Under the pieces are notes generated by a model. The model made no database searches, was not told the DNA's origin, and worked only from the letters and a program-made list of their open reading frames with translations. This document shows, piece after piece, positions 1-64,000 of a stretch of 64,000 bases of DNA (positions are counted from its first letter, which is position 1; each line of letters starts with the position of its first letter). Origin of the DNA: a plasmid. The stretch lies in sequence record NZ_CP024444.1. One strand, 5' to 3'. A program made the translations under genes and the position numbers.

Positions 1-10
1 TGATTATCTA

Positions 11-544
11 TTGAAGTTTTTGCGCTATGCATTAGTGTTTTTATCATTGGTGTGGGTTTTTTATGCCTTGTTAAATTTGTATGCATTAGCTTCAGCAAGT
101 AGCGGTGTACCAAACAAATTTTTCCCAACTCAAGCGCAGCCAACGACGGCTGGTGCTTTTGCCCAATTATTTGTCGCAGGTTTATTATTTACATTTGCTT
201 GGAATTTGCTACCGATGGCAATCATGAGTTCATCGGTAATGGATAGTATTGCAGGGGTTAAGGTTTACTCATTAGGTAGTTATGATACAACCAATCCAAA
301 TTCTGACGTGGTTCGTAAGTTGTCCTATGATTTACTTATCAAGGTTATGCAATTTATTGGATTTATGGGGATGTTTAAAGGCATACGCCTGTGGTACCAA
401 GTATCGCAAGGCACCAATAATGAGCCAAGCTGGAAAATTATGGGCTATTTATTTTGGGGAATGGTGGCATTTAATTTTGAATGGTTCTACTCATTGTTAA
501 CCAGCATTATGGGCTTTGACTTCTTAGGCTTGTTTATGCACTAG
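11..544 (+). CDS. Polytopic membrane protein, unknown function; TTG start at the window edge, so it may be 5'-partial.
   Basis: The ORF has several hydrophobic segments. It sits upstream of a pair of pilin-like genes in the transfer cluster. Confidence 0.4.
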   Translation: MKFLRYALVFLSLVWVFYALLNLYALASASSGVPNKFFPTQAQPTTAGAFAQLFVAGLLFTFAWNLLPMAIMSSSVMDSIAGVKVYSLGSYDTTNPNSDVVRKLSYDLLIKVMQFIGFMGMFKGIRLWYQVSQGTNNEPSWKIMGYLFWGMVAFNFEWFYSLLTSIMGFDFLGLFMH

Positions 545-796
545 CAATAAAATAAATATTTGTAACTGTAATGTGCTCGATAATATCAAATTTTGTCGAG
601 CATTAAATCAATGATGATAGACCCTAGATGCGCAGTAACAAATGGGCTTAGAGCTAAAAAAAGTTCAAAAAAAAGCCATTAAATTTGTGTTTAAATTGTT
701 TTTAATTAAATTTTAATGTGGTATTATCTTACCAAACGGTAACTTTGAGTACCAACCCAACCACCAGTCACTACTTCACAGGTGGTGAATAATTTT

Positions 797-815
797 TAGC
801 GAATAAGAGGCTTGT
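797..815 (+). promoter_or_regulatory. Copy of the conserved upstream motif TTTTTAGCGAATAAGAGG, ending 7 nt before the ATG at 816.
   Basis: The motif is seen directly in the sequence and recurs at ten or more gene starts across the window. Confidence 0.6.
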
Positions 816-1223
816 ATGAAAATTACAGACATTAAGCAGTCTATTAACGACAAAGTTTTAGCAGCATTCGTTCTACTCCCAGCAATTATTGCCACCATGC
901 CAGCCGAGGCTAGTACCTCGCTATCAGATGCCTACAGCGCAGACAAATCTAAAGCAGGCTCATTAACATCGTCAAACGGCGGTAATGCTGACGCAGGCTT
1001 AGGTATCGTCTATAAATTACTATCAGGTGTTTTCATCCTAGTGGGCTTATGGTTCATTGGTACTGGTTTCATGAAAGTTCGTAAAGCATCAAACAGTGAA
1101 GGTCGTGAAAGCCCTACAGGTGGTTGGGTTGCCGTTGTCATTGGCGGTGCCCTAGCGACATCATCTTACATTCTTTGGACCATGTCTAAAACAGTTGAAA
1201 ACGTTACTGGTGCTAGTTCATAA
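816..1223 (+). CDS. Small membrane protein that is VirB2/TrbC pilin-like or IcmC/IcmD (DotE/DotP)-like. It is the paralog of the ORF at 1323-1712.
   Basis: It has a signal peptide, two C-terminal hydrophobic helices separated by a basic loop, and a conserved SKTVE tail. Its position is consistent with a T4SS pilin/IcmD gene. Confidence 0.5.
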   Translation: MKITDIKQSINDKVLAAFVLLPAIIATMPAEASTSLSDAYSADKSKAGSLTSSNGGNADAGLGIVYKLLSGVFILVGLWFIGTGFMKVRKASNSEGRESPTGGWVAVVIGGALATSSYILWTMSKTVENVTGASS

Positions 1224-1252
1224 GAGTAAACGGTTAACACCTTGTCAACTCA

Positions 1253-1290
1253 AAAGCATCTATTCATTAAACTGGGTAGGTGCTTTTTTT
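1253..1290 (+). terminator. Rho-independent terminator (attenuator) after the first pilin-like gene.
   Basis: The hairpin has a gcatcta/taggtgc stem followed by a run of seven T. Confidence 0.55.
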
Positions 1291-1322
1291 AATTACAACA
1301 TAGAAATCTAATACAACCTACA

Positions 1323-1712
1323 ATGGGTGTTGAAATGTCTAATCTACAACAGCTAAAAAAACTGCCTGCCACATTAATTTCATTGCTGATCCTTTTTTAT
1401 GTATCACCAACCTTTGCCGCCCTTGATGCCCTACCTGATTCGCCACACCAAGATGCAACCATTCCCAAAGTAGCAGGACATTTTGATGAAACATTGGGTA
1501 TTGCTTATAAAACCTTTACGGGTTTTGCTGTGGTGGTAGGCTTAATCTTTATTTACGTTGGACTAAGCCGACTTAAAAAAATCAATAACGATGAAATCAG
1601 TGGTAGCGTGGCATCCTGTTTTTGGATATTGGGTATCGGTGGTGCGATGGCATCCTTGGGCGTCGTTTTATTTTCTATGTCTAAAACCGTTGAGTCGGGT
1701 ACGACAGGTTAA
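1323..1712 (+). CDS. Second pilin-like or IcmD-like small membrane protein, paralogous to the ORF at 816-1223.
   Basis: It has the same architecture: a signal peptide, two transmembrane helices and an SKTVESG tail. Confidence 0.5.
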   Translation: MGVEMSNLQQLKKLPATLISLLILFYVSPTFAALDALPDSPHQDATIPKVAGHFDETLGIAYKTFTGFAVVVGLIFIYVGLSRLKKINNDEISGSVASCFWILGIGGAMASLGVVLFSMSKTVESGTTG

Positions 1713-1738
1713 CACTGCCTCGCAAGGAAAATCATATT

Positions 1739-2716
1739 ATGAGTTACCTACCACATGGATTTGGCCGCCTACAGTTAAATGTTCACCGCCCTAACTGGCG
1801 CAATGAAATCAACCTCCATCGCACGCCAAAATATCTAAGTATTCTACATTCAGCTCGCCGAAATACCGCGCAAGCCGCCTGCCACTTTTGCGGTTACCCT
1901 GACGGTGAGTTTTTAGAAATTCACCATGTCAATGGCGATCATGATGATTATTCAGACGGCAATATCAAGTATGCCTGTTCATTGTGTCATCGATTACATC
2001 ATCTAGGGTGGGCTGGTATTAAGTCAAACGGCAAGCTCATTCATTTACCATCATGGCAAACCATAGGCCAACAGGGAAAAGCGCAGCATGAAGTCCATAG
2101 CCTTGAAGTGTTTAATATCATGCAACGCTTTGTCATTATGTCTAAGTTTTTAAGTCAAGACGAGCAAGAGCGTTTTCAGGCATCCGCGCTTATGGAAAGT
2201 ATTTCATCGTTGCTTGCCTGCTTTAAGCATGTTGACTTGCAAAGTGCCTATATCGCCAATAAATATCGCATTGCAAAAATCTTGCAAAATCAGCGCGAGA
2301 TTGAAACTAAAACGCCTGAAGAAAAGGCAGCGGCACTAAAAAAACAAAAAGAAGAGCGTTTAGCTGAACAGCTGCAAGATGATAGCGATGTATTTAATAC
2401 AGAAAAGCTCAACATCATTGATTTGGTCGACGCCTTATGTCAGGTGCATCAGCATCATTTACTAACGAGCCATGACCCAAAACAACCGTCGCCAACCGAC
2501 ACCTTTTTTGCCCAACAAACCACGGGTGAGTTTGGTCGTTTAACCCTATTCTATAATGAGTCAATCTTCGAGCCATTTGAGCCAAACCCTGCTTATTCTC
2601 TCGAAGAGCGTCTGCAAAGCTATCGTGATAGCAATATGTTTACCAAAGATGGGTTAACCAAAATATTGCATGTATCAAGACAAGGTCGGCAGGCAAGTCA
2701 TCAAGCAATCAGTTAG
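1739..2716 (+). CDS. Cys/His-rich zinc-ribbon protein, possibly DotN/IcmJ-like or TraT(R64)-like.
   Basis: It contains a CxxC...HH...CxxCH cluster in CHFCGYPDGEFLEIHHVNGDHDDYSDGNIKYACSLCHRLHH. Its position, after two small membrane proteins and before the large ATPase, matches the icmC-icmD-icmJ-icmB gene order. Confidence 0.35.
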   Translation: MSYLPHGFGRLQLNVHRPNWRNEINLHRTPKYLSILHSARRNTAQAACHFCGYPDGEFLEIHHVNGDHDDYSDGNIKYACSLCHRLHHLGWAGIKSNGKLIHLPSWQTIGQQGKAQHEVHSLEVFNIMQRFVIMSKFLSQDEQERFQASALMESISSLLACFKHVDLQSAYIANKYRIAKILQNQREIETKTPEEKAAALKKQKEERLAEQLQDDSDVFNTEKLNIIDLVDALCQVHQHHLLTSHDPKQPSPTDTFFAQQTTGEFGRLTLFYNESIFEPFEPNPAYSLEERLQSYRDSNMFTKDGLTKILHVSRQGRQASHQAIS

Positions 2717-4155
2717 TGGCGATGTCAGTGAGTGAATTAACCCGTCAGGCGATATTTGAGTTTTTTAACCCAACTGGTCAACCTTTAACAGCCTTTGACC
2801 AATTTAAAGCTGACTATGCTTGGTGTTTTGATGTAGATATCGAAAATAGCCCACAGTTACCTTTTATTCAAGCATGGTGTAATAGCGACTTGGAACGGGT
2901 AACTGCGGCTAATTTTTTTCATCAGCCGCCAGCGGTCAAAGACTTGCCGTGTTTTGCCACCAAAGACAAAACCCTAACCTTATTAAGCACCCGTTCGGTA
3001 TGGGGACCTATGGTGTCCCGTGCTGAAAGTGTGCCGAGTTTTCTACCTGTGCCACCGCCTGCCCAATTAAACCTAGCTTATCATGAGCAGTTATTAGGGT
3101 ATGTGGTGCATCTACCTATGCGCTTGTCATCCCATCAGCAAGGTTGGTTGTCTTTGGTCAATCCCCCCATGTTATTGGAACAAGGAAAACCTTATTTTTT
3201 ATTCACCGCCAATGAGTATGAGTTCTTAAAGCGCATGCGTATACTGACATCCGCGCATGCCTGCCTGCCTATCAGTATGTTTGCGCTATCAGGTAGTTAT
3301 CTAGCCGGGCAATTAAATAAGTATCTACCCACACCATCACGCAATCAATACGCTGGTAACCCTGAATTACTAGCTATCGCCCAAGCCATATATCTACATA
3401 CTTTTTCTGCCCAATCACCGATAAACGTCAATGACGAGCAGGGCACCCATGGCATTCAGCATCTAGCCAGCTACCAAACCTTGCTGAATTTTTATCGCCA
3501 TTTGGCCAATCGAGAAGAGCGATTGCATCAGCTCATGGCATTAACCTATGGCTTGATTGCCACTAAACCGAGTAAATATAACAATCAGCCAAACCTAATT
3601 AGTCCTGAATGGTTTACTTTTAATGTATTGGCAAATGCAGACAAAGAACAGGCTAGACGCGAGCGCAAAGCCCATAATGGTTTGGGTTATTACCTTGTTA
3701 GTCGTTCAAACAAGGGTTTGGCTATTAACCTTGCGGCTTTGGCTGTCTGCGGCATTATCACCGATGAAGAGAAGATAACCGCCAAAGATGATGAGGCAAC
3801 CTCACCTGTCAAATCTCGTTCCAAGGCTAAAAAATCAACCAAGCCTGTCGAAAATAATGGCTTAGAATTGCTATTTGATGCCATCGAAAATGCCTTTGTT
3901 GTTGAAGCGGATAATGAATTAAGTGAGATCAAAGACATTTTATTGGAACCGGAAAACTATTTAGCCTTAAAACCACAGTTGATGCGACATTCAACATTAA
4001 TGCTTTCAATCCTTGAAGCCTGTATGTTTTCCGAACAAAGTGACGACAGCTCGTCACAACAACAGCAGGAACAAGAAAAACCACAGGTTCAAGACACAGG
4101 CGATGACAGCCAGTCTAACGCTATCGAAGACAAGAAGGTGCATCAAGAAGGTTAA
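2716..4155 (+). CDS. Hypothetical soluble protein with an acidic Gln-rich C-terminus.
   Basis: It is a long ORF with codon usage consistent with its neighbours, but no recognisable motif. Confidence 0.4.
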   Translation: MAMSVSELTRQAIFEFFNPTGQPLTAFDQFKADYAWCFDVDIENSPQLPFIQAWCNSDLERVTAANFFHQPPAVKDLPCFATKDKTLTLLSTRSVWGPMVSRAESVPSFLPVPPPAQLNLAYHEQLLGYVVHLPMRLSSHQQGWLSLVNPPMLLEQGKPYFLFTANEYEFLKRMRILTSAHACLPISMFALSGSYLAGQLNKYLPTPSRNQYAGNPELLAIAQAIYLHTFSAQSPINVNDEQGTHGIQHLASYQTLLNFYRHLANREERLHQLMALTYGLIATKPSKYNNQPNLISPEWFTFNVLANADKEQARRERKAHNGLGYYLVSRSNKGLAINLAALAVCGIITDEEKITAKDDEATSPVKSRSKAKKSTKPVENNGLELLFDAIENAFVVEADNELSEIKDILLEPENYLALKPQLMRHSTLMLSILEACMFSEQSDDSSSQQQQEQEKPQVQDTGDDSQSNAIEDKKVHQEG

Positions 4156-4176
4156 CCAGCTCACGTCTTTATCCCT

Positions 4177-5592
4177 TTGATGCATTTTGCAAAAACGAAA
4201 CAGGATTTTCATACCATGCCAAACCACCCACTGACAGTTAAACCCTTAGCCTTAGCAACCCTTTTCTTAGCAAGCTTACCTATCTCTGCTTTTGCTTGCG
4301 GTGTAACTGATAAGCCACCCGTCAAAAAAATTCCCTCAAACTATATTGCCGCCAGCAATAATCAATGCTTAATTTATAAATTTCTTCAAGATGATGCTGT
4401 TAAAAGCGTTACATGGACAGGTGAGTGTAAAGACGGCTATGCATCCGGTCATGGTATCGCTACTTGGTTCGATGGTGAAAACAAACCAATACTTCGTGTC
4501 GATACAGAACTCGACCACGGTGATATGAATAAGAAAGCGATAATGGATTGGGAACAAGAAAACGGCTGTGAATATAAACACATGGAAACCGATATGCGTG
4601 ATAACAAACAACGGGGGCATGCGGTTATTGAGTTTACCGATGGTAATAAGTATGTTGGTGAATCAAATGACCCTAATGTACCCAATAAAGGTGTTTTTAC
4701 TTGGGGGAAAGGTAGCCAATGGTCGGGTGATCGATATGAAGGGCAGTTTTTGAATGGTATACGGGATGGGTATGGTGTATATACGTCAGGCATCTATACC
4801 GATTGGGTTAACCAAGGCATTGACTTTAAAACCGCAAAATTTAACAACCCAACTGATTTTGATGATTACGAAGGGTTTCGCTATGAAGGTCAATGGAAAG
4901 CCGGTAACAAAGACGGTAAAGGTAAATTTTATAGTAAAGATTTTAATTATGAAGGCGATTGGGTGGATGACCAAAAAAATGGCAACGGTGTGGGCTACTG
5001 GCCTGGAAAAAAGGCAACTTATGAAGGGCAATGGAAAAATGACCAGCCTAATGGAAAAGGCAAGCTGACCACTGAAGAATTACGCTATGAGGGTGATTTT
5101 ATAGATGGCAACCGACATGGCCATGGCGTTTATTACTTGTACAAAGAGAATTCAAAATATGAAGGGGAATGGAAAGACGATCAAACCAATGGGAAAGGTA
5201 TGCTTACCCGTAATGATGACAAATGGTACCAATGGTACCAAGGGGACTTTCAGCATAGTAAAATTTCAGGGAAGGGTGAGCTGCATCTTGCAAGTGGTAC
5301 CGTAGCCGTAGGTAGTTTTATTGGTGGTTATGTGTGGGGCTTTAACACCGTCACTGTCCCAAAACCTGCCTATGATAACCCTAAAGCAAAACGTACTCCA
5401 AGTCTTGGTAAGTGGGTAGACCCAAACACCTATGTTGAACAAGGTTGGTTTTTTAATGATAAATTAGTCTTTAACTGTAAAAGCGAGCAAGATTGCTATA
5501 AGATTGCCAAAACCGATCCTGTTAAAAACAAATTCATTAAAGACACCGAGAAAAAAAGAGAATACTTTGAATTAAATTCAACGCTCGATTAA
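4177..5592 (+). CDS. MORN-repeat lipoprotein; the start is probably at 4216.
   Basis: It has a lipobox LPISAFAC-G and repeated YEGQWKNDQPNGKGK / YEGEWKDDQTNGKG MORN-type units. Confidence 0.55.
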   Translation: MMHFAKTKQDFHTMPNHPLTVKPLALATLFLASLPISAFACGVTDKPPVKKIPSNYIAASNNQCLIYKFLQDDAVKSVTWTGECKDGYASGHGIATWFDGENKPILRVDTELDHGDMNKKAIMDWEQENGCEYKHMETDMRDNKQRGHAVIEFTDGNKYVGESNDPNVPNKGVFTWGKGSQWSGDRYEGQFLNGIRDGYGVYTSGIYTDWVNQGIDFKTAKFNNPTDFDDYEGFRYEGQWKAGNKDGKGKFYSKDFNYEGDWVDDQKNGNGVGYWPGKKATYEGQWKNDQPNGKGKLTTEELRYEGDFIDGNRHGHGVYYLYKENSKYEGEWKDDQTNGKGMLTRNDDKWYQWYQGDFQHSKISGKGELHLASGTVAVGSFIGGYVWGFNTVTVPKPAYDNPKAKRTPSLGKWVDPNTYVEQGWFFNDKLVFNCKSEQDCYKIAKTDPVKNKFIKDTEKKREYFELNSTLD

Positions 5593-5616
5593 ATACACCC
5601 ATTACAATCAATAAAA

Positions 5617-5643
5617 CAAAACAGGCTTAATAGCCTGTTTTTT
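5617..5643. terminator. Bidirectional rho-independent terminator between two convergent genes.
   Basis: The hairpin aaacaggct-taat-agcctgttt is followed by a run of T. Confidence 0.6.
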
Positions 5644-5669
5644 CGTACAGTTACTCGGGTAATGGTGGG

Positions 5670-7259
5670 CTAAAATGGCGACATGGTCATTTCATTTTGT
5701 TGTGCCATCGTTGGGGCAGGGGTTGGTGGTTCAGGCTCATTGACCAAGGTGTTGCGACCTTTTGGCGAGATTAAATCCAAGTCTTCTTGCGAATAGAACT
5801 CACGAATTGGTACATAGCTAAGTTTGCCAAAATTCGCATCAAGGCTATCAAGCATGGCTTGGGTTTCAAAATTCTTCACTTGAGGGTCGTCGGTCAAGCT
5901 TACGATGGTTTGGCGTGTCGATTTGCGCCACAAGTCTTTGATACTATCATCCCCTGACGTCAACCCTTTTTCTGCAATTAACTTTTCGACCAAACCACCA
6001 GCGTTGATGCCAGGATAGTCACTGATTAATTTAAACTCATAATCATCAGATAGGGGCTTACCGCCTTGGCTTGCGGCAATTTCTTGCATAAAGTTTTCAT
6101 AAGACCCAGCGTATTTAGGCTCAAACATTTTAAATTCATTGCCATTTTTATGGTCAAGCACGGCAATTTTGGCATCTAAATCCCAAAAGATGTTACGTTT
6201 TTCGTGATTAGGATGAATGACATTGTATTCACTCAATACCTCACGGGCTTGATCGACACGCTCACTGATATCATCAAACGCATTCCACACTTGCTCGCTA
6301 TGTTCAATGCTCACTTGGTATTGCGATTTACCTGTCGTTTGACTAATGTGTTCAACTAAGTGCTTATGAAAGGTGTTATCATCAAAAGCCAGTTCTTTGG
6401 CAAAATAAGTATTTAGGTCAGCCGATGTATTAAGATTTAGCTCGCCAATCTTTACCTTGCCCAATTCATCATGGTCAACGTTCACATCAAATTGCACTTT
6501 TGGTGGGTGCGTCGCATCATTTTCATGATGACGAGTGAAGGCTGCGCTAACTTGCTGCATGCCGATAAACTGTTTGGCAAAATCTTCACCAAGTTTAGCT
6601 TTGGGGTCGCTTATGCCATCGCTAATGATTTTACTAAATTTGTCACTCACAATGTCTGCCGCTTGCTGCGCATCGATGCCATAGTCTTCAGTTTTATCCG
6701 CTAGATGACGAGCCGCGATAATCGACGTGGTAACCTCACTTTCTTCAAAATAATCACGCAACTGGCTTACCAGCTTTTCACCTTCGGCACCAGCCCCGAT
6801 TTTATCTAACGTTTCACGAATTTCTTCGCCTATATCATGGGTCGTGACTTCCCAATTACCGCCGTTATTACGAAACGTCTGCTCGATAAAGCGTCCTTCA
6901 TCAAAGTTCAGCATGTCAATCTTGGTTTCTTCAACCCCGTTAACCACCGTGCGCTTAATCTCAATCCCGTATTCTTCCAACACTTCATTAGGAATATTTT
7001 CAATGGTAATTTGCTTATCTTGGTTTGGCGTGGTGGTGGTAATTTGATTGCCATCTAAGGTGAAATGGGGGTTATTGCTGACCAAATCTGCGGTATAAAA
7101 CGCCTTATTGTCATTATTGATGACGATGACTTGGTCAGGTTCTAGGTATTTTAGGTTATCAAACGTATTGCTACTTTGCTCGGGGTCAACTTTGTAGTCT
7201 TTACCGTCTTTACCTCGGACAATATCGGCAGTTACGCCATAAGAAAAGTTTTGTGGCAT
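5670..7259 (-). CDS. Hypothetical acidic 529-aa protein. It is the only minus-strand gene that carries the TTTTTAGCGAA upstream motif.
   Basis: It is a long ORF. The reverse-complemented motif lies at 7278-7294, directly upstream of its ATG. Confidence 0.45.
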   Translation of the reverse strand: MPQNFSYGVTADIVRGKDGKDYKVDPEQSSNTFDNLKYLEPDQVIVINNDNKAFYTADLVSNNPHFTLDGNQITTTTPNQDKQITIENIPNEVLEEYGIEIKRTVVNGVEETKIDMLNFDEGRFIEQTFRNNGGNWEVTTHDIGEEIRETLDKIGAGAEGEKLVSQLRDYFEESEVTTSIIAARHLADKTEDYGIDAQQAADIVSDKFSKIISDGISDPKAKLGEDFAKQFIGMQQVSAAFTRHHENDATHPPKVQFDVNVDHDELGKVKIGELNLNTSADLNTYFAKELAFDDNTFHKHLVEHISQTTGKSQYQVSIEHSEQVWNAFDDISERVDQAREVLSEYNVIHPNHEKRNIFWDLDAKIAVLDHKNGNEFKMFEPKYAGSYENFMQEIAASQGGKPLSDDYEFKLISDYPGINAGGLVEKLIAEKGLTSGDDSIKDLWRKSTRQTIVSLTDDPQVKNFETQAMLDSLDANFGKLSYVPIREFYSQEDLDLISPKGRNTLVNEPEPPTPAPTMAQQNEMTMSPF

Positions 7260-7277
7260 GGGAATATCCTATCATGG

Positions 7278-7294
7278 TTCGCTAAAAATTAATT
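7278..7294 (-). promoter_or_regulatory. Conserved upstream motif (TTAATTTTTAGCGAACC) preceding the minus-strand gene.
   Basis: The sequence, read as a reverse complement, matches the recurring motif. Confidence 0.55.
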
Positions 7295-7349
7295 ACCCGA
7301 TAAAGGGTGATTAAATATTAGCATACTCACATGCGCTTAACTATGAAGT

Positions 7350-7757
7350 TTACAATTGGCTTATTGTCCTGGCATTCAACATTTCGCATGGATTTTTTAG
7401 GCAAGTGGGGTCGACACTATAGGCAGCATAGCTTGCTGACCAAAACACCCCTTCATCCACAGATAGCATGCCACTCGCCTCGCGTTTTAATGCCTTTGTC
7501 GATGCACTTTTGAAGCGATTGACCAGTGATGAAACACTGATAGTCGCAGGATAACGCACAATAAAATTAATGCAATGTGGCTCATACTCAAATATTATGA
7601 GCTGACCGCCGTTTAAATCGCATACCCTAAATATAGCCTCTTTGATGATAGCTTGTGTTGTATCATCAAGTTTATGGGCATCATTTAAAATATAGAACAC
7701 TAAATATGTATAAAGGTATGAAACCACGAAGCGACGGTCTTTAAATCCCCTTGACAT
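7350..7757 (-). CDS. IS200/IS605-family TnpA-like (Y1 HUH transposase) homolog with a degenerate HUH motif.
   Basis: The stretch IIFEYEPHCINFIVRYPATISVSSLVNRFKSASTKALKRE aligns to the IS200 TnpA core EVMPDHVHLLVEIPPKLSVSQFMGYLKGKSS, but the second His of HUH is replaced (HCI). A candidate catalytic Tyr is retained in WSASYAAYS. There is no adjacent tnpB. Confidence 0.45.
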   Translation of the reverse strand: MSRGFKDRRFVVSYLYTYLVFYILNDAHKLDDTTQAIIKEAIFRVCDLNGGQLIIFEYEPHCINFIVRYPATISVSSLVNRFKSASTKALKREASGMLSVDEGVFWSASYAAYSVDPTCLKNPCEMLNARTISQL

Positions 7758-7867
7758 ATCATTAGACCTATTTATAATTTGAAAGCAATGTTTATTCTAA
7801 TCTTATCATTAATACAATAAACATCCTACAAGCAAACTTGACTACGGGTGTTCACGTCAGTCATTTT

Positions 7868-7888
7868 TAATTTTTAGCGAATATTAAC
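7868..7888 (+). promoter_or_regulatory. Motif copy TAATTTTTAGCGAATATTAAC, located 155 bp upstream of the nuc-like gene.
   Basis: The sequence matches the recurring motif. Its distance to the start codon is longer than at the other sites. Confidence 0.4.
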
Positions 7889-8042
7889 TTTAGTTGGACA
7901 TTGTCAATAACTTGACAAAAATATAAGATAATTTAACACACTTGTTGATAAATACGTTAAACTGTCTTAACTAACTATATACCAATTGGTTAGCATAAAA
8001 GTTAATGTTAAGTTCTTAACCAACCACCTTATGCGAAACTTT

Positions 8043-9080
8043 ATGAAAAAATCTGCATTGGTTTTTGTGAGTTTATTGGCTGGCGTGTCGATGACGGCAT
8101 GTAGTTCAAACAACCAATCTAAACAAGCAAAAGCCGCATCTGCGCCAGCCGCTACCGATGTACATGAAGCACAAGATACATGGGTCGCAAACGCTATCGT
8201 TGACCCACAATTCAAACTCACCCAAGAATATCAAAAATACGTCAGCAATCCCAATTACACACCCATGCTACAAAACATACCACATTTGATTGGTATGACA
8301 TCTTCAGAGCAATCCGCTTTACTTGCACAAAACCAAAGTGTTTTAAATATCAATAATATTGATTATATGTTTACCGCTGATACCTTGATACTACAACCAC
8401 AAGGGTTATTGAGCTCTAATATCAAATCAAATTTTGCCTTGCCACCCGGCAATTTAAAACTACGCCTATTGGATATTGATTGCCCAGCGCATGACCAATA
8501 TGGCGATAAAGAGGCACAAGCGCAGCTAAAAACCTTAATTGATTTTGCAAAATTGCCTGTACCAACACCGCGCATCGAATTTTACTTTAATAATGCCGAC
8601 TCGTCGGGTCGTCTGCTTGGCTATTTAACCGTCTTATATAGTAATGGCTTGCGTATTAACTTAAATAGAAGTTTGGTGGCCAGTGGTCAGTGCTTTAATC
8701 ATGTTGAAGGCAATCAAGACCCTATGATGTCGTTTATCCAAAACATGGCTAAAGCATCACAAACAGGGATATGGGCGCAAGAACAAACCTTGCGTAAACA
8801 AAATAAGTGGGTCATGCCAGCCGATTATAGAAAGGTGCATCCCGATCCAACCAATATTGATATCCCAGCAGGCATAGTCAGCAATCAACCAATAGTAGGT
8901 CTTGCATCGGCAACCGCAGGCACGGTGATGCCGACTGCATCAACGCCCATTGCGACCACCACAACCAACAATAAAACTGTCACCGTTACCACTAACCCGA
9001 CAACAGGTAGCACCAATCAAGTGGTAACAACGACCAATAGTACCGTAGTAAAACAACCAGCTGCACCAACAGTTAAGTAA
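8043..9080 (+). CDS. nuc: Thermonuclease (SNase/Nuc)-family lipoprotein with a Thr-rich low-complexity C-terminal tail.
   Basis: It has a lipobox LLAGVSMTAC. LRLLDIDCPAHDQYG and GRLLGYLTV...LVASGQCF match the SNase motifs vRL.GIDaPE and ygR.lA.v...lv..G.A. The nuc genes of IncI1 and IncN plasmids provide a precedent. Confidence 0.6.
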   Translation: MKKSALVFVSLLAGVSMTACSSNNQSKQAKAASAPAATDVHEAQDTWVANAIVDPQFKLTQEYQKYVSNPNYTPMLQNIPHLIGMTSSEQSALLAQNQSVLNINNIDYMFTADTLILQPQGLLSSNIKSNFALPPGNLKLRLLDIDCPAHDQYGDKEAQAQLKTLIDFAKLPVPTPRIEFYFNNADSSGRLLGYLTVLYSNGLRINLNRSLVASGQCFNHVEGNQDPMMSFIQNMAKASQTGIWAQEQTLRKQNKWVMPADYRKVHPDPTNIDIPAGIVSNQPIVGLASATAGTVMPTASTPIATTTTNNKTVTVTTNPTTGSTNQVVTTTNSTVVKQPAAPTVK

Positions 9081-9120
9081 AAAATCTGTCGTTTATCGAC
9101 AGTCTATTGTTTGAAATAGA

Positions 9121-9144
9121 AATTAATTATTAGCGAATAAGAGG
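9121..9144 (+). promoter_or_regulatory. Motif copy AATTAATTATTAGCGAATAAGAGG, ending 5 nt before the ATG at 9150.
   Basis: The sequence matches the recurring motif. Confidence 0.6.
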
Positions 9145-9149
9145 TTTGA

Positions 9150-12100
9150 ATGAGCATTGTTAACAATGTACAAAATATTGTATTAAGCATCCTGCATGCG
9201 CTAAAAGCCAATGTGGAAGACTATTGCGACCTTGAAACCACCGATGGTCCTACTGAATTAGTATTTAAAAATGGCGGCATGATGACCCTTGTTCGGTACG
9301 ACGGGTTGTTATCCATGATTACCCGTGACATCTTTGATGGTATGAATGACCGTCTTACTGAAGAAATGGCACCGTTTTTAAACAAGTCAGGTCATAAAGT
9401 CTGTATGATGTTTCGACGTGACTTAGATGCCAACTCGTCGCTTCAAACCATTAATCAGCTGCAAAAGCAAACCTGTGAACGCTTGAACTTAGACTTGGGT
9501 TATCTGATTGATGAAAATACCGAAATTTACGAAAAATATATCTATGACGAAGAGTGCTACATTGCCTTAATCACCTTGCCATCCGTTTTAGATAAGGTTG
9601 AGCGTGAAAATCACGAAGAGTATTTAAAGTCGTTCATCGCGCCAGCCATGAAGGATGCGCAAAATCTATCTGCCCCCATTCCCACCTTACGTGCTCGCCA
9701 CTCTTCATTTGTTGAAAAATTCATAACCACCATCAACAACAAAGATTTCTATGTTAAAGCGGTTAAGGTCAACATCCTTGATGCCCTAGCGGTCGTGCGT
9801 CACCAAGTAGCACCAAATACCTCCGACCGTCGCTGGCGTCCGGCAGTTGCCTTAGGTGCTGCCAATGCGCGTGAATTAGGTATTAAGTATCGTACACCGC
9901 TACGTTGGCCAACCACCAGCAACTCACATGATTTTTCACACATGTTGCCGCCATCATTGCCTGAACAAATCATGTTTAATAACATTAATATTTTAGGTCC
10001 CAAAGAGGGCTTGCCACCCAATACCATTGCTACCGATGGTCGTTTGTATGCCACCACCATGATGAATATTCCGCCAACCCAACCAGCGGTATTTGAAGCC
10101 TTATTCAATAGCTTTAATGAGTCATCGTCAAAGGATAGTATGGGGCGCATTCGCTCGATGCCATACTCAATTTGTTTTATGTTGACGGGTGACGGCTACG
10201 CAGGGCATGCGGTGAAAAAAGCCTTTATGCAGTTTTTAAGCAAAGTGCCACCAAGCACCAATGAAAATTTAAAAGCAGCAACCAGTCAGCTGTTAGAATA
10301 TAAACGTGCCGATGTACCCTTGGTTGCGTTTCAGATATCAGCCATGACGTGGTGTGATGATGATGCGTTTGGACGTGAGGAAATCCGTAAACGTCGTACT
10401 CGCTTAATTCATACCTTATCTACTTGGGGTGGCATGAGCTGTGTTGAACGTGCTGGTGACCCTGTATCGATGTTTACCAGTAATATTATTGGTTTATCAG
10501 ACACTTCAATTGCACCAAAGGGTGTTGCGCCTCTACCACGCGCATTTGAAATGATGCCGTTCACCCGTCCTGCATCGCCTTTTTATAAAGGCACGGTACT
10601 GCGTCGCACCCAAGATGGTAAAGCGATGATTTTGGAACGTTTCTCGTCTGAATTAAGCACATGGATTTCGCTATATTCAGGTCGACCGGGTTCGGGCAAA
10701 TCGGTATCGCTTAACAACGACTTAACTGAAACTTGCTTTATGCCGGGTATTGAGCGACTGCCGTATATTACCGTGATTGACGTGGGTATTAGCTCGACAG
10801 GTTTTATTAATCAGCTGCGCAATGGGCTACCTAAGCACCAACGCTATCTTGCTGTCACCAAGCAATTAAGAAAGTCGCGAGAGTATGCGATCAATCCATT
10901 TGATATCAAAGTGGGCTTAACCCGTCCGCTTGAAACCGAAAAAAACCAAATGGCCAGTTTCTTAACCTCGCTATTAACCCCTAAAGAAAAACGTGAACCT
11001 TATAACGGCACTTATAACTTCGTCCTGTACCTTATCACTGAAGTATTTGAGTCAGTAAATGAAGGGGAAGAGAAGGGGTCATCGAAAATCTATCGATACG
11101 GTTATGCCCCTGAATTGGATGATTACTTAATCAATAACAACATCATTCGCTTTGGTACTAAACAAGTGGCTGACGGGTTTGGTGGTCTTAAAAAAATTAT
11201 TGACGGCGATGACATTGAATCGGTCAGTTATTATGAATTAACCCGACGCTTACATGTGATTGGTACTAAATTTGGTGGTGATGAACGCGCATTGGCTTGG
11301 CGTGCTCGTGACTTGGCGCATCGAAACGCAATGCCAACCCTAGATGACATTGTTAAGGTGTTAAATAAACCTGAAACCACCAAACGCTATAAAAACAAAA
11401 TCGAAACTGAAGAAACCATTGTTGAATACGCCTCGCGTGTTATCAATGAGGTAATTAATAACTACCCATGTTTTGCCAATACGACACGTTTTGATGTCGA
11501 CACAGCTCGCGTGGTCGCGCTTGACTTAAACGATGTGGTGGACGTAAATAACCCACAGCAAACCTCGTTGTTTTATCAAATCGCCCGTATGGTGGGGGTA
11601 AAAAAAATCTCACTAACCGAGCAGGATATTGAGTCTGAAGCCATCCCTGACTTGTTTAAACCGTATTACCGTGACCTGTTCCGTGAAATCTCACAGGACC
11701 GCAAAATCCTTGCTATGGATGAAATGCATAACTTGCAGGGTGAGCCTGTCCTCATGGCGCAGCTTGAGAAAGACTGCCGTGAGGGTCGTAAATGGGGACT
11801 TGAAGTTATTTTGGCGTCCCAACGTTTAATCGACTTTAAACGCATTGTCGGCTACGCAACCACGTTAAACATCTGTAGTGAGCCAGCTGGTGAGGACTTA
11901 GCATTACTGCGTGAAAACTTCCGTATCAACGACACCATGGTAGACCAACTGTCACGCATTTCATTGGGTCGTGAAGGCTTAAGTTATTTCTCTTACATCG
12001 TCGGTAAAACCGATATTTATTGTTCAATGCTTACCATGACGGTAGGTCCAAAACGCTTATGGTCGCTGACCACCGATGCTGATGACCGTATTTTACGTCA

Positions 12101-12359
12101 GTATATGTTTGATATCGCTGGCGACAGAAAAACCGCGATCAATGCACTGGCGTTTCGGTTCCCGGGTGGTGCTCGTAACGCCATTAGTGACCTACGTGAG
12201 CAAGTTAAGCTTAAAAGCTCTGACCTATCTGAAGTTGAAATGGAAAAAGAGGCTGGCAACTTGATTGAGAACTTGGCTCGCGAAACGTTGTCGATGTGGG
12301 ACCAATTCCAATTAAATATACAAGCCGACGAACAAAGCGGCTTGTTAGCGTTCGCATAA
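9150..12359 (+). CDS. Large T4SS ATPase of the VirB4/TraC superfamily. Its size and N-terminus suggest the IcmB/DotO/TraU (type IVB) branch.
   Basis: It has a Walker A motif YSGRPGSGKS and a Walker B-like LAMDEMHNL. At 1069 aa it matches DotO/TraU-sized proteins rather than VirB4 proteins of about 800 aa. The N-terminal EDYCDLETTDG is recalled, uncertainly, as IcmB-like. Confidence 0.65.
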   Translation: MSIVNNVQNIVLSILHALKANVEDYCDLETTDGPTELVFKNGGMMTLVRYDGLLSMITRDIFDGMNDRLTEEMAPFLNKSGHKVCMMFRRDLDANSSLQTINQLQKQTCERLNLDLGYLIDENTEIYEKYIYDEECYIALITLPSVLDKVERENHEEYLKSFIAPAMKDAQNLSAPIPTLRARHSSFVEKFITTINNKDFYVKAVKVNILDALAVVRHQVAPNTSDRRWRPAVALGAANARELGIKYRTPLRWPTTSNSHDFSHMLPPSLPEQIMFNNINILGPKEGLPPNTIATDGRLYATTMMNIPPTQPAVFEALFNSFNESSSKDSMGRIRSMPYSICFMLTGDGYAGHAVKKAFMQFLSKVPPSTNENLKAATSQLLEYKRADVPLVAFQISAMTWCDDDAFGREEIRKRRTRLIHTLSTWGGMSCVERAGDPVSMFTSNIIGLSDTSIAPKGVAPLPRAFEMMPFTRPASPFYKGTVLRRTQDGKAMILERFSSELSTWISLYSGRPGSGKSVSLNNDLTETCFMPGIERLPYITVIDVGISSTGFINQLRNGLPKHQRYLAVTKQLRKSREYAINPFDIKVGLTRPLETEKNQMASFLTSLLTPKEKREPYNGTYNFVLYLITEVFESVNEGEEKGSSKIYRYGYAPELDDYLINNNIIRFGTKQVADGFGGLKKIIDGDDIESVSYYELTRRLHVIGTKFGGDERALAWRARDLAHRNAMPTLDDIVKVLNKPETTKRYKNKIETEETIVEYASRVINEVINNYPCFANTTRFDVDTARVVALDLNDVVDVNNPQQTSLFYQIARMVGVKKISLTEQDIESEAIPDLFKPYYRDLFREISQDRKILAMDEMHNLQGEPVLMAQLEKDCREGRKWGLEVILASQRLIDFKRIVGYATTLNICSEPAGEDLALLRENFRINDTMVDQLSRISLGREGLSYFSYIVGKTDIYCSMLTMTVGPKRLWSLTTDADDRILRQYMFDIAGDRKTAINALAFRFPGGARNAISDLREQVKLKSSDLSEVEMEKEAGNLIENLARETLSMWDQFQLNIQADEQSGLLAFA

Positions 12360-12371
12360 TAAGGAAACATC

Positions 12372-15317
12372 ATGCCAGCGTATCAGGGTAATCAATTAAA
12401 ATATAAGCCAACCGAACAGCGTGCTGAAACCAAACGATGGTCAGTACGCATGGCGGAATACTGGAAAACCTCTGAAGGGGCGACTTTCCTAGCAGGGACT
12501 TTGTCGGTTATCGGACTGGTTTCATCATTTTTCCCATTAGGGGGTATTCTAGCTTATCTACCGCTGCGTATCTTATCTCGCAATTTTTTATACCCTGAAC
12601 GCAATTTGCATGATATGCCTATTCGGGTACCAAAATACTTGGGGCTGCCCGATGGCTCTATCGATGCAACCGCCCGAGGTATTAACCCTAAAACCCAACC
12701 TGACAAGCTACTAGGTCAAGGCGTCACCTATCTTGGGATTGACCGCCAAACAGGTCGCCAAACCTATATTAGTAACTCGGACGTGCGCACCCACATGACC
12801 ATCATTGGGACCACAGGTTCGGGTAAAACTGAATTTATTTTTAGCTTGATTGATAACCAGCTTATTCAAAATAGTGGCTTTATCTTCGTCGATGCCAAAG
12901 GCGACATCAATTCACAGCGTACCGTCTGTGCGATGTTGCGTCGCTATATGCGTGAAGATGACATGCTGTCTATTTCATTTGGTGCGTTCGGGCGTAACTT
13001 TATGGAAGCCCAGCTTGATAAGCCAACCAATACCATGAATATCATGGCAAGTACCAGTGATGGTATGCTAATTGAGCTGTTGGCTGGCATGTTAGATAGC
13101 GGTGGAGGTTCATCTGACCTGTGGGTGGGTCGTGCAGTTGCTTTTGTGGGTGCGCTGACAAGACCACTGGTGTTCTTGCGTGACCGTGGCGAAATTAACC
13201 TGTCACCAAGCACGTATATTGAATACATGGAATTAAGCGAAATTGAACGCTTGGTATTTGAGCGCAATAACGATTATCCTGGCTTTGATGAAGTGTTGGC
13301 ACCGCTACGTTCTTACCTTATCACCTTGCCAGGTTATAGCATGGCCAAACGTGCCAAGGGTGAGGCACAAGACCAAAAAACCAATGAGCAGTTTGGTTAT
13401 ATCACCATGCAGCTAACCCGTGCAATCAATGACTTGTCCTACACCTATGGGCATATTTTTGGGGTCGAGCAAGGGGATGTGGATGTCGTCGATGTTATTT
13501 TAAACCGTCGCTGTTTAACCATCTTATTACCAGCCCTAGAACGTTCGATTGACTCATTGAATATGCTAGGTAAGCTCATTATCGGTAGTATCAAGCAAAT
13601 GATGGCAGGCTCGCTTGGTAATAAAATGGAAGGCTTGATCCGTGTGACCGTTGACTCACGCCCAACCACCGCAAATGACGCCTTTCAAATCATCCTAGAT
13701 GAAGTTGGGTACATGATGGTTCGCGGCATGTCAATTATTCCGGCACAAGCTCGCGCATTGAATATTGGCATGGTGTTTGCGTCACAATCGTACACCGATT
13801 TAAAACGTGGGTCAGCAGAAGAGGCTGAAGCGATTTGGGCAAATACCACCATTAAGGTCGTGGGTCGTTTAACTGAATCTGAAGACGATGAAACCATTCG
13901 TAAAGTTAAAGGTGTCGCTGGTCAATACGAACAGATGGTAACCAATAGCTATGACTATCAAGGTACCGATGTTGGCTATCAATACAACCCATCGCAATCC
14001 GTTCACCGCGAAATGCGCTCGCAAATCAATATGCAAGACTTGGGTGGTCAGCAAGACGGTGAATTCCATGTGGTGATTGGTAAGAAATTTAATGGTGGCA
14101 AATCACAAGGTTTAGCGGTTGTCCGTATTCTAGGTTTCTATATGGGCAAGATTGCTGAAGGCTCTCACATGTACCTAAATGACCTCGCGCCAGCACCCAT
14201 GCCCGATAAACGTAAATTTTTACATCTAAAAGAAGTCACCCAGCAATTACAAAGTGTGATTGAAAAACAGCAGTTAAGCCATGAGCTCAACAACAATATT
14301 AGCCAAACTGCCTCTATCCAAAAAACCCAAACCAATCGCTTAAGAAGTGAGCGAACGCCAGTTGGAACCGATAAAAACAATATTATTTTATTCCTGCGCC
14401 ATGCCAAACAAGAGATTATGGCGCATGCTGACGACTATGGTAGTCGCGCCTTGGTGACCGAGTTAACCCTTAATCGCTTGTCTGAAAGCTTGCAATCAGT
14501 GTTTAATAGCGAAGTGGTATTGCCTGTTAACCGCTTACGCAACGGCTCTATCAATCCAATGCAAGATGACGACGTCACAGGCTTTGTGGTGAGTCATGCC
14601 CCTGACATGCTGGATAGCAACTTGGTGACGGCAATGTCTGCCAATTTTGCGCAAACAGGCTACACCTTTGACCGCAGCTCGCATGAAGCAACCTTGCGCC
14701 ATCACTATGAGCTTGCTGAACAGCTACGCCAAGACGCTGAATTGGCGCGTTTAGAATCCGTGTATGCCGATAGTGATTTCCTTTGGGAAAGCCGTAAAAA
14801 TCAGCATTTTGATAGCATGTACCTAAACAATCATGGCGCATTGCCAAGCGATGCCTCGAACACGCCTGAAATGCAGGCATTGTCCCAGCAATTTGAAGAA
14901 AGACAGCTGCTACAACCACTGGCAATGACGGTGTTGTTTAATAACCATGAGATTAATGCCGCCATGAGCAATCCTGAACAGCTGCCAGCGGATGTTGACC
15001 CAACGTGGTTGTTAAATGCCAATGCCATTAAAGATGCTGACCAGTTGCGTAAAAAAATCCAGCAATACCTTGCCTTGCATCACACCCAAAACGAGGCGAT
15101 TGCTACCGAACATCAAATGCTATGTTTCTCAAACCGCTTAAGTGCCTCTATTGCTACCCAAAATGAAGCATTAGACAACCTTGGTAAAAACCGTCCTGTA
15201 TCGCCAAGCCGTTTCTTTGAAGATATGTCAGATAACAACTTACAAGAAACCTTTAAACGACTACGAAACAATGCATTGGTCGCACAGCAACAGCCAAAAA
15301 AAGATGACAGCCAATAA
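12372..15317 (+). CDS. Type IV coupling protein of the VirD4/TraD/DotL family.
   Basis: It has an N-terminal transmembrane segment followed by Walker A IIGTTGSGKTEF and an FIFVDAKGD motif typical of T4CPs. A long C-terminal extension is also present. Confidence 0.7.
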   Translation: MPAYQGNQLKYKPTEQRAETKRWSVRMAEYWKTSEGATFLAGTLSVIGLVSSFFPLGGILAYLPLRILSRNFLYPERNLHDMPIRVPKYLGLPDGSIDATARGINPKTQPDKLLGQGVTYLGIDRQTGRQTYISNSDVRTHMTIIGTTGSGKTEFIFSLIDNQLIQNSGFIFVDAKGDINSQRTVCAMLRRYMREDDMLSISFGAFGRNFMEAQLDKPTNTMNIMASTSDGMLIELLAGMLDSGGGSSDLWVGRAVAFVGALTRPLVFLRDRGEINLSPSTYIEYMELSEIERLVFERNNDYPGFDEVLAPLRSYLITLPGYSMAKRAKGEAQDQKTNEQFGYITMQLTRAINDLSYTYGHIFGVEQGDVDVVDVILNRRCLTILLPALERSIDSLNMLGKLIIGSIKQMMAGSLGNKMEGLIRVTVDSRPTTANDAFQIILDEVGYMMVRGMSIIPAQARALNIGMVFASQSYTDLKRGSAEEAEAIWANTTIKVVGRLTESEDDETIRKVKGVAGQYEQMVTNSYDYQGTDVGYQYNPSQSVHREMRSQINMQDLGGQQDGEFHVVIGKKFNGGKSQGLAVVRILGFYMGKIAEGSHMYLNDLAPAPMPDKRKFLHLKEVTQQLQSVIEKQQLSHELNNNISQTASIQKTQTNRLRSERTPVGTDKNNIILFLRHAKQEIMAHADDYGSRALVTELTLNRLSESLQSVFNSEVVLPVNRLRNGSINPMQDDDVTGFVVSHAPDMLDSNLVTAMSANFAQTGYTFDRSSHEATLRHHYELAEQLRQDAELARLESVYADSDFLWESRKNQHFDSMYLNNHGALPSDASNTPEMQALSQQFEERQLLQPLAMTVLFNNHEINAAMSNPEQLPADVDPTWLLNANAIKDADQLRKKIQQYLALHHTQNEAIATEHQMLCFSNRLSASIATQNEALDNLGKNRPVSPSRFFEDMSDNNLQETFKRLRNNALVAQQQPKKDDSQ

Positions 15318-15330
15318 AGTGAGCAACGCT

Positions 15331-15660
15331 ATGAATAATAATCAACTTATGGATGATGATAATTTAGATGACGAATTCTTGCCATCCCCGTTATACGATA
15401 GTATGAAAACCCATCAAAGCTTTGAACACCTATTGGATAATGCCAAGTCGGTATTAAATACTCGTGCAGACTTTCCATTTTCTAGTATGCATAAACAAAC
15501 ATTAAAAAAATTGGAAAAAGTTGATAAAGCCTTTTTAAAACAAGTGACATTAGCTTTATCAACAGATGATGTAAAAAAGGATCAGTTATTAGCCAGTAAA
15601 CTAGAACAGATTACCCAATATCTGTTAGAAAGATTTGACTTCCTCCCCTCCCTAAAGTGA
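15331..15660 (+). CDS. Hypothetical acidic protein. It is probably the 5' portion of a gene split by the tnpB element. An alternative start lies at 15304.
   Basis: The ORF's last codons run into the IS right-end hairpin. The tracked ORF start at 15181 lies inside the upstream gene and was rejected. Confidence 0.35.
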   Translation: MNNNQLMDDDNLDDEFLPSPLYDSMKTHQSFEHLLDNAKSVLNTRADFPFSSMHKQTLKKLEKVDKAFLKQVTLALSTDDVKKDQLLASKLEQITQYLLERFDFLPSLK

Positions 15661-16890
15661 GGGGATTCCTTCTACAAGACGGTCAAGCCCGACCGCAAGA
15701 ATGTTCTTAGCAGCATTGATATCTCTATCATGCCATGTGCCACACGTTGCACAAGTCCATTCTCTTATCCCAAGCGATTTTCTACCTTTCGGACTGTTGT
15801 CGGTAATATCACCGCAACACGAACATCGTTGGGTCGTGTATTTTTCATTCACGATTTCAAAACGGCAACCTGCGTTCTCGCATTTGTAGGTCAGTTGTCG
15901 TTTCATTTCAAACCAACCTGCATCGTAAACCGATTTAGCCAGTTTGCCTTTTTTACTATTAAATTGATTACTCTGAATATCACCGACCACGATTAGGGCA
16001 TTGTCCTTGACTAATTGGGTGGTAAATTTATGGATTAAGTCTTGGCGTGTGTTTTTGATTTTGGCATGGATCGCTTTGACACGCTGTTTGTTTTTGGCAC
16101 GTTGGGCGGTGGCTAAATCTTTGGCATATTTGAGCGTTTGTTTGATTTGTAATTTATTGCCATTTGAGGCGGTGGCACTGTCTTTTAAGCCTAAGTCAAT
16201 GCCTACGCTACCCGTTCCGCATTGTGTCTTGGGGTATTCTTTGACGGTAATACAGGCATACCAACGGTTACGGCTGTCTTGCACGATTTCTAGTGTGTTG
16301 ATTTGATACAGCGATAGATTGTAGCTGTCCCATAGGTCGATGGTTAGCTTTTGCCCTTTGGCTAGACTTAGTTGCAGAGTTGATTTTAAGCCCTTTTTGC
16401 CTGTTTGGTGGGTGGCAATATGCTTAATAGCCGATTGTTTAAATGGTAGCCAACCAAGCGATTTACGCTTAGAATTTGGGTTGTTGGTTCGCCAGTTAAG
16501 TTTGGATTTTTTGAATTGTTTACGGCTTTTGGCGTGGGTTTCGCTGATAGCTTGAATAGTTTGTGAGTGCAAGCCCAGTAACTCACCGCTACCTTTGGTG
16601 TAGTCGTTTAGGTCATAAGCACTAAAGAATTTGCCAGTTTTTTGTAGGTGTCTGTAACTCAAATCATTGACATAATTCCACACGAAATTGACCGAACCGC
16701 TTAGGCGGTTTAGTTGGTCTGTGTGTTTATCTCGTATGCGTAGCTTGAGTGTTTTCATCGGAATTAGTGTGGCAAGTTATGTTTGAGGTTTCAAGGTGCT
16801 AGGTTGGCTATACGTCATTATGCGTCGTGTTGTTTGCCTTATATCCACCGCCTAAATGCGGTGGTTTTACGGCAAGGGGTGATAAAAACG
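15630..16890 (-). mobile_element. IS605-family element of the IS1341 type carrying tnpB only, with subterminal hairpins at both ends. Boundaries are approximate.
   Basis: The tnpB ORF lies between the hairpins ccaccgc-CTAAAT-gcggtgg (16845-16864) and cccctc-CCTAAAGT-gagggg (15645-15664). No TnpA is adjacent. Confidence 0.6.
15652..16758 (-). CDS. tnpB: TnpB, an RNA-guided RuvC-like endonuclease of the IS200/IS605 OrfB family.
   Basis: It shows RuvC-I GIDLG, a zinc finger CSCCG...CATCG, and RuvC-III RDINAAKNI. At 368 aa its length is typical. Confidence 0.8.
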   Translation of the reverse strand: MKTLKLRIRDKHTDQLNRLSGSVNFVWNYVNDLSYRHLQKTGKFFSAYDLNDYTKGSGELLGLHSQTIQAISETHAKSRKQFKKSKLNWRTNNPNSKRKSLGWLPFKQSAIKHIATHQTGKKGLKSTLQLSLAKGQKLTIDLWDSYNLSLYQINTLEIVQDSRNRWYACITVKEYPKTQCGTGSVGIDLGLKDSATASNGNKLQIKQTLKYAKDLATAQRAKNKQRVKAIHAKIKNTRQDLIHKFTTQLVKDNALIVVGDIQSNQFNSKKGKLAKSVYDAGWFEMKRQLTYKCENAGCRFEIVNEKYTTQRCSCCGDITDNSPKGRKSLGIREWTCATCGTWHDRDINAAKNILAVGLDRLVEGIPSL

Positions 16891-17402
16891 CTTTACTAAA
16901 TACCGAGCTTAAGCATATTACCAGCTACCCACACTTAGGTTACCATCTATTTTTGTTAAAAGATCAACACCTAGTTGCTTATTACGAAGACACAGCTTTG
17001 ATTTCTACCTGTCAGATTTACGTTGATGATGCAGATTTGGGCACTTGGATGTATGTGAATTATTTGCTTGAAAAAATTATCTATTTTGACGTATATAGAA
17101 CCAGCCTTGATAAGCTTACAGTAGGTAGCGTCCTTATTAATCAACCCAAAGATAAAGCATATTCGTTACAAGCATTTAAAGTGGTAGCCAAAAACACCAT
17201 ACCACTGACAGATACTTATGCTATGCTGAACAATACAGTTCTGACACTCGCGCCCATTATGCGTTTAAACAATGCAATAGACCCAAATAAAGTTATTGGT
17301 TGGAATGTATTAGCACTTCCAGGTTATGATAATGATAAGGGTCAGTTGTCCGTTACCATCCCGGCACTAGAGCATGAAGTTGGCACTTTTTACATTAAAT
17401 AA
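16827..17402 (+). CDS. Hypothetical protein. Its 5' end overlaps the IS left end, so it may be the 3' portion of the gene split by the tnpB element.
   Basis: The ORF begins inside the IS left-end hairpin region, and no canonical start or RBS precedes the internal Met at 17052. Confidence 0.3.
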   Translation: MLFALYPPPKCGGFTARGDKNALLNTELKHITSYPHLGYHLFLLKDQHLVAYYEDTALISTCQIYVDDADLGTWMYVNYLLEKIIYFDVYRTSLDKLTVGSVLINQPKDKAYSLQAFKVVAKNTIPLTDTYAMLNNTVLTLAPIMRLNNAIDPNKVIGWNVLALPGYDNDKGQLSVTIPALEHEVGTFYIK

Positions 17403-17549
17403 TTCGTAGGTTTAAAACGCTTTAGTTTTACCTATCGCTTTAGCAAGGGGAGGATTTCGAGTTGAATAATAGATTTGATATATTATTTGTTATCTTTGAT
17501 AGGCTCTGATATATTACGTTCAAATTAACTTATTTTATAGATAATACAC

Positions 17550-17969
17550 ATGTTTGAACTTGAAATGATTGGAAAACGGCTTGAAAATGAGCGAAAACGG
17601 CTGGGAATGAAGGCGGTTGAGGTTTACAAAAGCCTTGATATTGCTCAAACCACTTATAAAAGTTATGAAACTGGCAAACGCAATATTCCTGCCAGCTTAC
17701 TTACAAAACTATGGGATATAGGTTTTGATATATTGTATATTGTAACAGGAGTATACACCGAATCAGCGAACAGTAATCAGGTAATCAGGCAAAATCGGTT
17801 AGTAAATTTACCGGATAATACTGACACGCATGTCTTGTCAGACAGTCTATTAATATATATGCACCAGGCAGAAGAAGCACTGATTCAAGCTGGTGCAGAA
17901 GCCGCCAAACACTATAGTTATAAGGATTTGTTAATAGCTGCAAGTGTTATACAACAGAAAAAGGGCTAA
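17550..17969 (+). CDS. XRE/Cro-C1-type helix-turn-helix transcriptional regulator.
   Basis: The stretch LGMKAVEVYKSLDIAQTTYKSYETGKRNIPASLLTKL fits the classic XRE HTH pattern. Confidence 0.6.
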   Translation: MFELEMIGKRLENERKRLGMKAVEVYKSLDIAQTTYKSYETGKRNIPASLLTKLWDIGFDILYIVTGVYTESANSNQVIRQNRLVNLPDNTDTHVLSDSLLIYMHQAEEALIQAGAEAAKHYSYKDLLIAASVIQQKKG

Positions 17970-18288
17970 AACTTTATTGTTATTAATAAAGCTTAAGGAT
18001 GTTAAAAATAATGAAACAAAAAAATTAATGTCAGTGCAATTATTGTTGCCTAGATTTAATGATGGCAACTCTGGAGTGGGAACCATGCTCTTTAGGGCAT
18101 GGAGGAAACGTCATGTTGTTTAATTTTTCTATCTAGCTATTCATCATAATTATAGTGAAACCCTGATAATTAAGACTTTCCTGCAATTCTTGATTAATCA
18201 GTGATTTAAACGACAAAAAAATGTACTAAAACTACAAAATTTTGTTAAAATTGATAAAAGTTTACTAACTGACTTGGTAAACATTAAG

Positions 18289-18309
18289 TTATAGCGAATA
18301 AAATACAGG
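18289..18309 (+). promoter_or_regulatory. Motif copy TTATAGCGAATAAAATACAGG, located 8 nt before the ATG at 18317.
   Basis: The sequence matches the recurring motif. Confidence 0.55.
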
Positions 18310-18316
18310 TACCAAA

Positions 18317-18658
18317 ATGAAACTAGCTCGCTCTAGTATTGGTATTACACCAACCAATGTCCAAAAGTACGTCACAAATCCGCTGCTATGCTTGGTGGGT
18401 TTCAACTTGCTTTTTCTTATTGTTTTTTCTTTGTCTATAACGTCAGCGTCTAATTCAAAAGCTTTACAAATCAATCCATACATTCTAAGTGTCGTGGTTT
18501 TCAATCAGCTCGTCTTGTGTTTTGCACTTGTCATGGTCAATTTTTACGAGAAAGCGTTGATTACCACCAGTGCCATTACCTTTACGGTGTTGCTTACGGC
18601 TATTTTTTTACTGGCCAACGTAGGATTTATGATTTCGCTATTTATCCAGCTTAGTTAA
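18317..18658 (+). CDS. Small polytopic membrane protein.
   Basis: It has three or four hydrophobic helices and the conserved motif upstream. Confidence 0.45.
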   Translation: MKLARSSIGITPTNVQKYVTNPLLCLVGFNLLFLIVFSLSITSASNSKALQINPYILSVVVFNQLVLCFALVMVNFYEKALITTSAITFTVLLTAIFLLANVGFMISLFIQLS

Positions 18659-18951
18659 GCAATTAACTAGGCTGGTTTGCATGCGACTGGAAAAGTATTT
18701 TTTGAGCTAGATGCTAAACCCTTTTGATACCATCGCTCGGTTAGGGTGGTGTTAAAAAAGGTATTGGATATGCCGATACTTTTTAAATAACCAATAGGTT
18801 ATCACTTTTTGTTTTTTATTCGCACCATGACTTAATGTTGCATTTTAATCTTGGCAATAGCATTTGATGGCTAGTTAAAAATGCTATTAATTAACAAATC
18901 AAAGTCTGTCGGCTTACCTTACGCCACAACTTTAAAACTAGGGTTTACATT

Positions 18952-19962
18952 ATGGCAAAAGCACTTGTAACAAAAGCACCAAAGCACACAGCAGGCGCAT
19001 CTACAGGCTCACCCAAGATTGTGTTGTTATTATCAATTCTTGCGACAGTCTTCTTTATTCTCACCTTGCTACTATCGTTCATGCTGTTTAAAAACGGTCC
19101 TGTGCCACAAGACCAAGTTAAAGCAAAAGTAGCTACGTTTGGCGAGGTGGTCAGTAGCGAGCCGCTGGGGGACACGGGCATGACCGCTTGGGTGTTAAAA
19201 CCAAAAGGCACCAATCAAAATGCTATTTTTTATAGCACCAAAGACGGTAAAGCTTTCATCGATGGTACCATCTTCAACATTGCTGACGGCAAAGACCTAA
19301 CCACGCCATTACTGGCAAAAAATAACATCGCGCCAGCAACCGCACCAAACACCGACCCCCAAACTGTCACCGCAACACCTGTTTCAGCTACAGGTCACCC
19401 AACCCCGGAACAAGTAGTGGCACAAAGCACTGAAGGCGAGCCTCTTGGCGAATTTAAAGGTACGGTACCTGAAGTAATCAAAGTGTTGGATAGCATGCCG
19501 GGCTACAAAGAAGATAAGTCCATGAAGCCTGAAGATACTGTGTATGTCGTTTACGATCCACGTTGCCCGTATTGCCATAAGTTATATGAAATGACGCGCA
19601 ATGTTGACTTCAAAGGTAAAAATATCACCATCAAGTGGCTACCAAGCGTTGCGCTCGGTCAAAGCAACGGCAAAGATGAAATTGCGCGTCAAGCCGCATT
19701 TGCCTTTGAAGCGAAAGATGGTGCGGATTTTGGCCGTACTTTTAGCCAAGAAAAACCTTTAGCCGCTAAATTTGGTGACCAAGAAACCCAAGCATTGGGC
19801 TTAAATCTATCATTGCTATATGAAGCAGCGGATAAAACCTATGGCAAGGATGCGCCTAAAGCGGTACCAGCAGTGTTTTACTTAAACAAGAAAAACGGAT
19901 TGCCAAAAATGATTTATGGTTCAACTGATCCGGCAGTCTTTAAAATCATCTTTGGTAGCTAA
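18952..19962 (+). CDS. DsbC/TrbB-like thiol:disulfide interchange protein with an N-terminal membrane anchor.
   Basis: It carries the active site DPRCPYCHKLY (CPYC) in a thioredoxin-like C-terminal domain. It is analogous to TrbB of F and IncI transfer systems. Confidence 0.6.
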   Translation: MAKALVTKAPKHTAGASTGSPKIVLLLSILATVFFILTLLLSFMLFKNGPVPQDQVKAKVATFGEVVSSEPLGDTGMTAWVLKPKGTNQNAIFYSTKDGKAFIDGTIFNIADGKDLTTPLLAKNNIAPATAPNTDPQTVTATPVSATGHPTPEQVVAQSTEGEPLGEFKGTVPEVIKVLDSMPGYKEDKSMKPEDTVYVVYDPRCPYCHKLYEMTRNVDFKGKNITIKWLPSVALGQSNGKDEIARQAAFAFEAKDGADFGRTFSQEKPLAAKFGDQETQALGLNLSLLYEAADKTYGKDAPKAVPAVFYLNKKNGLPKMIYGSTDPAVFKIIFGS

Positions 19963-19974
19963 GTGAGGGATAGT

Positions 19975-20958
19975 ATGTTCGGGTTCTTTAAAAAATCAAA
20001 AAATGCATTAATGGTCCAACCGCAAATCGTTGTACGCCACTTAACCAATGAAGCTGTCACCCAGCTTGTGATGTATCTTGATTCGGGTGTTGAAGACTTA
20101 AACCGTGTTAATCAGCGTTACACCACCAATTTTGATAGCCAAGGTAATACCGCTACCAGTTTAACGGTATTGGGGTTTGATACGCTAACCCAGTTCAAAG
20201 ACACTCAAAGCTTGGTATTTGAAGGCGATTTCGTTGATATCGAGCGCAGTGTTGACACCAATGCTGATAGCATCGAAATACATATCATCAAAAACTTGAT
20301 GCATGAAAGCGGTCAAGAAATCACCGAAAAACAAGCCCGTTTTTTACATGCATCGGCAATCGCTGAAAATAAAGCACTGGTGCATGGCACGATTTGTCTT
20401 ACCATTACATCAAATGGTGAGCGTATTTCACAGGTAATTGCCAAACCAATTTACTGGATTGATGGCTTGGTGCAAGAAGACACCATTGTTTTCCCTGAAC
20501 CTAGCGACATTCAATCGTATGTTAAGCAGTCATGGCTAGATACCTTCAATGATGCCTTGTACGAAGATATCAATACCGCCCAAACTGCCATGCCAAGCGT
20601 TGCTAGTAAGGCTGCACCAGCCTTTATGCACAAACTGCCACGTCGTTCAGCCAATGACGATAGCAATCGCGCCAGCAATGTAACCAAAGGGGTGGTATTA
20701 GCCGCTGGCTTGATGGGTGCAATTGGTGTTGCTGCATGGGTCAACCCACATCATAAAACAGAACAAACTCAAGACAATTTTGGTATGGGCGCAGGCTTAA
20801 TCGCAGACAATAGCAATACTCGTGAGCTCACGCCAGCTGCCTTAGGTAGCCAACAACAAGATGCAACAGCCGCCATCCTAAAACAGATGGGGGTCGACGT
20901 GAATAAAGCAACGGATTTAGGTTGCTTATCAGCGGATAAACCCAGCACGGCTAACTAA
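19975..20958 (+). CDS. Hypothetical protein with a C-terminal transmembrane segment.
   Basis: It is a long ORF preceded by the Shine-Dalgarno sequence GAGGGA 5 nt upstream. The tracked ORF starts at a GTG at 19963. Confidence 0.4.
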   Translation: MFGFFKKSKNALMVQPQIVVRHLTNEAVTQLVMYLDSGVEDLNRVNQRYTTNFDSQGNTATSLTVLGFDTLTQFKDTQSLVFEGDFVDIERSVDTNADSIEIHIIKNLMHESGQEITEKQARFLHASAIAENKALVHGTICLTITSNGERISQVIAKPIYWIDGLVQEDTIVFPEPSDIQSYVKQSWLDTFNDALYEDINTAQTAMPSVASKAAPAFMHKLPRRSANDDSNRASNVTKGVVLAAGLMGAIGVAAWVNPHHKTEQTQDNFGMGAGLIADNSNTRELTPAALGSQQQDATAAILKQMGVDVNKATDLGCLSADKPSTAN

Positions 20959-20971
20959 CAAGGATTGATAA

Positions 20972-21571
20972 ATGATTTACGATCAGTTCGATGAAGACGA
21001 TGAAGAGTTAGATGCCGATCATGTCTTACAGCTGCAAGCGCAAGAGCAAAGTTTCAATGAGGCGCATGCCTTTGCTGGCTATTTTCGTTTTTATAATTGG
21101 TTAACGTGGTTAAACCGTGACCACAGTGTCCAATTAAGCCGTTCTGCGTCATTGACGTTGACTAAGGAGGCACTACGCATGATGCATATTGGTTTTACTG
21201 ATTACCAAAATTCCAATGTGCCAAAAGGGGTGTTCTTTGAGTTTCAGCCCTATCATTATGCCTTTTTAAAATCGGTTGGCTTAAATGGCGCGTGGCTTGA
21301 AGACCGTGGGGTAACGTTGGTTTTTAATTCCGTCAAATACGGTGATTTCTTGCTTAGAATGATCCGTATTTATATCCCCATCGTTAACAAACAGGTCCTA
21401 GAGCTTATCCGTCAGGCTAAATACGTCACCTTAGCTGAAATTCAAATGGATGAAGATGATAGTATGGTGCTCGATGTCACTGAAGTATTAAGTCCGCCAG
21501 TGCCATTACTACAACAACCACCAAAATCCTCCAAAAAGAACAGCAAAAAACGCTGGTCGCGTGCTATGTAG
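20972..21571 (+). CDS. Hypothetical acidic protein.
   Basis: It is an ORF tightly packed within the operon. Confidence 0.35.
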   Translation: MIYDQFDEDDEELDADHVLQLQAQEQSFNEAHAFAGYFRFYNWLTWLNRDHSVQLSRSASLTLTKEALRMMHIGFTDYQNSNVPKGVFFEFQPYHYAFLKSVGLNGAWLEDRGVTLVFNSVKYGDFLLRMIRIYIPIVNKQVLELIRQAKYVTLAEIQMDEDDSMVLDVTEVLSPPVPLLQQPPKSSKKNSKKRWSRAM

Positions 21572-21588
21572 TGAGTTTAGGAAATCAA

Positions 21589-22539
21589 ATGATGAATTAC
21601 GACGATCACACTAACATCAACCAGCCGTTGCCAGCTGATTTACTGACAAGCGTTTTGCTTGAAGCCATTGACTATCAGCTAAAAAATCCGCAGTTTAGCC
21701 AAGATGCCGACCTTTATACCTACAACAATGCATTGCATTTATTGGCAAGCTGCCGTCAAAAGCTCACTTCAATGTTATTTTTGGGTAGTGCGGATAGCTA
21801 TTTTCATCAAGCATCGGGTGCTGATATCAGTAACTTTCGCTATCCTGAAAAACCCATGCTGTTTGTTCAGTCGATGGCAATTGACCCACAAAAAACCCTA
21901 TCGGTTAGAGTGCATCTTGAAAATACTGCCCGTATTGAAAACGGTCAGATGATAACTGATTACAAACAAAAGACCCTATCGATGGTGGCTAAAAACTATA
22001 TCGTTTTAGCCTTGCCTATCAAAAAAGACATGTTCAAAAAGGTTGCTGTCCCTGTCATCGGCTCATATAACCATATCATGGCGACATCACTCGATAAGCG
22101 TGAAGGCGTCCTGTTACTACCGTTTGAACAGGTGACCTGGGTAAGCTTGCCACAATTAGGCACGGTGACTAAAGAATTTGCCTATTGCAATAACCCATTA
22201 CATAGCTGTTTTTATCATTTGTTAGAACCAGCCTGCGTGACGGGTTTTGCGGTGGATGCAAAAGCTAAAAATATGATGGCGTTTGTCAGTCAGCCTAAAT
22301 TGCTAAATATTGCCCTAAAAGACATGCCAGCCCTAACCGAAACGCATGCGCTTAGTGTACAAAATCATAATGGTGAGTATGACTCAAGCTCGGATATTCA
22401 CCTTGCACTGCAACTATTCAAAGAACGCTATCAAGTTCCGGTGAGTGAAGATGCGCTTGAGAAATTACAACAATTTGACCAACAAGTGGCAGGACTTGAC
22501 GTAAACACGCCTGCGTTTAATCTCACAATTGACCAGTAA
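21589..22539 (+). CDS. Hypothetical protein.
   Basis: It is an ORF with the Shine-Dalgarno sequence AGGAAAT before the ATG at 21589. The tracked ORF starts at a GTG at 21571. Confidence 0.35.
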   Translation: MMNYDDHTNINQPLPADLLTSVLLEAIDYQLKNPQFSQDADLYTYNNALHLLASCRQKLTSMLFLGSADSYFHQASGADISNFRYPEKPMLFVQSMAIDPQKTLSVRVHLENTARIENGQMITDYKQKTLSMVAKNYIVLALPIKKDMFKKVAVPVIGSYNHIMATSLDKREGVLLLPFEQVTWVSLPQLGTVTKEFAYCNNPLHSCFYHLLEPACVTGFAVDAKAKNMMAFVSQPKLLNIALKDMPALTETHALSVQNHNGEYDSSSDIHLALQLFKERYQVPVSEDALEKLQQFDQQVAGLDVNTPAFNLTIDQ

Positions 22540-22699
22540 TCAGTCTTTGTTAAATTGCGATTGTATCACCCCTTAAAAGCCATTTGATTTACTATATTTT
22601 TGTGGCAACCCTAAAAATATACGCTATAATTAAACCGATTGTTTTTAAGGGTGATTAAACAAACCCTTTACTCATAGTGTACCCATTTTAAGCACTATT

Positions 22700-22722
22700 T
22701 TAATTCTTAGCGAACTAGAGGT
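22700..22722 (+). promoter_or_regulatory. Motif copy TTAATTCTTAGCGAACTAGAGG before the GTG at 22727.
   Basis: The sequence matches the recurring motif. Confidence 0.55.
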
Positions 22723-22726
22723 CGTT

Positions 22727-24850
22727 GTGACTTACCCAACAAAAAAATCACTGAAGGTGGAACCAAAACCCTTATATGTTGCTATCAGACTGTCTGTGTT
22801 GACAGCACTTGCAATGTTAGGCTCTACCCAGCTTGTATCAGCAAGCGGTACCTCTACTACCACCAAACAAACTACCCAACAAGCCCAAGCAACCGCAAAA
22901 CAAGCCCAACAATCAGCCGCATCCGCACCAGCCTCCACGAAGGGTGGCTTATCGTCAAATTTAAGCGGTATGACGGATGACCAAGTCAAATCCTTTTACC
23001 AAAAAACTGGCGTGTTGCCCGGCACCGCTATTATGCCGTGGCCGTCTAACCTTACCACGGTCACAACCCGTTATGGGGGATTTCGTTGGCGTGGAGGCGC
23101 ACCAGGTTTTCATGGTGGCTTGGATATTGTTGGGGGTTCGCCTCAATTAAAAATAACGGATAACAATTCCTTCGTATTAAATAGCGGTGTGATTGGTGGG
23201 GGTGGTGGTAACACGGTCACCATCCAACGTAAACATGGCGATTGGTACACGTACATGCATTTGCGTAACCCGTCACCACTTAGAAACGGTCAGCCTGTTA
23301 GTTTAGGGCAATTGGCTGGTATTGAAGGGATGTCCGGTGGCACCAGTTCGGGTGTGCACTTGCACTTAGGTTATGGTATTTCAAACCCTGCTGAAGCGTC
23401 ACGTCGACGCAATTACTGGCTTGGTGTCTCACCGTCAAAGAGTTTATTTGCCCCATCTAAATTTATCCGTCAAGGTGAAGGGGGTAAATTAACCACTGAT
23501 CCAACGCCTTATTATAATTCTGACTTACCTATCAGCGAGAAGTCTATTCAATATTATAACTGGCTCGGTGGTTCAATCAGACAGCAATTTAATACCCTGT
23601 ATGGCGCAAACCTACCCGTAAATCAAAGTTACGCTAGACCCATTACGCGCACCATACCAGCCTTAGGTGTGTTTAATACCAATTATGAGTGGACGCCTGA
23701 AAAATTGGCTGCTGCTCGCGCATCTATTGTTGAAGGCGGTGTGATCGGTGACATGACGGGGTATTCAGGTGCGTTTAACCAAGGGGGTATGTCATACCAA
23801 GTTCTAGCAAGCTTTATTTCATCATCCGACGGTCTTGACTTTGGTACCTTACCGCAACCAGCCCTGCCACCCGATATCGAACACATGAGCGTCAATCAAA
23901 TTGTTGACCAAATAGACTCACAGCGATATGGGAATGTGGAATGGGAAAAAGCAGCCATGAAGTTATCTTCAAAAGGGATGCTGAATGAATACCTATTCAT
24001 GACTGCCACAGAAAACTTTATACGTCATAAAAACAAAGAATTAAAGAAACGGGTGAATGGTTTGATAGCTGCCTTTACGTCAGCAAAACTGTATGAGTAC
24101 AACAAAAAGATTGAAGCCATAAAAGTCATGGCGGATGCCGAAGTGGTTCCTGGCATCATCGATCTGCAGCTTTCAGATTTGGGGTATGATGGTAGTATTG
24201 AAAGTGGCGATGCTTCACAGGCTGGTTCAGCTATTGATATCAACTCATTACCAAATGATATTAAGGCATTAACCCAAGCCCTGCTTGATACCATTTCGCA
24301 AGGTGAGTCATCGGCAGGACCAAAAGGCTATAACGCCTATAATTCAGGTTCTAGTAAAGGCTCGTGCTCTAAGCCAGCTGGTGGTATGTATAATTTCTCA
24401 ACCATGACCTTAAGAGAAATAGCCAATCTTAGATACGCTGGTGGTTGTAAAGGTATTTTTGCGGCTGGTAAATACCAAATTATCCCTGATACACGCCTAG
24501 GACGTATTCAAGCTGGTGTTGTTGGCTGGAATACCCTGTATACGCCTGAAGCGCAAGAAAAAATGGCAATGTCACTACTTATGGCACGTATTGGTAAATT
24601 TGTTAAATACGGCACAGGTAGCGTTTCAGATGCCCAGTACAACCTTTCAAAAGAATGGGCATCAATTGCAATACCGCCTAGTTACAAATCAAGATATGGA
24701 CGTTATATCGGACCTGCGAGCTGCCCTAACGGTAAAAAAGGTGTGTCTTTTTATCAGGGTAATGGTAATAATGCTGCGTTCTGTACCATGACCAATAATT
24801 TGACAGCTATTTTGACAAAAATTAAACAAGTACATTCGGGCGGTCAATGA
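22727..24850 (+). CDS. Large secreted peptidoglycan hydrolase with an M23 (LytM) metallopeptidase domain and an additional C-terminal hydrolase-like domain.
   Basis: It has a signal/transmembrane segment. HGGLDIVGG, GDWYTYMHLRN and GVHLHLGY match the M23 HxxxD...HxH motifs. The C-terminal 250 aa are unassigned. Confidence 0.6.
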   Translation: MTYPTKKSLKVEPKPLYVAIRLSVLTALAMLGSTQLVSASGTSTTTKQTTQQAQATAKQAQQSAASAPASTKGGLSSNLSGMTDDQVKSFYQKTGVLPGTAIMPWPSNLTTVTTRYGGFRWRGGAPGFHGGLDIVGGSPQLKITDNNSFVLNSGVIGGGGGNTVTIQRKHGDWYTYMHLRNPSPLRNGQPVSLGQLAGIEGMSGGTSSGVHLHLGYGISNPAEASRRRNYWLGVSPSKSLFAPSKFIRQGEGGKLTTDPTPYYNSDLPISEKSIQYYNWLGGSIRQQFNTLYGANLPVNQSYARPITRTIPALGVFNTNYEWTPEKLAAARASIVEGGVIGDMTGYSGAFNQGGMSYQVLASFISSSDGLDFGTLPQPALPPDIEHMSVNQIVDQIDSQRYGNVEWEKAAMKLSSKGMLNEYLFMTATENFIRHKNKELKKRVNGLIAAFTSAKLYEYNKKIEAIKVMADAEVVPGIIDLQLSDLGYDGSIESGDASQAGSAIDINSLPNDIKALTQALLDTISQGESSAGPKGYNAYNSGSSKGSCSKPAGGMYNFSTMTLREIANLRYAGGCKGIFAAGKYQIIPDTRLGRIQAGVVGWNTLYTPEAQEKMAMSLLMARIGKFVKYGTGSVSDAQYNLSKEWASIAIPPSYKSRYGRYIGPASCPNGKKGVSFYQGNGNNAAFCTMTNNLTAILTKIKQVHSGGQ

Positions 24851-24894
24851 TAATACCGATATCACTAAACCAAACATTTATATAGGAATAACTA

Positions 24895-25428
24895 ATGAAA
24901 AAATTACTCCCTTTATTATTGATTAGTTCAACTGCTTTTGCTGGCTACCCTGACGAGCCAGCAACTAAGCCTAGAGGCGGTTCATCAGCTGGCATTAACT
25001 TTAGCGTTTGTCATTACAATGGTAGCCCGATTAATTACTGTGGTGCCAAAAATGCCAATACCTTGCACAGTTTTGATAAAACCAAACCTACCTTTTTAGG
25101 TCGTTATATCCCTATTGTGTTAAAACCTAGTGAGCTTGCATCCGGCAAAATCCCTAAAGATACACGCGGATTTTTACTGTATGACCCTGCGGCTAAAGCT
25201 GCCTATACATTCCCATGGGTTCTACAAACGCAAGAGGCAACGCCAGGTTCGCGTGCCTATCCTGTTCAAGTGCATTACAACCTAAAAAATTACCCAAAAA
25301 ATGCGATAGTATTTCAAGGTAATTTAACGTCAGAAGATTACGCTGAATATTCATCCTCATCTGTATCGGACGACGTGGTCTTTGTATTCAGTGACGAAAA
25401 AATTTTTGCGAATATTGAAGCCCAATAA
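24895..25428 (+). CDS. Secreted or lipo-protein, one of a tandem paralog pair.
   Basis: It has a signal peptide MKKLLPLLLISSTAFA. It is similar to the next ORF, for example FLLYDPAAKAAYTFPWVLQ versus FVLFDPVKQKAFTLPWLLR. Confidence 0.45.
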   Translation: MKKLLPLLLISSTAFAGYPDEPATKPRGGSSAGINFSVCHYNGSPINYCGAKNANTLHSFDKTKPTFLGRYIPIVLKPSELASGKIPKDTRGFLLYDPAAKAAYTFPWVLQTQEATPGSRAYPVQVHYNLKNYPKNAIVFQGNLTSEDYAEYSSSSVSDDVVFVFSDEKIFANIEAQ

Positions 25429-25441
25429 TGTGAGTACACCC

Positions 25442-26008
25442 ATGAAAAAACTACTAATCTCATTGGGTATTGTTGCCAGTACCTTAACTACTTTCACCCA
25501 AGCCGATGCCAGTATGGTTTTGGCTGGCATGGTGGTAAAAGGCGGTAGTCTAAAGCCATTACCCATTAAAGTTGATGTGTGCAAACAAAAAGGGGTAGGG
25601 GTTGATTACTGCAGTAGCAATAACATTGCCCTCATACGTGCCGGGGCAAATCACAAGCCTGCGAACTTTGACCATAATAAATATGTGCCTGTGGTCTTTA
25701 CGCCCTATGAAGTAAAAACAGGTGCGCTACCCAGTGATGCCAAAGCGTTTGTATTGTTTGACCCAGTGAAGCAAAAAGCCTTTACCTTGCCTTGGCTGCT
25801 ACGTCAACCACAACAAAAAGGTACTAACCAGCGCATCCCAATTAGTTTTCAGTTTAAAGATATTCAAGGTGCGCCATCCGACGTATTTGCAGTAGTGGCA
25901 GACTTGATTGCTGATAAAAACAACACCTTTATTTATAAAAATGCCCTTGAAGTGAATTATTTAATTTCTTTTGATGGTAAGAAATATTATCTTGGTGGCG
26001 ATTTTTAA
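25442..26008 (+). CDS. Secreted protein, the second member of the tandem paralog pair.
   Basis: It has a signal peptide MKKLLISLGIVAS. The tracked ORF start at 25382 was rejected in favour of the Met that begins the signal peptide. Confidence 0.45.
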   Translation: MKKLLISLGIVASTLTTFTQADASMVLAGMVVKGGSLKPLPIKVDVCKQKGVGVDYCSSNNIALIRAGANHKPANFDHNKYVPVVFTPYEVKTGALPSDAKAFVLFDPVKQKAFTLPWLLRQPQQKGTNQRIPISFQFKDIQGAPSDVFAVVADLIADKNNTFIYKNALEVNYLISFDGKKYYLGGDF

Positions 26009-26048
26009 GGTGGCGAGTCATAGCACCTTCTCGGTTTGCTCGTTATTT

Positions 26049-26086
26049 CTGCCAAGAAAATAGCGAGTTTTTTTTATAAAAATCCG
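26049..26086 (+). terminator. Rho-independent terminator.
   Basis: The hairpin ctcgttattt...aaatagcgag is followed by a run of eight T. Confidence 0.5.
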
Positions 26087-26162
26087 TAGTAGTTGTCTGT
26101 CTAATAAAGGAAATACAAACTATTGACAATGATGGTCTGACAGACTACTATTCTTGGTAAAT

Positions 26163-26189
26163 AATTAATTTTTAGCGAACAAACGAGAG
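26163..26189 (+). promoter_or_regulatory. Motif copy AATTAATTTTTAGCGAACAAACGAGAG before the ATG at 26195.
   Basis: The sequence matches the recurring motif. Confidence 0.6.
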
Positions 26190-26194
26190 TCATA

Positions 26195-27262
26195 ATGGGA
26201 CTGTTATCAAAGTCAGGCAAATTGACTGGCAAGGCAGTTAAACACACCGTATTGTTACCACTATCGGTAGCCGTACCTAATGTGGTTTACAGTAATGCCA
26301 AGTTTATAAAATCAACGCTACAAAGCGTACCTTATCCTTTTTGCCCAGCTTGTGGCGAGTCTAAACTTACACCGATTGAATGGCATAAACTTCCTCAATC
26401 ATCCATGACTTATCTTGATGATACACCTGTTCCTGAATTACCAACTGATTATTCACCGACAGGGGTGTGGCGATGCGGTGAATGTGGTTATACCTTACGC
26501 GTCAATAAACCCACGCTACACGCCCTGCAGATTGCGCTAACCAAAGTCGGTCGCCAAGTCTATGAAACTACCGACATCCATAATCGACAAACCCCTGAAG
26601 CCAATAAGCGCATCCATGATATGGTTTCATCTCGCGTACTAGCCGCCCGTTTATTTGCTGGCGTGTTTGGTATGTTTATTTTGTTTATGATGTATGCCGC
26701 CTATCAAGGCAAACTCATGTTTTTGCTATCGCTAATTAGCATATCAAGCGTGGTATTGCTGTTATCAATTAAATCAGGCTACCGTGCTTGGCAACTTTAC
26801 ACAGACAACATGTTCGCCCCCGATGCTAAGGCGCAATTTCTGTATTGGTTAAAAAACCACAAATGGTATCAATTCCCCATCGATGACGGCTACGATCCGT
26901 TTGATTTGCCCGTGGAAAACCCACAAGATGAGGAATATGACGAGATTGAATGCGAAGAGTTGACACCGACGCAAGCCGAACAGATCCTTGATGATCAATT
27001 TGAGCCTGAAGATGATGGGTTTGTCGACAACCAACCTCAAGATGGCGAAGATTTAGAGCACGACGCAGAAGACGAAGAGCTAAACCATAATTATGCTAAC
27101 TCTGTTAAAAAAACCAATTATGGCACCAGTCAATCGATGAAGCCGGATGTTGTTGTAAAACCTGTGTATGAAGAAGAGTTAACCGAGCAGGGCGACACCA
27201 CGCCTGAAGCAACACAATCAGTCAGTTTAGTGAAAACCGATGTAAGTAACCCACAACCGTAA
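26195..27262 (+). CDS. Membrane protein with an N-terminal zinc ribbon (CPACG...CGECGY), a transmembrane region and a highly acidic C-terminus.
   Basis: The Cys pairs and hydrophobic segments were read from the translation. Confidence 0.45.
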   Translation: MGLLSKSGKLTGKAVKHTVLLPLSVAVPNVVYSNAKFIKSTLQSVPYPFCPACGESKLTPIEWHKLPQSSMTYLDDTPVPELPTDYSPTGVWRCGECGYTLRVNKPTLHALQIALTKVGRQVYETTDIHNRQTPEANKRIHDMVSSRVLAARLFAGVFGMFILFMMYAAYQGKLMFLLSLISISSVVLLLSIKSGYRAWQLYTDNMFAPDAKAQFLYWLKNHKWYQFPIDDGYDPFDLPVENPQDEEYDEIECEELTPTQAEQILDDQFEPEDDGFVDNQPQDGEDLEHDAEDEELNHNYANSVKKTNYGTSQSMKPDVVVKPVYEEELTEQGDTTPEATQSVSLVKTDVSNPQP

Positions 27263-27269
27263 TAGGTTG

Positions 27270-27298
27270 TTAATTTTTAGCGAATTAATCTAAAGAGA
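27270..27298 (+). promoter_or_regulatory. Motif copy TAATTTTTAGCGAATTAATCTAAAGAGAT before the ATG at 27303.
   Basis: The sequence matches the recurring motif. Confidence 0.6.
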
Positions 27299-27302
27299 TA
27301 CC

Positions 27303-28358
27303 ATGAAAAATCCCAACGTCACGCGAAACACGTTTGCGACTTTATTGGTGGTGCTCGCGAATTCACCAGCCTTCGGTGGGCTGGCTAATATGAGTTCGCA
27401 ACAACTAGCCTCGTTTGCCAATCAAAATGTCGCATTCGGTAATAACTACGCTAACCCTAATGTGGGGATGCAAAGCAACAATGGCTATGTGACCGTAACG
27501 GGTATGCCTGAACCACAATTAACCCCAAAGCAATTGGATGCGTTAAGATTGGTTAATAAACTTGGCGGTGATCCAAGCCGTCGCACGGCAACTGGCTCAA
27601 GTTATAACGCTGTATCGTACACCACGCCAGCGCGTTCACCGAGTCAGATTACCATAAGCCGTTATTATCCGGCTAATGGCAATCGGGCATCTATGCCTAT
27701 TAATCAAACCCTGCCTGTTAATAAAGCCTTGCAAAACCAACAACCGTATGTGGTACGTCCAATGCCACAGCAACCACCAAGTTTTACACCAAATAAATCG
27801 GCAGCCACCCAAGAACCAATATTTAGACCGTTAAGCTATTATCAGGCGCAGTTGCCACAACCTGTTAGCCCAACTGAAGACTATACCGTGACAACAATTA
27901 AGGGGTCAGATTACCCAATCGGTAAGCCTACGCTGGCATGTGTGGCACAAGCCGCCCAAAGACAAGATGTTCCGGTAGACGTGATGCTTGCGATTAATAG
28001 CATCGAACAGGGTCAAATTGGCGAAATGCCATCTAAGCGCGGTGGTGGTTATCACATGGGTGCGTTTCAGATTAATACTACCCAAATGCCACGCCTTCAT
28101 ACCGATAAATCTACGCAATTTGATGTACTAAATCGCGGTTGCTTTAATGCCCAAATTGCAGCGGTTTTACTAAGCGACGCTATACACAAAGATACGGGCA
28201 AATATGCCAACTGGGATAAATATGCCAAAGCTGCTGGATATCATTCTTGGAACCCAGGACCTAATGCTGTGTATCGCCAAAAACTCATTAATTACACCCA
28301 GCAATGGCGGGCTTGGTTGCGTGAAAATAACCTGACACAGTATATCTCTGATTTTTAG
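27303..28358 (+). CDS. VirB1-like lytic transglycosylase (SLT domain) with a signal peptide.
   Basis: LAINSIEQGQ...GYHMGAFQINT matches the SLT/VirB1 signature ES...(D/Y)xGLMQIN. Confidence 0.6.
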   Translation: MKNPNVTRNTFATLLVVLANSPAFGGLANMSSQQLASFANQNVAFGNNYANPNVGMQSNNGYVTVTGMPEPQLTPKQLDALRLVNKLGGDPSRRTATGSSYNAVSYTTPARSPSQITISRYYPANGNRASMPINQTLPVNKALQNQQPYVVRPMPQQPPSFTPNKSAATQEPIFRPLSYYQAQLPQPVSPTEDYTVTTIKGSDYPIGKPTLACVAQAAQRQDVPVDVMLAINSIEQGQIGEMPSKRGGGYHMGAFQINTTQMPRLHTDKSTQFDVLNRGCFNAQIAAVLLSDAIHKDTGKYANWDKYAKAAGYHSWNPGPNAVYRQKLINYTQQWRAWLRENNLTQYISDF

Positions 28359-28435
28359 GAAAAAAGTGCATAGCATGTGTCATTAATTGAAATTAGTTCA
28401 AAAACTATAGAGGTGAATATGAAAAAATTAGCAAT

Positions 28436-28792
28436 ATGCGGTTAAAAAAAACTGGGCAAGTAACCTTGTATTTTTTCTTTGCTAATAATAACAATGGGCT
28501 AGTTTTCTATAAAATAGTAAGATATTTTATGCTACAAAACATACGAGATACATATATTGAGCGTACTCGTCAAGGTCAAGATGAAGTATTGCTTAAAATC
28601 ATTAGCCCAAGTTACTGCTATGCTAAATGTAATAAAAAAGATGTGCCACTTTTTATTTGTACGCTTAGTGACAACGATGAAACAATCAATATTAGTGATA
28701 ATTTAAAATTTTTCAGAAATGAAGAGGATGCTTATTGGGCAGCCGTCAATTCAGGCAATAAGAATTTACCGATGACAAGACCTAAGACATGA
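28436..28792 (+). CDS. Hypothetical small protein; the start is uncertain.
   Basis: The evidence is the ORF alone. Confidence 0.25.
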   Translation: MRLKKTGQVTLYFFFANNNNGLVFYKIVRYFMLQNIRDTYIERTRQGQDEVLLKIISPSYCYAKCNKKDVPLFICTLSDNDETINISDNLKFFRNEEDAYWAAVNSGNKNLPMTRPKT

Positions 28793-28871
28793 ATCTTTGA
28801 AGGTGTTTTTCAAAAGCGGTAGATGGAAAGCGAGAAGTTTGTTAAATTTGAAGAAGAAGTAGGACATCATT

Positions 28872-29093
28872 ATGGAAGAAATTAGCATCTCAATGAAACT
28901 CTTTATAATAGGTAATGCGGTATTTTTCGTATTACTTTTTGGCAGCAGAGTATACCGCTTTTTTGAACTTCGCCGTCGTGAAAAGCAGTGGGATCGTGAA
29001 GAATTAATTGATAAATTTGGTGAAAATTATCAAAATAATCCTGAATACCTTGAATATAAAGCCTTGATGAAAAAGGTAGGGATTAAGGTTTAG
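28872..29093 (+). CDS. Small single-pass membrane protein.
   Basis: It has a hydrophobic helix followed by a charged tail. Confidence 0.35.
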   Translation: MEEISISMKLFIIGNAVFFVLLFGSRVYRFFELRRREKQWDREELIDKFGENYQNNPEYLEYKALMKKVGIKV

Positions 29094-29142
29094 TAAGTTT
29101 AAGCGACAAACAATGACGTAAATTAATTGATAAGGAATCAAA

Positions 29143-29670
29143 ATGTCTTTTTTAAACCAGGTTAAAGGTTTATTTGTGAATGGCCAAAAGGTAGCTGATA
29201 TTGAAGAAGATTCAGTGATTGAAATTAGACCAAAAACGGTAAATGCCTCAGTTGGTAATGGATGTGTTAATCATGGTGTTCATAACAGCCCTAATAGTAA
29301 TGTAGTAAATAGCTTCATTGGGAACCAACGTATTCAAGCTAATTCTGTAGGTGCGGTTATTGGTGACAATGCAAATATCTGTGTTAATCAGTCAAAAGTT
29401 ATTGTCGATGGCTTTGAATACACCCTATCTGATTTTACTAATGATGAAGTGATAAAGATTGAAATTTATGGTGATATCGATGAGCTTAAAACAAATAGTG
29501 GTGATGCAGTCGTTAATGGTAATGTAAATAGCGTTAAAACACAAAGCGGCGATATTGAGATTATTGGTGAAGTTAACGGTGACATAAAAACTATGTCAGG
29601 TGATGTAAAAGTTAAGGGCAATATTCATGGTAAGGTTTCTACGATGTCAGGTGACGTTAAACATAGTTAG
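29143..29670 (+). CDS. Bactofilin-like (DUF583-type) beta-helical repeat protein.
   Basis: It has tandem units GDAVVNGNVNSVKTQSGDIEIIGEVNGDIKTMSGDVKVKGNIHGKVSTMSGDVK with G-x-V/I periodicity. Confidence 0.45.
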   Translation: MSFLNQVKGLFVNGQKVADIEEDSVIEIRPKTVNASVGNGCVNHGVHNSPNSNVVNSFIGNQRIQANSVGAVIGDNANICVNQSKVIVDGFEYTLSDFTNDEVIKIEIYGDIDELKTNSGDAVVNGNVNSVKTQSGDIEIIGEVNGDIKTMSGDVKVKGNIHGKVSTMSGDVKHS

Positions 29671-29693
29671 TTTCCGAACTATTTATTTTTAAC

Positions 29694-29718
29694 TAACTTT
29701 TAGCAAATATATAGGAGA
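29694..29718 (+). promoter_or_regulatory. Motif variant AACTTTTAGCAAATATATAGGAG before the ATG at 29724.
   Basis: The sequence matches the recurring motif with one substitution (GCAAA instead of GCGAA). Confidence 0.5.
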
Positions 29719-29723
29719 ATTGT

Positions 29724-30347
29724 ATGCAACATGAGCATAAAAAAACTACTTTAGCGGTTTCAGAGCAATGTAGTCAAAATGAACCGCTAGAACAAATAGC
29801 AGATGACTTTAGAAAATATATGGGCGCTGCCCCACGAGTCGAACATTATATGAGCGATGAAAACAATACAAGTATTAGCCTTGAACAGCAGAGCAAATTA
29901 TATGAAATTTGGCTTAATGATCCGCTTGAAATTGATGAAAACAATTATCACCCACTAGAGTGCTCAATTCTTATAGATTATACTACTAAATTAGCAGATA
30001 AATATGGCACGCTTGATAAGGCGTTAGATAAATATGGTGATTTAAAGCTTGCTATTAGTGAACAACACCGTAGTATAGCCATGGCTGATAAAATGGCAGC
30101 TCTCGCTTTACATCAGATGTTAAAAGTTAATGACACTCATGCAGTTATGCGAGTCGTTGACGGTTGGATTTATTACTATGTAACCGATAAAAACGAATAT
30201 ACCCAAGGTGTGTTTGTACTTGATGACTGCAATAGAGCGACACACAATACGAAAGTTGAAATAAGACGTGTCATCAGACGACTTGAAGATGAAATTGAAA
30301 AAGGTTTTTTAATTTTGTCTAATAGTTATAGCTATTTAGAAAATTGA
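29724..30347 (+). CDS. Hypothetical protein.
   Basis: It is an ORF carrying the upstream motif. Confidence 0.4.
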   Translation: MQHEHKKTTLAVSEQCSQNEPLEQIADDFRKYMGAAPRVEHYMSDENNTSISLEQQSKLYEIWLNDPLEIDENNYHPLECSILIDYTTKLADKYGTLDKALDKYGDLKLAISEQHRSIAMADKMAALALHQMLKVNDTHAVMRVVDGWIYYYVTDKNEYTQGVFVLDDCNRATHNTKVEIRRVIRRLEDEIEKGFLILSNSYSYLEN

Positions 30348-30384
30348 TATCTTAACCAAATTTAGAGACTTAAAATTATAGATA

Positions 30385-30414
30385 AAAACCTCACTAATTT
30401 TAGTGAGGTTTTTT
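30385..30414 (+). terminator. Rho-independent terminator.
   Basis: The hairpin aacctcacta-atttt-agtgaggtt is followed by a run of six T. Confidence 0.65.
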
Positions 30415-30668
30415 ACGTATTTTATAATTAATCAACTTTAAAACTATATTGGTAGTTTTTTACTTGTCCATTCACAGTCACATTGTCTAAGTTGACCGTA
30501 TAGTTTACGCCATACTCAAAGTCAGGGAATAAGAAGGACAGATTATTGGGGACACCCTGGCTTTGAGTGTCAAATAAAATGCCTGTTGGGAGATTGCAAG
30601 AATTTTTGTGTAAACCTAAAAATAGACCCAAATTAGCGATTAGTTAAAAAGCAAACAAATATTCTATA

Positions 30669-31262
30669 TTAATACCCCTCCACCCGATGACCGTATAACA
30701 TCACAAACTGTCTCATTGCAGGTTTCCAATCTTTAATCGGCATCGTCCATTTCTGCATCGTATTGATAAGCGCCATATAAATTGCCTTAAATACCGCATC
30801 ATCATTCGGGAAAGTCTTTTTGGTGCTCGTCACCTTTCTTAAACTGGCATTCAATGATTCAATGGTATTGGTGGTATAAATCACCCGTCTGATGTCTTTG
30901 GGATAATCAAAGAACGTGGTTAATCGCCCCCAGTTTTCTTGCCAGGACTTGGATATCTGTGGATGTTCGCCGTCCCATTTTTCAGCAAAGGCAAGCAAAT
31001 TATCTTCCGCTTCAGCAAGGGTATCCGCCCCGTAAATGGTTTTTAAATCAGTCGCTATTTCTTTTCTTTGTTTATAGCTGACATACTTCAATGAGTTTCT
31101 AACTTGGTGGACAATACACAGTTGAACCTTGGTTTTAGGAAATACCGTTTCAATTGCTTCAGGAAAGCCTTTTAGTCCATCACAGCAGGCAATAAATATA
31201 TCATTAACCCCACGGTTTTTAAGCTCGTTCATTACTGAAACCCAGAACTTGGCCCCCTCATT
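30669..31262 (-). pseudogene. IS256-family transposase, C-terminal fragment.
   Basis: The stretch NEGAKFWVSVMNELKNRGVNDIFIACCDGLKGFPEAI is a conserved block of IS256 (mutator-type) transposases. Confidence 0.8.
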
Positions 31263-31341
31263 CTATAATACTCCCAGAAAATTAGACCAAAAATTCGTAG
31301 CAAATAAGATAGAATAACCTTTAGAAAAAGAGGTCTATCTA

Positions 31342-31632
31342 ATGACAAAAGTTCGTAAACGTCACAATGCTGAATTTAAAAGCAAAGTTGCTGTTGAAGC
31401 AATTAAAGAGCAAAAAACAATCAATGAACTGACCGCAGAATATGGCGTACATGCAACCCAAATCAGCAACTGGAAAAAGCAAGCCTTGGCTGTCATACCA
31501 AGTGCCTTTAACACCAAACAGCAAGACAACGAACAAGCCCAGCAAGCCACTATCGATGAACTGCATCGGCAACTGGGGCAAGTCATTAGCGAGCGAGACT
31601 GGCTTAAAAAAAAGTCCTCACAGCTCGCTTAG
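31342..31632 (+). CDS. IS3-family transposase OrfA (HTH).
   Basis: The start MTKVRKRHNAEFKSKVAVEAIKEQKTINELTAEYGVH is typical of IS3 OrfA. Confidence 0.8.
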   Translation: MTKVRKRHNAEFKSKVAVEAIKEQKTINELTAEYGVHATQISNWKKQALAVIPSAFNTKQQDNEQAQQATIDELHRQLGQVISERDWLKKKSSQLA

Positions 31633-31760
31633 AGGCTCGTAAACAACTGCTAGAGCCTAACAGCAAGGAGTTCAGTACTCGTAAGCAATGTGAGTTACTG
31701 GGTATCAACCGCTCAAGCCTGTATTATCAACCAAAGCCCATCAGCGAGCTTGATATCACC

Positions 31761-32504
31761 TTGATGAACCTGCTTGACAAGCAATATACCAAAGCCCCAT
31801 TTTACGGGGTCAAACGCATGACAGTGTATGTGAGACAATTAGGCTATAATGTCAATCACAAGCGAGTACGCAGACTATTGCGGCAAATGGGGCTAGATGC
31901 CATCTATCAGCGTCCTAACACCAGTAAACCCAATCCTGAGCATCAAGTTTATCCGTATTTGCTTAGAAATGTACCCATTACACGGTGTAATCAGGTATGG
32001 AGTACGGATATCACTTACATCCGCCTGTCTAAGGGCTTCGTTTATTTGATGGCGGTGATTGATTGGTACAGTCGTTATGTCTTGGACTGGTCGCTATCAA
32101 CGACACTTGAAGCAGATTTCTGCATTGATACGGTGGGTAAACTATTGCACAATGGGTTACGCTGTGAGATTTTTAATACGGATCAAGGCTCGCAGTTCAC
32201 CACGCCAAGATTTACCATGCCACTCATTGATTCGGGCATTGCTGTGAGCATGGATGGTCGTGGCAGGGCGTTGGACAATATCTTTGTGGAAAGGCTTTGG
32301 CGGTCAGTAAAATACGAGTGCGTGTATTTACGCCAGTTTGATACAGTCAGTCAAGCCAGAGTTGGTTTGAAAGAATATTTCGAGTTTTACAATCATGAGC
32401 GGTTGCATCAGTCGCTTGATTACCATACCCCTGCACAGGTTTATTTGAACAATAGTTCGGATAATACTGTGCTTTATCAACCCAATTCTATCTTAATTTT
32501 ATAA
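31761..32504 (+). CDS. IS3-family transposase OrfB (DDE integrase core), expressed by a -1 frameshift fusion with OrfA.
   Basis: It contains an rve-type integrase core with WSTDITY, DQGSQF and LDNIFVERLWRSVKYE. Confidence 0.8.
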   Translation: MMNLLDKQYTKAPFYGVKRMTVYVRQLGYNVNHKRVRRLLRQMGLDAIYQRPNTSKPNPEHQVYPYLLRNVPITRCNQVWSTDITYIRLSKGFVYLMAVIDWYSRYVLDWSLSTTLEADFCIDTVGKLLHNGLRCEIFNTDQGSQFTTPRFTMPLIDSGIAVSMDGRGRALDNIFVERLWRSVKYECVYLRQFDTVSQARVGLKEYFEFYNHERLHQSLDYHTPAQVYLNNSSDNTVLYQPNSILIL

Positions 32505-32668
32505 TAATTTGGTCTAGACATTGGGGAGTACCTTACTATTTAATTTAATTAGCACCAAAAATCACAAACGCTTTTTTTAGCACCTGTAAATTTTTTTACC
32601 TTCATAAAGCACTTTTTAATGCTGTTAATCCTATTATTAGCTTGTACTCTAGCATTTTAATAACTGGG

Positions 32669-33403
32669 CTATAAAGTACCCTGAAAATGATAGCGCTCAC
32701 CTGCATACCACATATTGACCACTGTAAGCACTTGGTCTTGCGATAACGTTTTACGGTTTAGCAATAACACCGGCGCACCAACTTCGATAGACAGAGCCTT
32801 TGCGATTACTTTATTCGCCAATTTAGCAGATATGGTGTATTCACCACCTTGTAAAGGCGCATGGGCAATTAAGTACTCACTAGTATTAACTTGGGTAAAA
32901 TCCTGCGCTAAAAAATCGCCTACCTTGCTGTGATTGACCCAACGCTCTTCAAATTGTAAAGGCACGTTGTCCGCAAAATGGATAATCTTTACAGTAGCAA
33001 TTTGGCTTTGATCCTTCTCTACAGGGGTACAAAACTGTGCCTGTATGCTATCAGGCAATTGTGAAAACTCAAGCAATCGTTGCTCCAAAACTTGCGCCTG
33101 ATATAGATGGTCTTGTGCTTGAATATCATGCGCAATATTTCGTATTTCAACAAAAGTGTGACTAAAATGTCGCTGTGTCACAAATGTGCCTGAGCCTTGA
33201 CGTCGCTCAAGCACGTTTTCTTCAGACAATTCCTTTAACGCTCGATTGACCGTCATACGAGACACCCCAAACTGCTGCGCTAAGGTAAGCTCAGGTGCAA
33301 TTGCTTCTCCAGCTTGCCATTCACCTTCATGAATCTTTTGTAAAATCATCTGTTTGATTTGTAGGTAGCGAGGAGTTTTTTTGCTCATTAGTAACAACCA
33401 CAA
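32669..33403 (-). CDS. hutC: GntR-family histidine utilization repressor.
   Basis: It has a GntR HTH (LAQQFGVSRMTVNRALKEL) with a UTRA-type C-terminus, and it lies divergent to hutH. Confidence 0.75.
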   Translation of the reverse strand: MWLLLMSKKTPRYLQIKQMILQKIHEGEWQAGEAIAPELTLAQQFGVSRMTVNRALKELSEENVLERRQGSGTFVTQRHFSHTFVEIRNIAHDIQAQDHLYQAQVLEQRLLEFSQLPDSIQAQFCTPVEKDQSQIATVKIIHFADNVPLQFEERWVNHSKVGDFLAQDFTQVNTSEYLIAHAPLQGGEYTISAKLANKVIAKALSIEVGAPVLLLNRKTLSQDQVLTVVNMWYAGERYHFQGTL

Positions 33404-33587
33404 TATTATTTAACGTAAAAATAGCCTTTGCCAGACTTGGCAAATTGACTTGATATGATACTGAGAAAATAGCAAAAAAAATACTTGCTAAACCAGTTAT
33501 AAGTTGATAATTTGTATATACAAATATTCATTTGTTTCCATTACAAGGACTGAACATGGAAAAAATCAACGATTTCAAGGGGTTAAT

Positions 33588-35144
33588 ATGACTGTGTTAA
33601 CTTTAATAACTGGTAAATTAACCCTTGAACAATTACGCCAAGTCTATGACCAAGACGTAACAATTGAGCTAGTGGCAAGCGCGTATGAGGCGATTGATGC
33701 CTCACGCAAAGCAGTTGAAGCAATCATTGCCAAAGATAAATCGGCTTATGGGATTAATACAGGCTTTGGTTTACTTGCCAAAACGCGTATCAGTGACGAT
33801 GAGCTTGAGCTTTTGCAGCGTAATTTGATTTTGTCACATTCGGTTGGGACTGGTGAGCGCTTACCTGATAATGTGGTACGTTTGATTATGGTGATGAAGG
33901 TTTCAAGCCTTGCACAAGGAATGTCAGGCGTACGACGTGAATTGGTCGATAGCTTATTGGGCATTATCAATCACAATATCATCCCCAACATTCCTGCCAA
34001 AGGCTCGGTAGGCGCATCAGGTGATTTAGCGCCATTGTCACACATGACTTTAGCTATGCTAGGTGAAGGCGAAGTGTTTGTTAATGGCAACAAACTATCT
34101 GCCAAACAAGCACTCAGTGATGCTGGGTTGCAGCCCATTACATTAGCAGCAAAAGAAGGCTTGGCGTTGATCAACGGCACCCAAACCTCAACTGCGCTGA
34201 CGCTACGTGGTTATTTTATGGCGCAAGACTTGGTGGCAACAGCGACGGCGGTTGGCTCGTTATCGATTGATGCTGCTAAAGGCTCGGATGCCCCTTTCGA
34301 TCCACGCATTCATCAAGCGCGTGGACATCATGGACAAATTGAGATTGCCAAAACCCATCGCCAGTTAATTGAAGGCAGTAAAATTCGTGCATCACACCAA
34401 GGCGACAACGATGACCGTGTACAAGACCCTTATTGTTTACGCTGTCAGCCCCAGGTCATGGGTGCATGTCTAGATTTAATCAACCAAGCTGGCAAGACCT
34501 TACTGATTGAAGCCAATGCGGTAACTGATAACCCCTTAATTTTTAGTGATAATAATAATCCTGTGGCGATTTCTGGCGGCAACTTTCACGCTGAGCCAGT
34601 AGCATTTGCTGCTGATATTTTAGCCTTGGCAATTAGTGAAATTGGCTCGATGAGTGAGCGCCGTGTGGCGTTATTGATTGATACCACGTTATCAGGTTTG
34701 CCGCCGTTTTTGGTGAACAACCCTGGCGTCAACTCGGGTTTTATGATTGCGCATGTTACGGCCGCTGCTTTAGCCAGTGAAAACAAATCACACGCCCATC
34801 CTGCGAGTGTTGACAGTATCCCTACGTCTGCCAATCAAGAAGATCATGTATCGATGGCAACCTTTGCTGGTAGACGCTTATTTGAGATGGCGCACAACAC
34901 CGCTACGATTGTCGCAATTGAGTTATTGGCAGCAGCGCAAGGCATAGATTTTCATCAGCAAGACGGTTTGACCACCTCCGCTTATTTACAAGTAGTTTAT
35001 GACAGGCTACGTCAACAAGTCGCCTATTATGATAAAGACCGCTATTTTGCACCTGATATTGAAGCGGCAAAGCAATTGGTGCTCAATGCTGAACTCATTG
35101 ATAATTGGGCGGCATTGCGCGAAAACTGGTTTTTAGCCAACTAA
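33588..35144 (+). CDS. hutH: Histidine ammonia-lyase.
   Basis: It has the MIO-forming [14 protein letters not shown] motif. The start was chosen at the ATG at 33588, which has an RBS. Confidence 0.85.
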
Positions 35145-35176
35145 TCAACATTGTTCACCCATTATAAGGACTTAAT

Positions 35177-36895
35177 ATGGAAAACTTCACCCGCCGTGAC
35201 GAAAGTCGTAACATCTTAGCGCCAACTGGCACGTCATTGACTTGTAAAAGCTGGCTGACTGAAGCGCCTTTTCGCATGATTCAAAACAACCTGCATCCTG
35301 ACGTCGCTGAAAATCCTAAAAGTCTAGTGGTATATGGCGGTATTGGACGTGCGGCGCGAAACTGGGAATGTTATGACCAAATTCTTGCATCATTAAAAGA
35401 ATTGGAAGATAACCAAACTTTGCTGATTCAATCAGGTAAACCAGTGGGTGTGTTTAACACTCACGAAAACGCCCCACGAGTGCTGATTGCCAACTCAAAC
35501 CTTGTGCCGCGTTGGGCGACTTGGGAGCATTTTAATGAGCTTGATCGTAAAGATTTGTTCATGTATGGGCAAATGACGGCAGGTAGCTGGATCTATATTG
35601 GTACTCAAGGGATTGTCCAAGGTACTTACGAAACTTTTGCCGAAGCTGGACGTCAGCACTACCCAAGCGAAACAGGGGATAACTGGAAAGGTCGTTGGAT
35701 TTTGACGGCGGGTCTTGGTGGGATGGGTGGTGCACAACCGCTAGCAGCGACATTTGCTGGTGCCACATCACTTAACATCGAATGCCAACAATCAAGCATC
35801 GATTTTCGCCTACGTACTGGCTACATTGATAAACAAGCGAAAGATTTGAATGATGCTTACCGCTTGATTAAAGAACATACCGAAAAAGGTGAGGCAGTAT
35901 CAATCGCTTTATTAGGTAATGCTGCCGAGATTTTACCTGAGATGGTAAAACGGTCACAAAACGCTTCAGCCAATGAAAAATGGCTTAAACCGGATCTTGT
36001 CACTGACCAAACTTCTGCACATGACTTGATTAATGGTTATTTGCCAATAGGTTGGACGGTTGAAGAATGGAAAGCCGCTCAACAAGACCCAGACCAGCAC
36101 GAACAGCTAAAGAAAGATGCCGCGCGGTCTTGTGCTATCCACGTTGAAGCCATACTGCATTTTCAAGAACTGGGTATCCCAGCCACTGATTATGGCAATA
36201 ATATCCGCCAAGTAGCTTTCGATGAAGGGGTCAAAAATGCCTTTGATTTTCCTGGATTTGTCCCTGCCTATATTCGTCCGCTATTTTGTCAAGGTAAAGG
36301 ACCTTTCCGCTGGGTTGCTTTGTCAGGCGACCCAGAAGATATCTATAAAACTGACCAAAAAATCAAAGAGCTGTTCCCTGACAATAAACACGTCCACAAC
36401 TGGCTTGATATGGCAAAAGACCGCATTCACTTTCAAGGCTTGCCCGCTCGTATCTGTTGGCTAGGCTTAGGGGAGCGGGATAAAGCGGGGCTTGCCTTTA
36501 ACGAGATGGTAAAAAATGGTGAGCTTAAAGCGCCGATTGTCATCGGTCGTGACCACTTGGACACAGGCTCGGTTGCCAGTCCGAACCGTGAAACTGAAAG
36601 CATGAAAGATGGCACTGATGCCGTGTCAGACTGGGCACTGCTGAACGGTATGCTTAACGTGGCAGGTGGCGCAACTTGGGTATCATTACATCACGGTGGT
36701 GGTGTAGGTATGGGCTACTCACAGCATTCAGGCATGGTCATTGTCGCTGACGGTACCGATGCTGCTGCCAAACGTCTTGCCAATGTGTTGGTCAATGATT
36801 GTGGTAGTGGTGTGATGCGTCATGCAGACGCTGGCTATGAGCTTGCCATTGAGACAGCAAAAAATTATGGCCTAAAATTACCCATGATTAAATAA
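35177..36895 (+). CDS. hutU: Urocanate hydratase.
   Basis: Its length and conserved N-terminus and core match urocanase. Confidence 0.85.
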
Positions 36896-37065
36896 GCCCG
36901 ATTACTTAAAAGTCATTTTAGTAAAGTCGTTTTAATGGATTTGTCTTTACTAAATTTAAGATAACCTTAACTCGGGTATTTGGTGGCACGCTTAGTGGTT
37001 TGTTTACTTTATAAGCTCCAAGGCTGCTTTGTTAGTTGACAATGTTTTTATTAAGGAAATCATAT

Positions 37066-37740
37066 ATGCATTATTCACCAAAAAAAGATGGGCCTCGTAG
37101 TCATGGTCTTCCATATGACCCGTTTAAAAGTAGCGCTGTGCCCCGTCCTATCGGCTGGATTTCAACCGTGTCAGCGGATGGTAAACACAATTTAGCCCCC
37201 TATAGCCAATACCAAAATCTGACATGGGATCCACCGATGGTGATGTTTGTTGCCAATCAATCGGTGCTCGACAATGGTAAGAGCCGTAAAGACACGGTGC
37301 GTAATATTGAAGAAACAGGCTGGTTTGTGTGGAATATGGCAACCTACGATTTGCGAGAGGCGGTCAATCGCTCGGCTAAAGCTTTGCCTTATGGCGAAGA
37401 TGAGTTTGAATTTGCTGGTGTCACCAAGGCTAGTTGTCTTGAAGCCCCAGGCGCTAGAGTGGCGGAGTCACCGATTAATTTTGAAATTGAGTTTGTCCAA
37501 TCACTGCATATTCCGACAGGAAATCCTGTTTCTACCTTTGATTTAATCATTGGTCGGGTTGCGCATGTGCATATTAAAGATGAGTTTATTTTAGACGATG
37601 GTAAAATTGATATTTTATCCATTAAGCCTTTGGCGCGCTTGGGTTATTACGATTATACCTATGTGGATAAAATGTTTGAGATGAAAGCACCTGCAGCTAC
37701 GGCTGAAGAGTTAGCTGGTTTAGAAGGTCGTACTGATTAA
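37066..37740 (+). CDS. Protein with a flavin reductase-like FMN-binding split-barrel domain.
   Basis: The stretch RPIGWISTVSADGKHNLAPYSQYQNLTWDPPMVMFV fits the PF01613 pattern. Confidence 0.6.
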   Translation: MHYSPKKDGPRSHGLPYDPFKSSAVPRPIGWISTVSADGKHNLAPYSQYQNLTWDPPMVMFVANQSVLDNGKSRKDTVRNIEETGWFVWNMATYDLREAVNRSAKALPYGEDEFEFAGVTKASCLEAPGARVAESPINFEIEFVQSLHIPTGNPVSTFDLIIGRVAHVHIKDEFILDDGKIDILSIKPLARLGYYDYTYVDKMFEMKAPAATAEELAGLEGRTD

Positions 37741-37853
37741 ATTTTAATTTACTTAGTAAGACATTGGTACGCGATGGCTGATCAAGTATTGATTAAGCGA
37801 TAAGTTAATGCTTGGTCAGCTGATATATTGGTTGTCATTAAAAAGGAATTTCT

Positions 37854-39278
37854 ATGAACCAGCTGTCTACTGATATCCCCAAACAAGCTGTTTCTGCTGT
37901 GAATAGCGGTATTATTGAACACCGTACAATTGATTTTATCCCAGAGTCTGAGCGCCACGGCAGTCTATTTAGCCAGTTTACCTTATGGTTTGGCGCTAAT
38001 TTACAAATTACTGCCATAGTGACTGGGGCATTAGCCGTGGTGCTTGGTGGCGATGTATTTTGGTCAATTATTGGGCTGTTTATAGGTCAGCTATTTGGCG
38101 CATTTGTCATGGCTTTACATGCGGTGCAGGGTCCCAAACTTGGCTTGCCACAGATGATTTCAAGCCGTGTGCAGTTTGGTGTACTTGGCGCAGGTATTCC
38201 GATTGCTCTAGTGTGTGTGATGTACATTGGCTTTATCGCCACAGGGTCGGTGCTGTCGGGGCAAGCCTTATCAAAGCTGTTTAATATCTCCACAAGTATG
38301 GGTATTTTAATTTTTGCAGGGCTAATTATTATCTTTGCATCGCTGGGTTATCGTATTATTCATGTGATGGGGAAGGTCAGTAGTGTTGTTGGCGTATTGT
38401 CGTTTATTTATCTATTTGGGGCGATTTTTGCCAAGTCAGATATTAGCAGTTTACTTGCGGTCAATCATTTTAGCTGGACTTCATTTTTTTTGGCAATTGC
38501 CTTATCGGCTTCTTGGCAGATTTCGTATGGCCCGTATGTGGCGGATTATTCTCGTTATTTGCCCTCAAATACCGATGGCCGCAAGGTATTTTGGTCGGTG
38601 TTTTCGGGGACAGTCATCGGCGCACAGTTGGCGATGATTTTGGGTGTGTTTGTTGCCCAGTTGGCTCAAGGTAGTTTTTTGGGTCATGAAGTCAGCTATA
38701 TGGTAGGGCTGTCGAGTGCAGGGCTGATTGCGGTGTTATTGTATGCCAGTATTGTGGTGGGTAAGCTTACCATGTCTGTGCTAAGTGCGTACGGTAGTTT
38801 TATGTGTATGGCGACAATGGTAAGTGGGGCAAATGCTTCTATTAAATTTACCAAGATGCAGCGGATCGTGGTGGTAATATTGGTAGTTTGTTTTTCTGCA
38901 GGCATTGCACTGGTAGGGCAAGCTGAGTTTTTAAAACTATTTAAGAATTTTATTTTATTTCTTTTAACGTTTTTTATCCCGTGGAGTGCTATCAATCTAG
39001 TCGATTATTATAAAATCTCGAAAGGTCGCTATAATATTGAGGCACTGGGTGATGTCAATGGTCAGTATGGTAAATGGAATTGGGTGGGCTTGGGCTGTTA
39101 TATGGCAGGTATCCTCATTCAGCTTCCGTTTATTGATAGTCCGTTTTTTACAGGGAGCATTGCCAAAGCAGTGGGAGGGCTAGATTTATCATGGCTTGTT
39201 GGGTTGGTAGCAACAGGGATTTTGTATTACTTTCTCGCTAAGCGACAACGTGACAATACCACACTGTTGGTAAATTAA
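37854..39278 (+). CDS. NCS1-family (nucleobase/hydantoin:cation symporter) permease within the hut cluster.
   Basis: It has 12 transmembrane segments and an N-terminal FIPESERHGSLFSQFTLWFGANLQI typical of NCS1. Confidence 0.6.
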   Translation: MNQLSTDIPKQAVSAVNSGIIEHRTIDFIPESERHGSLFSQFTLWFGANLQITAIVTGALAVVLGGDVFWSIIGLFIGQLFGAFVMALHAVQGPKLGLPQMISSRVQFGVLGAGIPIALVCVMYIGFIATGSVLSGQALSKLFNISTSMGILIFAGLIIIFASLGYRIIHVMGKVSSVVGVLSFIYLFGAIFAKSDISSLLAVNHFSWTSFFLAIALSASWQISYGPYVADYSRYLPSNTDGRKVFWSVFSGTVIGAQLAMILGVFVAQLAQGSFLGHEVSYMVGLSSAGLIAVLLYASIVVGKLTMSVLSAYGSFMCMATMVSGANASIKFTKMQRIVVVILVVCFSAGIALVGQAEFLKLFKNFILFLLTFFIPWSAINLVDYYKISKGRYNIEALGDVNGQYGKWNWVGLGCYMAGILIQLPFIDSPFFTGSIAKAVGGLDLSWLVGLVATGILYYFLAKRQRDNTTLLVN

Positions 39279-39476
39279 AGATTGGGTAGCCCATCAAAAA
39301 GTATGCTGAATAAAAACAGGCTGAAACATTGATAGAAGTTAGTATTTTTTATATCAATAATGGATCTGCTTGACGTCAGCATATTTTTTAAAGCCCATCA
39401 AATAACAAATGTGACCTAAAAACTCTGACAACCGCACAATTATTGACAATGAGTTTAGCATAATTGGAAAAATAAC

Positions 39477-40508
39477 ATGGCACATGTGGAAGTAACCGAG
39501 TATAACCCAGACCTTTACACAGGACGCGCCGAGCCTTACGAGTCAAGTGTTGCTCAATACTGGTATCAACATATTAAGGCATTTAATAGCGACCAACCGA
39601 AAAAAATTGGCTTAGTAGGGTTTGCCTCCGATCAGGGGGTTAACCGTAACCAAGGACGTATTGGTGCGAAATACGCCCCTGATGCCATCAAAGCCGCCCT
39701 CGCCAAATTACCCGTGCCTTTATCAATCCAGAAACAAGGTGAAAAACTAACAAACTTAACAAACTTGGTCGGAGATATGGGCAATGTCGCTTGTGTTGAC
39801 GATGATACGATTGTCCCCGAAATTTTGGAATCGGCTCAACAGACTTATGCCAATCAAATCACTCATATCCTTGCTCAACATAGTCTTGCTATTGGCTTAG
39901 GGGGTGGACATGAAATCGCCTATGGCAGTTTTATGGGACTATGGCAGCATCTTACACAGACTGAAATAACCCTACCTACTATCGGCATTATCAATATTGA
40001 TGCCCATTTTGACTTACGTCAAGACCAGTATGCCACTTCTGGCACGCCTTTTCGCCAAATATCGGAACTTTTAGCTGAGCAACATCAAGATTTTTATTAT
40101 TTGTGTGTGGGTATTAGCCAGTTTGCTAACACAGCGGCTTTGTTTGAGCGAGCCGAAAACTTAAGTGTAAAAACAATTAGTGATGATGATTGTCATCGCC
40201 TTGACTGGTTCGCAATTGAACAGCAAATTTTAAATTTTATCGCCCCGCTTGAAGTGATTTATTTAACGATCGATATGGATGCTTTATCGGGATTTGTCAT
40301 GCCAGCCGTGAGTGCGGTGGCGGCAAAGGGTTTGAGCCTTGATTTTGTTGAGCGCTGCGTGTCGCTGATTATTGGTACTGGCAAAGTCAAGCTAATTGAT
40401 ATGGCAGAAGTCAGTCCGAAGTTTGATATCGATGGGCGAGGACTGAAAGTAGCCAGTCGTTTGCTTGCATTGATGATTGAACAGGTTTTAACTCTTACTA
40501 ACCCCTAA
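39477..40508 (+). CDS. hutG: Formimidoylglutamase (arginase family).
   Basis: It contains GGGHEIAYGS, NIDAHFDLR and DMDALS metal-binding motifs. Confidence 0.8.
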   Translation: MAHVEVTEYNPDLYTGRAEPYESSVAQYWYQHIKAFNSDQPKKIGLVGFASDQGVNRNQGRIGAKYAPDAIKAALAKLPVPLSIQKQGEKLTNLTNLVGDMGNVACVDDDTIVPEILESAQQTYANQITHILAQHSLAIGLGGGHEIAYGSFMGLWQHLTQTEITLPTIGIINIDAHFDLRQDQYATSGTPFRQISELLAEQHQDFYYLCVGISQFANTAALFERAENLSVKTISDDDCHRLDWFAIEQQILNFIAPLEVIYLTIDMDALSGFVMPAVSAVAAKGLSLDFVERCVSLIIGTGKVKLIDMAEVSPKFDIDGRGLKVASRLLALMIEQVLTLTNP

Positions 40509-40523
40509 TATAGGCAGGAAACG

Positions 40524-50399: not shown

Positions 50400-52043
50400 T
50401 TATCTTTCCAAAGTTTTGCATAATGAACAAACGACACCATTGTGTTTATGAGAGTACATCACATCAGGGCGTTCATAATGCTCATTGCAGATCACACAAT
50501 GGTAGAGTGTCGCAACTGGCGCACCTTCAGCATCATATCTTGGTTCACTAATCCCATCATCAGTCGACTTAAGATAATATTTTCCTTTAGTGATAATTGC
50601 CATAATTGGCGTTAAAACAAAACCTACAACCAGAGCAATAATTGGTGAGTACGGAGCTAAAGTGTCACCTAAAAGCCCGAAGAAAGCGGCAATCGATAAT
50701 ATTGCAGATAAACCAAATGCAACCATACCGACAGGGTTAAAATCGTATAACATGCCTCGACGATATTCTGGTAATTTTGGTGAAAGTTTTAGTAGATATT
50801 TATTAATCGCAATATCGGTAGCTACAACTACCACCCAGGCAATTGCAAAATTTGAATAAAATCCTAAAATTTTATTTAAAAAAGCAAACATATCCATTTC
50901 CATCAGTAATAGTGCAATACCAACATTAAATATCAAAAAAATGATGCGGCCTGGATAATGTTTAGTCACCCTTGTGTACGCACTGGTCCAAGATAAAGAA
51001 CCAGAGTAAGCATTTGTCACATTAATTTTAACCTGAGACAAAATAACTAATAATACTGCGAGCACAATTGCTAACTTTCCGTTAATCATATCGCTATACA
51101 TGGCAGTGAATTGATGCACAGGCTCAGTTAATACATTATTAGGCATTGCTTTAGTCATTAAGTAAAATGCTAAGAAAGCCCCCGTGATTTGTTTTAAAGC
51201 ACCTAAAATAACCCAGCCCGGACCTGCAGATAGCATTGCTATCCACCAAGATTTATTATTTTCTTTAGTTTTAGCAGGCATAAAACGTAAGTAATCAATT
51301 TGTTCACCAATTTGCATAATCAATGAAAGACAGACACCTGCACCTAGCATAATCAAAGGTAAACTAAAACCTGTTGTCTTACTATTTCCATTAAATTGAA
51401 ACCATTGATCTATTAGGCCAGGATTTTTCAACACCAAATATACAACGGGTCCCACCATTAAAACTAACCAAAAGGGGGTCGTCCAAACTTGAAGTTTGCT
51501 CAGGGCTTTCATGCCATAAATAACTAACGGAATAATTAACACACTTGAAAGAATATAACCAAGCCATAAAGGGATACCTAAACCAAGCAATAACCCTTGT
51601 GCCATAATCGCCCCTTCAAGCGCGAAAAAAATAAAGGTGAAGCTTGCAAAAATGATACTGGTTATGACTGTGCCATAATAACCAAAGCCTGCACCACGAG
51701 AGATCAAATCCAAATCAATGTTGTAGCGAGCTGCATAGAATGACAAAGGTATACCTGTCAAAAAGATAATAATTGCGGCAAACAAGATGGCGAAAACCGC
51801 ATTGATAGTTCCGTAAGAGATACCAATACTTGCGCCAATGGAGAAATCGGCTAGATATGCAATACCACCAAGTGCAGTAATCGCAACTACTTGGGGCGTC
51901 CATTTACGAAAGCTGTAGGGAGCGTATCTTAAAGTATAATCTTCTAAAGTTTCATTAACTGCTCTTGCAGCATCAGCTTCTTCAGAATGAGTATTTAACT
52001 CATTCAAAGGCCTTATAGTAGACGATGAATTATAATCTTTCAT
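50400..52043 (-). CDS. Polytopic permease with a C-terminal zinc ribbon, adjacent to the formamidase gene (putative amide transporter).
   Basis: It has 12 or more transmembrane helices and a C-terminal YHCVICNEHY...CSLCKTL. It is divergent from fmdA. Confidence 0.45.
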   Translation of the reverse strand: MKDYNSSSTIRPLNELNTHSEEADAARAVNETLEDYTLRYAPYSFRKWTPQVVAITALGGIAYLADFSIGASIGISYGTINAVFAILFAAIIIFLTGIPLSFYAARYNIDLDLISRGAGFGYYGTVITSIIFASFTFIFFALEGAIMAQGLLLGLGIPLWLGYILSSVLIIPLVIYGMKALSKLQVWTTPFWLVLMVGPVVYLVLKNPGLIDQWFQFNGNSKTTGFSLPLIMLGAGVCLSLIMQIGEQIDYLRFMPAKTKENNKSWWIAMLSAGPGWVILGALKQITGAFLAFYLMTKAMPNNVLTEPVHQFTAMYSDMINGKLAIVLAVLLVILSQVKINVTNAYSGSLSWTSAYTRVTKHYPGRIIFLIFNVGIALLLMEMDMFAFLNKILGFYSNFAIAWVVVVATDIAINKYLLKLSPKLPEYRRGMLYDFNPVGMVAFGLSAILSIAAFFGLLGDTLAPYSPIIALVVGFVLTPIMAIITKGKYYLKSTDDGISEPRYDAEGAPVATLYHCVICNEHYERPDVMYSHKHNGVVCSLCKTLER

Positions 52044-52173
52044 TTTATATGCCCTCTCATTAACTATGGTTGATATAGCAAAAAAGAATATTCAAAAATG
52101 ATGCCAATTTTAAGTTGGCATAATTTTTGAATAACGTATTCTGCAAGTTCATCAACAAAGAAAGAGGCACAAA

Positions 52174-53418
52174 ATGACAGAAACACTAATTAAAATTGAT
52201 ATTAACCAATCACCTTATGAAAATGAAAATATCCATAATCGTTGGCACCCAGACATTCCTATGGCTGTAAGTGTTAAACCAGGCGATGATTTTATCGTAG
52301 AATGTTATGAATGGACGGGCGGACAAATTCAGAATAATGACAGTGCTGAAGACGTAAGAGACGTTGATCTTACGAAAGTCCATTTCTTATCTGGTCCAAT
52401 TGAAGTAGAAGGTGCTGAGCCAGGTGATTTGTTAGAAGTTGATATTATGGACATTGGTACATTAGCAGAAAGCCAATGGGGGTTTAATGGATTCTTTTCT
52501 AAAGAAAACGGCGGTGGTTTTCTAACAGAACATTATCCAGAAGCACAAAAATCTATTTGGGATTTTAATGGTATTTATACTAAATCTCGTCATATTCCTG
52601 GTGTTGAATTTGCAGGTATTATTCATCCTGGGTTAATTGGTACTATGCCGTCTCATGAGATGTTAAAAGAGTGGAATGACCGTGAAAAGGAATTATATGA
52701 TACTGATCCTAATCGCGTTCCAGGGTTAGTAAATCTTCCGTTTGCTAAAACTGCTCACATGGGAAAATTGCAGGGTTCAGAGAAAGAATCTGCAGCTGCA
52801 ACGGCAGCTCGTACTGTTCCCCCTCGTGAAAATGGTGGCAACTGTGACATTAAAGATCTTACAAAAGGGGCGAAGATCTATTTTCCGGTTTATGTGAAGG
52901 GCGCAGGCTTATCAGTAGGCGACTTGCACTTTAGCCAAGGTGATGGAGAGATTACCTTTTGCGGTGCAATTGAGATGGCAGGTTGGATTCATTTAAGAGT
53001 TAATTTGGTCAAAAATGGTATGGAAAAATATGCTATTAAAAATCCAATCTTTAAACCAAGTCCCTTAACGCCAAATTACAATGATTATTTGATTTTTGAA
53101 GGTGTTTCTGTTGATGAGCAAGGTAAACAGCATTACCTAGATGTACAAGTTGCTTACCGTCAAGCCGTATTAAATGCCATCGAATACTTGAAGAAATTTG
53201 GTTATAGCGGTGCACAAGCTTATTCTTTATTGGGGTGTGCACCAATTCAAGCACATATTAGTGGCGTAGTGGATGTGCCAAATGCTTGTGCGACGTTATG
53301 GCTACCTACAGAAATATTTGACTTTGATATTAATCCTGGTGCGAATAAACCTGAGAAAAATCCAAAAGATATTTCTGATCTACCGTTAGCAATAAATCCG
53401 CCACAAATTAAATCATAA
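52174..53418 (+). CDS. fmdA: Formamidase/acetamidase of the FmdA_AmdA family.
   Basis: Its length of about 410 aa and N-terminal block KIDINQSPYENENIHNRWHPDIP are characteristic of the family. Confidence 0.7.
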   Translation: MTETLIKIDINQSPYENENIHNRWHPDIPMAVSVKPGDDFIVECYEWTGGQIQNNDSAEDVRDVDLTKVHFLSGPIEVEGAEPGDLLEVDIMDIGTLAESQWGFNGFFSKENGGGFLTEHYPEAQKSIWDFNGIYTKSRHIPGVEFAGIIHPGLIGTMPSHEMLKEWNDREKELYDTDPNRVPGLVNLPFAKTAHMGKLQGSEKESAAATAARTVPPRENGGNCDIKDLTKGAKIYFPVYVKGAGLSVGDLHFSQGDGEITFCGAIEMAGWIHLRVNLVKNGMEKYAIKNPIFKPSPLTPNYNDYLIFEGVSVDEQGKQHYLDVQVAYRQAVLNAIEYLKKFGYSGAQAYSLLGCAPIQAHISGVVDVPNACATLWLPTEIFDFDINPGANKPEKNPKDISDLPLAINPPQIKS

Positions 53419-53573
53419 ACTTATAAGCTAATGCTATGAGTATTAAATAAAATTTATATTTCCTTATTATGCTATTTAATAAATATTATTGAATAGCATT
53501 CTTTTTCGAATGATTAGTAATATTAATTTAGATCTTTTGCTATTAATAATATTATTTTGAAAGGTAATTTATC

Positions 53574-53894
53574 ATGCCGGTATATGATTATAAATGTCCA
53601 AAACATGGAATATTTCACGAACTTGGTGAAATAAAGTTAGCAGGTACACCAAAACAGTGCCCTAAATGCCAAACCACGAGTCCTCAAATAATTATGATGC
53701 CCCCTGTGTACCTAGATATGGATGCGGATAAGAAAAAAGCCTGTGCATGTAATGAACGAGCTCAGCATGCTCCTTTAAAAAGCTCACAGCTTCTCAGACC
53801 TGATTCGTCAATGAGTAAAAGTAAAAATACTTTAATTCACCCGGATGGAACCAAAACAATTCCAAACCAAAGGCCTTGGATGATTAGTCATTAG
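53574..53894 (+). CDS. fmdB: FmdB-family zinc-ribbon putative regulatory protein.
   Basis: MPVYDYKCPKHG...CPKCQ is the FmdB-type zinc ribbon, and the gene lies downstream of fmdA. Confidence 0.6.
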   Translation: MPVYDYKCPKHGIFHELGEIKLAGTPKQCPKCQTTSPQIIMMPPVYLDMDADKKKACACNERAQHAPLKSSQLLRPDSSMSKSKNTLIHPDGTKTIPNQRPWMISH

Positions 53895-54146
53895 TAAAAT
53901 GAACCATGCATATAGGGCGGTAAGTACATTTGTCGAATATTTTTAAGTATCTTTTACTTGTCTAAAAAACGAAGGTTTTTTGGACAATTTTTTTACCCTC
54001 AAAAAACGACCGCTTTTCTATAGTTTGTTGAATAAAAACCCGTCTAAAAAACAACGTTAAAATAACCCTCTAGAAATTGCTTTTTATATAGTTCTGGCTC
54101 ATACTAACCTTATACTTTTTGTTCTCACTGTCAAACAGGAGAAGTT

Positions 54147-54416
54147 ATGTTAGATATATTAACGGTGAGCAACCACTACCCAGATCGGCCGAATGTCCTT
54201 GTGCTGACTGATAGTCTATTGGCAGAGCTTAATCTGGCCAACAATACAAAGTTGTCTATCGTGAAGCACGATAATGGAGTTATTGAACTTGTGCCTGTGT
54301 CCGAACACAGCAAAGGTGATATTCGCCGTCTCAAAGGGTTGGTGAAAACTAACATAACCGCCAGTATCGATGAGATGAATGACGGCATTGCAATGGGTGC
54401 GATTCATGGAGAGTAG
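54147..54416 (+). CDS. vapB: VapB-type antitoxin with an AbrB/SpoVT-like domain.
   Basis: It is a small protein that overlaps the PIN toxin gene by 11 nt. Confidence 0.6.
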   Translation: MLDILTVSNHYPDRPNVLVLTDSLLAELNLANNTKLSIVKHDNGVIELVPVSEHSKGDIRRLKGLVKTNITASIDEMNDGIAMGAIHGE

Positions 54417-54819
54417 TGCTGAGCTTATTGGTATTGATACCAACGTACTGGCTCGTTATCTTGTTCAGGATGATCAAGAACAAGCTGAGCAAGCCAGTGC
54501 ATTTCTTGAAAGCCTAAATGCGCATAAAAAGGGCTATATCTCCGTCATTGTGTTGATAGAGCTGATTTGGTTACTAAGACGTGTCTATAACCAATCTCGC
54601 AGTCAAGTGGCGATGATCTTGGATGAGTTATTGGCGATTGATACATTGGTGTTTGAACATCAGGCATTGGTGTTACAAGCACTGGCTATTTATCACACCA
54701 TGTCATCAGATTTTTCTGATCTTCTAATTCACAAGATTAATCAACAACAAGGTTGTGTGTATACGGTCACCTTTGATAAAGGGGCGGTCAATAAAGCAGG
54801 TATGACCAAATTACAATAG
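54406..54819 (+). CDS. vapC: VapC PIN-domain toxin.
   Basis: IGIDTNVLARYL provides the first PIN Asp, and the size fits VapC. Confidence 0.65.
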   Translation: MESSAELIGIDTNVLARYLVQDDQEQAEQASAFLESLNAHKKGYISVIVLIELIWLLRRVYNQSRSQVAMILDELLAIDTLVFEHQALVLQALAIYHTMSSDFSDLLIHKINQQQGCVYTVTFDKGAVNKAGMTKLQ

Positions 54820-54835
54820 GATTAATCTCAGCTAT

Positions 54836-55402
54836 ATGAAAATCGGTTACGCTCGAACATCCACCATTGACCAAAACTTAGATTTGCAACTTGATGCACT
54901 CACCCAAGCAGGCTGTGAGAAGGTCTATCAAGAAAAAATATCCTCTGTTAACGATCATCGATCTGAACTAGAGAACTGCCTTAAGGCCTTGCGTGAAGGC
55001 GATACATTATATATTTGGCGGCTAGACCGCTTGGGCCGTAGCCTAAAAGAATTAATCAGTCTGGTTAATCAGCTACAAGAGATGGGCTGTGAGTTGGTAT
55101 CGATTAAAGAGAATATCGATACCAGTACACCAACTGGTAAGCTTGCCTTTCATTTATTTGCGTCATTGGCAGAGTTTGAACGTGAACTGATTCGAGAACG
55201 TACTCAAGCAGGGATATTGTCAGCAAGAGCTAGAGGGCGTATGGGCGGACGGCCTCAGAAACTTACCGATACAGAGAAAGTCATGATTCGTCAGCTGATG
55301 AGTGACCGAAGTAACTCACCAACTGACATTGCCAAACGCTTTGGGGTGAGTCGGGCAACGGTTTATAGTGTGACTAAAGAAGTTGAAATGGCTAAGTCTT
55401 AA
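54836..55402 (+). CDS. Serine recombinase (resolvase/invertase family).
   Basis: It has MKIGYARTSTIDQ with the catalytic Ser, a resolvase core and a C-terminal HTH. Confidence 0.8.
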   Translation: MKIGYARTSTIDQNLDLQLDALTQAGCEKVYQEKISSVNDHRSELENCLKALREGDTLYIWRLDRLGRSLKELISLVNQLQEMGCELVSIKENIDTSTPTGKLAFHLFASLAEFERELIRERTQAGILSARARGRMGGRPQKLTDTEKVMIRQLMSDRSNSPTDIAKRFGVSRATVYSVTKEVEMAKS

Positions 55403-55549
55403 TTCTGAACAAATAGGTAAACAATTTATCGAGTGAACCTTTGAGCGTTTTTTAAAAAGATTGGCTACAGGTAAAGTTGTCCTTATCATGGACAGAACCA
55501 ACTGACAATTTAGCAAACATGATATCAATATCCTCATGCTTTCCATTGT

Positions 55550-56025
55550 TCACAGATCTGCTTTTTTTTGATCATCAAACCCAGACTTAAATTTTTTGTA
55601 CTCAATTTCCACCCATTGATTGACGAGTAGTTTGATCGACATTCGATTTACTTTAGCCATCTCTTCTAGATATGGCATTTTTTTTTGTAGAATCTCAACC
55701 GTTCGGTCTTCCAAAGTTCTTTTTCTAGATTCTCTGTTCTTACCAACAGCCACCCGATTCTTATATTTATCGATATAATGCTGTCGATTCTGCTTGAAAA
55801 TTTCTGGAATGGTCTTCTCGGCAAAAGTCATTTCAAGTTCAATATTTGGAAAACTCATATCTGAATATTGTTCAATTTGGTGCAGGTAGTTTTCATCATA
55901 AAAAAATGGATTATGGTAAAGGTCTCGATTGAAGTTTATTTGATCATCTACAAAAATTATAATGCCCTTATTGATATAAACTGTATATGTTCCCTCAAGT
56001 AAACAGATGCTCGTAGTATAATACT
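55550..56025 (-). pseudogene. Hypothetical gene whose 5' end is replaced by the IS3 copy 3 left end.
   Basis: The tracked ORF (to 56101) begins inside the IS, so the first 25 codons are IS-derived. Confidence 0.4.
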
Positions 56026-56094
56026 CCCCGAAAACTAGACCAAAAAATTGTAGCAAATAAGATAGAATAGCCCTTAAGAAAAGAGGTCTATCTA

Positions 56095-56385
56095 ATGACA
56101 AAAGTTCGTAAACGTCACAATGCTGAATTTAAAAGCAAAGTTGCTGTTGAAGCAATTAAAGAGCAAAAAACGATCAATGAGCTGACTGCTGAATACGGTG
56201 TTCATGCAACCCAAATCAGCAACTGGAAAAAGCAAGCCTTGGCTGTTATACCAAGTGCCTTTAACACCAAACAGCACGACAACGAACAAGCCCAGCAAGC
56301 TATTATTGATGAACTGCATCGGCAGCTTGGGCAAGTCATTAGCGAGAGGGACTGGCTTAAAAAAAAGTCCTCACAGCTCACTTAG
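56095..56385 (+). CDS. IS3-family OrfA, copy 3.
   Basis: It is nearly identical to the OrfA of copies 1 and 2. Confidence 0.75.
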   Translation: MTKVRKRHNAEFKSKVAVEAIKEQKTINELTAEYGVHATQISNWKKQALAVIPSAFNTKQHDNEQAQQAIIDELHRQLGQVISERDWLKKKSSQLT

Positions 56386-56513
56386 AGTCTCGTAAACAAC
56401 TGCTAGAACCTGACAATAAGGATTTCAGTACCCGTAAACAATGCGAACTGCTCGGTATTAACCGCTCAAGCCTGTACTATCAGCCAAAGCCCATCAGTAA
56501 GCTTGATATCACC

Positions 56514-57256
56514 TTGATGAACTTGCTTGACGAACAATATACCAAAGCCCCATTTTACGGGGTTAAACGCATGACAGCGTATTTGAGACAATTAGGCTAT
56601 CAAGTGGGAGAAAAACGAGTTAGGCGACTGCTACGGCAAATGGGGCTAGATGCCATCTACCAGCATCCTAACACGAGTAAGCCGAATCCCGAGCATCAAG
56701 TTTACCCGTATTTGCTTAGAAATGTACCCATCACCCGCTGTAACCAAGTGTGGAGTACCGATATCACATACATTCGCCTGTCTAAAGGGTTTGTGTATTT
56801 GATGGCGGTGATTGATTGGTACAGCCGTTATGTTTTAGGTTGGTCGCTATCTACCACGCTTGAGGCAGATTTCTGCATTGATACGGTGGGTAAATTACTG
56901 CACAATGGGTTACGCTGTGAGATTTTTAATACCGACCAAGGTTCGCAGTTTACCAGTCCAAGATTTACCACGCCACTCATTGATTCGGGCATTGCTGTAA
57001 GCATGGACGGTCGTGGCAGGGCGTTGGATAATCTCAAGTAGAAAGACTGTGGCGATCAGTAAAGTACGAATGCGTGTATTTACGCCAGTTTGATACGGTC
57101 AGTCAAGCCAGAGTTGGTTTGAAAGACTATTTTGAGTTTTACAATTATGAGCGGTTGCATCAGTCGCTTGATTACCATACCCCTGCACAGGTTTATTTAA
57201 ACAATAGTTCGGTTAATCCTGTGATTTATCAACCCAATTCTATCTTAATTTTGTGA
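56514..57256 (+). pseudogene. IS3-family OrfB, copy 3, interrupted by a stop codon.
   Basis: It is split into two ORFs, 56514-57041 and 57074-57256. Confidence 0.7.
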
Positions 57257-57265
57257 TTATTTGGT

Positions 57266-58060
57266 CTAGACATTGGGGAGTACCTTATTCTTGGCAATCC
57301 AAAGACCGAGCAATTCTTTACGCCCTTCAGTATTAATGCCAAGCGCAAGGTAAACACATTTATTATGAGCAATACCTTCTTCTCGATTTTTAACCACCAA
57401 TCCGTCAAGATAGACGACAGGGTAAATCGGTTCAAGTGGACGCTGTTGCCATTGTTTGACTTCATCCAGTACGCTGTCGGTGACGGTGGAGATAAAGGTA
57501 GATGAAACGTCAACGCCATAGATTTCTTTTAAATGCGCTTGAATGTCACGGGTGCTCATGCCTCGGGAATATAGGGAGATGACCTTATCATCAAAGCCGT
57601 TTAGGGTGCGTTCATGCTTTTTAACAAATTGTGGCTCGAAGCTGCCTGCTCGATCCCTTGGTACGTCAAGTTCTATTTTACCAAAGTCAGTACGGATGGT
57701 TTTTTTAGTGGTGCCGTTACGGGCATTGCTATTCTTACGAGCGGGTTTGCCTGCAAGTGATACGGTTTCTTCGCTTATGGTACTAGGCTGGATAGTTTCT
57801 TCTTCAGCTGATGGCTGTTCGTCCTCAAGCCAATCATTTTTAGGTTCATGATTGATGAAGTCATCAAGCGTTTCTTTATTAGCTTTGCTTTGGTAGTCGT
57901 GTTTGGCGTAGCCAAGATGATGGGTCATTTCGGCTTGTAAGGCTCGTTCGGCAAGTCGTTTAGTGAGTTGTTTTAAGATACCGTTTTCACCCAAGATTTG
58001 TTCGGGTGTTTGGTAGTCTTTTAAGAGTTCGTCAAGCAAAACTTCTGTTGATTCTTTCAT
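57266..58060 (-). pseudogene. IS256-family transposase, N-terminal fragment.
   Basis: It ends ...LGLWIAKN and is then read through into the IS3 end, giving KVLPNV*. Confidence 0.8.
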
Positions 58061-58153
58061 GTAAATATTCCTGTGTAAGTCCTGGTGTTAAAATTGGGTT
58101 TACACAAAATATTTTACAGTCTCCAATCGCCTAAAATAATTAGCCTTAAATAT

Positions 58154-58184
58154 AAAAACCCAATTTCATATTGGGTTTTTTTTT
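58154..58184 (+). terminator. Rho-independent terminator-like hairpin.
   Basis: The hairpin aaaaacccaat-ttcat-attgggttttttttt was read from the sequence. Confidence 0.45.
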
Positions 58185-58321
58185 GGGGAAATTTAATCAG
58201 TATTTACATCATGCCGTGCGCAAAATATGACAGCATCGGACAATGTAGGATAAAATAATATTTTGTCGGAAAAACTGAAATATCGTGCTTTTTATATAGT
58301 ATAATTTCTTTAAGTAGTATA

Positions 58322-59575
58322 GAGACCTTTGCACGAAACAGCCCCTTTGCTCGAGGCATACCACCAAACCGAAAAAAAACAAAGAATGGCAATGAAATAA
58401 GCAAAACAATGGCTAAATCATGGATAAAATCTCCAAATGGTTGTTAAATTTGTGTCTATTGGCTGAGCTTACTAACCAACAGACACAATAACCCTAGGCG
58501 AGTCCGTATTTTCGTTTCAAGCTTAGGGCAGTTTTTAAATTATGCACCATGCTTGCAAGCAAAGTGCTGGTATGAAATTGCATTAACCCTAAATGACGAG
58601 CTTTGCTCATCCCATAATGCAGTTTAAAATGTCCAAAGACCCGCTCAACGGTGTTTCTAGTTTGGCTCTTTTGGGTATTATTGCGTTTTTGCTGTTCGGT
58701 TAAGGGTGTATTGCGCCATGCTCTATCATGAATATGATTTTTTATCGGTGGTTCATGCTCGGCAAGGTAGTCATCATGGGCTTGGCTTTTATACGCACTG
58801 TCAGCATACACGGCTGATTCATCATCTGTTAACAGCATGGTAAAACATTGGGAATCATGGACATTGGCAGGGGTAGTTTCAACCTTTTTGACAAAGCTGT
58901 CTTCATCACAGTTGAGATGAATTTTAAAGCCGTAGGTGGTTTTTACTTTACCTGTACTGTCTTTTTTACTGACATAGGCGGCTTCGTTATCTTGGGTATT
59001 GTCGGTGTGTTTGCCTTTCTTAGGTCGTTTGTTTTTAGCTTCAACGATACTGGCATCGATGATGCTGACATTGCCCGCTTTGATAAAAATGTTTTGTTGG
59101 GCTAGTTGCTCATTGATTTGGTTGAACAATGGTTCAATCAGTCTAAGCTCACCTAGGTGTTTGTGGTATCGCCAAATGGTGCTATGGTCGGGTACATCAT
59201 CCGTTAATGATAGGCCAACAAAGCGACGAAATAGTAAGTCTCGTGCCAGTTGTTTTTCCATGGCTGGATCCGATAGGTTATAGAGTTTTTGTAAGAGTAA
59301 TACTTTAAACATGATGACAGGGTGAAAGGCAGATTCCCCACGCTCACTGCTATGAACGTGGCGTAAGGTTTGCTCGATAGTTTGCCAGTCAATTAGGTTG
59401 TGTAGTTCATCTAATTCTTCGATGGCTTTGTGAGCGTTAATGAGACTGTCTGCTAGGGAGAGTTGCCCTGTTTGTTTCCATGCCATAGTCGTGTCTTTTG
59501 CTAGGTGATTGATTTTATTGTATTATACCAATTTAATGAACTTTTGTGTGTTTATTCGTGCAAAGGTTTCGTATA
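58322..59575 (-). mobile_element. IS5-family (IS5 group) insertion sequence of about 1.25 kb with an intact transposase gene at 58494-59486.
   Basis: It has inverted repeats ACCTTTGCACGAA at both ends. The transposase has an IS5 DDE core (about 330 aa). Confidence 0.7.
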
Positions 59576-59594
59576 TTTTTTATGCTACTTATCT

Positions 59595-59620
59595 TAATTA
59601 ATTTATAGCGAATAAATAGG
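59595..59620 (+). promoter_or_regulatory. Motif copy TTAATTAATTTATAGCGAATAAATAGG before the ATG at 59629.
   Basis: The sequence matches the recurring motif on the far side of the IS insertions. Confidence 0.6.
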
Positions 59621-59628
59621 TAAACTGT

Positions 59629-59856
59629 ATGATGCAAGACGAATATGAAAAAATTTCTTTGCGTGTCCCAAAGCAATTAAAAGCATGGGCAAATGATATT
59701 GCAGATGAAAACTGTCAAACGCTTTCAGGCTATATCATGAAGTTACTTCTTGAAGAAAGAAAACGGCTTGAGCAAAAAAGAATCGAACAACAACGTGCAC
59801 AACAGCTGCGGACGTTCGCCACTTTTGAAGAACAAAACCATTGCTTGCGCAGCTAG
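59629..59856 (+). CDS. Ribbon-helix-helix (CopG/Arc-type) DNA-binding protein.
   Basis: KISLRVPKQLKAWANDIA forms the RHH beta-strand and helix. Confidence 0.55.
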   Translation: MMQDEYEKISLRVPKQLKAWANDIADENCQTLSGYIMKLLLEERKRLEQKRIEQQRAQQLRTFATFEEQNHCLRS

Positions 59857-60125
59857 ATAAACATAAGGTCGGTATTATGATAAATGATGTATCTTCTGAA
59901 CAAGAAAAATTGCTTGGACAACTGGTAGACGACTTTGCAGAAAAAATGAAAGCAAAGTTGGTTGAAAAAAGCAGGCAAGGTTGGAACGGCTGGCAAAATT
60001 GTGCTCTTGAAGACTTAAAACAGGGCCTTGCTGACAATCTTGCCCAAGAAGATTATTTGGATGTAGCAAACTATGCATTATTGCTAAATAAGCGAGCCCC
60101 AATGTCTGTGCTATCACAAAGTTAG
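59841..60125 (+). CDS. Hypothetical small protein that overlaps the upstream RHH gene.
   Basis: It is an ORF with a 16-nt overlap. Confidence 0.35.
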   Translation: MLAQLDKHKVGIMINDVSSEQEKLLGQLVDDFAEKMKAKLVEKSRQGWNGWQNCALEDLKQGLADNLAQEDYLDVANYALLLNKRAPMSVLSQS

Positions 60126-60181
60126 CCGGAATTTAGCAGTGACATCCCCCATTTAATCAAAAACGCGCAAAATAATATTTT

Positions 60182-64000: not shown

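Follow-up and report, generated by a model that had tools for sequence, protein, structure and literature searches.

The question raised by this locus is what kind of transport machine is encoded at the left end of the window (the whole stretch of plasmid DNA analysed, 64,000 nucleotides) and whether that machine moves DNA. Positions 1 to 30476 were found to match pMOXF1, a 248-kb Moraxella osloensis plasmid, with 98 to 99.6% identity. A first-pass annotation had described a type IVB-like conjugative region in a Moraxellaceae backbone. Its reading was essentially right, the Moraxellaceae guess included, and every gene it listed was present where it had been placed, although the region does not end at 30414 as proposed, since the right end of the pMOXF1 homology block lies at 30476. 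The adhesin gene that neighbours the region in pMOXF1 is swapped in the window for 29 kb of IS-flanked cargo. We are confident that the matched segment comes from the middle of the transfer region in an M. osloensis mega-plasmid resembling pMOXF1 and that its genes specify a conjugative type IV secretion system, a divergent member of the MPF_I class (type IVB, IncI/Dot-Icm). The region carries approximately half of the plasmid's conjugation machinery, and the system is a recognisable and fairly ordinary one, distantly related to the IncI/Legionella Dot-Icm type. The earlier description of a poorly described variant was fair, because nearly all genes are annotated as hypothetical (about one-third could be assigned no function) and the closest described systems are those of Acinetobacter mega-plasmids (PMC8490738). 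The features of the first gene block and of the control region that follows it are as follows.

11-544, plus strand: 3' part of a polytopic membrane protein in the DotE/IcmC-TraQ position, truncated at the window edge (intact pMOXF1 copy, 202 aa)
816-1223, plus strand: hairpin membrane protein 1, 135 aa, TraR/IcmD(DotP)-like
1252-1287, plus strand: intrinsic-terminator-like hairpin (15-bp stem) with T-run, a putative attenuator between the two hairpin genes
1323-1712, plus strand: hairpin membrane protein 2, 129 aa, paralogous to the one at 816-1223
1739-2716, plus strand: DotN/IcmJ homolog, 325 aa, Cys-rich, with a complete HNH-type zinc-finger motif
2716-4155, plus strand: protein X, 479 aa, occupying the variable DotN-DotO slot
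4216-5592, plus strand: MORN-repeat protein, secreted or lipoprotein (Pfam MORN 1e-34; N-terminal signal sequence)
5670-7757, minus strand: insert with a 529-aa orphan gene (5670-7259) and a degenerate IS200-like Y1 transposase gene (7350-7757)
8043-9080, plus strand: SNase-fold lipoprotein (Pfam SNase 1.3e-6; lipobox MTAC)
9150-12359, plus strand: DotO/IcmB-TraU ATPase, VirB4-like, 1069 aa
12372-15317, plus strand: DotL/IcmO-TrbC type IV coupling protein, 981 aa
15181-17402, plus strand: 274-aa gene of no assigned function, split by an IS (intact in pMOXF1, L001 26182-27006)
15635-16881, minus strand: IS200/IS605-family element, tnpB only, 1,247 bp (Pfam OrfB_IS605 and a Cas12f1-like TNB domain)
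17550-17969, plus strand: XRE/RstR-like HTH repressor (HTH_3 2e-5; RstR 5e-5)

The adjacent large ATPase and coupling protein, as first reported, both fell with MPF_I (IncI1 TraU and TrbC; Legionella DotL), and the MPF_F or MPF_G placement named in the first-pass annotation as a refutation was not observed. DotO proved to be a full-length homolog of IncI1 TraU (tblastn against traU, coverage of 96%, identity of 24%, E of about 1e-57; phmmer, 6e-63), with a Walker A motif, GRPGSGKS, at residue 511 and a Walker B motif at 853. An exhaustive search placed 922 clusters in its family, the nearest of which, at 47 to 49% identity, were from metagenomic contigs. DotL matched Legionella DotL (PDB 6sz9_A, E = 1.8e-104) and the NCBIfam model TrbC_conju (NF041447, 9e-89) and exhibited two N-terminal TM helices and a Walker A motif at residue 146. 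The F-type signal was confined to one match, TraC-F, which scored 16.9 bits against a cutoff of 567 bits.

The truncated DotE-position gene is collinear with pMOXF1 (L001) 10785-11393, and its homologs occupy the same slot in Acinetobacter, Massilia-type and sister loci. Direct comparison with IncI1 TraQ by hhalign gave no significant match; the hairpin-family HMM matched the DotE-position proteins as two tandem modules. The two hairpin proteins themselves share 41% identity over 74 aa (BLASTP, E = 5e-15), and each has a signal/TM segment followed by two TM helices. The AF2 model of protein 1 was a helical hairpin, with a pLDDT of about 70 to 77 there. All 242 family members in a 5.8-billion-protein database were labelled hypothetical or "conjugal transfer protein". 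Several hairpin paralogs are likewise present in sister locus L031. The proposed IcmD likeness was upheld in that TraR was the best IncI1 match of a deep family profile (E = 7e-5 in a 49-protein set), a weak but specific match in register, whereas the "pilin" label was not confirmed by any structural or sequence test. The intervening terminator was predicted to fold at -22.6 kcal/mol (z = -4.2 versus shuffles). A stem-loop with a T-run also lies downstream of the Acinetobacter equivalent, and a GC-rich stem follows that of the Massilia locus. Hairpin protein 1 is probably the major copy.

The Cys-rich protein had been called DotN-like, and its family profile indeed matched Legionella DotN (PDB 5x42/6sz9, E = 1.4e-20), and the protein also matched the NCBIfam model IcmJ_DotN (6.6e-6). 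Its motif, C48xxC51..H62H63..N75..C80xxC83H84..H88, is kept in five lineages. The HNH motif is complete in the DotN of this clade, whereas Legionella DotN and IncI1 TraT lack it; over the full-length Pfam HNH model the matches were sub-threshold (best family member, E = 0.003; window copy, E = 0.099). In the 5.8-billion-protein database, protein X found only its own cluster, and it had one weak homolog in L031 (E = 1.4e-8); it was unrelated in sequence to its positional equivalents in Acinetobacter and Massilia-type loci, and its AF2 single-sequence model was unusable (pLDDT of 31.7). The MORN gene is a lineage-specific, dispensable accessory: it was not found in Acinetobacter, Massilia-type or sister loci, and a deletion has reduced it to 86 aa in related contigs L022, L023 and L025. 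The minus-strand insert was seen in Moraxella contigs only; its transposase gene matched Pfam Y1_Tnp (3.6e-11), and searches with the 529-aa protein found no homolog. A perfect sigma-70 consensus was observed at 7751-7778, upstream of the SNase gene, whose product is, from its sequence, probably a periplasmic or surface nuclease. The first-pass annotation had likened this thermonuclease lipoprotein to IncI1 nuc. The lipoprotein nuclease itself stands, but the likeness is one of function and not of homology, because the gene in the IncI1 nuc position is annotated as phospholipase-D family.

Other copies of the tnpB element, at 81 to 88% identity, were present elsewhere in pMOXF1; in one related contig, the operon is truncated by IS256 and defence cargo. 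The repressor gene is followed by an AT-rich regulatory gap of roughly 1 kb, rich in short repeats, and then by the second gene block.

18952-19962, plus strand: TrbB-equivalent membrane-anchored DsbG/DsbC-like thiol-disulfide isomerase, CPYC (DsbG 1.7e-14)
19963-22539, plus strand: three tightly packed conserved genes, 331 aa (one TM), 199 aa and 322 aa
22727-24850, plus strand: protein with an M23 metallopeptidase domain, 707 aa, whose C-terminal part is large and uncharacterised (Pfam M23 2e-7; PDB M23 1.7e-4)
24895-25428 (177 aa) and 25442-26008 (188 aa), plus strand: two paralogous secreted proteins (BLASTP between them, E = 3e-20; Sec-type signal peptides)
26195-27262, plus strand: membrane protein, 355 aa, double CxxC motifs, two TM helices (NF033887 TraX, E = 0.006, faint)
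27303-28358, plus strand: TrbN/VirB1-type specialised lytic transglycosylase, 351 aa, catalytic domain at about residues 205-351
28436-30347, plus strand: small tail genes of 118, 73, 175 and 207 aa, putative members of the transfer system

Both the DsbC/TrbB-like CPYC protein and the two peptidoglycan hydrolases named in the first-pass annotation were recovered here. The TrbB-like protein has a homolog adjoining DotM/TrbA in pAJ_082-2 (E = 3e-26) and others in sister loci (2e-57), and matched IncI1 TrbB weakly near the CxxC (E = 0.001). Sister lineages L029 and L031 have homologs of the 331-, 199- and 322-aa proteins with the gene order preserved (4e-7, 1e-11 and 4e-19); the 199-aa family matched a same-position pAJ_082-2 gene marginally (E = 0.014), and none of the three had a match in Pfam, NCBIfam or PDB. 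The M23 protein has a homolog adjoining DotA/TraY in pAJ_082-2 (phmmer, 2.6e-23; three-lineage profile, 4e-43) and others in sister loci (4e-80). TrbB-331-199-322-M23 is a conserved module. Family searches with the secreted paralogs gave no matches. The 355-aa membrane protein, a possible TraX analogue, has homologs directly after DotL in L009-L011 (about 1e-10) and in L029 (1.5e-18). The lytic transglycosylase matched TrbN (NF010463, 2e-23), IagB (6e-5) and PDB EtgA (1.3e-8) and retains the invariant Glu and a FQINT motif. The tail genes had no significant family match; positions 28680-30476 are collinear with pMOXF1, and an indel occupies 28408-28679.

As first reported, DotC, DotD, DotH, DotG and DotB are absent from the window. 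In pMOXF1, DotI/H/G lie immediately upstream of the window edge, as they do on contigs with an identical hairpin gene, and DotA, DotM and DotB/C/D lie in two distant clusters, giving the mega-plasmid three separate clusters of transfer genes. These positions come from the 99%-identical sister plasmid and related contigs, not from the window's own replicon. Searches of the window and of pMOXF1 found neither a relaxase nor an oriT, MOB-suite called pMOXF1 non-mobilizable, and our literature search turned up no transfer test of such a Moraxella plasmid.

Homology shows that DotO is the inner-membrane complex's VirB4-like ATPase and DotL the coupling ATPase, that DotN is the zinc-finger partner of DotL, and that the small hairpin proteins sit in the TraQ/TraR (IcmC/IcmD) slots. 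The DsbG/C-like protein, M23 peptidase and lytic transglycosylase are periplasmic helpers, whose tasks would be to fold subunits that contain disulfide bonds and to breach the cell wall so that the apparatus can assemble, and the lipoprotein nuclease takes the slot held by a nuc gene in other MPF_I plasmids. The genes would form two operons, one from 1 to 17.4 kb and the other from 18.9 to 28.4 kb, with the repressor and AT-rich control region between them. The terminator after hairpin gene 1 may raise its expression relative to downstream genes, and hairpin protein 1 would therefore be the abundant subunit. The remaining machine presumably lies beyond the window in the pMOXF1 arrangement, with DotI/H/G/F upstream and DotA, DotM and DotB/C/D elsewhere, and the whole would move plasmid DNA from cell to cell.

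M. osloensis is associated with animals, and this, together with the unrecognised relaxase and the lineage-specific 529-aa and 479-aa orphans inside the operon, would suit a type IVB machine that translocates effectors into hosts or competitors, as in Legionella/Coxiella, in place of DNA conjugation. We regard this as very unlikely: the system is plasmid-borne, IcmS/IcmW/LvgA-type adaptors were not detected by sequence, and the MORN protein carries a Sec signal and is therefore no cytoplasmic type IV substrate. It also has the accessory set typical of conjugative MPF_I plasmids, namely TrbB, TrbN, a nuclease and a protein with a faint TraX likeness. In both IncM and IncI systems, trbB and a nuc gene are present and the interval from traR to traU holds a variable ORF; IncM has trbN in addition (PMC6112013). 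Moreover, the nearest described relatives, the Acinetobacter III-4a plasmids, likewise have no identified relaxase (PMC8490738), and these and the pA297-3 MPF_I mega-plasmids are conjugative by experiment (PMC8490738; PMC7885321; bioRxiv 10.1101/2024.01.30.577996).

It is also improbable that the window's replicon retains a decaying, non-functional remnant, interrupted by IS and cargo and kept by linkage only. Such decay would be consistent with the tnpB-split 274-aa gene, the degenerate transposase gene within the first operon, the replaced adhesin gene, and the MORN deletion and IS256 truncation in related contigs. However, every core gene that can be recognised in the window is a full-length ORF, the Walker motifs are intact, and identity to the pMOXF1 counterparts is 98 to 99.6%. 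The 274-aa gene had no detected counterpart in sister lineages and so may be dispensable, and the consensus promoter downstream of the minus-strand insert could restore dotO and dotL expression. The conjugative MPF_I reading is preferred; the new details are the complete HNH motif in this clade's DotN, the TrbB-331-199-322-M23 module and several IS and cargo insertions.

Among known systems, Legionella Dot/Icm shares homologous coupling-complex subunits of solved structure, DotL (E = 2e-104) and DotN (E = 1e-20), and its gene order, icmL-K-E-G-C-D-J-B, is mirrored in the Moraxella locus. The Legionella machine differs in translocating effector proteins and in having lost the HNH histidines of DotN, and IcmS/W, LvgA, IcmQ/R and DotU/IcmF were not detected in the Moraxella system. 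The MPF_I prototypes, IncI1 (R64/ColIb-P9 type, here pSH146_87) and IncL/M (pCTX-M3) Tra/Trb, share full-length TraU and TrbC homology, the slot order traQ-traR-(traS/T)-traU, TraM/N/O homologs (upstream in pMOXF1), a nuclease gene and a TrbB thioredoxin; IncM shares the TrbN lytic transglycosylase as well (PMC6112013). Unlike these, at about 24% identity, the Moraxella system lacks the NikA/NikB relaxase, its nuclease has an SNase rather than a phospholipase-D-family fold, and its DotN retains the HNH histidines missing from TraT; the IncI1 thin-pilus adhesin PilV fragment and Sog/primase had no phmmer match in pMOXF1 or the window.

The nearest relatives of any kind by sequence are the metagenomic contigs, and the nearest described ones are the conjugative Acinetobacter III-4a mega-plasmids (pALWED1.1 type), represented here by pAJ_082-2 (NZ_CP079793). 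These are also MPF_I and share the order DotI-DotH-DotG-(DotF slot)-(DotE slot)-hairpin-DotN(HNH)-X-DotO-DotL, which recurs in Massilia-type and metagenomic sister loci. The terminator-like hairpin downstream of the hairpin gene, the homologous TrbB-like and M23 proteins, DotD/DotC/DotB adjoining ParM, and an operon head with a divergent tyrosine-recombinase-like gene are likewise common to both. In contrast, DotO identity is only 32%, the window has two hairpin paralogs, an unrelated X-slot protein and, between DotN and DotO, additional genes (MORN, SNase and those of the minus-strand insert), and its TrbB and M23 genes lie downstream of DotL whereas those of Acinetobacter lie near DotM and DotA. 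Transfer functions occupy three clusters of the Moraxella plasmid but one region in Acinetobacter.

The 1069-aa protein, annotated in the first pass as a VirB4-superfamily ATPase of the DotO/TraU type, matched IncI1 TraU over its full length (tblastn, 96% coverage, 24% identity, E value of ~1e-57; phmmer, 6e-63) and had intact Walker A and B motifs, in agreement with that annotation. The 981-aa protein was also as annotated, a DotL-type coupling protein, matching Legionella IcmO (DotL) of the solved coupling complex (PDB 6sz9_A) with an E value of 1.8e-104 and the NCBIfam TrbC_conju model NF041447 with 298.7 bits (E value of 9e-89), under the 800-bit equivalog cutoff of that model. The competing placement in the MPF_F or MPF_G clades did not materialise and was ruled out, since the sole F-type match of the 1069-aa ATPase was to TraC, at 16.9 bits against a cutoff of 567 bits. 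The accessory genes named in the first-pass annotation were likewise all present: the thermonuclease lipoprotein (a lipoprotein of the SNase fold), the DsbC/TrbB-like thioredoxin (a DsbG/DsbC-like protein with the CPYC motif) and two peptidoglycan hydrolases (an M23 domain and a lytic transglycosylase, the latter specifically TrbN-like at 2e-23). The Cys-rich protein proposed to be DotN-like had a weak match to NCBIfam IcmJ/DotN (6.6e-6), and a family profile of five members matched PDB DotN with an E value of 1.4e-20 over ~165 residues. The reading of the region as type IVB (Dot/Icm/IncI-like) was thus supported.

As had been noted, the outer-membrane core components and DotB were not in the window; they were found elsewhere in pMOXF1 (CP040258.1), a circular 248-kb plasmid of Moraxella osloensis which is 99.6% identical to window positions 9150-15317 and, by local blastn, collinear with positions 1-15634, 16882-28407 and 28680-30476. 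M. osloensis is a common bacterium of skin and laundry and a common laboratory contaminant. In the pMOXF1 record, nearly all genes of the transfer region are labelled "hypothetical protein." The core genes were located as follows.

Directly upstream of the window edge in pMOXF1: DotI/IcmL (Pfam, 3.5e-23), DotH/IcmK (1.5e-50) and DotG/IcmE (2e-12)
Adjoining the ParM gene of pMOXF1: DotB/TraJ (8e-39), DotC/TraI (6e-24) and DotD/TraH (6.5e-22)
Elsewhere in pMOXF1: DotM/IcmP (TrbA) (PF23127, 4e-32)
Elsewhere in pMOXF1: DotA/TraY (TIGR04346, 190 bits versus a 100-bit cutoff)

After DotI, DotH and DotG, pMOXF1 encodes a DotF-slot protein and then a DotE-slot protein which is cut by the window edge, and contigs from sequencing runs with the identical hairpin gene have the same DotI, DotH and DotG genes upstream. 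Because all core genes were found in pMOXF1, the plasmid family appears to have a complete type IVB core arranged in three clusters, and about half of it, the central part, is in the window. Before the DotA cluster, pMOXF1 has a series of very large genes on one strand (755, 906, 1498 and 881 aa; pMOXF1 156870-169294, L003/L006); the three products of this series that were scanned (755, 906 and 1498 aa) had no Pfam or NCBIfam match at an E value of ≤0.01.

The window differs from pMOXF1 in three ways: a tnpB element, a small indel near 28.4 kb and the cargo beyond position 30476. These insertions, together with a minus-strand insert and a promoter within the transfer region, are listed here.

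15635-16881 (1,247 bp): tnpB-only IS200/IS605-family element, inside a 274-aa gene which is intact in pMOXF1
30477-59570: IS-flanked cargo of ~29 kb, with transposases of the IS256, IS3 and IS5 families, in the place of the pMOXF1 YadA-like trimeric autotransporter adhesin gene after the transfer region
33504-41756: histidine-utilisation cluster in the cargo (hutH, hutU, permease, arginase-family gene, hutI)
52174-53418: formamidase in the cargo
5670-7259, minus strand: 529-aa orphan paired with the Y1 gene, relatives not detected
7350-7757, minus strand: degenerate IS200-like Y1 transposase-like gene (Pfam, 3.6e-11)
7751-7778, plus strand: sigma-70 consensus promoter (TTGACA, 16 nt, TATAAT; 12/12 matches)

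Three diverged copies of the tnpB-only element (81-88% identity) are present elsewhere in pMOXF1. The pair of 529-aa and Y1 genes was observed on those Moraxella contigs that reach far enough and was absent from the other lineages; the MORN lipoprotein and SNase genes, like this minus-strand pair, are confined to the Moraxella lineage. The promoter, which comes right after the minus-strand insert and precedes the SNase, dotO and dotL genes, may offset the interruption of the operon by restoring transcription of these three genes. Further variation was seen in the plasmid family. The MORN gene is polymorphic, being shrunk to 86 aa in three contigs (L022, L023 and L025), and in one NCBI assembly (L024, 13407-20408) an IS256 transposase cuts the operon after the 479-aa gene, with TnsE-like, AbiV-HEPN, TIR and methyltransferase genes beyond it. 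By eye, the C-terminal half of a 175-aa protein (29143-29670), for which a family match was not found, is built from short G-D-[VI]-x-[VI]-x-G-x-[VI]-x-G repeats.

The two small membrane proteins preceding DotN were confirmed as paralogs (E value of 5e-15), each with a signal or transmembrane segment and a two-helix hairpin. Their family has 242 members of ~127 aa in a large protein database, on plasmids of many Proteobacteria, none of them informatively named or carrying a Pfam domain, and the pair itself had no NCBIfam match. The best IncI1 match of a deep hairpin HMM built from these members was TraR (E value of 7e-5 in a set of 49 proteins; 0.0036 among the ORFs of related loci), in register across the hairpin, and the same HMM recognised a hairpin module twice in tandem in the DotE-slot proteins. 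This HMM match, together with position and topology, supports a tentative assignment of the small membrane proteins as IcmD/DotP-TraR and IcmC/DotE-TraQ. Comparison of the hairpin family with TraR by hhalign gave a probability of only 13%, direct hhalign comparison of the DotE-position family with TraQ was not significant, and a Foldseek search of PDB with the AF2 model (pLDDT of 57.7) returned only non-specific helical hairpins, none at an E value of ≤0.001; these comparisons and the fold search thus did not confirm the TraR and TraQ assignment. The attenuator terminator described between the paralogs was recovered at 1252-1287 (-22.6 kcal/mol, z of -4.2). In the Acinetobacter locus the corresponding gene is followed by a stem-loop with a T-run, and in the Massilia locus by a GC-rich stem, so an attenuator after the first hairpin gene looks like a conserved design. 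In the metagenomic sister L031 (4021-5709) there are at least three hairpin paralogs (143, 103 and 114 aa) and DotN is encoded in the reverse orientation to that expected, on the other strand, indicating that the copy number and layout of these small genes vary in the clade.

Among the genes of unfamiliar sequence, the 479-aa protein between DotN and DotO (2716-4155) found only its own cluster in a database of 5.8 billion proteins and a homolog in the sister contigs (1.4e-8); its AF2 model, made without an alignment, had a pLDDT of 31.7, too low for a fold search. In the Acinetobacter and Massilia-type loci this slot is occupied by proteins unrelated in sequence, and IncM and IncI plasmids likewise differ at this position (PMC6112013). 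A sequence search of PDB with 15 concatenated unknown proteins gave no match, as did a word-indexed search with six, a weak negative since matches to giant proteins may mask remote homologs; genuine homologs of the downstream unknowns were later found in the sister contigs. There, the gene order is DotL, a small gene, a TrbB-like gene, genes of ~310, 185 and 270 aa and a large M23 gene, with sizes similar to those in the window and homology to the TrbB-like (2e-57), 331-aa (4e-7), 199-aa (1e-11), 322-aa (4e-19) and M23 (4e-80) proteins. Homologs of the TrbB-like and M23 proteins were also found in the Acinetobacter plasmid, adjoining DotM and DotA, respectively, and the 199-aa family was marginally similar to the Acinetobacter gene in the equivalent position (E value of 0.014). 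From this shared order, size and homology, the block at 18952-24850 is a conserved module of the sub-clade and not cargo. The 331-, 199- and 322-aa proteins (19963-22539) had no Pfam, NCBIfam or PDB match, and their family profiles found nothing significant in PDB, the closest being a CopG-like hint at an E value of 0.45.

The first-pass annotation had proposed looking for a relaxase and an oriT. No relaxase family matched the scanned ORFs of the window or the ten large pMOXF1 proteins scanned, a motif search for HUH relaxases over all ORFs gave nothing in tra-linked genes, and a search of the gap at 17.4-19.0 kb for inverted and direct repeats of an oriT-like structure found only short AT-rich repeats. 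MOB-suite typed pMOXF1 as "non-mobilizable." The Y1 transposase-like gene was considered as an HUH relaxase and ruled out: by eye, its second HUH His and its C-terminal catalytic Tyr are seemingly lost, and other lineages lack the gene.

The DotN homolog carries the complete HNH-type motif CxxC..E-x-HH..D-x-H..N..CxxCH..H in all five lineages of the clade, which span 37-61% GC and whose DotN proteins are only 20-22% identical to the window copy; H62/H63, N75 and H84/H88 are among its HNH residues. Pfam HNH aligned to DotN over the whole model at sub-cutoff scores (13.2-18.2 bits versus 21.4). In the alignment, Legionella DotN keeps the cysteines but has every motif histidine replaced, and IncI1 TraT is without the HNH motif. 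No mention of DotN together with HNH was found among the papers of the searched library. The DotN homolog is a candidate member of the HNH endonuclease superfamily. In every lineage the first gene of the transfer operon, outside the window, is a divergent tyrosine-recombinase-like one.

pMOXF1 72192-73604 (L001, 122-1534): operon-head gene
L005, 10925-12145: operon-head gene
Related locus L009, 757-1965: operon-head gene
Related locus L011, 977-2170: operon-head gene

Its product has a conserved R-K-R-H-Y set, a conserved Tyr at position 346 in pMOXF1 numbering, the invariant motifs GLRP.EW, K..HGR, YSTRHQ and FGH...T...Y, and a sub-threshold Phage_integrase match (8e-4); the family profile had no match in PDB. 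The protein could act in DNA processing or in multimer resolution. Since a relaxase was not found in the plasmid family, we infer that the HNH-type DotN and the operon-head gene are leads for DNA processing. A bolder proposal, that the clade (Moraxella, the Acinetobacter III-4a type, the Massilia type and the metagenomic sisters) processes DNA without a canonical HUH relaxase, either through nicking and piloting by DotN and the operon-head protein or through a new relaxase family among the 331-, 199- and 322-aa proteins, appears improbable to us. A UvrD-like helicase is common to pMOXF1 (127401-129095, minus strand) and pAJ_082-2 (90893-92449, minus strand), with an E value of 1e-72, and in the Acinetobacter plasmid its gene is part of the transfer region, with the M23 gene on one side and the TrbB-like gene on the other.

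Homology identifies an MPF_I mating channel that is energised by DotO and by DotB, the latter encoded elsewhere, with a DotL-DotM-DotN coupling complex feeding substrate into it. The TrbB-like disulfide isomerase, the M23 peptidase and the TrbN transglycosylase would help to assemble the channel through the periplasm and the cell wall. Through the attenuator, the first hairpin protein may be made in large excess over the downstream products, and an XRE/RstR-type repressor, together with the AT-rich gap at 17.4-18.9 kb, may control the second operon. The plasmid context, the accessory set and the experimentally conjugative Acinetobacter relatives suggest that the system transfers DNA.

With these data, the range of mega-plasmid transfer systems of the MPF_I (IncI/Dot-Icm) class reaches beyond Acinetobacter to M. 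osloensis. The sister plasmid pMOXF1 carries the macrolide resistance genes msr(E)/mph(E), and because the plasmid family recurs on many contigs of publicly available sequencing runs yet is typed as non-mobilizable, its cargo is probably more mobile than typing suggests. Independent, deeply diverged lineages are also added to the MPF_I plasmids without a known relaxase, which narrows the candidates to the few genes conserved in all. Those in or near the region are the HNH-type DotN, the operon-head gene and, in the window and sister lineages, the 331/199/322-aa module. The UvrD-like helicase is a further gene that pMOXF1 and the Acinetobacter plasmid have in common.

With HMMER, an exhaustive search for the DotO family in 1.84 billion representative proteins returned 922 clusters, the closest of which (47-49% identity) were from metagenome contigs only; the GC content of these sister contigs is ~40%, and none has a counterpart in PLSDB. 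When species-representative genomes were scanned with the single DotO protein, no relatives were found, and an alignment-based rescan yielded just 11 related loci, namely seven from Acinetobacter (32%), one from IncI, and Massilia plus two MAGs (36%). By phmmer at an E value of ≤0.01, pMOXF1 and the window lacked the IncI1-group hallmarks queried (NikA, NikB, Sog [LPD7] and ExcA) as well as TraE/F/G, TraV/W/X and TrbA/B; of the pil genes and Rci, this query set included only a PilV fragment. Among annotated plasmids, the nearest is pAJ_082-2 of Acinetobacter johnsonii (32% DotO identity), which shares with the window and pMOXF1 the order DotI-DotH-DotG-(F)-(E)-hairpin-DotN-479-aa slot-DotO-DotL, a layout that agrees with the map published for pALWED1.1, a mega-plasmid of group III-4a (PMC8490738). 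That plasmid is of the MPF_I type and experimentally conjugative with no relaxase identified (PMC8490738), and a 2024 preprint (10.1101/2024.01.30.577996) still lists the relaxase and oriT of III-4a and pA297-3 plasmids as unidentified. The known Acinetobacter systems share the missing relaxase, and DotN with its intact HNH motif offers a lead; the window region is a deeply diverged member of MPF_I/type IVB conjugation systems, closest to these relaxase-less Acinetobacter mega-plasmid systems.

Follow-up and report, generated by a model that had tools for sequence, protein, structure and literature searches.

An 18-nt box upstream of backbone genes

The window, the 64,000-nt stretch of plasmid NZ_CP024444.1 analysed here, belongs to a Moraxella osloensis conjugative megaplasmid that carries an 18-nt box in about 33 copies, mostly before the starts of backbone genes. 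The count is that of the near-identical plasmid pMOXF1 (248 kb). The backbone belongs to a conjugative element of a divergent Dot/Icm type (type IVB), and the box copies are confined to it. The window holds nine strong copies and one degenerate copy, each of which is given below with its match to the 15-mer TTAATTTTTAGCGAA.

The first copy, ATAATTTTTAGCGAATAA (789–806, plus strand; 26.0 bits; 15-mer at 789–803, one mismatch), has its GCGAA 12 nt before the ATG at 816 of a gene for a 135-aa orphan protein. On the minus strand, TTAATTTTTAGCGAACCA (7275–7292; 25.9 bits; 15-mer at 7278–7292, no mismatches) has its GCGAA 18 nt before ATG 7259 of a 529-aa orphan gene (5670–7259, minus strand). The distal copy TTAATTTTTAGCGAATAT (7867–7884, plus strand; 15-mer at 7867–7881, no mismatches) lies 104–152 nt upstream of an SNase-like gene (7986/8034–9080, plus strand) and has a plus-strand extension, ATATTAAC, common only to it and the pMOXF1 copy at 177065. 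The remaining copies are all on the plus strand, as are their genes. TTAATTATTAGCGAATAA (9123–9140; 28.4 bits; 15-mer at 9123–9137, one mismatch) occupies a 69-nt gap, its GCGAA 12 nt before ATG 9150 of an IcmB/DotO-like gene (1069 aa), and TTAAGTTATAGCGAATAA (18284–18301; 25.9 bits; 15-mer at 18284–18298, two mismatches) has the same element 18 nt before ATG 18317 (113 aa). The corresponding distance is 12 nt from TTAATTCTTAGCGAACTA (22700–22717; 24.0 bits; 15-mer at 22700–22714, one mismatch) to GTG 22727 of an M23 peptidase gene (707 aa), and 15 nt from TTAATTTTTAGCGAACAA (26165–26182; 27.6 bits; 15-mer at 26165–26179, no mismatches) to ATG 26195. Within a 40-nt gap, TTAATTTTTAGCGAATTA (27270–27287; 28.0 bits; 15-mer at 27270–27284, no mismatches) has its GCGAA 18 nt before ATG 27303 of a 351-aa gene, which one source describes as SLT domain-containing. 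The degenerate copy CTAACTTTTAGCAAATAT (29693–29710; 9.2 bits with the position weight matrix, PWM; 15-mer at 29693–29707, three mismatches) and the last copy, TTAATTTATAGCGAATAA (59598–59615; 27.4 bits; 15-mer at 59598–59612, one mismatch), each stand 16 nt before an ATG, at 29724 and at 59629; the latter opens the gene of a 75-aa protein with a weak RelB/RHH-like match.

Between these last two copies, 30477–59570 is an inserted cargo/IS segment that replaces the YadA-like adhesin gene of pMOXF1, where the homologue of the 59629 block follows the homologue of 29724 after only 2.7 kb. The preliminary description had assigned the block to the same set as the genes before the insertion, and it does lie in the same backbone. 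The right junction of this module swap falls 27 nt before box 59598.

The box consensus, TTAA-(T/G)T(T/A)T-TAGCGAA-TAA, is asymmetric and sharply bounded. Its invariant blocks, TAA at positions 2–4 and TAGCGAA at 9–15, are about one helical turn apart, separated by a loose W-rich spacer at positions 5–8 that varies from T to A or G. The box holds about 27 bits, against 0.0–0.2 bits per position at −25 to −1; there is no conserved −35-like sequence upstream, and the base after the box is likewise unconserved. Stops occur in all three frames (TAA 2–4, TAG 9–11, TAA 16–18), and in the pMOXF1 copy at 133753 positions 2–4 are the stop codon of the upstream gene.

With up to three mismatches, the 15-mer matched 16 times in the window compared with 6.25 ± 2.4 times in dinucleotide shuffles, none of 100 of which reached 16. 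At 12 bits or more, the 18-nt PWM found nine sites in the window and none in five block shuffles. Low-score matches at 20359, 24811, 29682, 34536 (inside an ORF), 53397 and 61148 were ascribed to chance and are without gene-start association. Every real copy in the window is oriented like its downstream gene, and in nine of them the GCGAA ends 12–18 nt before the start codon. In pMOXF1, about 30 of the 33 copies end 4–20 nt before a start codon, all in the gene's orientation; the copies away from a start are 7867 and pMOXF1 177065. The frequency of the box also depended on the upstream gap: 8 of 14 genes with gaps of 60–120 nt, 9 of 27 at 120–400 nt and 1 of 32 at less than 25 nt have one. The motif noticed initially is thus real and stronger than claimed, all ten copies and their fixed orientation being recovered, and its core stands, except that conservation runs 3 nt further, to TAA. 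A downstream AGAGG at a spacing of 5–12 nt, taken at first as a fixed part, is found in only three window copies, where it begins 2 nt beyond GCGAA. In the rest, other Shine-Dalgarno (SD)-like strings occur at 4–12 nt, and some pMOXF1 copies have none: at 36283, 71930 and 76853 the AUG follows GCGAA by 4–7 nt.

The genes behind the box form a co-marked set, as proposed, but the set is wider than the transfer regulon that had been envisaged: in pMOXF1 its members also include topA, a DotM-like gene, the genes of a ParM-like protein and of a UvrD-type helicase, and many orphans. Its restriction to the plasmid backbone was corroborated. Scans of 190 kb of other mobile DNA from Moraxellaceae, of the 29-kb insertion and of about 113 kb of pMOXF1 cargo gave no strong sites. 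Related DotL plasmids and one syntenic distant relative lack the box, and no record with several copies was found in PLSDB, in IMG/VR or among the GTDB matches listed. At 4–7 sites in five haplotypes the box is unchanged and the flanks vary. L134, a lineage of 90% identity (dS 0.31), keeps both boxes with one change at a degenerate position, namely position 7 of its copy of box 7275–7292. Judged by this conservation, the box is under selection. It is a marker of a plasmid-wide control system.

Hairpins and promoter-like sequences next to the box

Two features beyond the preliminary description adjoin the box, namely a hairpin and upstream sigma70-like promoters. In about 22 of 31 copies, or about two thirds, a hairpin of variable sequence ends 0–3 nt upstream of the box. 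The folding z-score upstream of the box averaged −2.07 (below −1.5 in 20 of 31), as opposed to −0.67 upstream of box-less genes (9 of 34), and the order hairpin, box, SD is constant. Plus-strand hairpins were located at 760–786, ending 2 nt before box 789 and terminator-like if the T-run of the box is taken as the tail; at 9086–9102 and 9103–9120, two adjacent ones of which the second ends 2 nt before box 9123; at 18260–18282 and 22674–22698, each ending 1 nt before its box (18284 and 22700); and at 27254–27269, abutting box 27270, holding the stop codon of the upstream gene and terminator-like in the scan. On the minus strand, a small hairpin (7295–7308) lies 2 nt before box 7292; L134 keeps its stem and has changes in the loop and flank. 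At box 59598, homology to the pMOXF1 backbone resumes at 59571, cutting a hairpin that is present in pMOXF1.

The hairpin sequences are mutually unrelated, and most are AT-rich and not canonical terminators. As candidate intrinsic terminators they are enriched before the T-rich half of the box, but many stems are AT-rich and two of the ten window copies passed the terminator scan (768–788 and 27253–27270); clear bidirectional terminators were seen at operon ends (5618–5641 and 30384–30413). No Rfam cis-regulatory RNA reached the gathering score anywhere in the window. An origin as REP/RAYT or IS200/IS605 ends was rejected on the unrelatedness of the hairpins and on the neighbouring Y1-like protein, which has neither the HUH histidines nor the catalytic Tyr.

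Sequences resembling sigma70 promoters, recognized as consensus matches, lie 7–90 nt upstream of several boxes. A perfect consensus, TTGACA-16-TATAAT (7751–7778, plus strand), has its second hexamer about 89 nt before box 7867. Plus-strand matches of 10/12 precede box 22700 (22602–22630) and box 26165 (TTGACA-17-TACTAT, 26123–26151), which would lie at about +7. Extended −10-like elements occur on the plus strand at 719–727 (TGgTATTAT; pMOXF1 83637–83645), about 60 nt upstream of box 789, and at 18243–18251 (TGtTAAAAT), before the hairpin of box 18284; another precedes the pMOXF1 box at 156835. In the opposite direction, TTGACA-16-AATATT (10/12; 7880–7907, minus strand) faces a TnpA-like ORF (7757–7350), its −10 overlapping box 7867. 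A promoter of at least 10/12 within 100 nt was found for three of the ten window copies, against about 0.16 estimated from the same scans, and the predicted distance from transcription start to box ranges from +7 to +89. The position of such promoters ahead of several copies makes transcription of the box probable.

The box as a −35/−10 pair was rejected. Beyond its closeness to start codons, pointed out before, there is no information upstream of it and the scan places hexamer pairs off the box, with the sole exception of CTGACA-17-AATAAT, which ends at 26165 and overlaps the box by one base.

Two DNA-binding regulators are encoded in the backbone, an XRE protein (17550), of which the HTH part alone matches solved structures, and an Arc-family protein (61373). 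The promoter of the XRE gene has its own exact repeat, TGATATATTA, twice, unrelated to the box, so the XRE protein is not an obvious box binder.

Possible modes of action

We tentatively favour, at a probability of roughly 40%, that the box acts at the mRNA level, as a start-associated operator or enhancer which a putative element-specific factor reads. It would control the backbone in cis and, being part of the mRNA, take effect once sigma70-dependent initiation has occurred. In the proposed cassette, a host sigma70 promoter or an upstream cistron would be followed by the variable hairpin, the single-stranded box (UUAA-WWWW-UAGCGAA-UAA), an SD or none, and the AUG. Because the box lies within the 20 nt or so upstream of the start that the 30S subunit covers, its reader would jointly govern how translation starts, and probably the fate of the mRNA, for about 33 backbone cistrons, including Dot/Icm-like transfer genes, topA, the parM-like gene and the helicase gene. 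The most likely reader would be a factor with sequence specificity whose gene is one of the plasmid's many orphans. As to the direction of its effect, the SD-less copies 4–7 nt from the AUG hint at a positive role in which the box replaces the SD.

Action as RNA is favoured by the start proximity of the box, which persists in intergenic gaps of 186–347 nt, by the constant order of hairpin, box and SD, by the sigma70-like promoters upstream, by the many copies in co-directional arrays whose gaps (27270 and 9123 among them) leave no room for another promoter, by the selection on the box, and by a C/T polymorphism among haplotypes in hairpin 22674–22698, which turns a G-C pair into G-U. Several observations speak against it. 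The two distal copies are not start-proximal, bases of the box are predicted to pair with a mean probability (0.43–0.54) little below that of the surroundings, and neither an RNA-binding protein nor an antisense RNA was found on the plasmid as box reader; a reverse-orientation copy able to encode an anti-box RNA is likewise absent. A DNA-binding protein would be just as compatible with the variable spacer and with blocks set one helical turn apart, box 7867 looks operator-like where it overlaps the −10 of the divergent promoter, and the SD-less copies would be explained more simply if the box held a promoter that gives leaderless mRNAs.

The compact promoter suggested early on is not our favoured reading and appears doubtful. 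An element-encoded sigma-like factor or RNA polymerase, itself among the orphans, would read the 18-nt box and begin transcription close to its 3′ end, so that mRNAs would be short-leadered or leaderless (0–20 nt), and the hairpin with the T-run of the box would terminate incoming transcription and insulate the units, as at a T4-type PeSL-like junction. Such a promoter would explain a sharply bounded block of about 27 bits without a −35, which fits even 40-nt gaps, the hairpin 0–3 nt before the T-rich 5′ half (with the two terminator-scan passes), and the presence of an SD where the AUG is 10–20 nt away and its absence at 4–7 nt from GCGAA. In a comparison of layout alone, the box can also be superposed on a T7-type −17 to +1 promoter. 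Yet a scan of 30 large or backbone proteins detected no RNA polymerase or sigma domain, and the DxDxD signature is missing from the large orphans. The unconserved base after the box does not suit a start there, most hairpins are unlike the operon-end terminators, and sigma70-like promoters just upstream, one of them perfect, would be pointless if their transcripts then terminated. Many copies, moreover, lie in gaps within co-directional arrays.

We consider it rather unlikely that the box is a DNA operator of the stoperator kind, bound by a plasmid repressor such as a two-domain HTH monomer, which would block initiation at promoter-overlapping boxes and elongation at intergenic ones and keep the backbone silent until induced. 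About 33 asymmetric sites in short intergenic spaces, with orientation tied to transcription, agree with what has been published on operators and stoperators of the L5 type (PMC9283540). Boxes 7867 (on the −10 of 7907–7880) and 26165 do stand at promoters, the two blocks with their W spacer would suit such a monomer, and the backbone encodes the XRE and Arc-family proteins, with no RNA-binding or sigma domains detectable. A roadblock, however, needs neither proximity to the start within 20 nt in the long gaps nor a fixed order with a hairpin; the predicted distances from transcription start to box vary, and the XRE gene has the unrelated repeat of its own.

It is improbable that the box is a factor-independent initiation cassette or processing site, in which an insulating hairpin would precede an AU-rich S1/30S standby or RNase E site, the three-frame stops would end upstream translation, and near-identity would be kept by gene conversion or reflect a recombination joint between modules: the stops (chance about 0.03, estimated at 70% A+T), the AU-rich 5′ half, the SD-less copies and the swap junction near box 59598 agree with it, but S1 or RNase E would not need an invariant TAGCGAA, and reading by host ribosomes predicts the box elsewhere in Moraxella DNA, against its lack of strong sites in the other mobile DNA, the insertion and the pMOXF1 cargo.

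Comparison with known regulatory systems

KorA and KorB of IncP-1 plasmids govern a global regulon through repeated operators that coordinate transfer, maintenance and replication genes. The plasmid-wide set of boxes is similar, and the half-site TTTAGC resembles box positions 7–12. The KorA and KorB operators, however, are palindromes, neither oriented nor start-codon-proximal, and a box of this type was rejected, as the plasmid has no TTAGCGAA...TTCGCTAA pair and no palindromic version of the box; the unrelated TTAGCGGCTAA occurs once, at pMOXF1 24972. RegA of phage T4 is one element-encoded protein that recognizes AU-rich stretches where ribosomes bind many of the element's own mRNAs, a likeness to the box. 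Its sites differ in overlapping the AUG, in being far more degenerate and in lacking a partner hairpin. An analogy to CsrA/RsmA, whose sites are built on GGA, as a rule within the loop of a hairpin that overlaps the SD, had been raised and fails because the 18-nt consensus contains no GGA.

By analogy, the closest systems appear to be the SAS/ESAS of Cluster K phages, the L5 stoperators and the PeSLs of T4. PeSLs of T4-like phages are composite terminator/promoter elements, repeated between genes, in which a stem-loop is combined with a conserved short sequence (PMC2839356, PMC4122927). The plasmid shares this combination, and PeSLs are found at joints of swapped modules, as is box 59598 beside one such joint. 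The promoter part of a PeSL, however, is a sigma70-type early promoter, and the box has no −35/−10 layout; the plasmid hairpins are also mostly weak as terminators. Cluster A operators and stoperators, known from L5 gp71 and the structure of the TipsytheTRex repressor, comprise more than 20 asymmetric sites whose orientation is correlated with transcription (PMC9283540). Similarly, the boxes are asymmetric, transcription-oriented sites across the element, at promoters and in short intergenic spaces, and their bipartite form would be compatible with a two-domain monomer. Neither start-codon proximity nor a link to hairpins is described for stoperators, and a homologue of the stoperator domain was not found on the plasmid.

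The SAS of Cluster K mycobacteriophages is a 13-bp asymmetric sequence in 11–19 copies per genome; its consensus, GGGATAGGAGCCC, contains the SD core and lies 3–7 bp before the start codon, with an inverted repeat just upstream of about half of the copies (PMC3203893). The function of SAS/ESAS was still untested in 2025 (PMC12699233). Like SAS, the box is a short, asymmetric, element-specific repeat in one orientation; both stand a few nt ahead of start codons, mostly where the gap exceeds 50 bp, and are restricted to one part of the genome. The differences are that the SAS sequence is unrelated, that the box precedes the SD or takes its place, that the ESAS repeats are conserved in sequence with no RNA pairing while the plasmid hairpins vary in sequence and pair, and that the host element is a Gram-negative conjugative plasmid rather than an actinobacteriophage. 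Membership was rejected on the unrelated sequence and the location upstream of the SD, which leaves SAS/ESAS as an analogue only. The box resembles the unsolved "start-associated sequences" of some mycobacteriophages, here on a conjugative plasmid.

The box and its position at gene starts

About one in three backbone genes of this 248-272 kb Dot/Icm-type conjugative megaplasmid is marked by an 18-nt asymmetric box, usually located between a small hairpin and the start codon. The preliminary description had proposed such a motif, ending in AGAGG, upstream of at least ten genes. All ten copies are present in the window, and the AGAGG part had to be dropped from the definition, as it is not constant among copies. 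Within the window, 16 matches with up to 3 mismatches were found, as opposed to 6.25 ± 2.4 in shuffled sequences, and a position weight matrix (PWM) returned 9 sites of at least 12 bits as opposed to 0 in shuffles. For a plasmid-wide count, we used the near-identical Moraxella osloensis plasmid pMOXF1, which was pieced together from five segments and then scanned. It contained 28 matches when two mismatches were allowed, and 34 PWM sites reached 12 bits or more, compared with 1-3 in shuffles. The logo of 26 copies defined the unit TTAA-(T/G)T(T/A)T-TAGCGAA-TAA, in which little or no variation is seen at positions 2-4 and 9-15, conservation is moderate at positions 16-18, and positions 5-8 mostly alternate between T and A or G. 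The same logo revealed no conservation in the 25 nt 5' of the box, and the box itself carries a stop codon in every reading frame.

The orientation of the box on pMOXF1 is always that of the downstream gene (24 plus-strand and 9 minus-strand copies), and the end of GCGAA lies 4-20 nt upstream of the start codon in about 30 of the 33 copies. The three exceptions are 66332, where the gene is cut by an IS, window 7867, and pMOXF1 177065, of which the latter two have the extension GCGAATATTAAC and nothing else in common. Two spacing classes could be distinguished: either the AUG is 10-20 nt away with a Shine-Dalgarno (SD) string in between, or it follows GCGAA within 4-7 nt without an SD (pMOXF1 36283, 71930, and 76853). 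The box precedes 17 of 41 genes with gaps of 60-400 nt, as opposed to 1 of 32 tightly coupled genes.

About 22 of 31 copies have a hairpin of 4-12 bp, differing in sequence from copy to copy, that ends 0-3 nt 5' of the box. Predicted folding of the 45 nt upstream of the box gave a mean z of -2.07 (20/31 below -1.5), compared with -0.67 (9/34) for the equivalent regions of box-less backbone genes, and the mean pairing-probability profile had no clear single-stranded window. The terminator scan was passed by two window copies only; the true bidirectional terminators at operon ends (5618-5641 and 30384-30413) are quite unlike the box hairpins. Upstream of boxes in long gaps, we predicted sigma70-like promoters, including a perfect consensus TTGACA-16-TATAAT on the plus strand (7751-7778), 89 nt upstream of box 7867. 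Others are TTGACA-17-TACTAT (26123-26151, placing the box at about +7), GTGGCA-17-TATAAT (22602-22630, box at about +63), and extended -10 elements before boxes 789, 18284, and pMOXF1 156835. A further predicted promoter on the minus strand (7907-7880) has its -10 inside box 7867. In two distant relatives, the orthologue of the gene at 26195 (L133 10001 and L128 2317) has an extended -10 promoter, TGCTACAAT, upstream; a strong hairpin with its T-run then extends up to the ATG, and there is no SD. The arrangement of a leader hairpin and U-tract immediately 5' of the initiation codon may therefore predate the box.

Backbone, cargo and conservation

Window positions 1-30476 and 59571-62126 are 97-99.6% identical to positions 82920-111855 and 114559-117132 of pMOXF1 (CP040258.1, 248,441 bp), from which the window differs in two respects. 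A TnpB-type IS200/IS605 insertion (15635-16881) disrupts a gene that is intact in pMOXF1 (274 aa, 98252-99076), leaving ORF fragments at 15181-15660 and 16827-17402. A 29-kb cargo/IS segment with relatives of IS3, IS5, and IS256 (30477-59570) stands in place of the 2.7-kb gene for a YadA-like trimeric autotransporter (adhesin) in pMOXF1. Its right junction at 59571 lies 27 nt upstream of box 59598, and the hairpin seen at this box in pMOXF1 has lost its left arm in the window.

Judging by its predicted proteins, the backbone encodes a conjugation system of type IVB (Dot/Icm, IncI-like) that is highly divergent. It includes a DotL-like coupling protein (12372-15317), an IcmB/DotO-like ATPase (9150-12359), and DsbC-like, M23 peptidase, and SNase-like genes in the window; DotM_C and T4SS_TraI domains are encoded elsewhere on pMOXF1. 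Most large backbone proteins have no Pfam match, and no relaxase was identified on pMOXF1. Although pMOXF1 encodes DotL-, DotM-, IcmB-, and TraI(T4SS)-like proteins, MOB-suite/PLSDB types it as 'non-mobilizable', its transfer system having diverged beyond what current typing recognizes. Records of the window's own proteins come from a 271,709-bp M. osloensis replicon and numerous metagenome contigs (at least 98% identical). The plasmid family is frequent in M. osloensis obtained from skin or as a laboratory contaminant, and pMOXF1, itself from a culture contaminant, carries macrolide and metal resistance. Fragments of the proteins at 26195, 9150, 5670, and 22727 are also encoded on short contigs (230-700 bp) labelled 'Mycobacterium tuberculosis' or 'Pasteurella multocida', most likely assemblies contaminated with M. 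osloensis plasmid DNA.

Strong copies of the box on pMOXF1 are confined to the backbone at 35-202 kb. No site of at least 16 bits was found in the 29-kb insertion of the window, in about 113 kb of pMOXF1 cargo plus the separate 203-246 kb gene array, or in 190 kb of other DNA comprising Moraxella-associated contigs that have an IS in common with the window, the DotL regions of plasmids from M. bovis and A. pittii, and a distant relative with conserved synteny; this non-backbone set held a few weak matches (10-16 bits) overall. The related DotL plasmids of M. bovis and A. pittii contain neither the box nor an alternative shared motif. Likewise, both the box and a substitute motif are absent from the distant relative L133, which has the same gene order with proteins about 28% identical; a box-like 'AATTTTTAGCAAA' there is simply the end of the upstream gene. 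A BLAST search of PLSDB found the box at several places in pMOXF1 only, with a low sensitivity that recovered 6 of about 33 copies. The IMG/VR scan gave 35 singletons and no multi-copy phage lineage. A GTDB scan with TTAATTWWTAGCGAATAA returned at least 120 stretches, nearly all single chance matches across unrelated phyla, and is uninformative on other carriers of the box; among the matches listed, the only multi-copy locus was a tandem repeat in Peptococcaceae. No Rfam family matched within the window, and a literature search for the box sequence retrieved unrelated primers only.

Conservation could be followed through near-identical variants and one lineage of 90% nucleotide identity. Among five haplotypes about 1% apart, the flanks vary and zero box positions do; the one stem change converts G-C to G-U. 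The 90%-identity lineage, present in run SRR30645938 and represented by one contig (L134), spans two boxes at a synonymous divergence of 0.31-0.33 and retains both, with a lone change at the degenerate position 7. The hairpin before box 7292 keeps its stem in L134, with the loop and the 2-nt linker altered. Identity across the whole 280-nt divergent control region surrounding box 7867 is about 96%, well above that at synonymous sites.

A 135-aa ORF on the minus strand (7350-7757), whose predicted promoter (7907-7880) overlaps box 7867, shows the fold of IS200-type Y1 transposases (PF01797, E 3.6e-11). Its HUH histidines (PDHIH to PHCIN) are lost, as is the catalytic tyrosine. A dN/dS of 0.23 versus an 86%-identical relative indicates purifying selection, and the ORF has no recognisable IS around it. 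The TnpA-like protein may be a domesticated hairpin-binding protein; a tie to the hairpin-plus-box module is speculative. Directly after it, in an IS608-like tnpA-tnpB layout, lies a 529-aa gene (5670-7259, minus strand) with a dN/dS of 0.10. Judged by sequence, it is a true orphan: a search of 1.84 billion representative proteins returned only its own fragment and one weak match (E 4e-4). It was considered as a candidate TnpB/IscB-like, RNA-guided protein; the single-sequence AlphaFold model was unusable (pLDDT 36.6), and no guide-like box copy lies downstream of the gene. A 355-aa protein likewise had no relatives in a JGI metagenome scan.

Other repeats were also observed. The XRE/RstR-like gene (17550-17969) has an exact direct repeat, TGATATATTA, at two positions in its promoter region (17476-17485 and 17507-17516). 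Because the exact repeat has no other occurrence in the window or pMOXF1, it is probably the regulator's own operator. Outside the window, at 203-246 kb of pMOXF1 (L005, L004), a second, unrelated family of 26-30 copies contains GAGCCTATCTCGTTTCCAT and the near-palindromes CGGTTTTAGCGT and CGGTTTAACCGT. It precedes each small minus-strand gene (ssb, DUF1738/ArdC-like, and pentapeptide-repeat genes) and looks like a leading-region array with single-strand-promoter-like hairpins. The plasmid therefore seems to have two gene sets, each with an upstream cassette of its own.

Possible modes of action

We tentatively favor, with modest confidence and a probability of roughly 0.4, a box that acts in the mRNA as a start-associated operator or enhancer. 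In favor of this reading, the box always lies inside the 30S-covered stretch upstream of the AUG, even in long gaps, and the order of hairpin, box, and SD is fixed. The predicted promoters lie upstream of the box, and many copies are intercistronic. The analogy to CsrA drawn in the preliminary description fails because the box has no GGA.

A dedicated promoter, which we consider somewhat unlikely, would best account for the split into copies with and without an SD, as short-leader and leaderless mRNAs, and would explain the hairpin and T-run as an insulating terminator. However, sigma70 promoters upstream would be odd in such a design, and the required polymerase or sigma factor is not detectable: none was found by Pfam among 30 backbone proteins, by a DxDxD regular expression, or by two PDB sequence searches. 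That the box serves as promoter for a plasmid-owned transcription system, with an orphan protein acting as an unrecognised sigma-like factor or RNA polymerase, seems unlikely. If true, it would reveal plasmid-owned transcription and a backbone split into units, each insulated by a hairpin and transcribed into leaderless or very short mRNAs. T7-like phages, giant viruses, and yeast linear plasmids have a comparable organisation; to our knowledge, it would be unprecedented for a bacterial conjugative plasmid. In a speculative variant, the dead Y1-transposase-like protein (7350-7757, minus strand) reads the hairpin-plus-box module.

A stoperator-like roadblock on the DNA is rather improbable. The asymmetry, copy number, and orientation rule are consistent with it, as are the two copies that overlap predicted promoters and the fact that ordinary DNA-binding regulators are encoded, but it leaves the start-proximity and the hairpin unexplained. 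A factor-independent cassette, processing site, or recombination joint is quite doubtful, since TAGCGAA is invariant and the other Moraxella DNA scanned lacks the box.

Several narrower candidates were rejected. An internal mini-hairpin UUA-GCGAA-UAA shows no covariation (A10 remains A when T16 changes to C), and fourU-type pairing with the SD conflicts with the variable SD position. A 3'-end signal of the upstream gene does not fit stop-to-box distances of 7 to about 350 nt and copies that follow divergent genes. Resemblances to sigma54, sigma28, the PmrA/OmpR direct repeat, boxA, IHF, H-NS, and pdif were discounted because the spacing differs or core bases are absent.

Relation to known start-associated repeats

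The marking of about a third of the backbone genes by one 18-nt box points to a central switch governing transfer and maintenance, one that current annotation does not capture because most of the genes are orphans. Whatever its mode of action, the box is of practical use as a marker separating backbone from cargo, and it is a candidate portable part for expression control.

The nearest described case is the Start-Associated Sequence (SAS) of Cluster K mycobacteriophages with its 'extended' upstream inverted repeat, which is alike in positional logic and unrelated in sequence. The function of the mycobacteriophage sequences has been open since 2011 (PMC3203893). L5-type stoperators and T4-type PeSL terminator/promoter motifs each have part of the anatomy in common with the box, which is not a member of the SAS, stoperator, or PeSL families. 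It is a variant, itself new, of the general kind of element-specific oriented repeats at gene starts, and as far as our searches and knowledge go, the first such repeat in a conjugative plasmid. A Gram-negative plasmid would offer an independent system in which the reader of a start-associated box could be sought, with the advantage that the box is separable from the SD and has a clear hairpin partner.

What the first reader, a model, noticed from the sequence alone, without database searches (positions are those of the whole stretch)
15304..17402. Solo TnpB (IS605-family) element inserted directly after the coupling-protein gene, apparently splitting a host ORF
An intact 368-aa TnpB carries RuvC and zinc-finger motifs. 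It is flanked by two subterminal hairpins that share a CTAAA loop, at 16845-16864 and 15645-16664 read as 15645-15664. No TnpA is adjacent, as in IS1341-type elements. Both neighbouring ORFs run into the element ends. One is 15331-15660 and ends in ...FDFLPSLK inside the right-end hairpin. The other is 16827-17402 and begins inside the left-end hairpin. This suggests that a single gene of about 290 aa was interrupted. The right-end side should encode the omegaRNA, whose guide is derived from the flanking transfer-region sequence.
Basis: partly seen in the sequence, partly recalled or inferred. Interest (0 to 1): 0.55.

Follow-up and report, generated by a model that had tools for sequence, protein, structure and literature searches.

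The report
Solo-TnpB insertion sequence splitting a plasmid gene
A 1,247-base mobile element of the common IS200/IS605 family, carrying only the RNA-guided nuclease gene tnpB, has landed inside a small gene of unknown function next to the DNA-transfer coupling protein of a Moraxella osloensis megaplasmid; the diagnosis is correct, but the element is an ordinary one.

Summary
An almost identical plasmid, M. osloensis pMOXF1 (99.6% identical flanks), has the empty site. This fixes the insert at window 15635-16881 (1,247 nt) with no target duplication. Removing it in silico restores an 825-nt ORF of 274 aa, 273/274 identical to pMOXF1 FEF33_13855.

The element is a tnpB-only (IS1341-type) derivative of an IS200/IS605 family that is very abundant in Moraxella and Psychrobacter (at least 545 relatives). 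Its copies share:
- a left-end hairpin;
- a right end finishing in ...GGAGGAAGTCAA;
- insertion 3' of TTTAT (61 of 69 distinct sites).

Full-length relatives of about 1,660 nt carry a divergent Y1 tnpA. The window has no cognate tnpA.

The last ~198 nt of tnpB plus the right end form a conserved, covarying RNA structure, the presumed omegaRNA. Its guide, ATCTTTCTAACAGATA..., together with TTTAT matches the pMOXF1 empty allele exactly.

This is a published "rearranged" TnpB active site.

Verdict: a well-diagnosed, ordinary IS insertion of low novelty.

The parts
15635..16881 (-). Complete IS200/IS605-family, tnpB-only (IS1341-type) insertion sequence of 1,247 nt, without a target-site duplication
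   Evidence: Boundaries come from the empty site in pMOXF1. It is the only copy in the window.
15652..16758 (-). tnpB, 368 aa. RuvC-I is D188. RuvC-II is G259 (the canonical Glu is absent), with E305 as the alternative. RuvC-III is D346. The zinc finger is C312/C315/C336/C339. The TAG stop lies in the loop of the right-end hairpin.
16759..16881 (-). Left end (LE). The imperfect palindrome is at 16834-16875, with the inner hairpin at 16845-16864. AAAA (16865-16868 on the element strand) lies directly 5' of the hairpin foot. The 77-nt spacer to the tnpB ATG was not found in 85 other copies.
16882..16886 (-). TTTAT target / presumed TAM abutting the LE. It belongs to the host gene, not to the element.
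   Evidence: TTTAT occurs at 61 of 69 and TTAT at 65 of 69 distinct insertion sites of the family. The same TTTAT is present in the empty site.
15635..15665 (-). Right end (RE) terminus: hairpin at 15644-15665, then AGGAAGTCAA. The cut is 10 nt 3' of the hairpin foot, after TCAA.
   Evidence: Every complete copy ends in ...GGAGGA(A/G)GTCAA. The inner stem shows compensatory variants.
15635..15832 (-). Presumed omegaRNA scaffold of about 198 nt, lying almost entirely within the 3' coding part of tnpB plus the RE
   Evidence: On 68 copies, 96.8% of cells are paired against 38-53% in the slid controls. Ten pairs have changes on both sides against 0-3. The covariation score is 0.177 against at most 0.056. 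The single-sequence fold has z = -3.4. The 5' end is inferred.
15619..15634 (-). Presumed omegaRNA guide (ATCTTTCTAACAGATA), which is host-gene sequence flanking the RE
   Evidence: TTTAT plus the 20-nt flank occurs once, at the pMOXF1 empty junction. In the window the same sequence is preceded by GTCAA. The guide length is inferred from known TnpB systems.
15331..15634 (+). 5' part of the interrupted gene (codons 1-101 and one base). As it stands, the ORF reads on into the RE for 8 more codons, to 15660.
16882..17402 (+). 3' part of the interrupted gene (173 codons and the stop)
   Evidence: Joined to the 5' part it gives 274 aa, 273/274 identical to pMOXF1 QCR87083.1.
12372..15317 (+). Context: gene for the type IV secretion coupling protein (981 aa), upstream of the interrupted gene
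   Evidence: Pfam TraG-D_C and TrwB_AAD_bind. The best NCBIfam match is TrbC_conju, E = 9e-89, below its cut-off.

Best explanation
This is a non-autonomous IS200/IS605-family insertion sequence (tnpB only, IS1341-type). It inserted as single-stranded DNA 3' of a TTTAT on the minus strand of a Moraxella osloensis megaplasmid, within codon 102 of a 274-aa gene of unknown function. That gene lies just downstream of the T4SS coupling-protein gene.

Shown:
- the exact boundaries and the absence of a target duplication;
- restoration of the gene on excision;
- the family's conserved ends and TTTAT flank;
- Y1 TnpA in full-length relatives;
- an intact TnpB with conserved catalytic and zinc-binding residues;
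- a conserved, covarying RNA structure across the tnpB 3' end and the right end.

Inferred from the established IS608/ISDra2 mechanism:
- A cognate Y1 TnpA supplied in trans, from full-length copies such as those in M. osloensis chromosomes, binds the LE and RE hairpins on the tnpB-sense strand. It cuts after TTTAT and after TCAA, and moves the element by 'peel and paste'.
- The tnpB transcript is processed into an omegaRNA whose guide is the flank ATCTTTCTAACAGATA....
- TnpB-omegaRNA would cut the TTTAT+guide sequence that reappears when the element is excised, which is exactly the pMOXF1 allele. Recombination from a filled copy would then restore the element.

The insertion splits the host gene. 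Whether that affects plasmid transfer is unknown.
For: - Empty site: pMOXF1 matches the flanks at 99.6% and lacks exactly 1,247 nt. Excision restores a 274-aa ORF, 273/274 identical.
- Family: at least 545 relatives. In 85 loci examined, the LE palindrome and the terminus ...GGAGGAAGTCAA are conserved. The flank is TTTAT in 61 of 69 sites.
- Size classes: about 1,217-1,250 nt for tnpB-only copies and about 1,655-1,669 nt for copies with a divergent tnpA. That tnpA is an NF033573 IS200/IS605 transposase at 151 bits.
- End geometry parallels IS608 as described in PMC3201880. The target tetranucleotide lies 17 nt 5' of the LE hairpin foot (19 nt in IS608). AAAA sits next to the foot (AAAG in IS608). 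TCAA is cut 10 nt 3' of the RE hairpin foot, as in IS608.
- TnpB: Pfam and NCBIfam matches. It matches ISDra2 TnpB at E = 2e-25. The AF2 model has pLDDT 90.5, and its best structural matches are TnpB 8IAZ and 8H1J. D188, E305, D346 and four Cys are conserved in homologs down to 31% identity.
- RNA: covariation analysis and fold z-score.
- Guide and TAM match the empty allele exactly.
Against: - The 64-kb window has no cognate tnpA. The only Y1-like ORF (7350-7757) is 33% identical and scores below the NCBIfam cut-off, so mobility depends on an unseen chromosomal copy.
- The canonical RuvC-II glutamate is missing (G259), and nuclease activity of this rearranged site has not been tested for this family.
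- There are no expression data, and no promoter-like site above chance.
- The LE-to-ATG spacer differs from all other copies, so expression of this copy could differ.
- Rfam gives no omegaRNA match at threshold.
- The RNA structure was derived from the same alignment on which it was scored.
- Only one empty-site plasmid is known, and the interrupted protein has no other homolog.
Confidence: 0.93

Rival explanations
1. The element is a dead relic. It is an IS200/IS605 insertion, but it can no longer move and no longer makes an active nuclease. Possible causes are the lack of the canonical RuvC-II glutamate, the odd LE spacer, or the absence of a cognate TnpA in the host.
For: G259 replaces the catalytic Glu. 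The LE spacer is unique. No promoter is detected. The window has no cognate tnpA.
Against: - The ORF is full length, and every residue conserved across the clade is intact.
- G259 and E305 are invariant across homologs down to 31% identity. This is a clade feature, not decay, and it matches a published rearranged but presumably active site (PMC10691335).
- The LE palindrome and the RE are intact.
- The flanks are 99.6% identical to an empty plasmid, so the insertion is recent.
- M. osloensis chromosomes carry full-length copies with tnpA.
Confidence: 0.1
2. The TnpB is a domesticated, nuclease-dead RNA-guided regulator (TldR-like) that targets the transfer region, not a transposon passenger.
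For: The canonical RuvC-II Glu is absent. The gene sits inside a transfer operon, in the antisense orientation.
Against: - It lies between intact transposon ends and is absent from the sister plasmid.
- The family is multi-copy, with 9-12 or more copies per genome at unrelated sites.
- D188, E305 and D346 are conserved.
- The guide is simply the insertion flank.
Confidence: 0.02
3. pMOXF1 is not the ancestral state but the product of precise excision. On this reading the filled plasmid is older and pMOXF1 lost the element.
For: IS200/IS605 excision is precise and leaves exactly such a seamless junction (IS608 mechanism, PMC3201880). The sequences alone do not give the direction.
Against: TnpB-guided cleavage of the empty allele would select against survival of excision products in cells that still hold a filled copy.
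Confidence: 0.2

Closest known systems
IS608 (Helicobacter pylori), the mechanistic model of the IS200/IS605 family
   Same: - Subterminal imperfect palindromes at both ends.
- No terminal inverted repeats and no target duplication.
- Insertion 3' of a specific tetranucleotide that abuts the LE.
- The RE ends in TCAA, cut 10 nt 3' of the hairpin foot.
- An A-rich tetranucleotide lies directly 5' of the LE hairpin foot (AAAA here, AAAG in IS608).
- Y1 TnpA plus TnpB in full-length copies.
   Different: - The target is TT(T)AT rather than TTAC.
- The target lies 17 nt rather than 19 nt from the LE hairpin foot.
- In full-length relatives tnpA is divergent from tnpB, as in IS605.
- This copy has lost tnpA.
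- TnpB has a rearranged RuvC-II site.
ISDra2 TnpB-omegaRNA (Deinococcus radiodurans; PDB 8EXA, 8H1J)
   Same: - Same protein family and fold (E = 2e-25; Foldseek E = 2e-17, TM 0.67).
- RuvC-I Asp, RuvC-III Asp within a DRDxN motif, and a C4 zinc finger.
- The RNA scaffold overlaps the tnpB 3' end and the RE.
- The guide is the RE flank, and the TAM is the transposon target site.
   Different: - About 20-23% sequence identity.
- TAM is TTTAT (inferred) against TTGAT.
- RuvC-II Glu278 aligns with Gly259, and E305 aligns with a Pro of ISDra2.
- The tnpB stop codon lies 17 nt from the element end, so almost the whole scaffold is coding.
RuvC-II-rearranged TnpB clades (RIIr-5 of Altae-Tran et al. 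2023, PMC10691335)
   Same: The catalytic Glu of RuvC-II is replaced by Gly, and an alternative conserved Glu lies elsewhere (here E305, directly after strand beta-5). These TnpBs are mobile and associated with Y1 TnpA.
   Different: Placement in that clade was not tested phylogenetically.
IS1341-type elements and their sotRNA / HgcC RNAs
   Same: tnpB-only organisation, with an RNA overlapping the tnpB 3' end (PMC4615843). A weak Rfam HgcC match covers the terminal hairpin and the GGAGGAAGUCA tail.
   Different: The HgcC match scores 16.2 bits against a gathering score of 50, E = 1.3. It is not a member by Rfam's criterion.

Membership tests
IS200/IS605 insertion sequences | No target-site duplication; seamless junction in the empty site | tested here: met
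   pMOXF1 reads ...AGAAAGAT|ATAAAAAC.... The window holds 1,247 extra nt exactly between these bases.
IS200/IS605 insertion sequences | Subterminal imperfect palindromes at both ends, and no terminal inverted repeats | tested here: met
   LE palindrome at 16834-16875 (z = -3.4). RE hairpin at 15644-15665, conserved with compensatory variants. The termini are unlike each other.
IS200/IS605 insertion sequences | Insertion 3' of a conserved tetra- or pentanucleotide that abuts the LE | tested here: met
   TTTAT at 61 of 69 and TTAT at 65 of 69 distinct sites.
IS200/IS605 insertion sequences | Y1 (HUH) TnpA transposase in autonomous members | tested here: met
   Ten of 85 related loci carry an intact divergent tnpA between the LE and tnpB, 94-100% identical to one another; two more carry a frame-broken one. 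NF033573 at 151 bits against a cut-off of 55. It is absent from this copy and from the window.
IS200/IS605 insertion sequences | Single-strand 'peel and paste' transposition | not testable with these tools
   Needs excision and integration assays.
TnpB / OMEGA RNA-guided nuclease | TnpB sequence family and fold (WED/REC, RuvC, zinc-finger TNB) | tested here: met
   PF01385 and PF07282. NF040570 at 269 bits. PDB TnpB at E = 2e-25. AF2 pLDDT 90.5, with Foldseek top hits 8IAZ and 8H1J.
TnpB / OMEGA RNA-guided nuclease | Canonical RuvC D-E-D triad | tested here: not met
   D188 and D346 are present. The RuvC-II Glu position is Gly259 in all 76 family members and in 69 of 70 sequences of the diverse alignment.
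TnpB / OMEGA RNA-guided nuclease | Structured RNA encoded across the tnpB 3' end and the RE, followed by a flank-derived guide | tested here: met
   A conserved covarying structure. The guide plus TAM matches the empty allele. Expression and processing were not tested.
TnpB / OMEGA RNA-guided nuclease | TAM-dependent, RNA-guided DNA cleavage | not testable with these tools
   Needs interference or cleavage assays.
RuvC-II-rearranged TnpB (RIIr type, PMC10691335) | RuvC-II Glu replaced by Gly, with a conserved alternative Glu | tested here: met
   G259 in 69 of 70 and E305 in 69 of 70 (one Asp) sequences of the diverse alignment. E305 is invariant in A3. It follows strand 299-304 in the model.
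RuvC-II-rearranged TnpB (RIIr type, PMC10691335) | Phylogenetic placement in clade RIIr-5, and the alternative Glu facing the active site | not tested
TldR-like nuclease-dead TnpB regulators | Loss of the RuvC catalytic residues, single copy, no transposon ends, fixed genomic context | tested here: not met
   The acidic residues are conserved. Both ends are intact and the element is absent from the sister plasmid. The family is multi-copy.
IS607 family | Serine-recombinase TnpA | tested here: not met
   Full-length relatives carry a Y1 TnpA, not a serine recombinase.
Rfam HgcC (RF00062) | Score at or above the gathering threshold (50 bits) | tested here: not met
   16.2 bits, E = 1.3, at 15628-15764 on the minus strand.

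The most novel reading that the evidence does not exclude
The window and pMOXF1 form a natural filled/empty allele pair for a TnpB with a rearranged RuvC-II site (Gly259, with Glu305 after strand beta-5), in a family that has proliferated greatly in Moraxellaceae. If this TnpB-omegaRNA is active with a TTTAT TAM, the pair would allow a direct test of two points. The first is whether rearranged-site TnpBs perform the same guide-directed retention (homing) as ISDra2 and the Geobacillus stearothermophilus (Gst) elements, here on a transfer-proficient megaplasmid. The second is whether E305 is the catalytic substitute.
Probability: 0.5. Interest if true: 0.3.

Novelty: new member of a known kind. 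Interest (0 to 1): 0.17.

Why it matters
Its main use is annotation. The two short ORFs flanking tnpB are halves of one gene, the element's exact ends are now known, and the plasmid differs from pMOXF1 at this locus only by this insertion.

There are three modest further points:
- It documents a recent transposition into the transfer region of a M. osloensis megaplasmid.
- It defines the ends, the TTTAT target and the RNA scaffold of a very abundant Moraxellaceae IS family.
- It provides a natural target/guide pair for testing a TnpB with a rearranged active site.

Nothing here challenges current understanding of IS200/IS605 or TnpB.

Tried and rejected
- **Rfam, all families, permissive threshold on 14800-17800.** Nothing reached threshold. 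The weak HgcC match (16.2 bits) is a lead only. The weak psRNA14 match (28.4 bits against 60) simply covers the LE hairpin.
- **Promoter and terminator scan.** Promoter-like sites are no more frequent than in shuffles. The 'terminator' hits are the RE hairpin read on the + strand.
- **Homolog search for the restored 274-aa protein, and Pfam.** No hit at all, so its function and its link to transfer stay unknown.
- **Origin of the unique 77-nt LE-to-ATG spacer.** No match in 85 copies, and no tnpA remnant.
- **Distance of E305 to D188 and D346.** Model coordinates are not exposed, so only the secondary-structure position could be used.
- **A fuzzy-regex end search** timed out and was replaced by blastn-short.
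- **Considered and rejected:** IS607 membership, a TldR-like domesticated regulator, and terminal inverted repeats. The inverted match 15641-15660 / 17435-17454 is a separate RE-like relic, not an element end.
Full report
**Observation**

The window has an intact 368-aa ORF on the minus strand at 15652-16758.
- It matches Pfam OrfB_IS605 and Cas12f1-like_TNB.
- It matches NCBIfam 'RNA-guided endonuclease TnpB family protein' at 269 bits, against a cut-off of 100.
- It matches solved ISDra2 TnpB at E = 2e-25.

- The one at 16845-16864 sits inside a 42-nt imperfect palindrome at 16834-16875. As single-stranded DNA it folds better than all 200 shuffles (z = -3.4).
- The one at 15645-15664 is not significant on its own (z = -1.3). 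It is conserved in related copies, with compensatory stem variants.

The ORF 15331-15660 ends in ...FDFLPSLK* inside that hairpin, and ORF 16827-17402 starts just inside the other end.

**The empty site**

A megablast of 14900-17900 against plasmids found M. osloensis pMOXF1 (CP040258.1). It matches both flanks at 99.6% but spans 1,754 nt instead of 3,001. pMOXF1 annotates one 825-nt CDS (FEF33_13855, QCR87083.1) between the coupling-protein gene and the HTH regulator gene.

Alignment of the junctions and blastn of the whole window place the insert at exactly 15635-16881. That is 1,247 nt with no duplicated target bases.

Joining 15331-15634 to 16882-17402 gives a 274-aa ORF that is 273/274 identical to the pMOXF1 protein. 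Only the proposed excision coordinates (15630-16890) and the gene size (about 290 aa) were slightly off.

**What family it belongs to**

The protein has at least 545 relatives in one-genome-per-species bacterial contigs. The best 80 are all from Moraxella, Psychrobacter and close kin, with 9-12 or more copies in single M. osloensis genomes and more in M. atlantae. Fourteen other Moraxella plasmids also carry copies.

In 85 loci, every complete copy ends in ...GGAGGA(A/G)GTCAA and begins with the same palindrome-bearing left end.

The base sequence just outside the left end is TTTAT in 61 of 69 distinct sites and TTAT in 65 of 69. Further out there is only a weak T preference at -6 and -7.

Two size classes exist:
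- about 1,217-1,250 nt with tnpB only;
- about 1,655-1,669 nt with a divergent 136-aa tnpA between the left end and tnpB.

That tnpA is a bona fide IS200/IS605 Y1 transposase (NF033573, 151 bits). One copy (L028) retains only a tnpA C-terminal remnant, which shows how the solo form arises.

The end geometry mirrors IS608 as described in PMC3201880.

| Feature | This family | IS608 |
|---|---|---|
| Target, and distance 5' of the left hairpin foot | TT(T)AT, 17 nt | TTAC, 19 nt |
| Four bases next to that foot | AAAA | AAAG |
| Right end, and cut 3' of the right hairpin foot | TCAA, 10 nt | TCAA, 10 nt |

The T-for-C change in the target and the A-for-G change in the guide position fit the IS608 base-pairing rule. 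This last point is my inference.

**TnpB itself**

RuvC-I D188, RuvC-III D346 (within HDRDIN) and the C312/C315/C336/C339 zinc finger are present and conserved.

The canonical RuvC-II glutamate (E278 of ISDra2) aligns with Gly259. This holds in all 76 family members and in 69 of 70 sequences of an alignment whose other members are only 31-49% identical. In the same set, Glu305 is present in 69 of 70 (one Asp) and is invariant in alignment A3. In ISDra2 it aligns with a proline.

The AlphaFold2 model is confident (pLDDT 90.5). It puts D188 in strand 183-189, G259 at the end of strand 253-260, E305 directly after strand 299-304, and D346 at the start of helix 345-357. Its best structural matches are TnpB complexes 8IAZ and 8H1J.

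This is the arrangement published for RuvC-II-rearranged TnpBs: Glu replaced by Gly, compensated by another Glu as in RuvX. Those clades were judged mobile and probably active (PMC10691335).

I did not test clade placement, and I could not measure distances in the model.

**The RNA**

Rfam has no family reaching threshold here. The weak HgcC match covers the terminal hairpin and the GGAGGAAGUCA tail, and HgcC has been linked to IS1341-type right ends (PMC4615843). At 16.2 bits it remains only a lead.

Instead I aligned the last 200 nt of 68 copies (A2) and scored the RNAalifold consensus with three pairs added by hand.

| Measure | Structure | Partners slid by 1-3 columns |
|---|---|---|
| Cells forming standard pairs | 96.8% | 38-53% |
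| Pairs with changes on both sides | 10 | 0-3 |
| Covariation score | 0.177 | at most 0.056 |

The compensatory changes sit in five helices, for example:
- GAGAAUG/CAUUCUU, switching A-U to G-C;
- GCGGUC/GACCGU, with C-G, U-A and G-C;
- CU[U/G/A]...[A/C/U]AG;
- ACGAU/AUCGU against AACUU/AGGUU.

The window copy folds at -65 kcal/mol, z = -3.4. Because the tnpB stop codon lies in the loop of the right-end hairpin, 17 nt from the element end, nearly the whole scaffold is coding sequence.

Two caveats apply. The structure was derived from the alignment it was scored on, and the 5' end (about 15830) is inferred.

**Guide and target**

On the tnpB strand the right end is followed by ATCTTTCTAACAGATATTGG. 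TTTAT plus these 20 nt occurs once in the pMOXF1 locus, exactly at the empty junction. In the window the same sequence is preceded by GTCAA, not by a TAM.

So the copy is programmed against its own empty allele and protected from itself. This is what the known TnpB retention mechanism requires. Cleavage itself is inferred.

**Mobility and consequences**

The window has no cognate tnpA. The only Y1-like ORF (7350-7757) is 33% identical and below the NCBIfam cut-off. Movement therefore needs TnpA in trans, which M. osloensis chromosomes can supply.

The closest copies in the collections are about 90% identical in DNA and 95% in protein. The 77-nt stretch between the left palindrome and the ATG is unique, so the donor is not in hand.

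The interrupted protein has no Pfam domain and no homolog among 5.8 billion proteins. Its neighbour is a type IV coupling protein closest to IncI/DotL-like TrbC, and a DsbC-like gene follows. Any effect on transfer is unknown.

**Verdict**

The element is a new copy of a known, very common kind. The only mildly noteworthy features are the clean filled/empty pair, the rearranged RuvC-II site and the fully coding-embedded RNA scaffold. Interest is low.

Noticed in passing
window 17436-17460 (+): A relic resembling the family's right end lies 33 nt after the stop of the interrupted gene. GCTTTAGCAAGGGGAGGA is an exact 18-mer of the RE variant seen in L003 and L006, followed by TTTCGA instead of AGTCAA. 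It lacks the 5' half of the hairpin. It has the opposite orientation to the present element. Its first part is also seen in pMOXF1. Zero such matches are expected by chance. It is possibly the scar of an older copy.
   Followed up: partly
window 5670-7757 (-): A 135-aa Y1_Tnp-like ORF lies at 7350-7757 (Pfam E = 3.6e-11; NCBIfam IS200 43.8 bits, below the cut-off of 55; 33% identical to the family's TnpA). It is followed on the same strand by a 529-aa ORF (5670-7259) with no Pfam or NCBIfam match. Both are annotated 'hypothetical' in pMOXF1 and are collinear with it.
   Followed up: partly
window 30477-58123: About 27.6 kb has no counterpart at this position in pMOXF1. It holds histidine-utilisation genes (HutH, HutU, a permease, an arginase-family and an amidohydrolase gene), a formamidase, an rve-type integrase/transposase and, just beyond it, an IS5-like DDE transposase (58494-59486). 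The pMOXF1 ornithine/arginine decarboxylase-potE block is missing from the window.
   Followed up: partly
window 28408-28679: About 270 nt here do not align with pMOXF1, between two collinear blocks. No IS-like ends are obvious on reading.
   Followed up: no
L069, L070, L072, L086 (Moraxella atlantae): Copies of the family carry an extra ~57-60 nt inside the 3' coding part of tnpB, within the presumed omegaRNA scaffold (...GATGAGAACGGATAAGCAAAGCACTGCTTTGCCCGTTCGC...). Their elements measure 1,281-1,344 nt.
   Followed up: no
L016, L024 (assembly labelled Streptomyces cinereus JCM 3040, BMPS01): Copies 92% identical to the Moraxella element occur in an assembly labelled Streptomyces. L016 has the same flanks as a M. 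osloensis chromosomal copy (L022). This suggests Moraxella contamination of that assembly.
   Followed up: no
window 12372-15317 and 18952-19962: The coupling protein is closest to IncI-type TrbC (DotL-like), and a DsbC-like thioredoxin-fold gene lies downstream. This suggests a type IVB (IncI/Dot-Icm-like) transfer system, although PLSDB types pMOXF1 as non-mobilizable.
   Followed up: partly

Follow-up and report, generated by a model that had tools for sequence, protein, structure and literature searches.

Introduction

Mobilisation of resistance modules by ISPpy1 has been outlined for the Psychrobacter plasmid pKLH80 (Petrova et al. 2009, 2014, as cited in PMC4224046). The array described here, a 26-kb block with genes for histidine catabolism, formamidase and aminoglycoside resistance, lies inside an IS256-family element on a pMOXF1-like megaplasmid of Moraxella osloensis (NZ_CP024444.1), of which we analysed a stretch of 64,000 nt (the window). 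It resembles the pKLH80 case in its IS lineage (86% nucleotide identity of one copy, c1, to elements annotated 'IS3-like element ISPpy1 family'), in its Moraxellaceae host, and in the IS copies that bracket antibiotic-resistance genes on plasmids. The pKLH80 composite is reportedly called Tn5080. The M. osloensis array differs in having three IS copies that are 8-10% different from one another, in a 26-kb cargo that is mostly metabolic (hut, formamidase) and in targeting another IS, while its mobility is predicted from sequence.

A second comparison is ISApl1-mcr-1-ISApl1 (Tn6330), whose mcr-1 gene is thought to come from Moraxella (PMC5821093). It is a classical compound transposon, in which two insertions of an IS enclosed a chromosomal gene, with two near-identical IS copies and a 2.6-kb cargo. 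There too, a chromosomal locus was caught between flanking copies of one IS and taken to a plasmid; for hut, the native IS-free locus is still found. ISApl1 belongs to the IS30 family, however, whereas the M. osloensis copies are IS3, and the duplication length is different. In IS26-type pseudo-compound arrays and translocatable units, as sketched in PMC5024762, multiple direct IS copies likewise subdivide resistance regions, and new modules join at an IS already in place without loss of the outer duplication. IS26 adds units by its own transposase (through cointegrate formation or a conservative reaction), whereas the IS3-family counterpart would have to be host homologous recombination.

Results

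We observed that a 26,024-bp insert splits an IS256-family element of 1,509 bp. By alignment and rejoining, the 3' part (30589-31263, minus strand) holds the C-terminal 187 aa of the transposase and one terminal inverted repeat, while the 5' part (57291-58124, minus strand) holds the N-terminal transposase and the other. The two repeats, at 30589 and 58124, align imperfectly over ~27 bp. When 31263 was joined to 57291, a single 454-aa ORF was restored (...LGLWIAKN/EGAKFW..., the slash marking the joint), which scored 430 bits against the NCBIfam IS256 model (cutoff 150); each half also matched Pfam PF00872. Intact public homologues are 452-457 aa long and 92-96% identical. One of these (P0005, 93% identity) is identical through LGLWIAKNEGAKFWVSVMNELKNRGV across the joint, and there is therefore no indel at this point. 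The two halves are 95.2% and 95.1% identical to the same reference copy (L070). The original prediction, that the halves of an IS256 transposase gene lie 26 kb apart, rejoin perfectly and are abutted by direct IS3 repeats, was thus borne out, with the first IS3 copy starting at 31264 and the last ending at 57287. With its Mutator-type transposase ORF and inverted repeats, the element is assigned to the IS256 family; its transposase gene is inactivated by the array. No further copy of this IS256, or of the IS3 type that bounds the array, was found within the window.

IS256-family elements are expected to make a target duplication of 8-9 bp. None was found for this element, whose flanks (CAACAGGCATTT and TTTTAGGCGATT) differ. 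The element and 112 bp beside it stand in place of a 2.5-kb pMOXF1 gene, which suggests a rearrangement adjacent to IS256. Searches gave no useful match for the 112 bp that separate the IS256 end from the pMOXF1 homology, and no Rfam RNA family was detected in 28000-60000.

Three non-identical IS3 copies, in direct orientation on the plus strand, bound and subdivide the insert: c1 (31264-32535, 1272 bp), c2 (42170-43441, 1272 bp) and c3 (56017-57287, 1271 bp). The array thus reads c1, hut, c2, a composite segment (aph, a chromosomal fragment, a second IS3-family element (IS3b) with aac(3) and IS5, and the fmd module), and c3. OrfA of c1 has 96 aa, and a 387-aa OrfAB is possible in c1 and c2, where it would need a -1 frameshift at A AAA AAA AG (A8G, in phase). 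In c3 a 1-bp deletion cuts OrfAB at 315 aa, just before a VERLW segment that presumably holds the catalytic Glu, as in IS3-family transposases. Against the NCBIfam IS3 model (cutoff 160), OrfB of c2 scored 243 bits. The copies begin with TATAATACTCCC and end with GGGGAGTACCTTA. Judged by orfA/orfB with a predicted frameshift motif, a DDE-type OrfB, inverted repeats and 3-bp duplications, the repeats belong to the IS3 family.

The original prediction had not remarked that the three copies share only 90-92% pairwise identity. Between c1 and c3 the difference is ~10% from end to end, with no identical run longer than 93 bp. When c1 was compared with the allele found in L061, L065 and L067, there were 0 differences at 666-1239, against 47 (to L061) at 13-665, so that c1 is a clear mosaic. 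The flanks of that one allele are swapped among the three contigs. Elsewhere, ISs adjacent to hut or fmd match our copies only on the module-proximal side: c1 753-1272 in L055, c2 1-257 in L056, c2 1-119 in L053 and c3 1-95 in L080. Later recombination inside these divergent mosaics is plausible.

The original prediction had placed a 4-bp ATTC target duplication around the array. ATTC is indeed present at 31260-31263 and 57287-57290, but the duplication is the 3-bp TTC (31261-31263 and 57288-57290), because base 57287 is the terminal A common to all three IS3 copies. Among 14 Moraxella-type complete copies of this IS elsewhere, eight have 3-bp duplications and none has a 4-bp one; the longer reading was rejected. 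As predicted, no duplication pairs were seen at the inner flanks of c1 and c3 or on either side of c2. c1 is followed by CTA, c2 lies between AAC and GTT, and c3 is preceded by TAG. These are native sequences at known insertion sites: the native hut locus has CTA and AAC, a native 260-bp segment has GTT within it, and the empty site of a hypothetical gene has TAG. The reverse-complement matches among them (CTA/TAG, AAC/GTT) were treated as chance, each being native insertion-site sequence. The TTC duplication proves one insertion into IS256 by IS3 ends, carried by the two outermost of them; it is no proof of a joint move of the whole 26 kb.

In sister copies of the IS256 element, a 60-63-nt hairpin repeat lies 1-4 bp from the position of the array, and it is found 1-4 bp off the same position in a second, distinct IS256-family element. 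In every copy examined, the repeat was within IS3- or IS256-family elements, often at conserved catalytic-region motifs and sometimes in frame. No Rfam family matched it. One could imagine an undescribed selfish element homing to transposase genes, like the Rickettsia palindromic elements; the codon holding the array would then be a landing site shared by mobile DNA, and the IS3 insertion would reflect the same hotspot. We consider this unlikely.

The histidine-utilisation module (32536-42169, plus strand) comprises hutC (32669-33388, minus strand), hutH (33588-35144), hutU (35177-36895), a flavin reductase gene (about 37066-37740), an NCS1-type permease gene (37854-39278), hutG (39477-40508) and hutI (40527-41756). 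HutC, HutH, HutU, HutG and HutI all scored above the NCBIfam equivalog cutoffs, and the locus is assigned as a hut operon with its predicted HutC repressor and the four enzymes. Over exactly 32536-42169, it is 99.98% identical to the native locus in L050 and L052, where the flanks read GACA/CTA... and ...AAC/TGC and the IS-free locus can still be found. By this comparison, the module corresponds exactly to 9.6 kb of the hut locus on the chromosome. The hutI-c2 junction was also seen in L053, L055 and L056, and the c1-hut-c2 unit recurs with the same junctions in several metagenome contigs. Contigs encoding an identical HutU are mostly 5-10 kb. No plasmid in PLSDB carried the hut module.

A 171-bp repeat abuts c2 (copy a, 43442-43612, plus strand), and a second copy (copy b, 44586-44756) lies in a 260-bp segment of the chromosomal fragment downstream. 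Readings of these repeats as IS ends or as a long target duplication were rejected, since both come from copies of the native 260-bp segment, which ends in a REP-like hairpin, and copy a has been cut by c2. Between them, the GC profile marks foreign DNA of 66% GC (43613-44496, plus strand) carrying aph(3') (CDS 43622-44437). The product scored 283 bits against NCBIfam APH(3') (cutoff 205), missed the APH(3')-I subfamily threshold (374 bits, cutoff 400) and is 52% identical to APH(3')-Ia (PDB 4FEU). It is a member of the APH(3') family and a putative aminoglycoside phosphotransferase. The exact protein was found in only one other public contig (L078, from SRR19742207). The following piece of M. 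osloensis chromosome (44497-46543, minus strand), which matches the native sodB-side context of L099 and L100 at 99% identity, encodes a small Fe-S protein (44724-44969, Pfam FeS domain) and an endonuclease/exonuclease/phosphatase-family protein (45120-46217).

The array also contains IS elements that the original prediction had left out. An IS-related fragment (46544-46924, minus strand) matches a region of NZ_CP047227.1 with IS66-family/transposase annotation; its 100-aa ORF (46555-46857) had no Pfam match. IS3b (46925-48489, plus strand; orfA 47045-47386, orfB 47362-48453) is an IS3-family element unrelated to c1-c3, whose OrfB scored 190 bits against NCBIfam IS3 (cutoff 160). It is followed by the aac(3)-I segment (48490-49252, plus strand; CDS 48761-49237) and an IS5-family element (49288-50166, minus strand; ORFs 49300-49665 and 49796-50098). 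The aac product scored 215 bits against NCBIfam AAC(3)-I (cutoff 200) and is 56% identical to the AAC3-I structure PDB 5HMN; it is an AAC(3)-I family member and a putative aminoglycoside acetyltransferase. Large NCBI genome records (L089-L094), which we take from their accessions to be Acinetobacter, contain segments with 99.5% identity to this 763-bp one.

The fmd module (50167-56016, plus strand) contains genes for a 547-aa membrane protein (50400-52043, minus strand), fmdA (52174-53418), fmdB (53574-53894), a small ORF with a PIN-domain vapC (54147-54819), a serine recombinase gene (54836-55402) and a 5'-truncated hypothetical gene (55550-56016, minus strand). FmdA was above the curated NCBIfam cutoff, and the VapC candidate has a PIN domain. 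Together with the scores of the Hut proteins, APH(3') and AAC(3)-I and the presence of the recombinase, this agrees with the cargo as originally named. The module recurs in L079-L088; c3 occupies the same TAG site in L080, L082-L084 and L086, and the site is empty in L081 and L085.

When other samples were searched for the junctions, just one further public sample had that of c3 with IS256, in Logan contig SRR19237212_21 (L047), where it was identical (100% over 1,062 bp); this junction was absent from the metagenome-contig collection. That sample seems to be without the exact aph gene, which was seen in SRR19742207 only. The IS256-c1 junction was absent from both the genome-contig and the metagenome-contig collections, and neither a small ORF spanning it nor the c3-specific ORFs had a database record. 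Independent contigs support c1-hutC, hutI-c2, repeat a-aph, aph-native fragment, hypothetical gene-c3 and c3-IS256. Other samples contain the hut module joined to c1 and c2 as here, the fmd module joined to c3, the chromosomal fragment and the aac(3) unit, each apart from the others. These matches indicate that the cargo is a patchwork of separately circulating modules: a hut excerpt, a chromosomal fragment with a foreign high-GC aph(3'), IS3b-aac(3)-I-IS5, and fmdAB-vapBC-resolvase.

Discussion

Copies of an ISPpy1-like IS3 element landed on either side of useful M. osloensis genes, two of them flanking the chromosomal hut operon and another in a gene beside the fmdAB-vapBC-resolvase module. 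We tentatively favour, at a probability of about 45%, that the array was assembled elsewhere beforehand and then moved into IS256 in one step as a compound transposon. The transposase would have come from c1 or c2, the gene of c3 itself being broken, and would have worked on c1's left and c3's right end. The inner flanks CTA, AAC, GTT and TAG would be the leftover halves of older duplications from the first insertion of each IS, and recombination may later have added or removed parts of the interior, for example the aph segment that lies between 171-bp repeats. Copies of the same IS bracket the cargo, the outer inverted repeats appear intact with a potential transposase, and a duplication of usual length surrounds a unit whose removal restores the target. 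Movement of the whole was not seen: in the genome and metagenome collections, the array occupied no second site, and the modules occurred separately.

In favour of a one-step move, IS256 is restored exactly and the duplication has the length usual for this IS. The outer ends are intact and align, OrfAB of c1 and c2 is predicted to be intact, and the inner flanks, being native sequence, fit what leftover half-duplications would predict. One event would suffice, against one transposition and two crossovers between ISs that are now ~10% different. ISPpy1, the nearest named relative, is reported in PMC4224046 to mobilise adjacent strAB, tetH and bla modules, which by analogy counts in the same direction. 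Against a one-step move, no second site of the array was found in the collections searched, and of the two junctions with IS256 only the right one occurs in another sample, which is not the one with the exact APH. Textbook compound transposons have near-identical IS copies; here they are 90-92% identical mosaics, and recombination among copies of this IS is therefore common. The swapped flanks also count against it. Synapsis of ends 26 kb apart, with four internal ends skipped, should be rare. The original prediction was right to offer both a composite transposon and a single IS3 insertion with later recombination as routes; its conclusion that all the DNA between the repeats travelled as a unit is not warranted, given the separate modules and the divergent mosaics.

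The second route, a single IS3 inserted at TTC with the cargo loaded later by homologous recombination with IS3 copies flanking the modules on another replicon, is nearly as probable. Integration of an excised donor circle, or a cointegrate that was then resolved, would have brought the cargo, perhaps with the help of natural transformation; c1 and c3 would be hybrids, the resident copy having given the left part of c1 and the right part of c3. The mosaic c1, the module-proximal IS matches, the swapped flanks and the separate circulation of the modules would all fit. It needs more events, however, and the ~10% difference between c1 and c3 along their full length disfavours RecA-dependent exchange. 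Comparison of putative parents (c1 up to position x joined to c3 from x, and the reverse) with 15 database alleles gave no sharp optimum; the best reconstruction had 39 differences from L061, and c1 itself has 50. The matches at the ends of metagenome contigs could reflect chimeric assembly inside repeats, and gene conversion among IS copies could yield mosaics with the flanks unmoved. We think it improbable that only c1, hut and a right-hand IS transposed into IS256 as a compound transposon and that an IS3-bearing circle with the rest (segment C) later recombined into that IS, giving c2 and c3. The recurrence of c1-hut-c2 and the 5-10 kb contigs are as expected of a 10-kb repeat-bounded unit, but no contig has the hut unit inside its own duplication, and recombination between divergent copies meets the same objections as above. 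Collapse or mis-joining of repeats in the source assembly is hardly credible: although the IS256-c1 junction and that of c2 with the 171-bp repeat are without independent public support, six other junctions are confirmed by independent contigs, repeats 8-10% different are easily resolved, and a mis-join would not reconstitute IS256 exactly.

Whether by one step, as we tentatively favour, or by recombination, the array is a genuine mobile-DNA mosaic, though of an ordinary kind. For annotation, it cautions that a duplication around a multi-IS region dates one insertion and not the arrival of all the contents. It shows a whole chromosomal catabolic operon (hut) moved onto a megaplasmid in M. osloensis, a skin and environmental commensal, in an IS-bounded region that also carries two little-known, sequence-predicted aminoglycoside-resistance genes, for APH(3') and AAC(3)-I. 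Several public metagenome contigs, at least one from human skin, carry the same hut and fmd modules flanked by IS3, and these ISs therefore seem to be portable joints for module exchange.

The IS256 target element and its plasmid setting

Both flanks of the feature matched the Moraxella osloensis plasmid pMOXF1 (CP040258.1, 248 kb), with 98-99% identity for the left flank and 94-97% for the right one, which makes a pMOXF1-like megaplasmid the most likely source of the window. The pMOXF1 counterpart of 30477-58123 is a 2.5-kb gene encoding a hypothetical protein of 836 aa. The IS256-family element (IS256), together with 112 bp without a match (30477-30588), stands in place of this gene. We observed no 8-9-bp duplication at the outer ends of IS256 (30588/30589 and 58124/58125), and with the pMOXF1 gene replaced, an IS256-associated deletion or replacement probably came before the arrival of IS256 or along with it.

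The terminal inverted repeats of IS256, at 30589 and 58124, are imperfect. When 31263 was joined to 57291, a 1,509-bp element was obtained with a 454-aa ORF that scored 430 bits against the NCBIfam IS256 model (cutoff 150). Public full-length homologues of the rejoined protein are 452-457 aa long and 92-96% identical. One of these, P0005, is identical to it through LGLWIAKNEGAKFWVSVMNELKNRGV, so no residue was lost or gained at the joint, and the perfect rejoining of the two halves in the original prediction was borne out. The halves were 95.2% and 95.1% identical to the reference copy L070; this equal distance argues against their coming from different IS256 alleles.

An ISAba23-like element of the IS5 family, 99% identical to Acinetobacter copies, was observed at 58322-59570 with a 5-bp duplication, GTATA. 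Its site is empty in pMOXF1 and in L047, a contig from sample SRR19237212, from which this insertion was absent. These features suggest that ISs have recently passed between Acinetobacter and Moraxella.

The IS3 copies and the target duplication

The window contains three directly oriented copies of a 1.27-kb IS3-family element, c1 (31264-32535), c2 (42170-43441) and c3 (56017-57287), and no others. The ends of the element are TATAATACTCCC... and ...GGGGAGTACCTTA. The orfA product is 96 aa long, and orfB scored 243 bits against the NCBIfam IS3 model (cutoff 160). A -1 frameshift motif, A AAA AAA AG, is in phase, with a predicted OrfAB of 387 aa in c1 and c2; in c3, the loss of a single base ends OrfAB at 315 aa, directly ahead of the VERLW segment. 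The nearest named relatives, annotated as 'IS3-like element ISPpy1 family', are on Psychrobacter plasmids (86% identity), and copies on M. osloensis plasmids show 88-93% identity.

Since ...CCTTA is the terminus of all three copies, the A at 57287 is the IS3's own base, and the duplication is TTC (31261-31263 and 57288-57290), 3 bp long and not the 4-bp ATTC initially proposed. We surveyed complete Moraxella-type copies from genome and metagenome contigs: eight of 14 had a perfect 3-bp duplication (GTA, TAG, TTA, GAA, AAT, GTG, AGG, AAC), and none had a 4-bp one. The inner flanks (c1|CTA, AAC|c2|GTT and TAG|c3) gave no direct-repeat pair, in agreement with the original prediction. The TTC pair establishes that a single IS3-type transposition brought c1's left end and c3's right end into IS256. 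It says nothing firm on co-arrival of the intervening 26 kb, and the earlier claim that everything between the repeats moved as one unit goes further than this.

The copies differ along their entire length (c1/c2 92.2%, c1/c3 90.0% and c2/c3 89.9% identity), and each is a mosaic when compared with other alleles. The allele of L061, L065 and L067, 96% identical to c1, had no differences from it at 666-1239 and 47 at 13-665. The flanks of this allele are swapped, the left being common to L061 and L067 and the right to L061 and L065, with a matching AGG duplication in L061 only. We read these flanks as direct evidence of recombination or deletion at IS3 copies in natural populations; together with the mosaic alleles, they indicate that recombination among copies of this element is common in the species.

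The hut module

Module B (32536-42169), between c1 and c2, carries hutC, hutH, hutU, a flavin reductase gene, an NCS1-type permease gene, hutG and hutI, and all five Hut proteins exceeded their NCBIfam equivalog cutoffs. In L050 and L052 the identity was 99.98% across exactly 32536-42169, after which other genes follow, and the native junctions read GACA|CTA... and ...AAC|TGC. The module is thus a precisely bounded piece of a locus native to M. osloensis. The c1-hut-c2 arrangement with identical junctions was also found in metagenome contigs L053 and L055-L057; no match to the hut segment was found among PLSDB plasmids. In L053 and L054 the second IS3-family type is inserted within hutC, which would take out the repressor.

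Segment C

Segment C (43442-56016), between c2 and c3, is a patchwork. A 171-bp repeat adjoins c2 and is followed by 884 bp of foreign DNA (66% GC) carrying aph(3'). The product scored 283 bits against the APH(3') model (cutoff 205) and 374 bits against the APH(3')-I subfamily model, short of its cutoff of 400, and shares 52% identity with APH(3')-Ia. The foreign DNA gives way to a 2-kb fragment of the chromosome (44497-46543), 99% identical to its native context in L099 and L100. As this fragment begins with a 260-bp segment holding the second 171-bp copy, the 'direct repeats' bracketing aph are a native segment present twice, with one copy truncated by c2. REP-like hairpins (GTAG then GGTGCG...CGCACC) at 43590-43610, 44506-44526 and 44734-44754 lie in inverted orientation on either side of the foreign aph DNA, and contigs of other samples (L078, L104, L105) end exactly at them. 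The position of the aph segment, where the two copies of the native 260-bp segment meet, suggests its acquisition by recombination on short repeats.

An IS fragment, a second, unrelated IS3-family element (46925-48489), the 763-bp aac(3)-I segment (48490-49252) and an IS5 follow. AAC(3)-I scored 215 bits (cutoff 200), and the segment is 99.5% identical to parts of large NCBI genome records (L089-L094) that, from their accessions, we take to be Acinetobacter. Several of these records hold two to three copies per genome of the exact 158-aa AAC(3)-I-like protein, its gene adjoining an integrase-like gene fragment, so that in those genomes it seems to belong to a multi-copy element. The unit 46925-50171 was also found in L095 (96% identity).

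The fmd module (50167-56016) comprises a membrane protein gene, fmdA, fmdB, a PIN-domain toxin pair, a serine recombinase gene and a truncated gene. It was found again in L079-L088: c3 is at the identical TAG site in L080, L082-L084 and L086, and the site is empty (...CGTAG|TGATGC...) in L081 and L085. L080 has an extra IS insertion in the permease gene. The gene at 50400-52043, adjoining fmdA, encodes a 547-aa multi-pass membrane protein with a Cys-rich C-terminal tail and no Pfam or NCBIfam family match; relatives on Acinetobacter plasmids (72% nucleotide identity) are annotated as allantoin permease.

Assembly of the array

Three routes fit every flank of the array. The reading we favor, at a probability of roughly 45%, is that a pre-assembled array transposed en bloc into IS256. 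This requires a single event. The inner flanks would then be leftover halves of older duplications, and every inner flank is native sequence at a known insertion site. The reported mobilization of adjacent resistance modules by ISPpy1 (PMC4224046) fits this route. It is also quite possible that one IS3 inserted and that IS3-by-IS3 recombination loaded the cargo later. Such loading is in keeping with the mosaic alleles and swapped flanks, and with the observation that module-adjacent ISs elsewhere match c1, c2 and c3 in their module-proximal parts only; however, the contig ends behind these matches could be assembly chimeras in repeats, and gene conversion could yield mosaics with the flanks unmoved. 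Recombination is also disfavored by the present 10% difference between c1 and c3, whose longest identical run is 93 bases. A mixture, in which the hut unit arrived by transposition and segment C joined later by recombination, seems improbable. A reciprocal-chimera test gave no clear signal either way.

The c3|IS256 junction was found in one other public contig only, Logan SRR19237212_21 (L047), and was absent from JGI metagenomes. As L047 extends only 28 bp into the IS3, it could equally be a single-IS3 form. The exact APH protein is recorded elsewhere only in SRR19742207, which is not the sample with this junction. The IS256|c1 junction was found nowhere in the genome and metagenome contigs searched. 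That the array is an assembly artefact is very unlikely, since six of its eight internal junctions were seen in independent contigs.

A hairpin repeat in sister IS256 copies

The 187-aa C-terminal ORF of the window's IS256 is unchanged in hundreds of public assemblies. In the ten loci read (L068-L077), an IS256 copy 92-96% identical to the rejoined one is unsplit by IS3, and a 62-bp GC-rich hairpin segment (e.g. L070 5915-5976) replaces the Glu codon of WIAKN-E-GAKFW, 1-4 bp from the window's IS3 duplication. The repeat, itself absent from the window, is 60-63 nt long, GC-rich and roughly ACTCGAGCAYAGCTCTCGCCTTGCACTCGGGCGAAGCNNTGCTTCGCTATTYCCTCGYTCA. It is dispersed, with 63 occurrences across 29 plasmids of Moraxella and Psychrobacter, and all of about 14 distinct sites examined were within IS3- or IS256-family elements. 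Other sites are L115 1801-1861, L116 1798-1860 and 2025-2086, L117 1797-1858, L118 20001-20061 and 19578-19638, L119 20001-20060, 32664-32726, 38107-38169 and 19249-19308, and those in L007, L036, L058, L026 and L059.

The sites fall into about eight independent types; several coincide with conserved motifs of the transposase, and in some the repeat is in frame. Two different IS256-family elements have the repeat at the same motif; in that of pNP7-3 it is in frame and annotated within the protein (...LYCSES[PLEHSSRLALGRSDASLFPCS]GANYW...). Three different IS3-family elements have it directly ahead of a (Y/W)DNA motif, in frame in two, and copies in antisense orientation were seen close to the ends of orfA or the 3' ends of genes. 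A compensatory stem change (GCGAAGC/GCTTCGC vs GCAAAGC/GCTTTGC) supports a conserved hairpin; no Rfam match was found. Rickettsia has in-frame palindromic elements, which this repeat recalls.

Relation to known systems

The array has the structural features of a compound transposon; movement as a unit, the criterion that decides this name, was not found for it. In origin it is like transposons such as ISApl1-mcr-1-ISApl1, in which two IS copies captured a chromosomal gene (PMC5821093). The array is a compound-transposon-like, IS-bounded accretion region, related most closely to the resistance modules that ISPpy1 mobilises on Psychrobacter plasmids.
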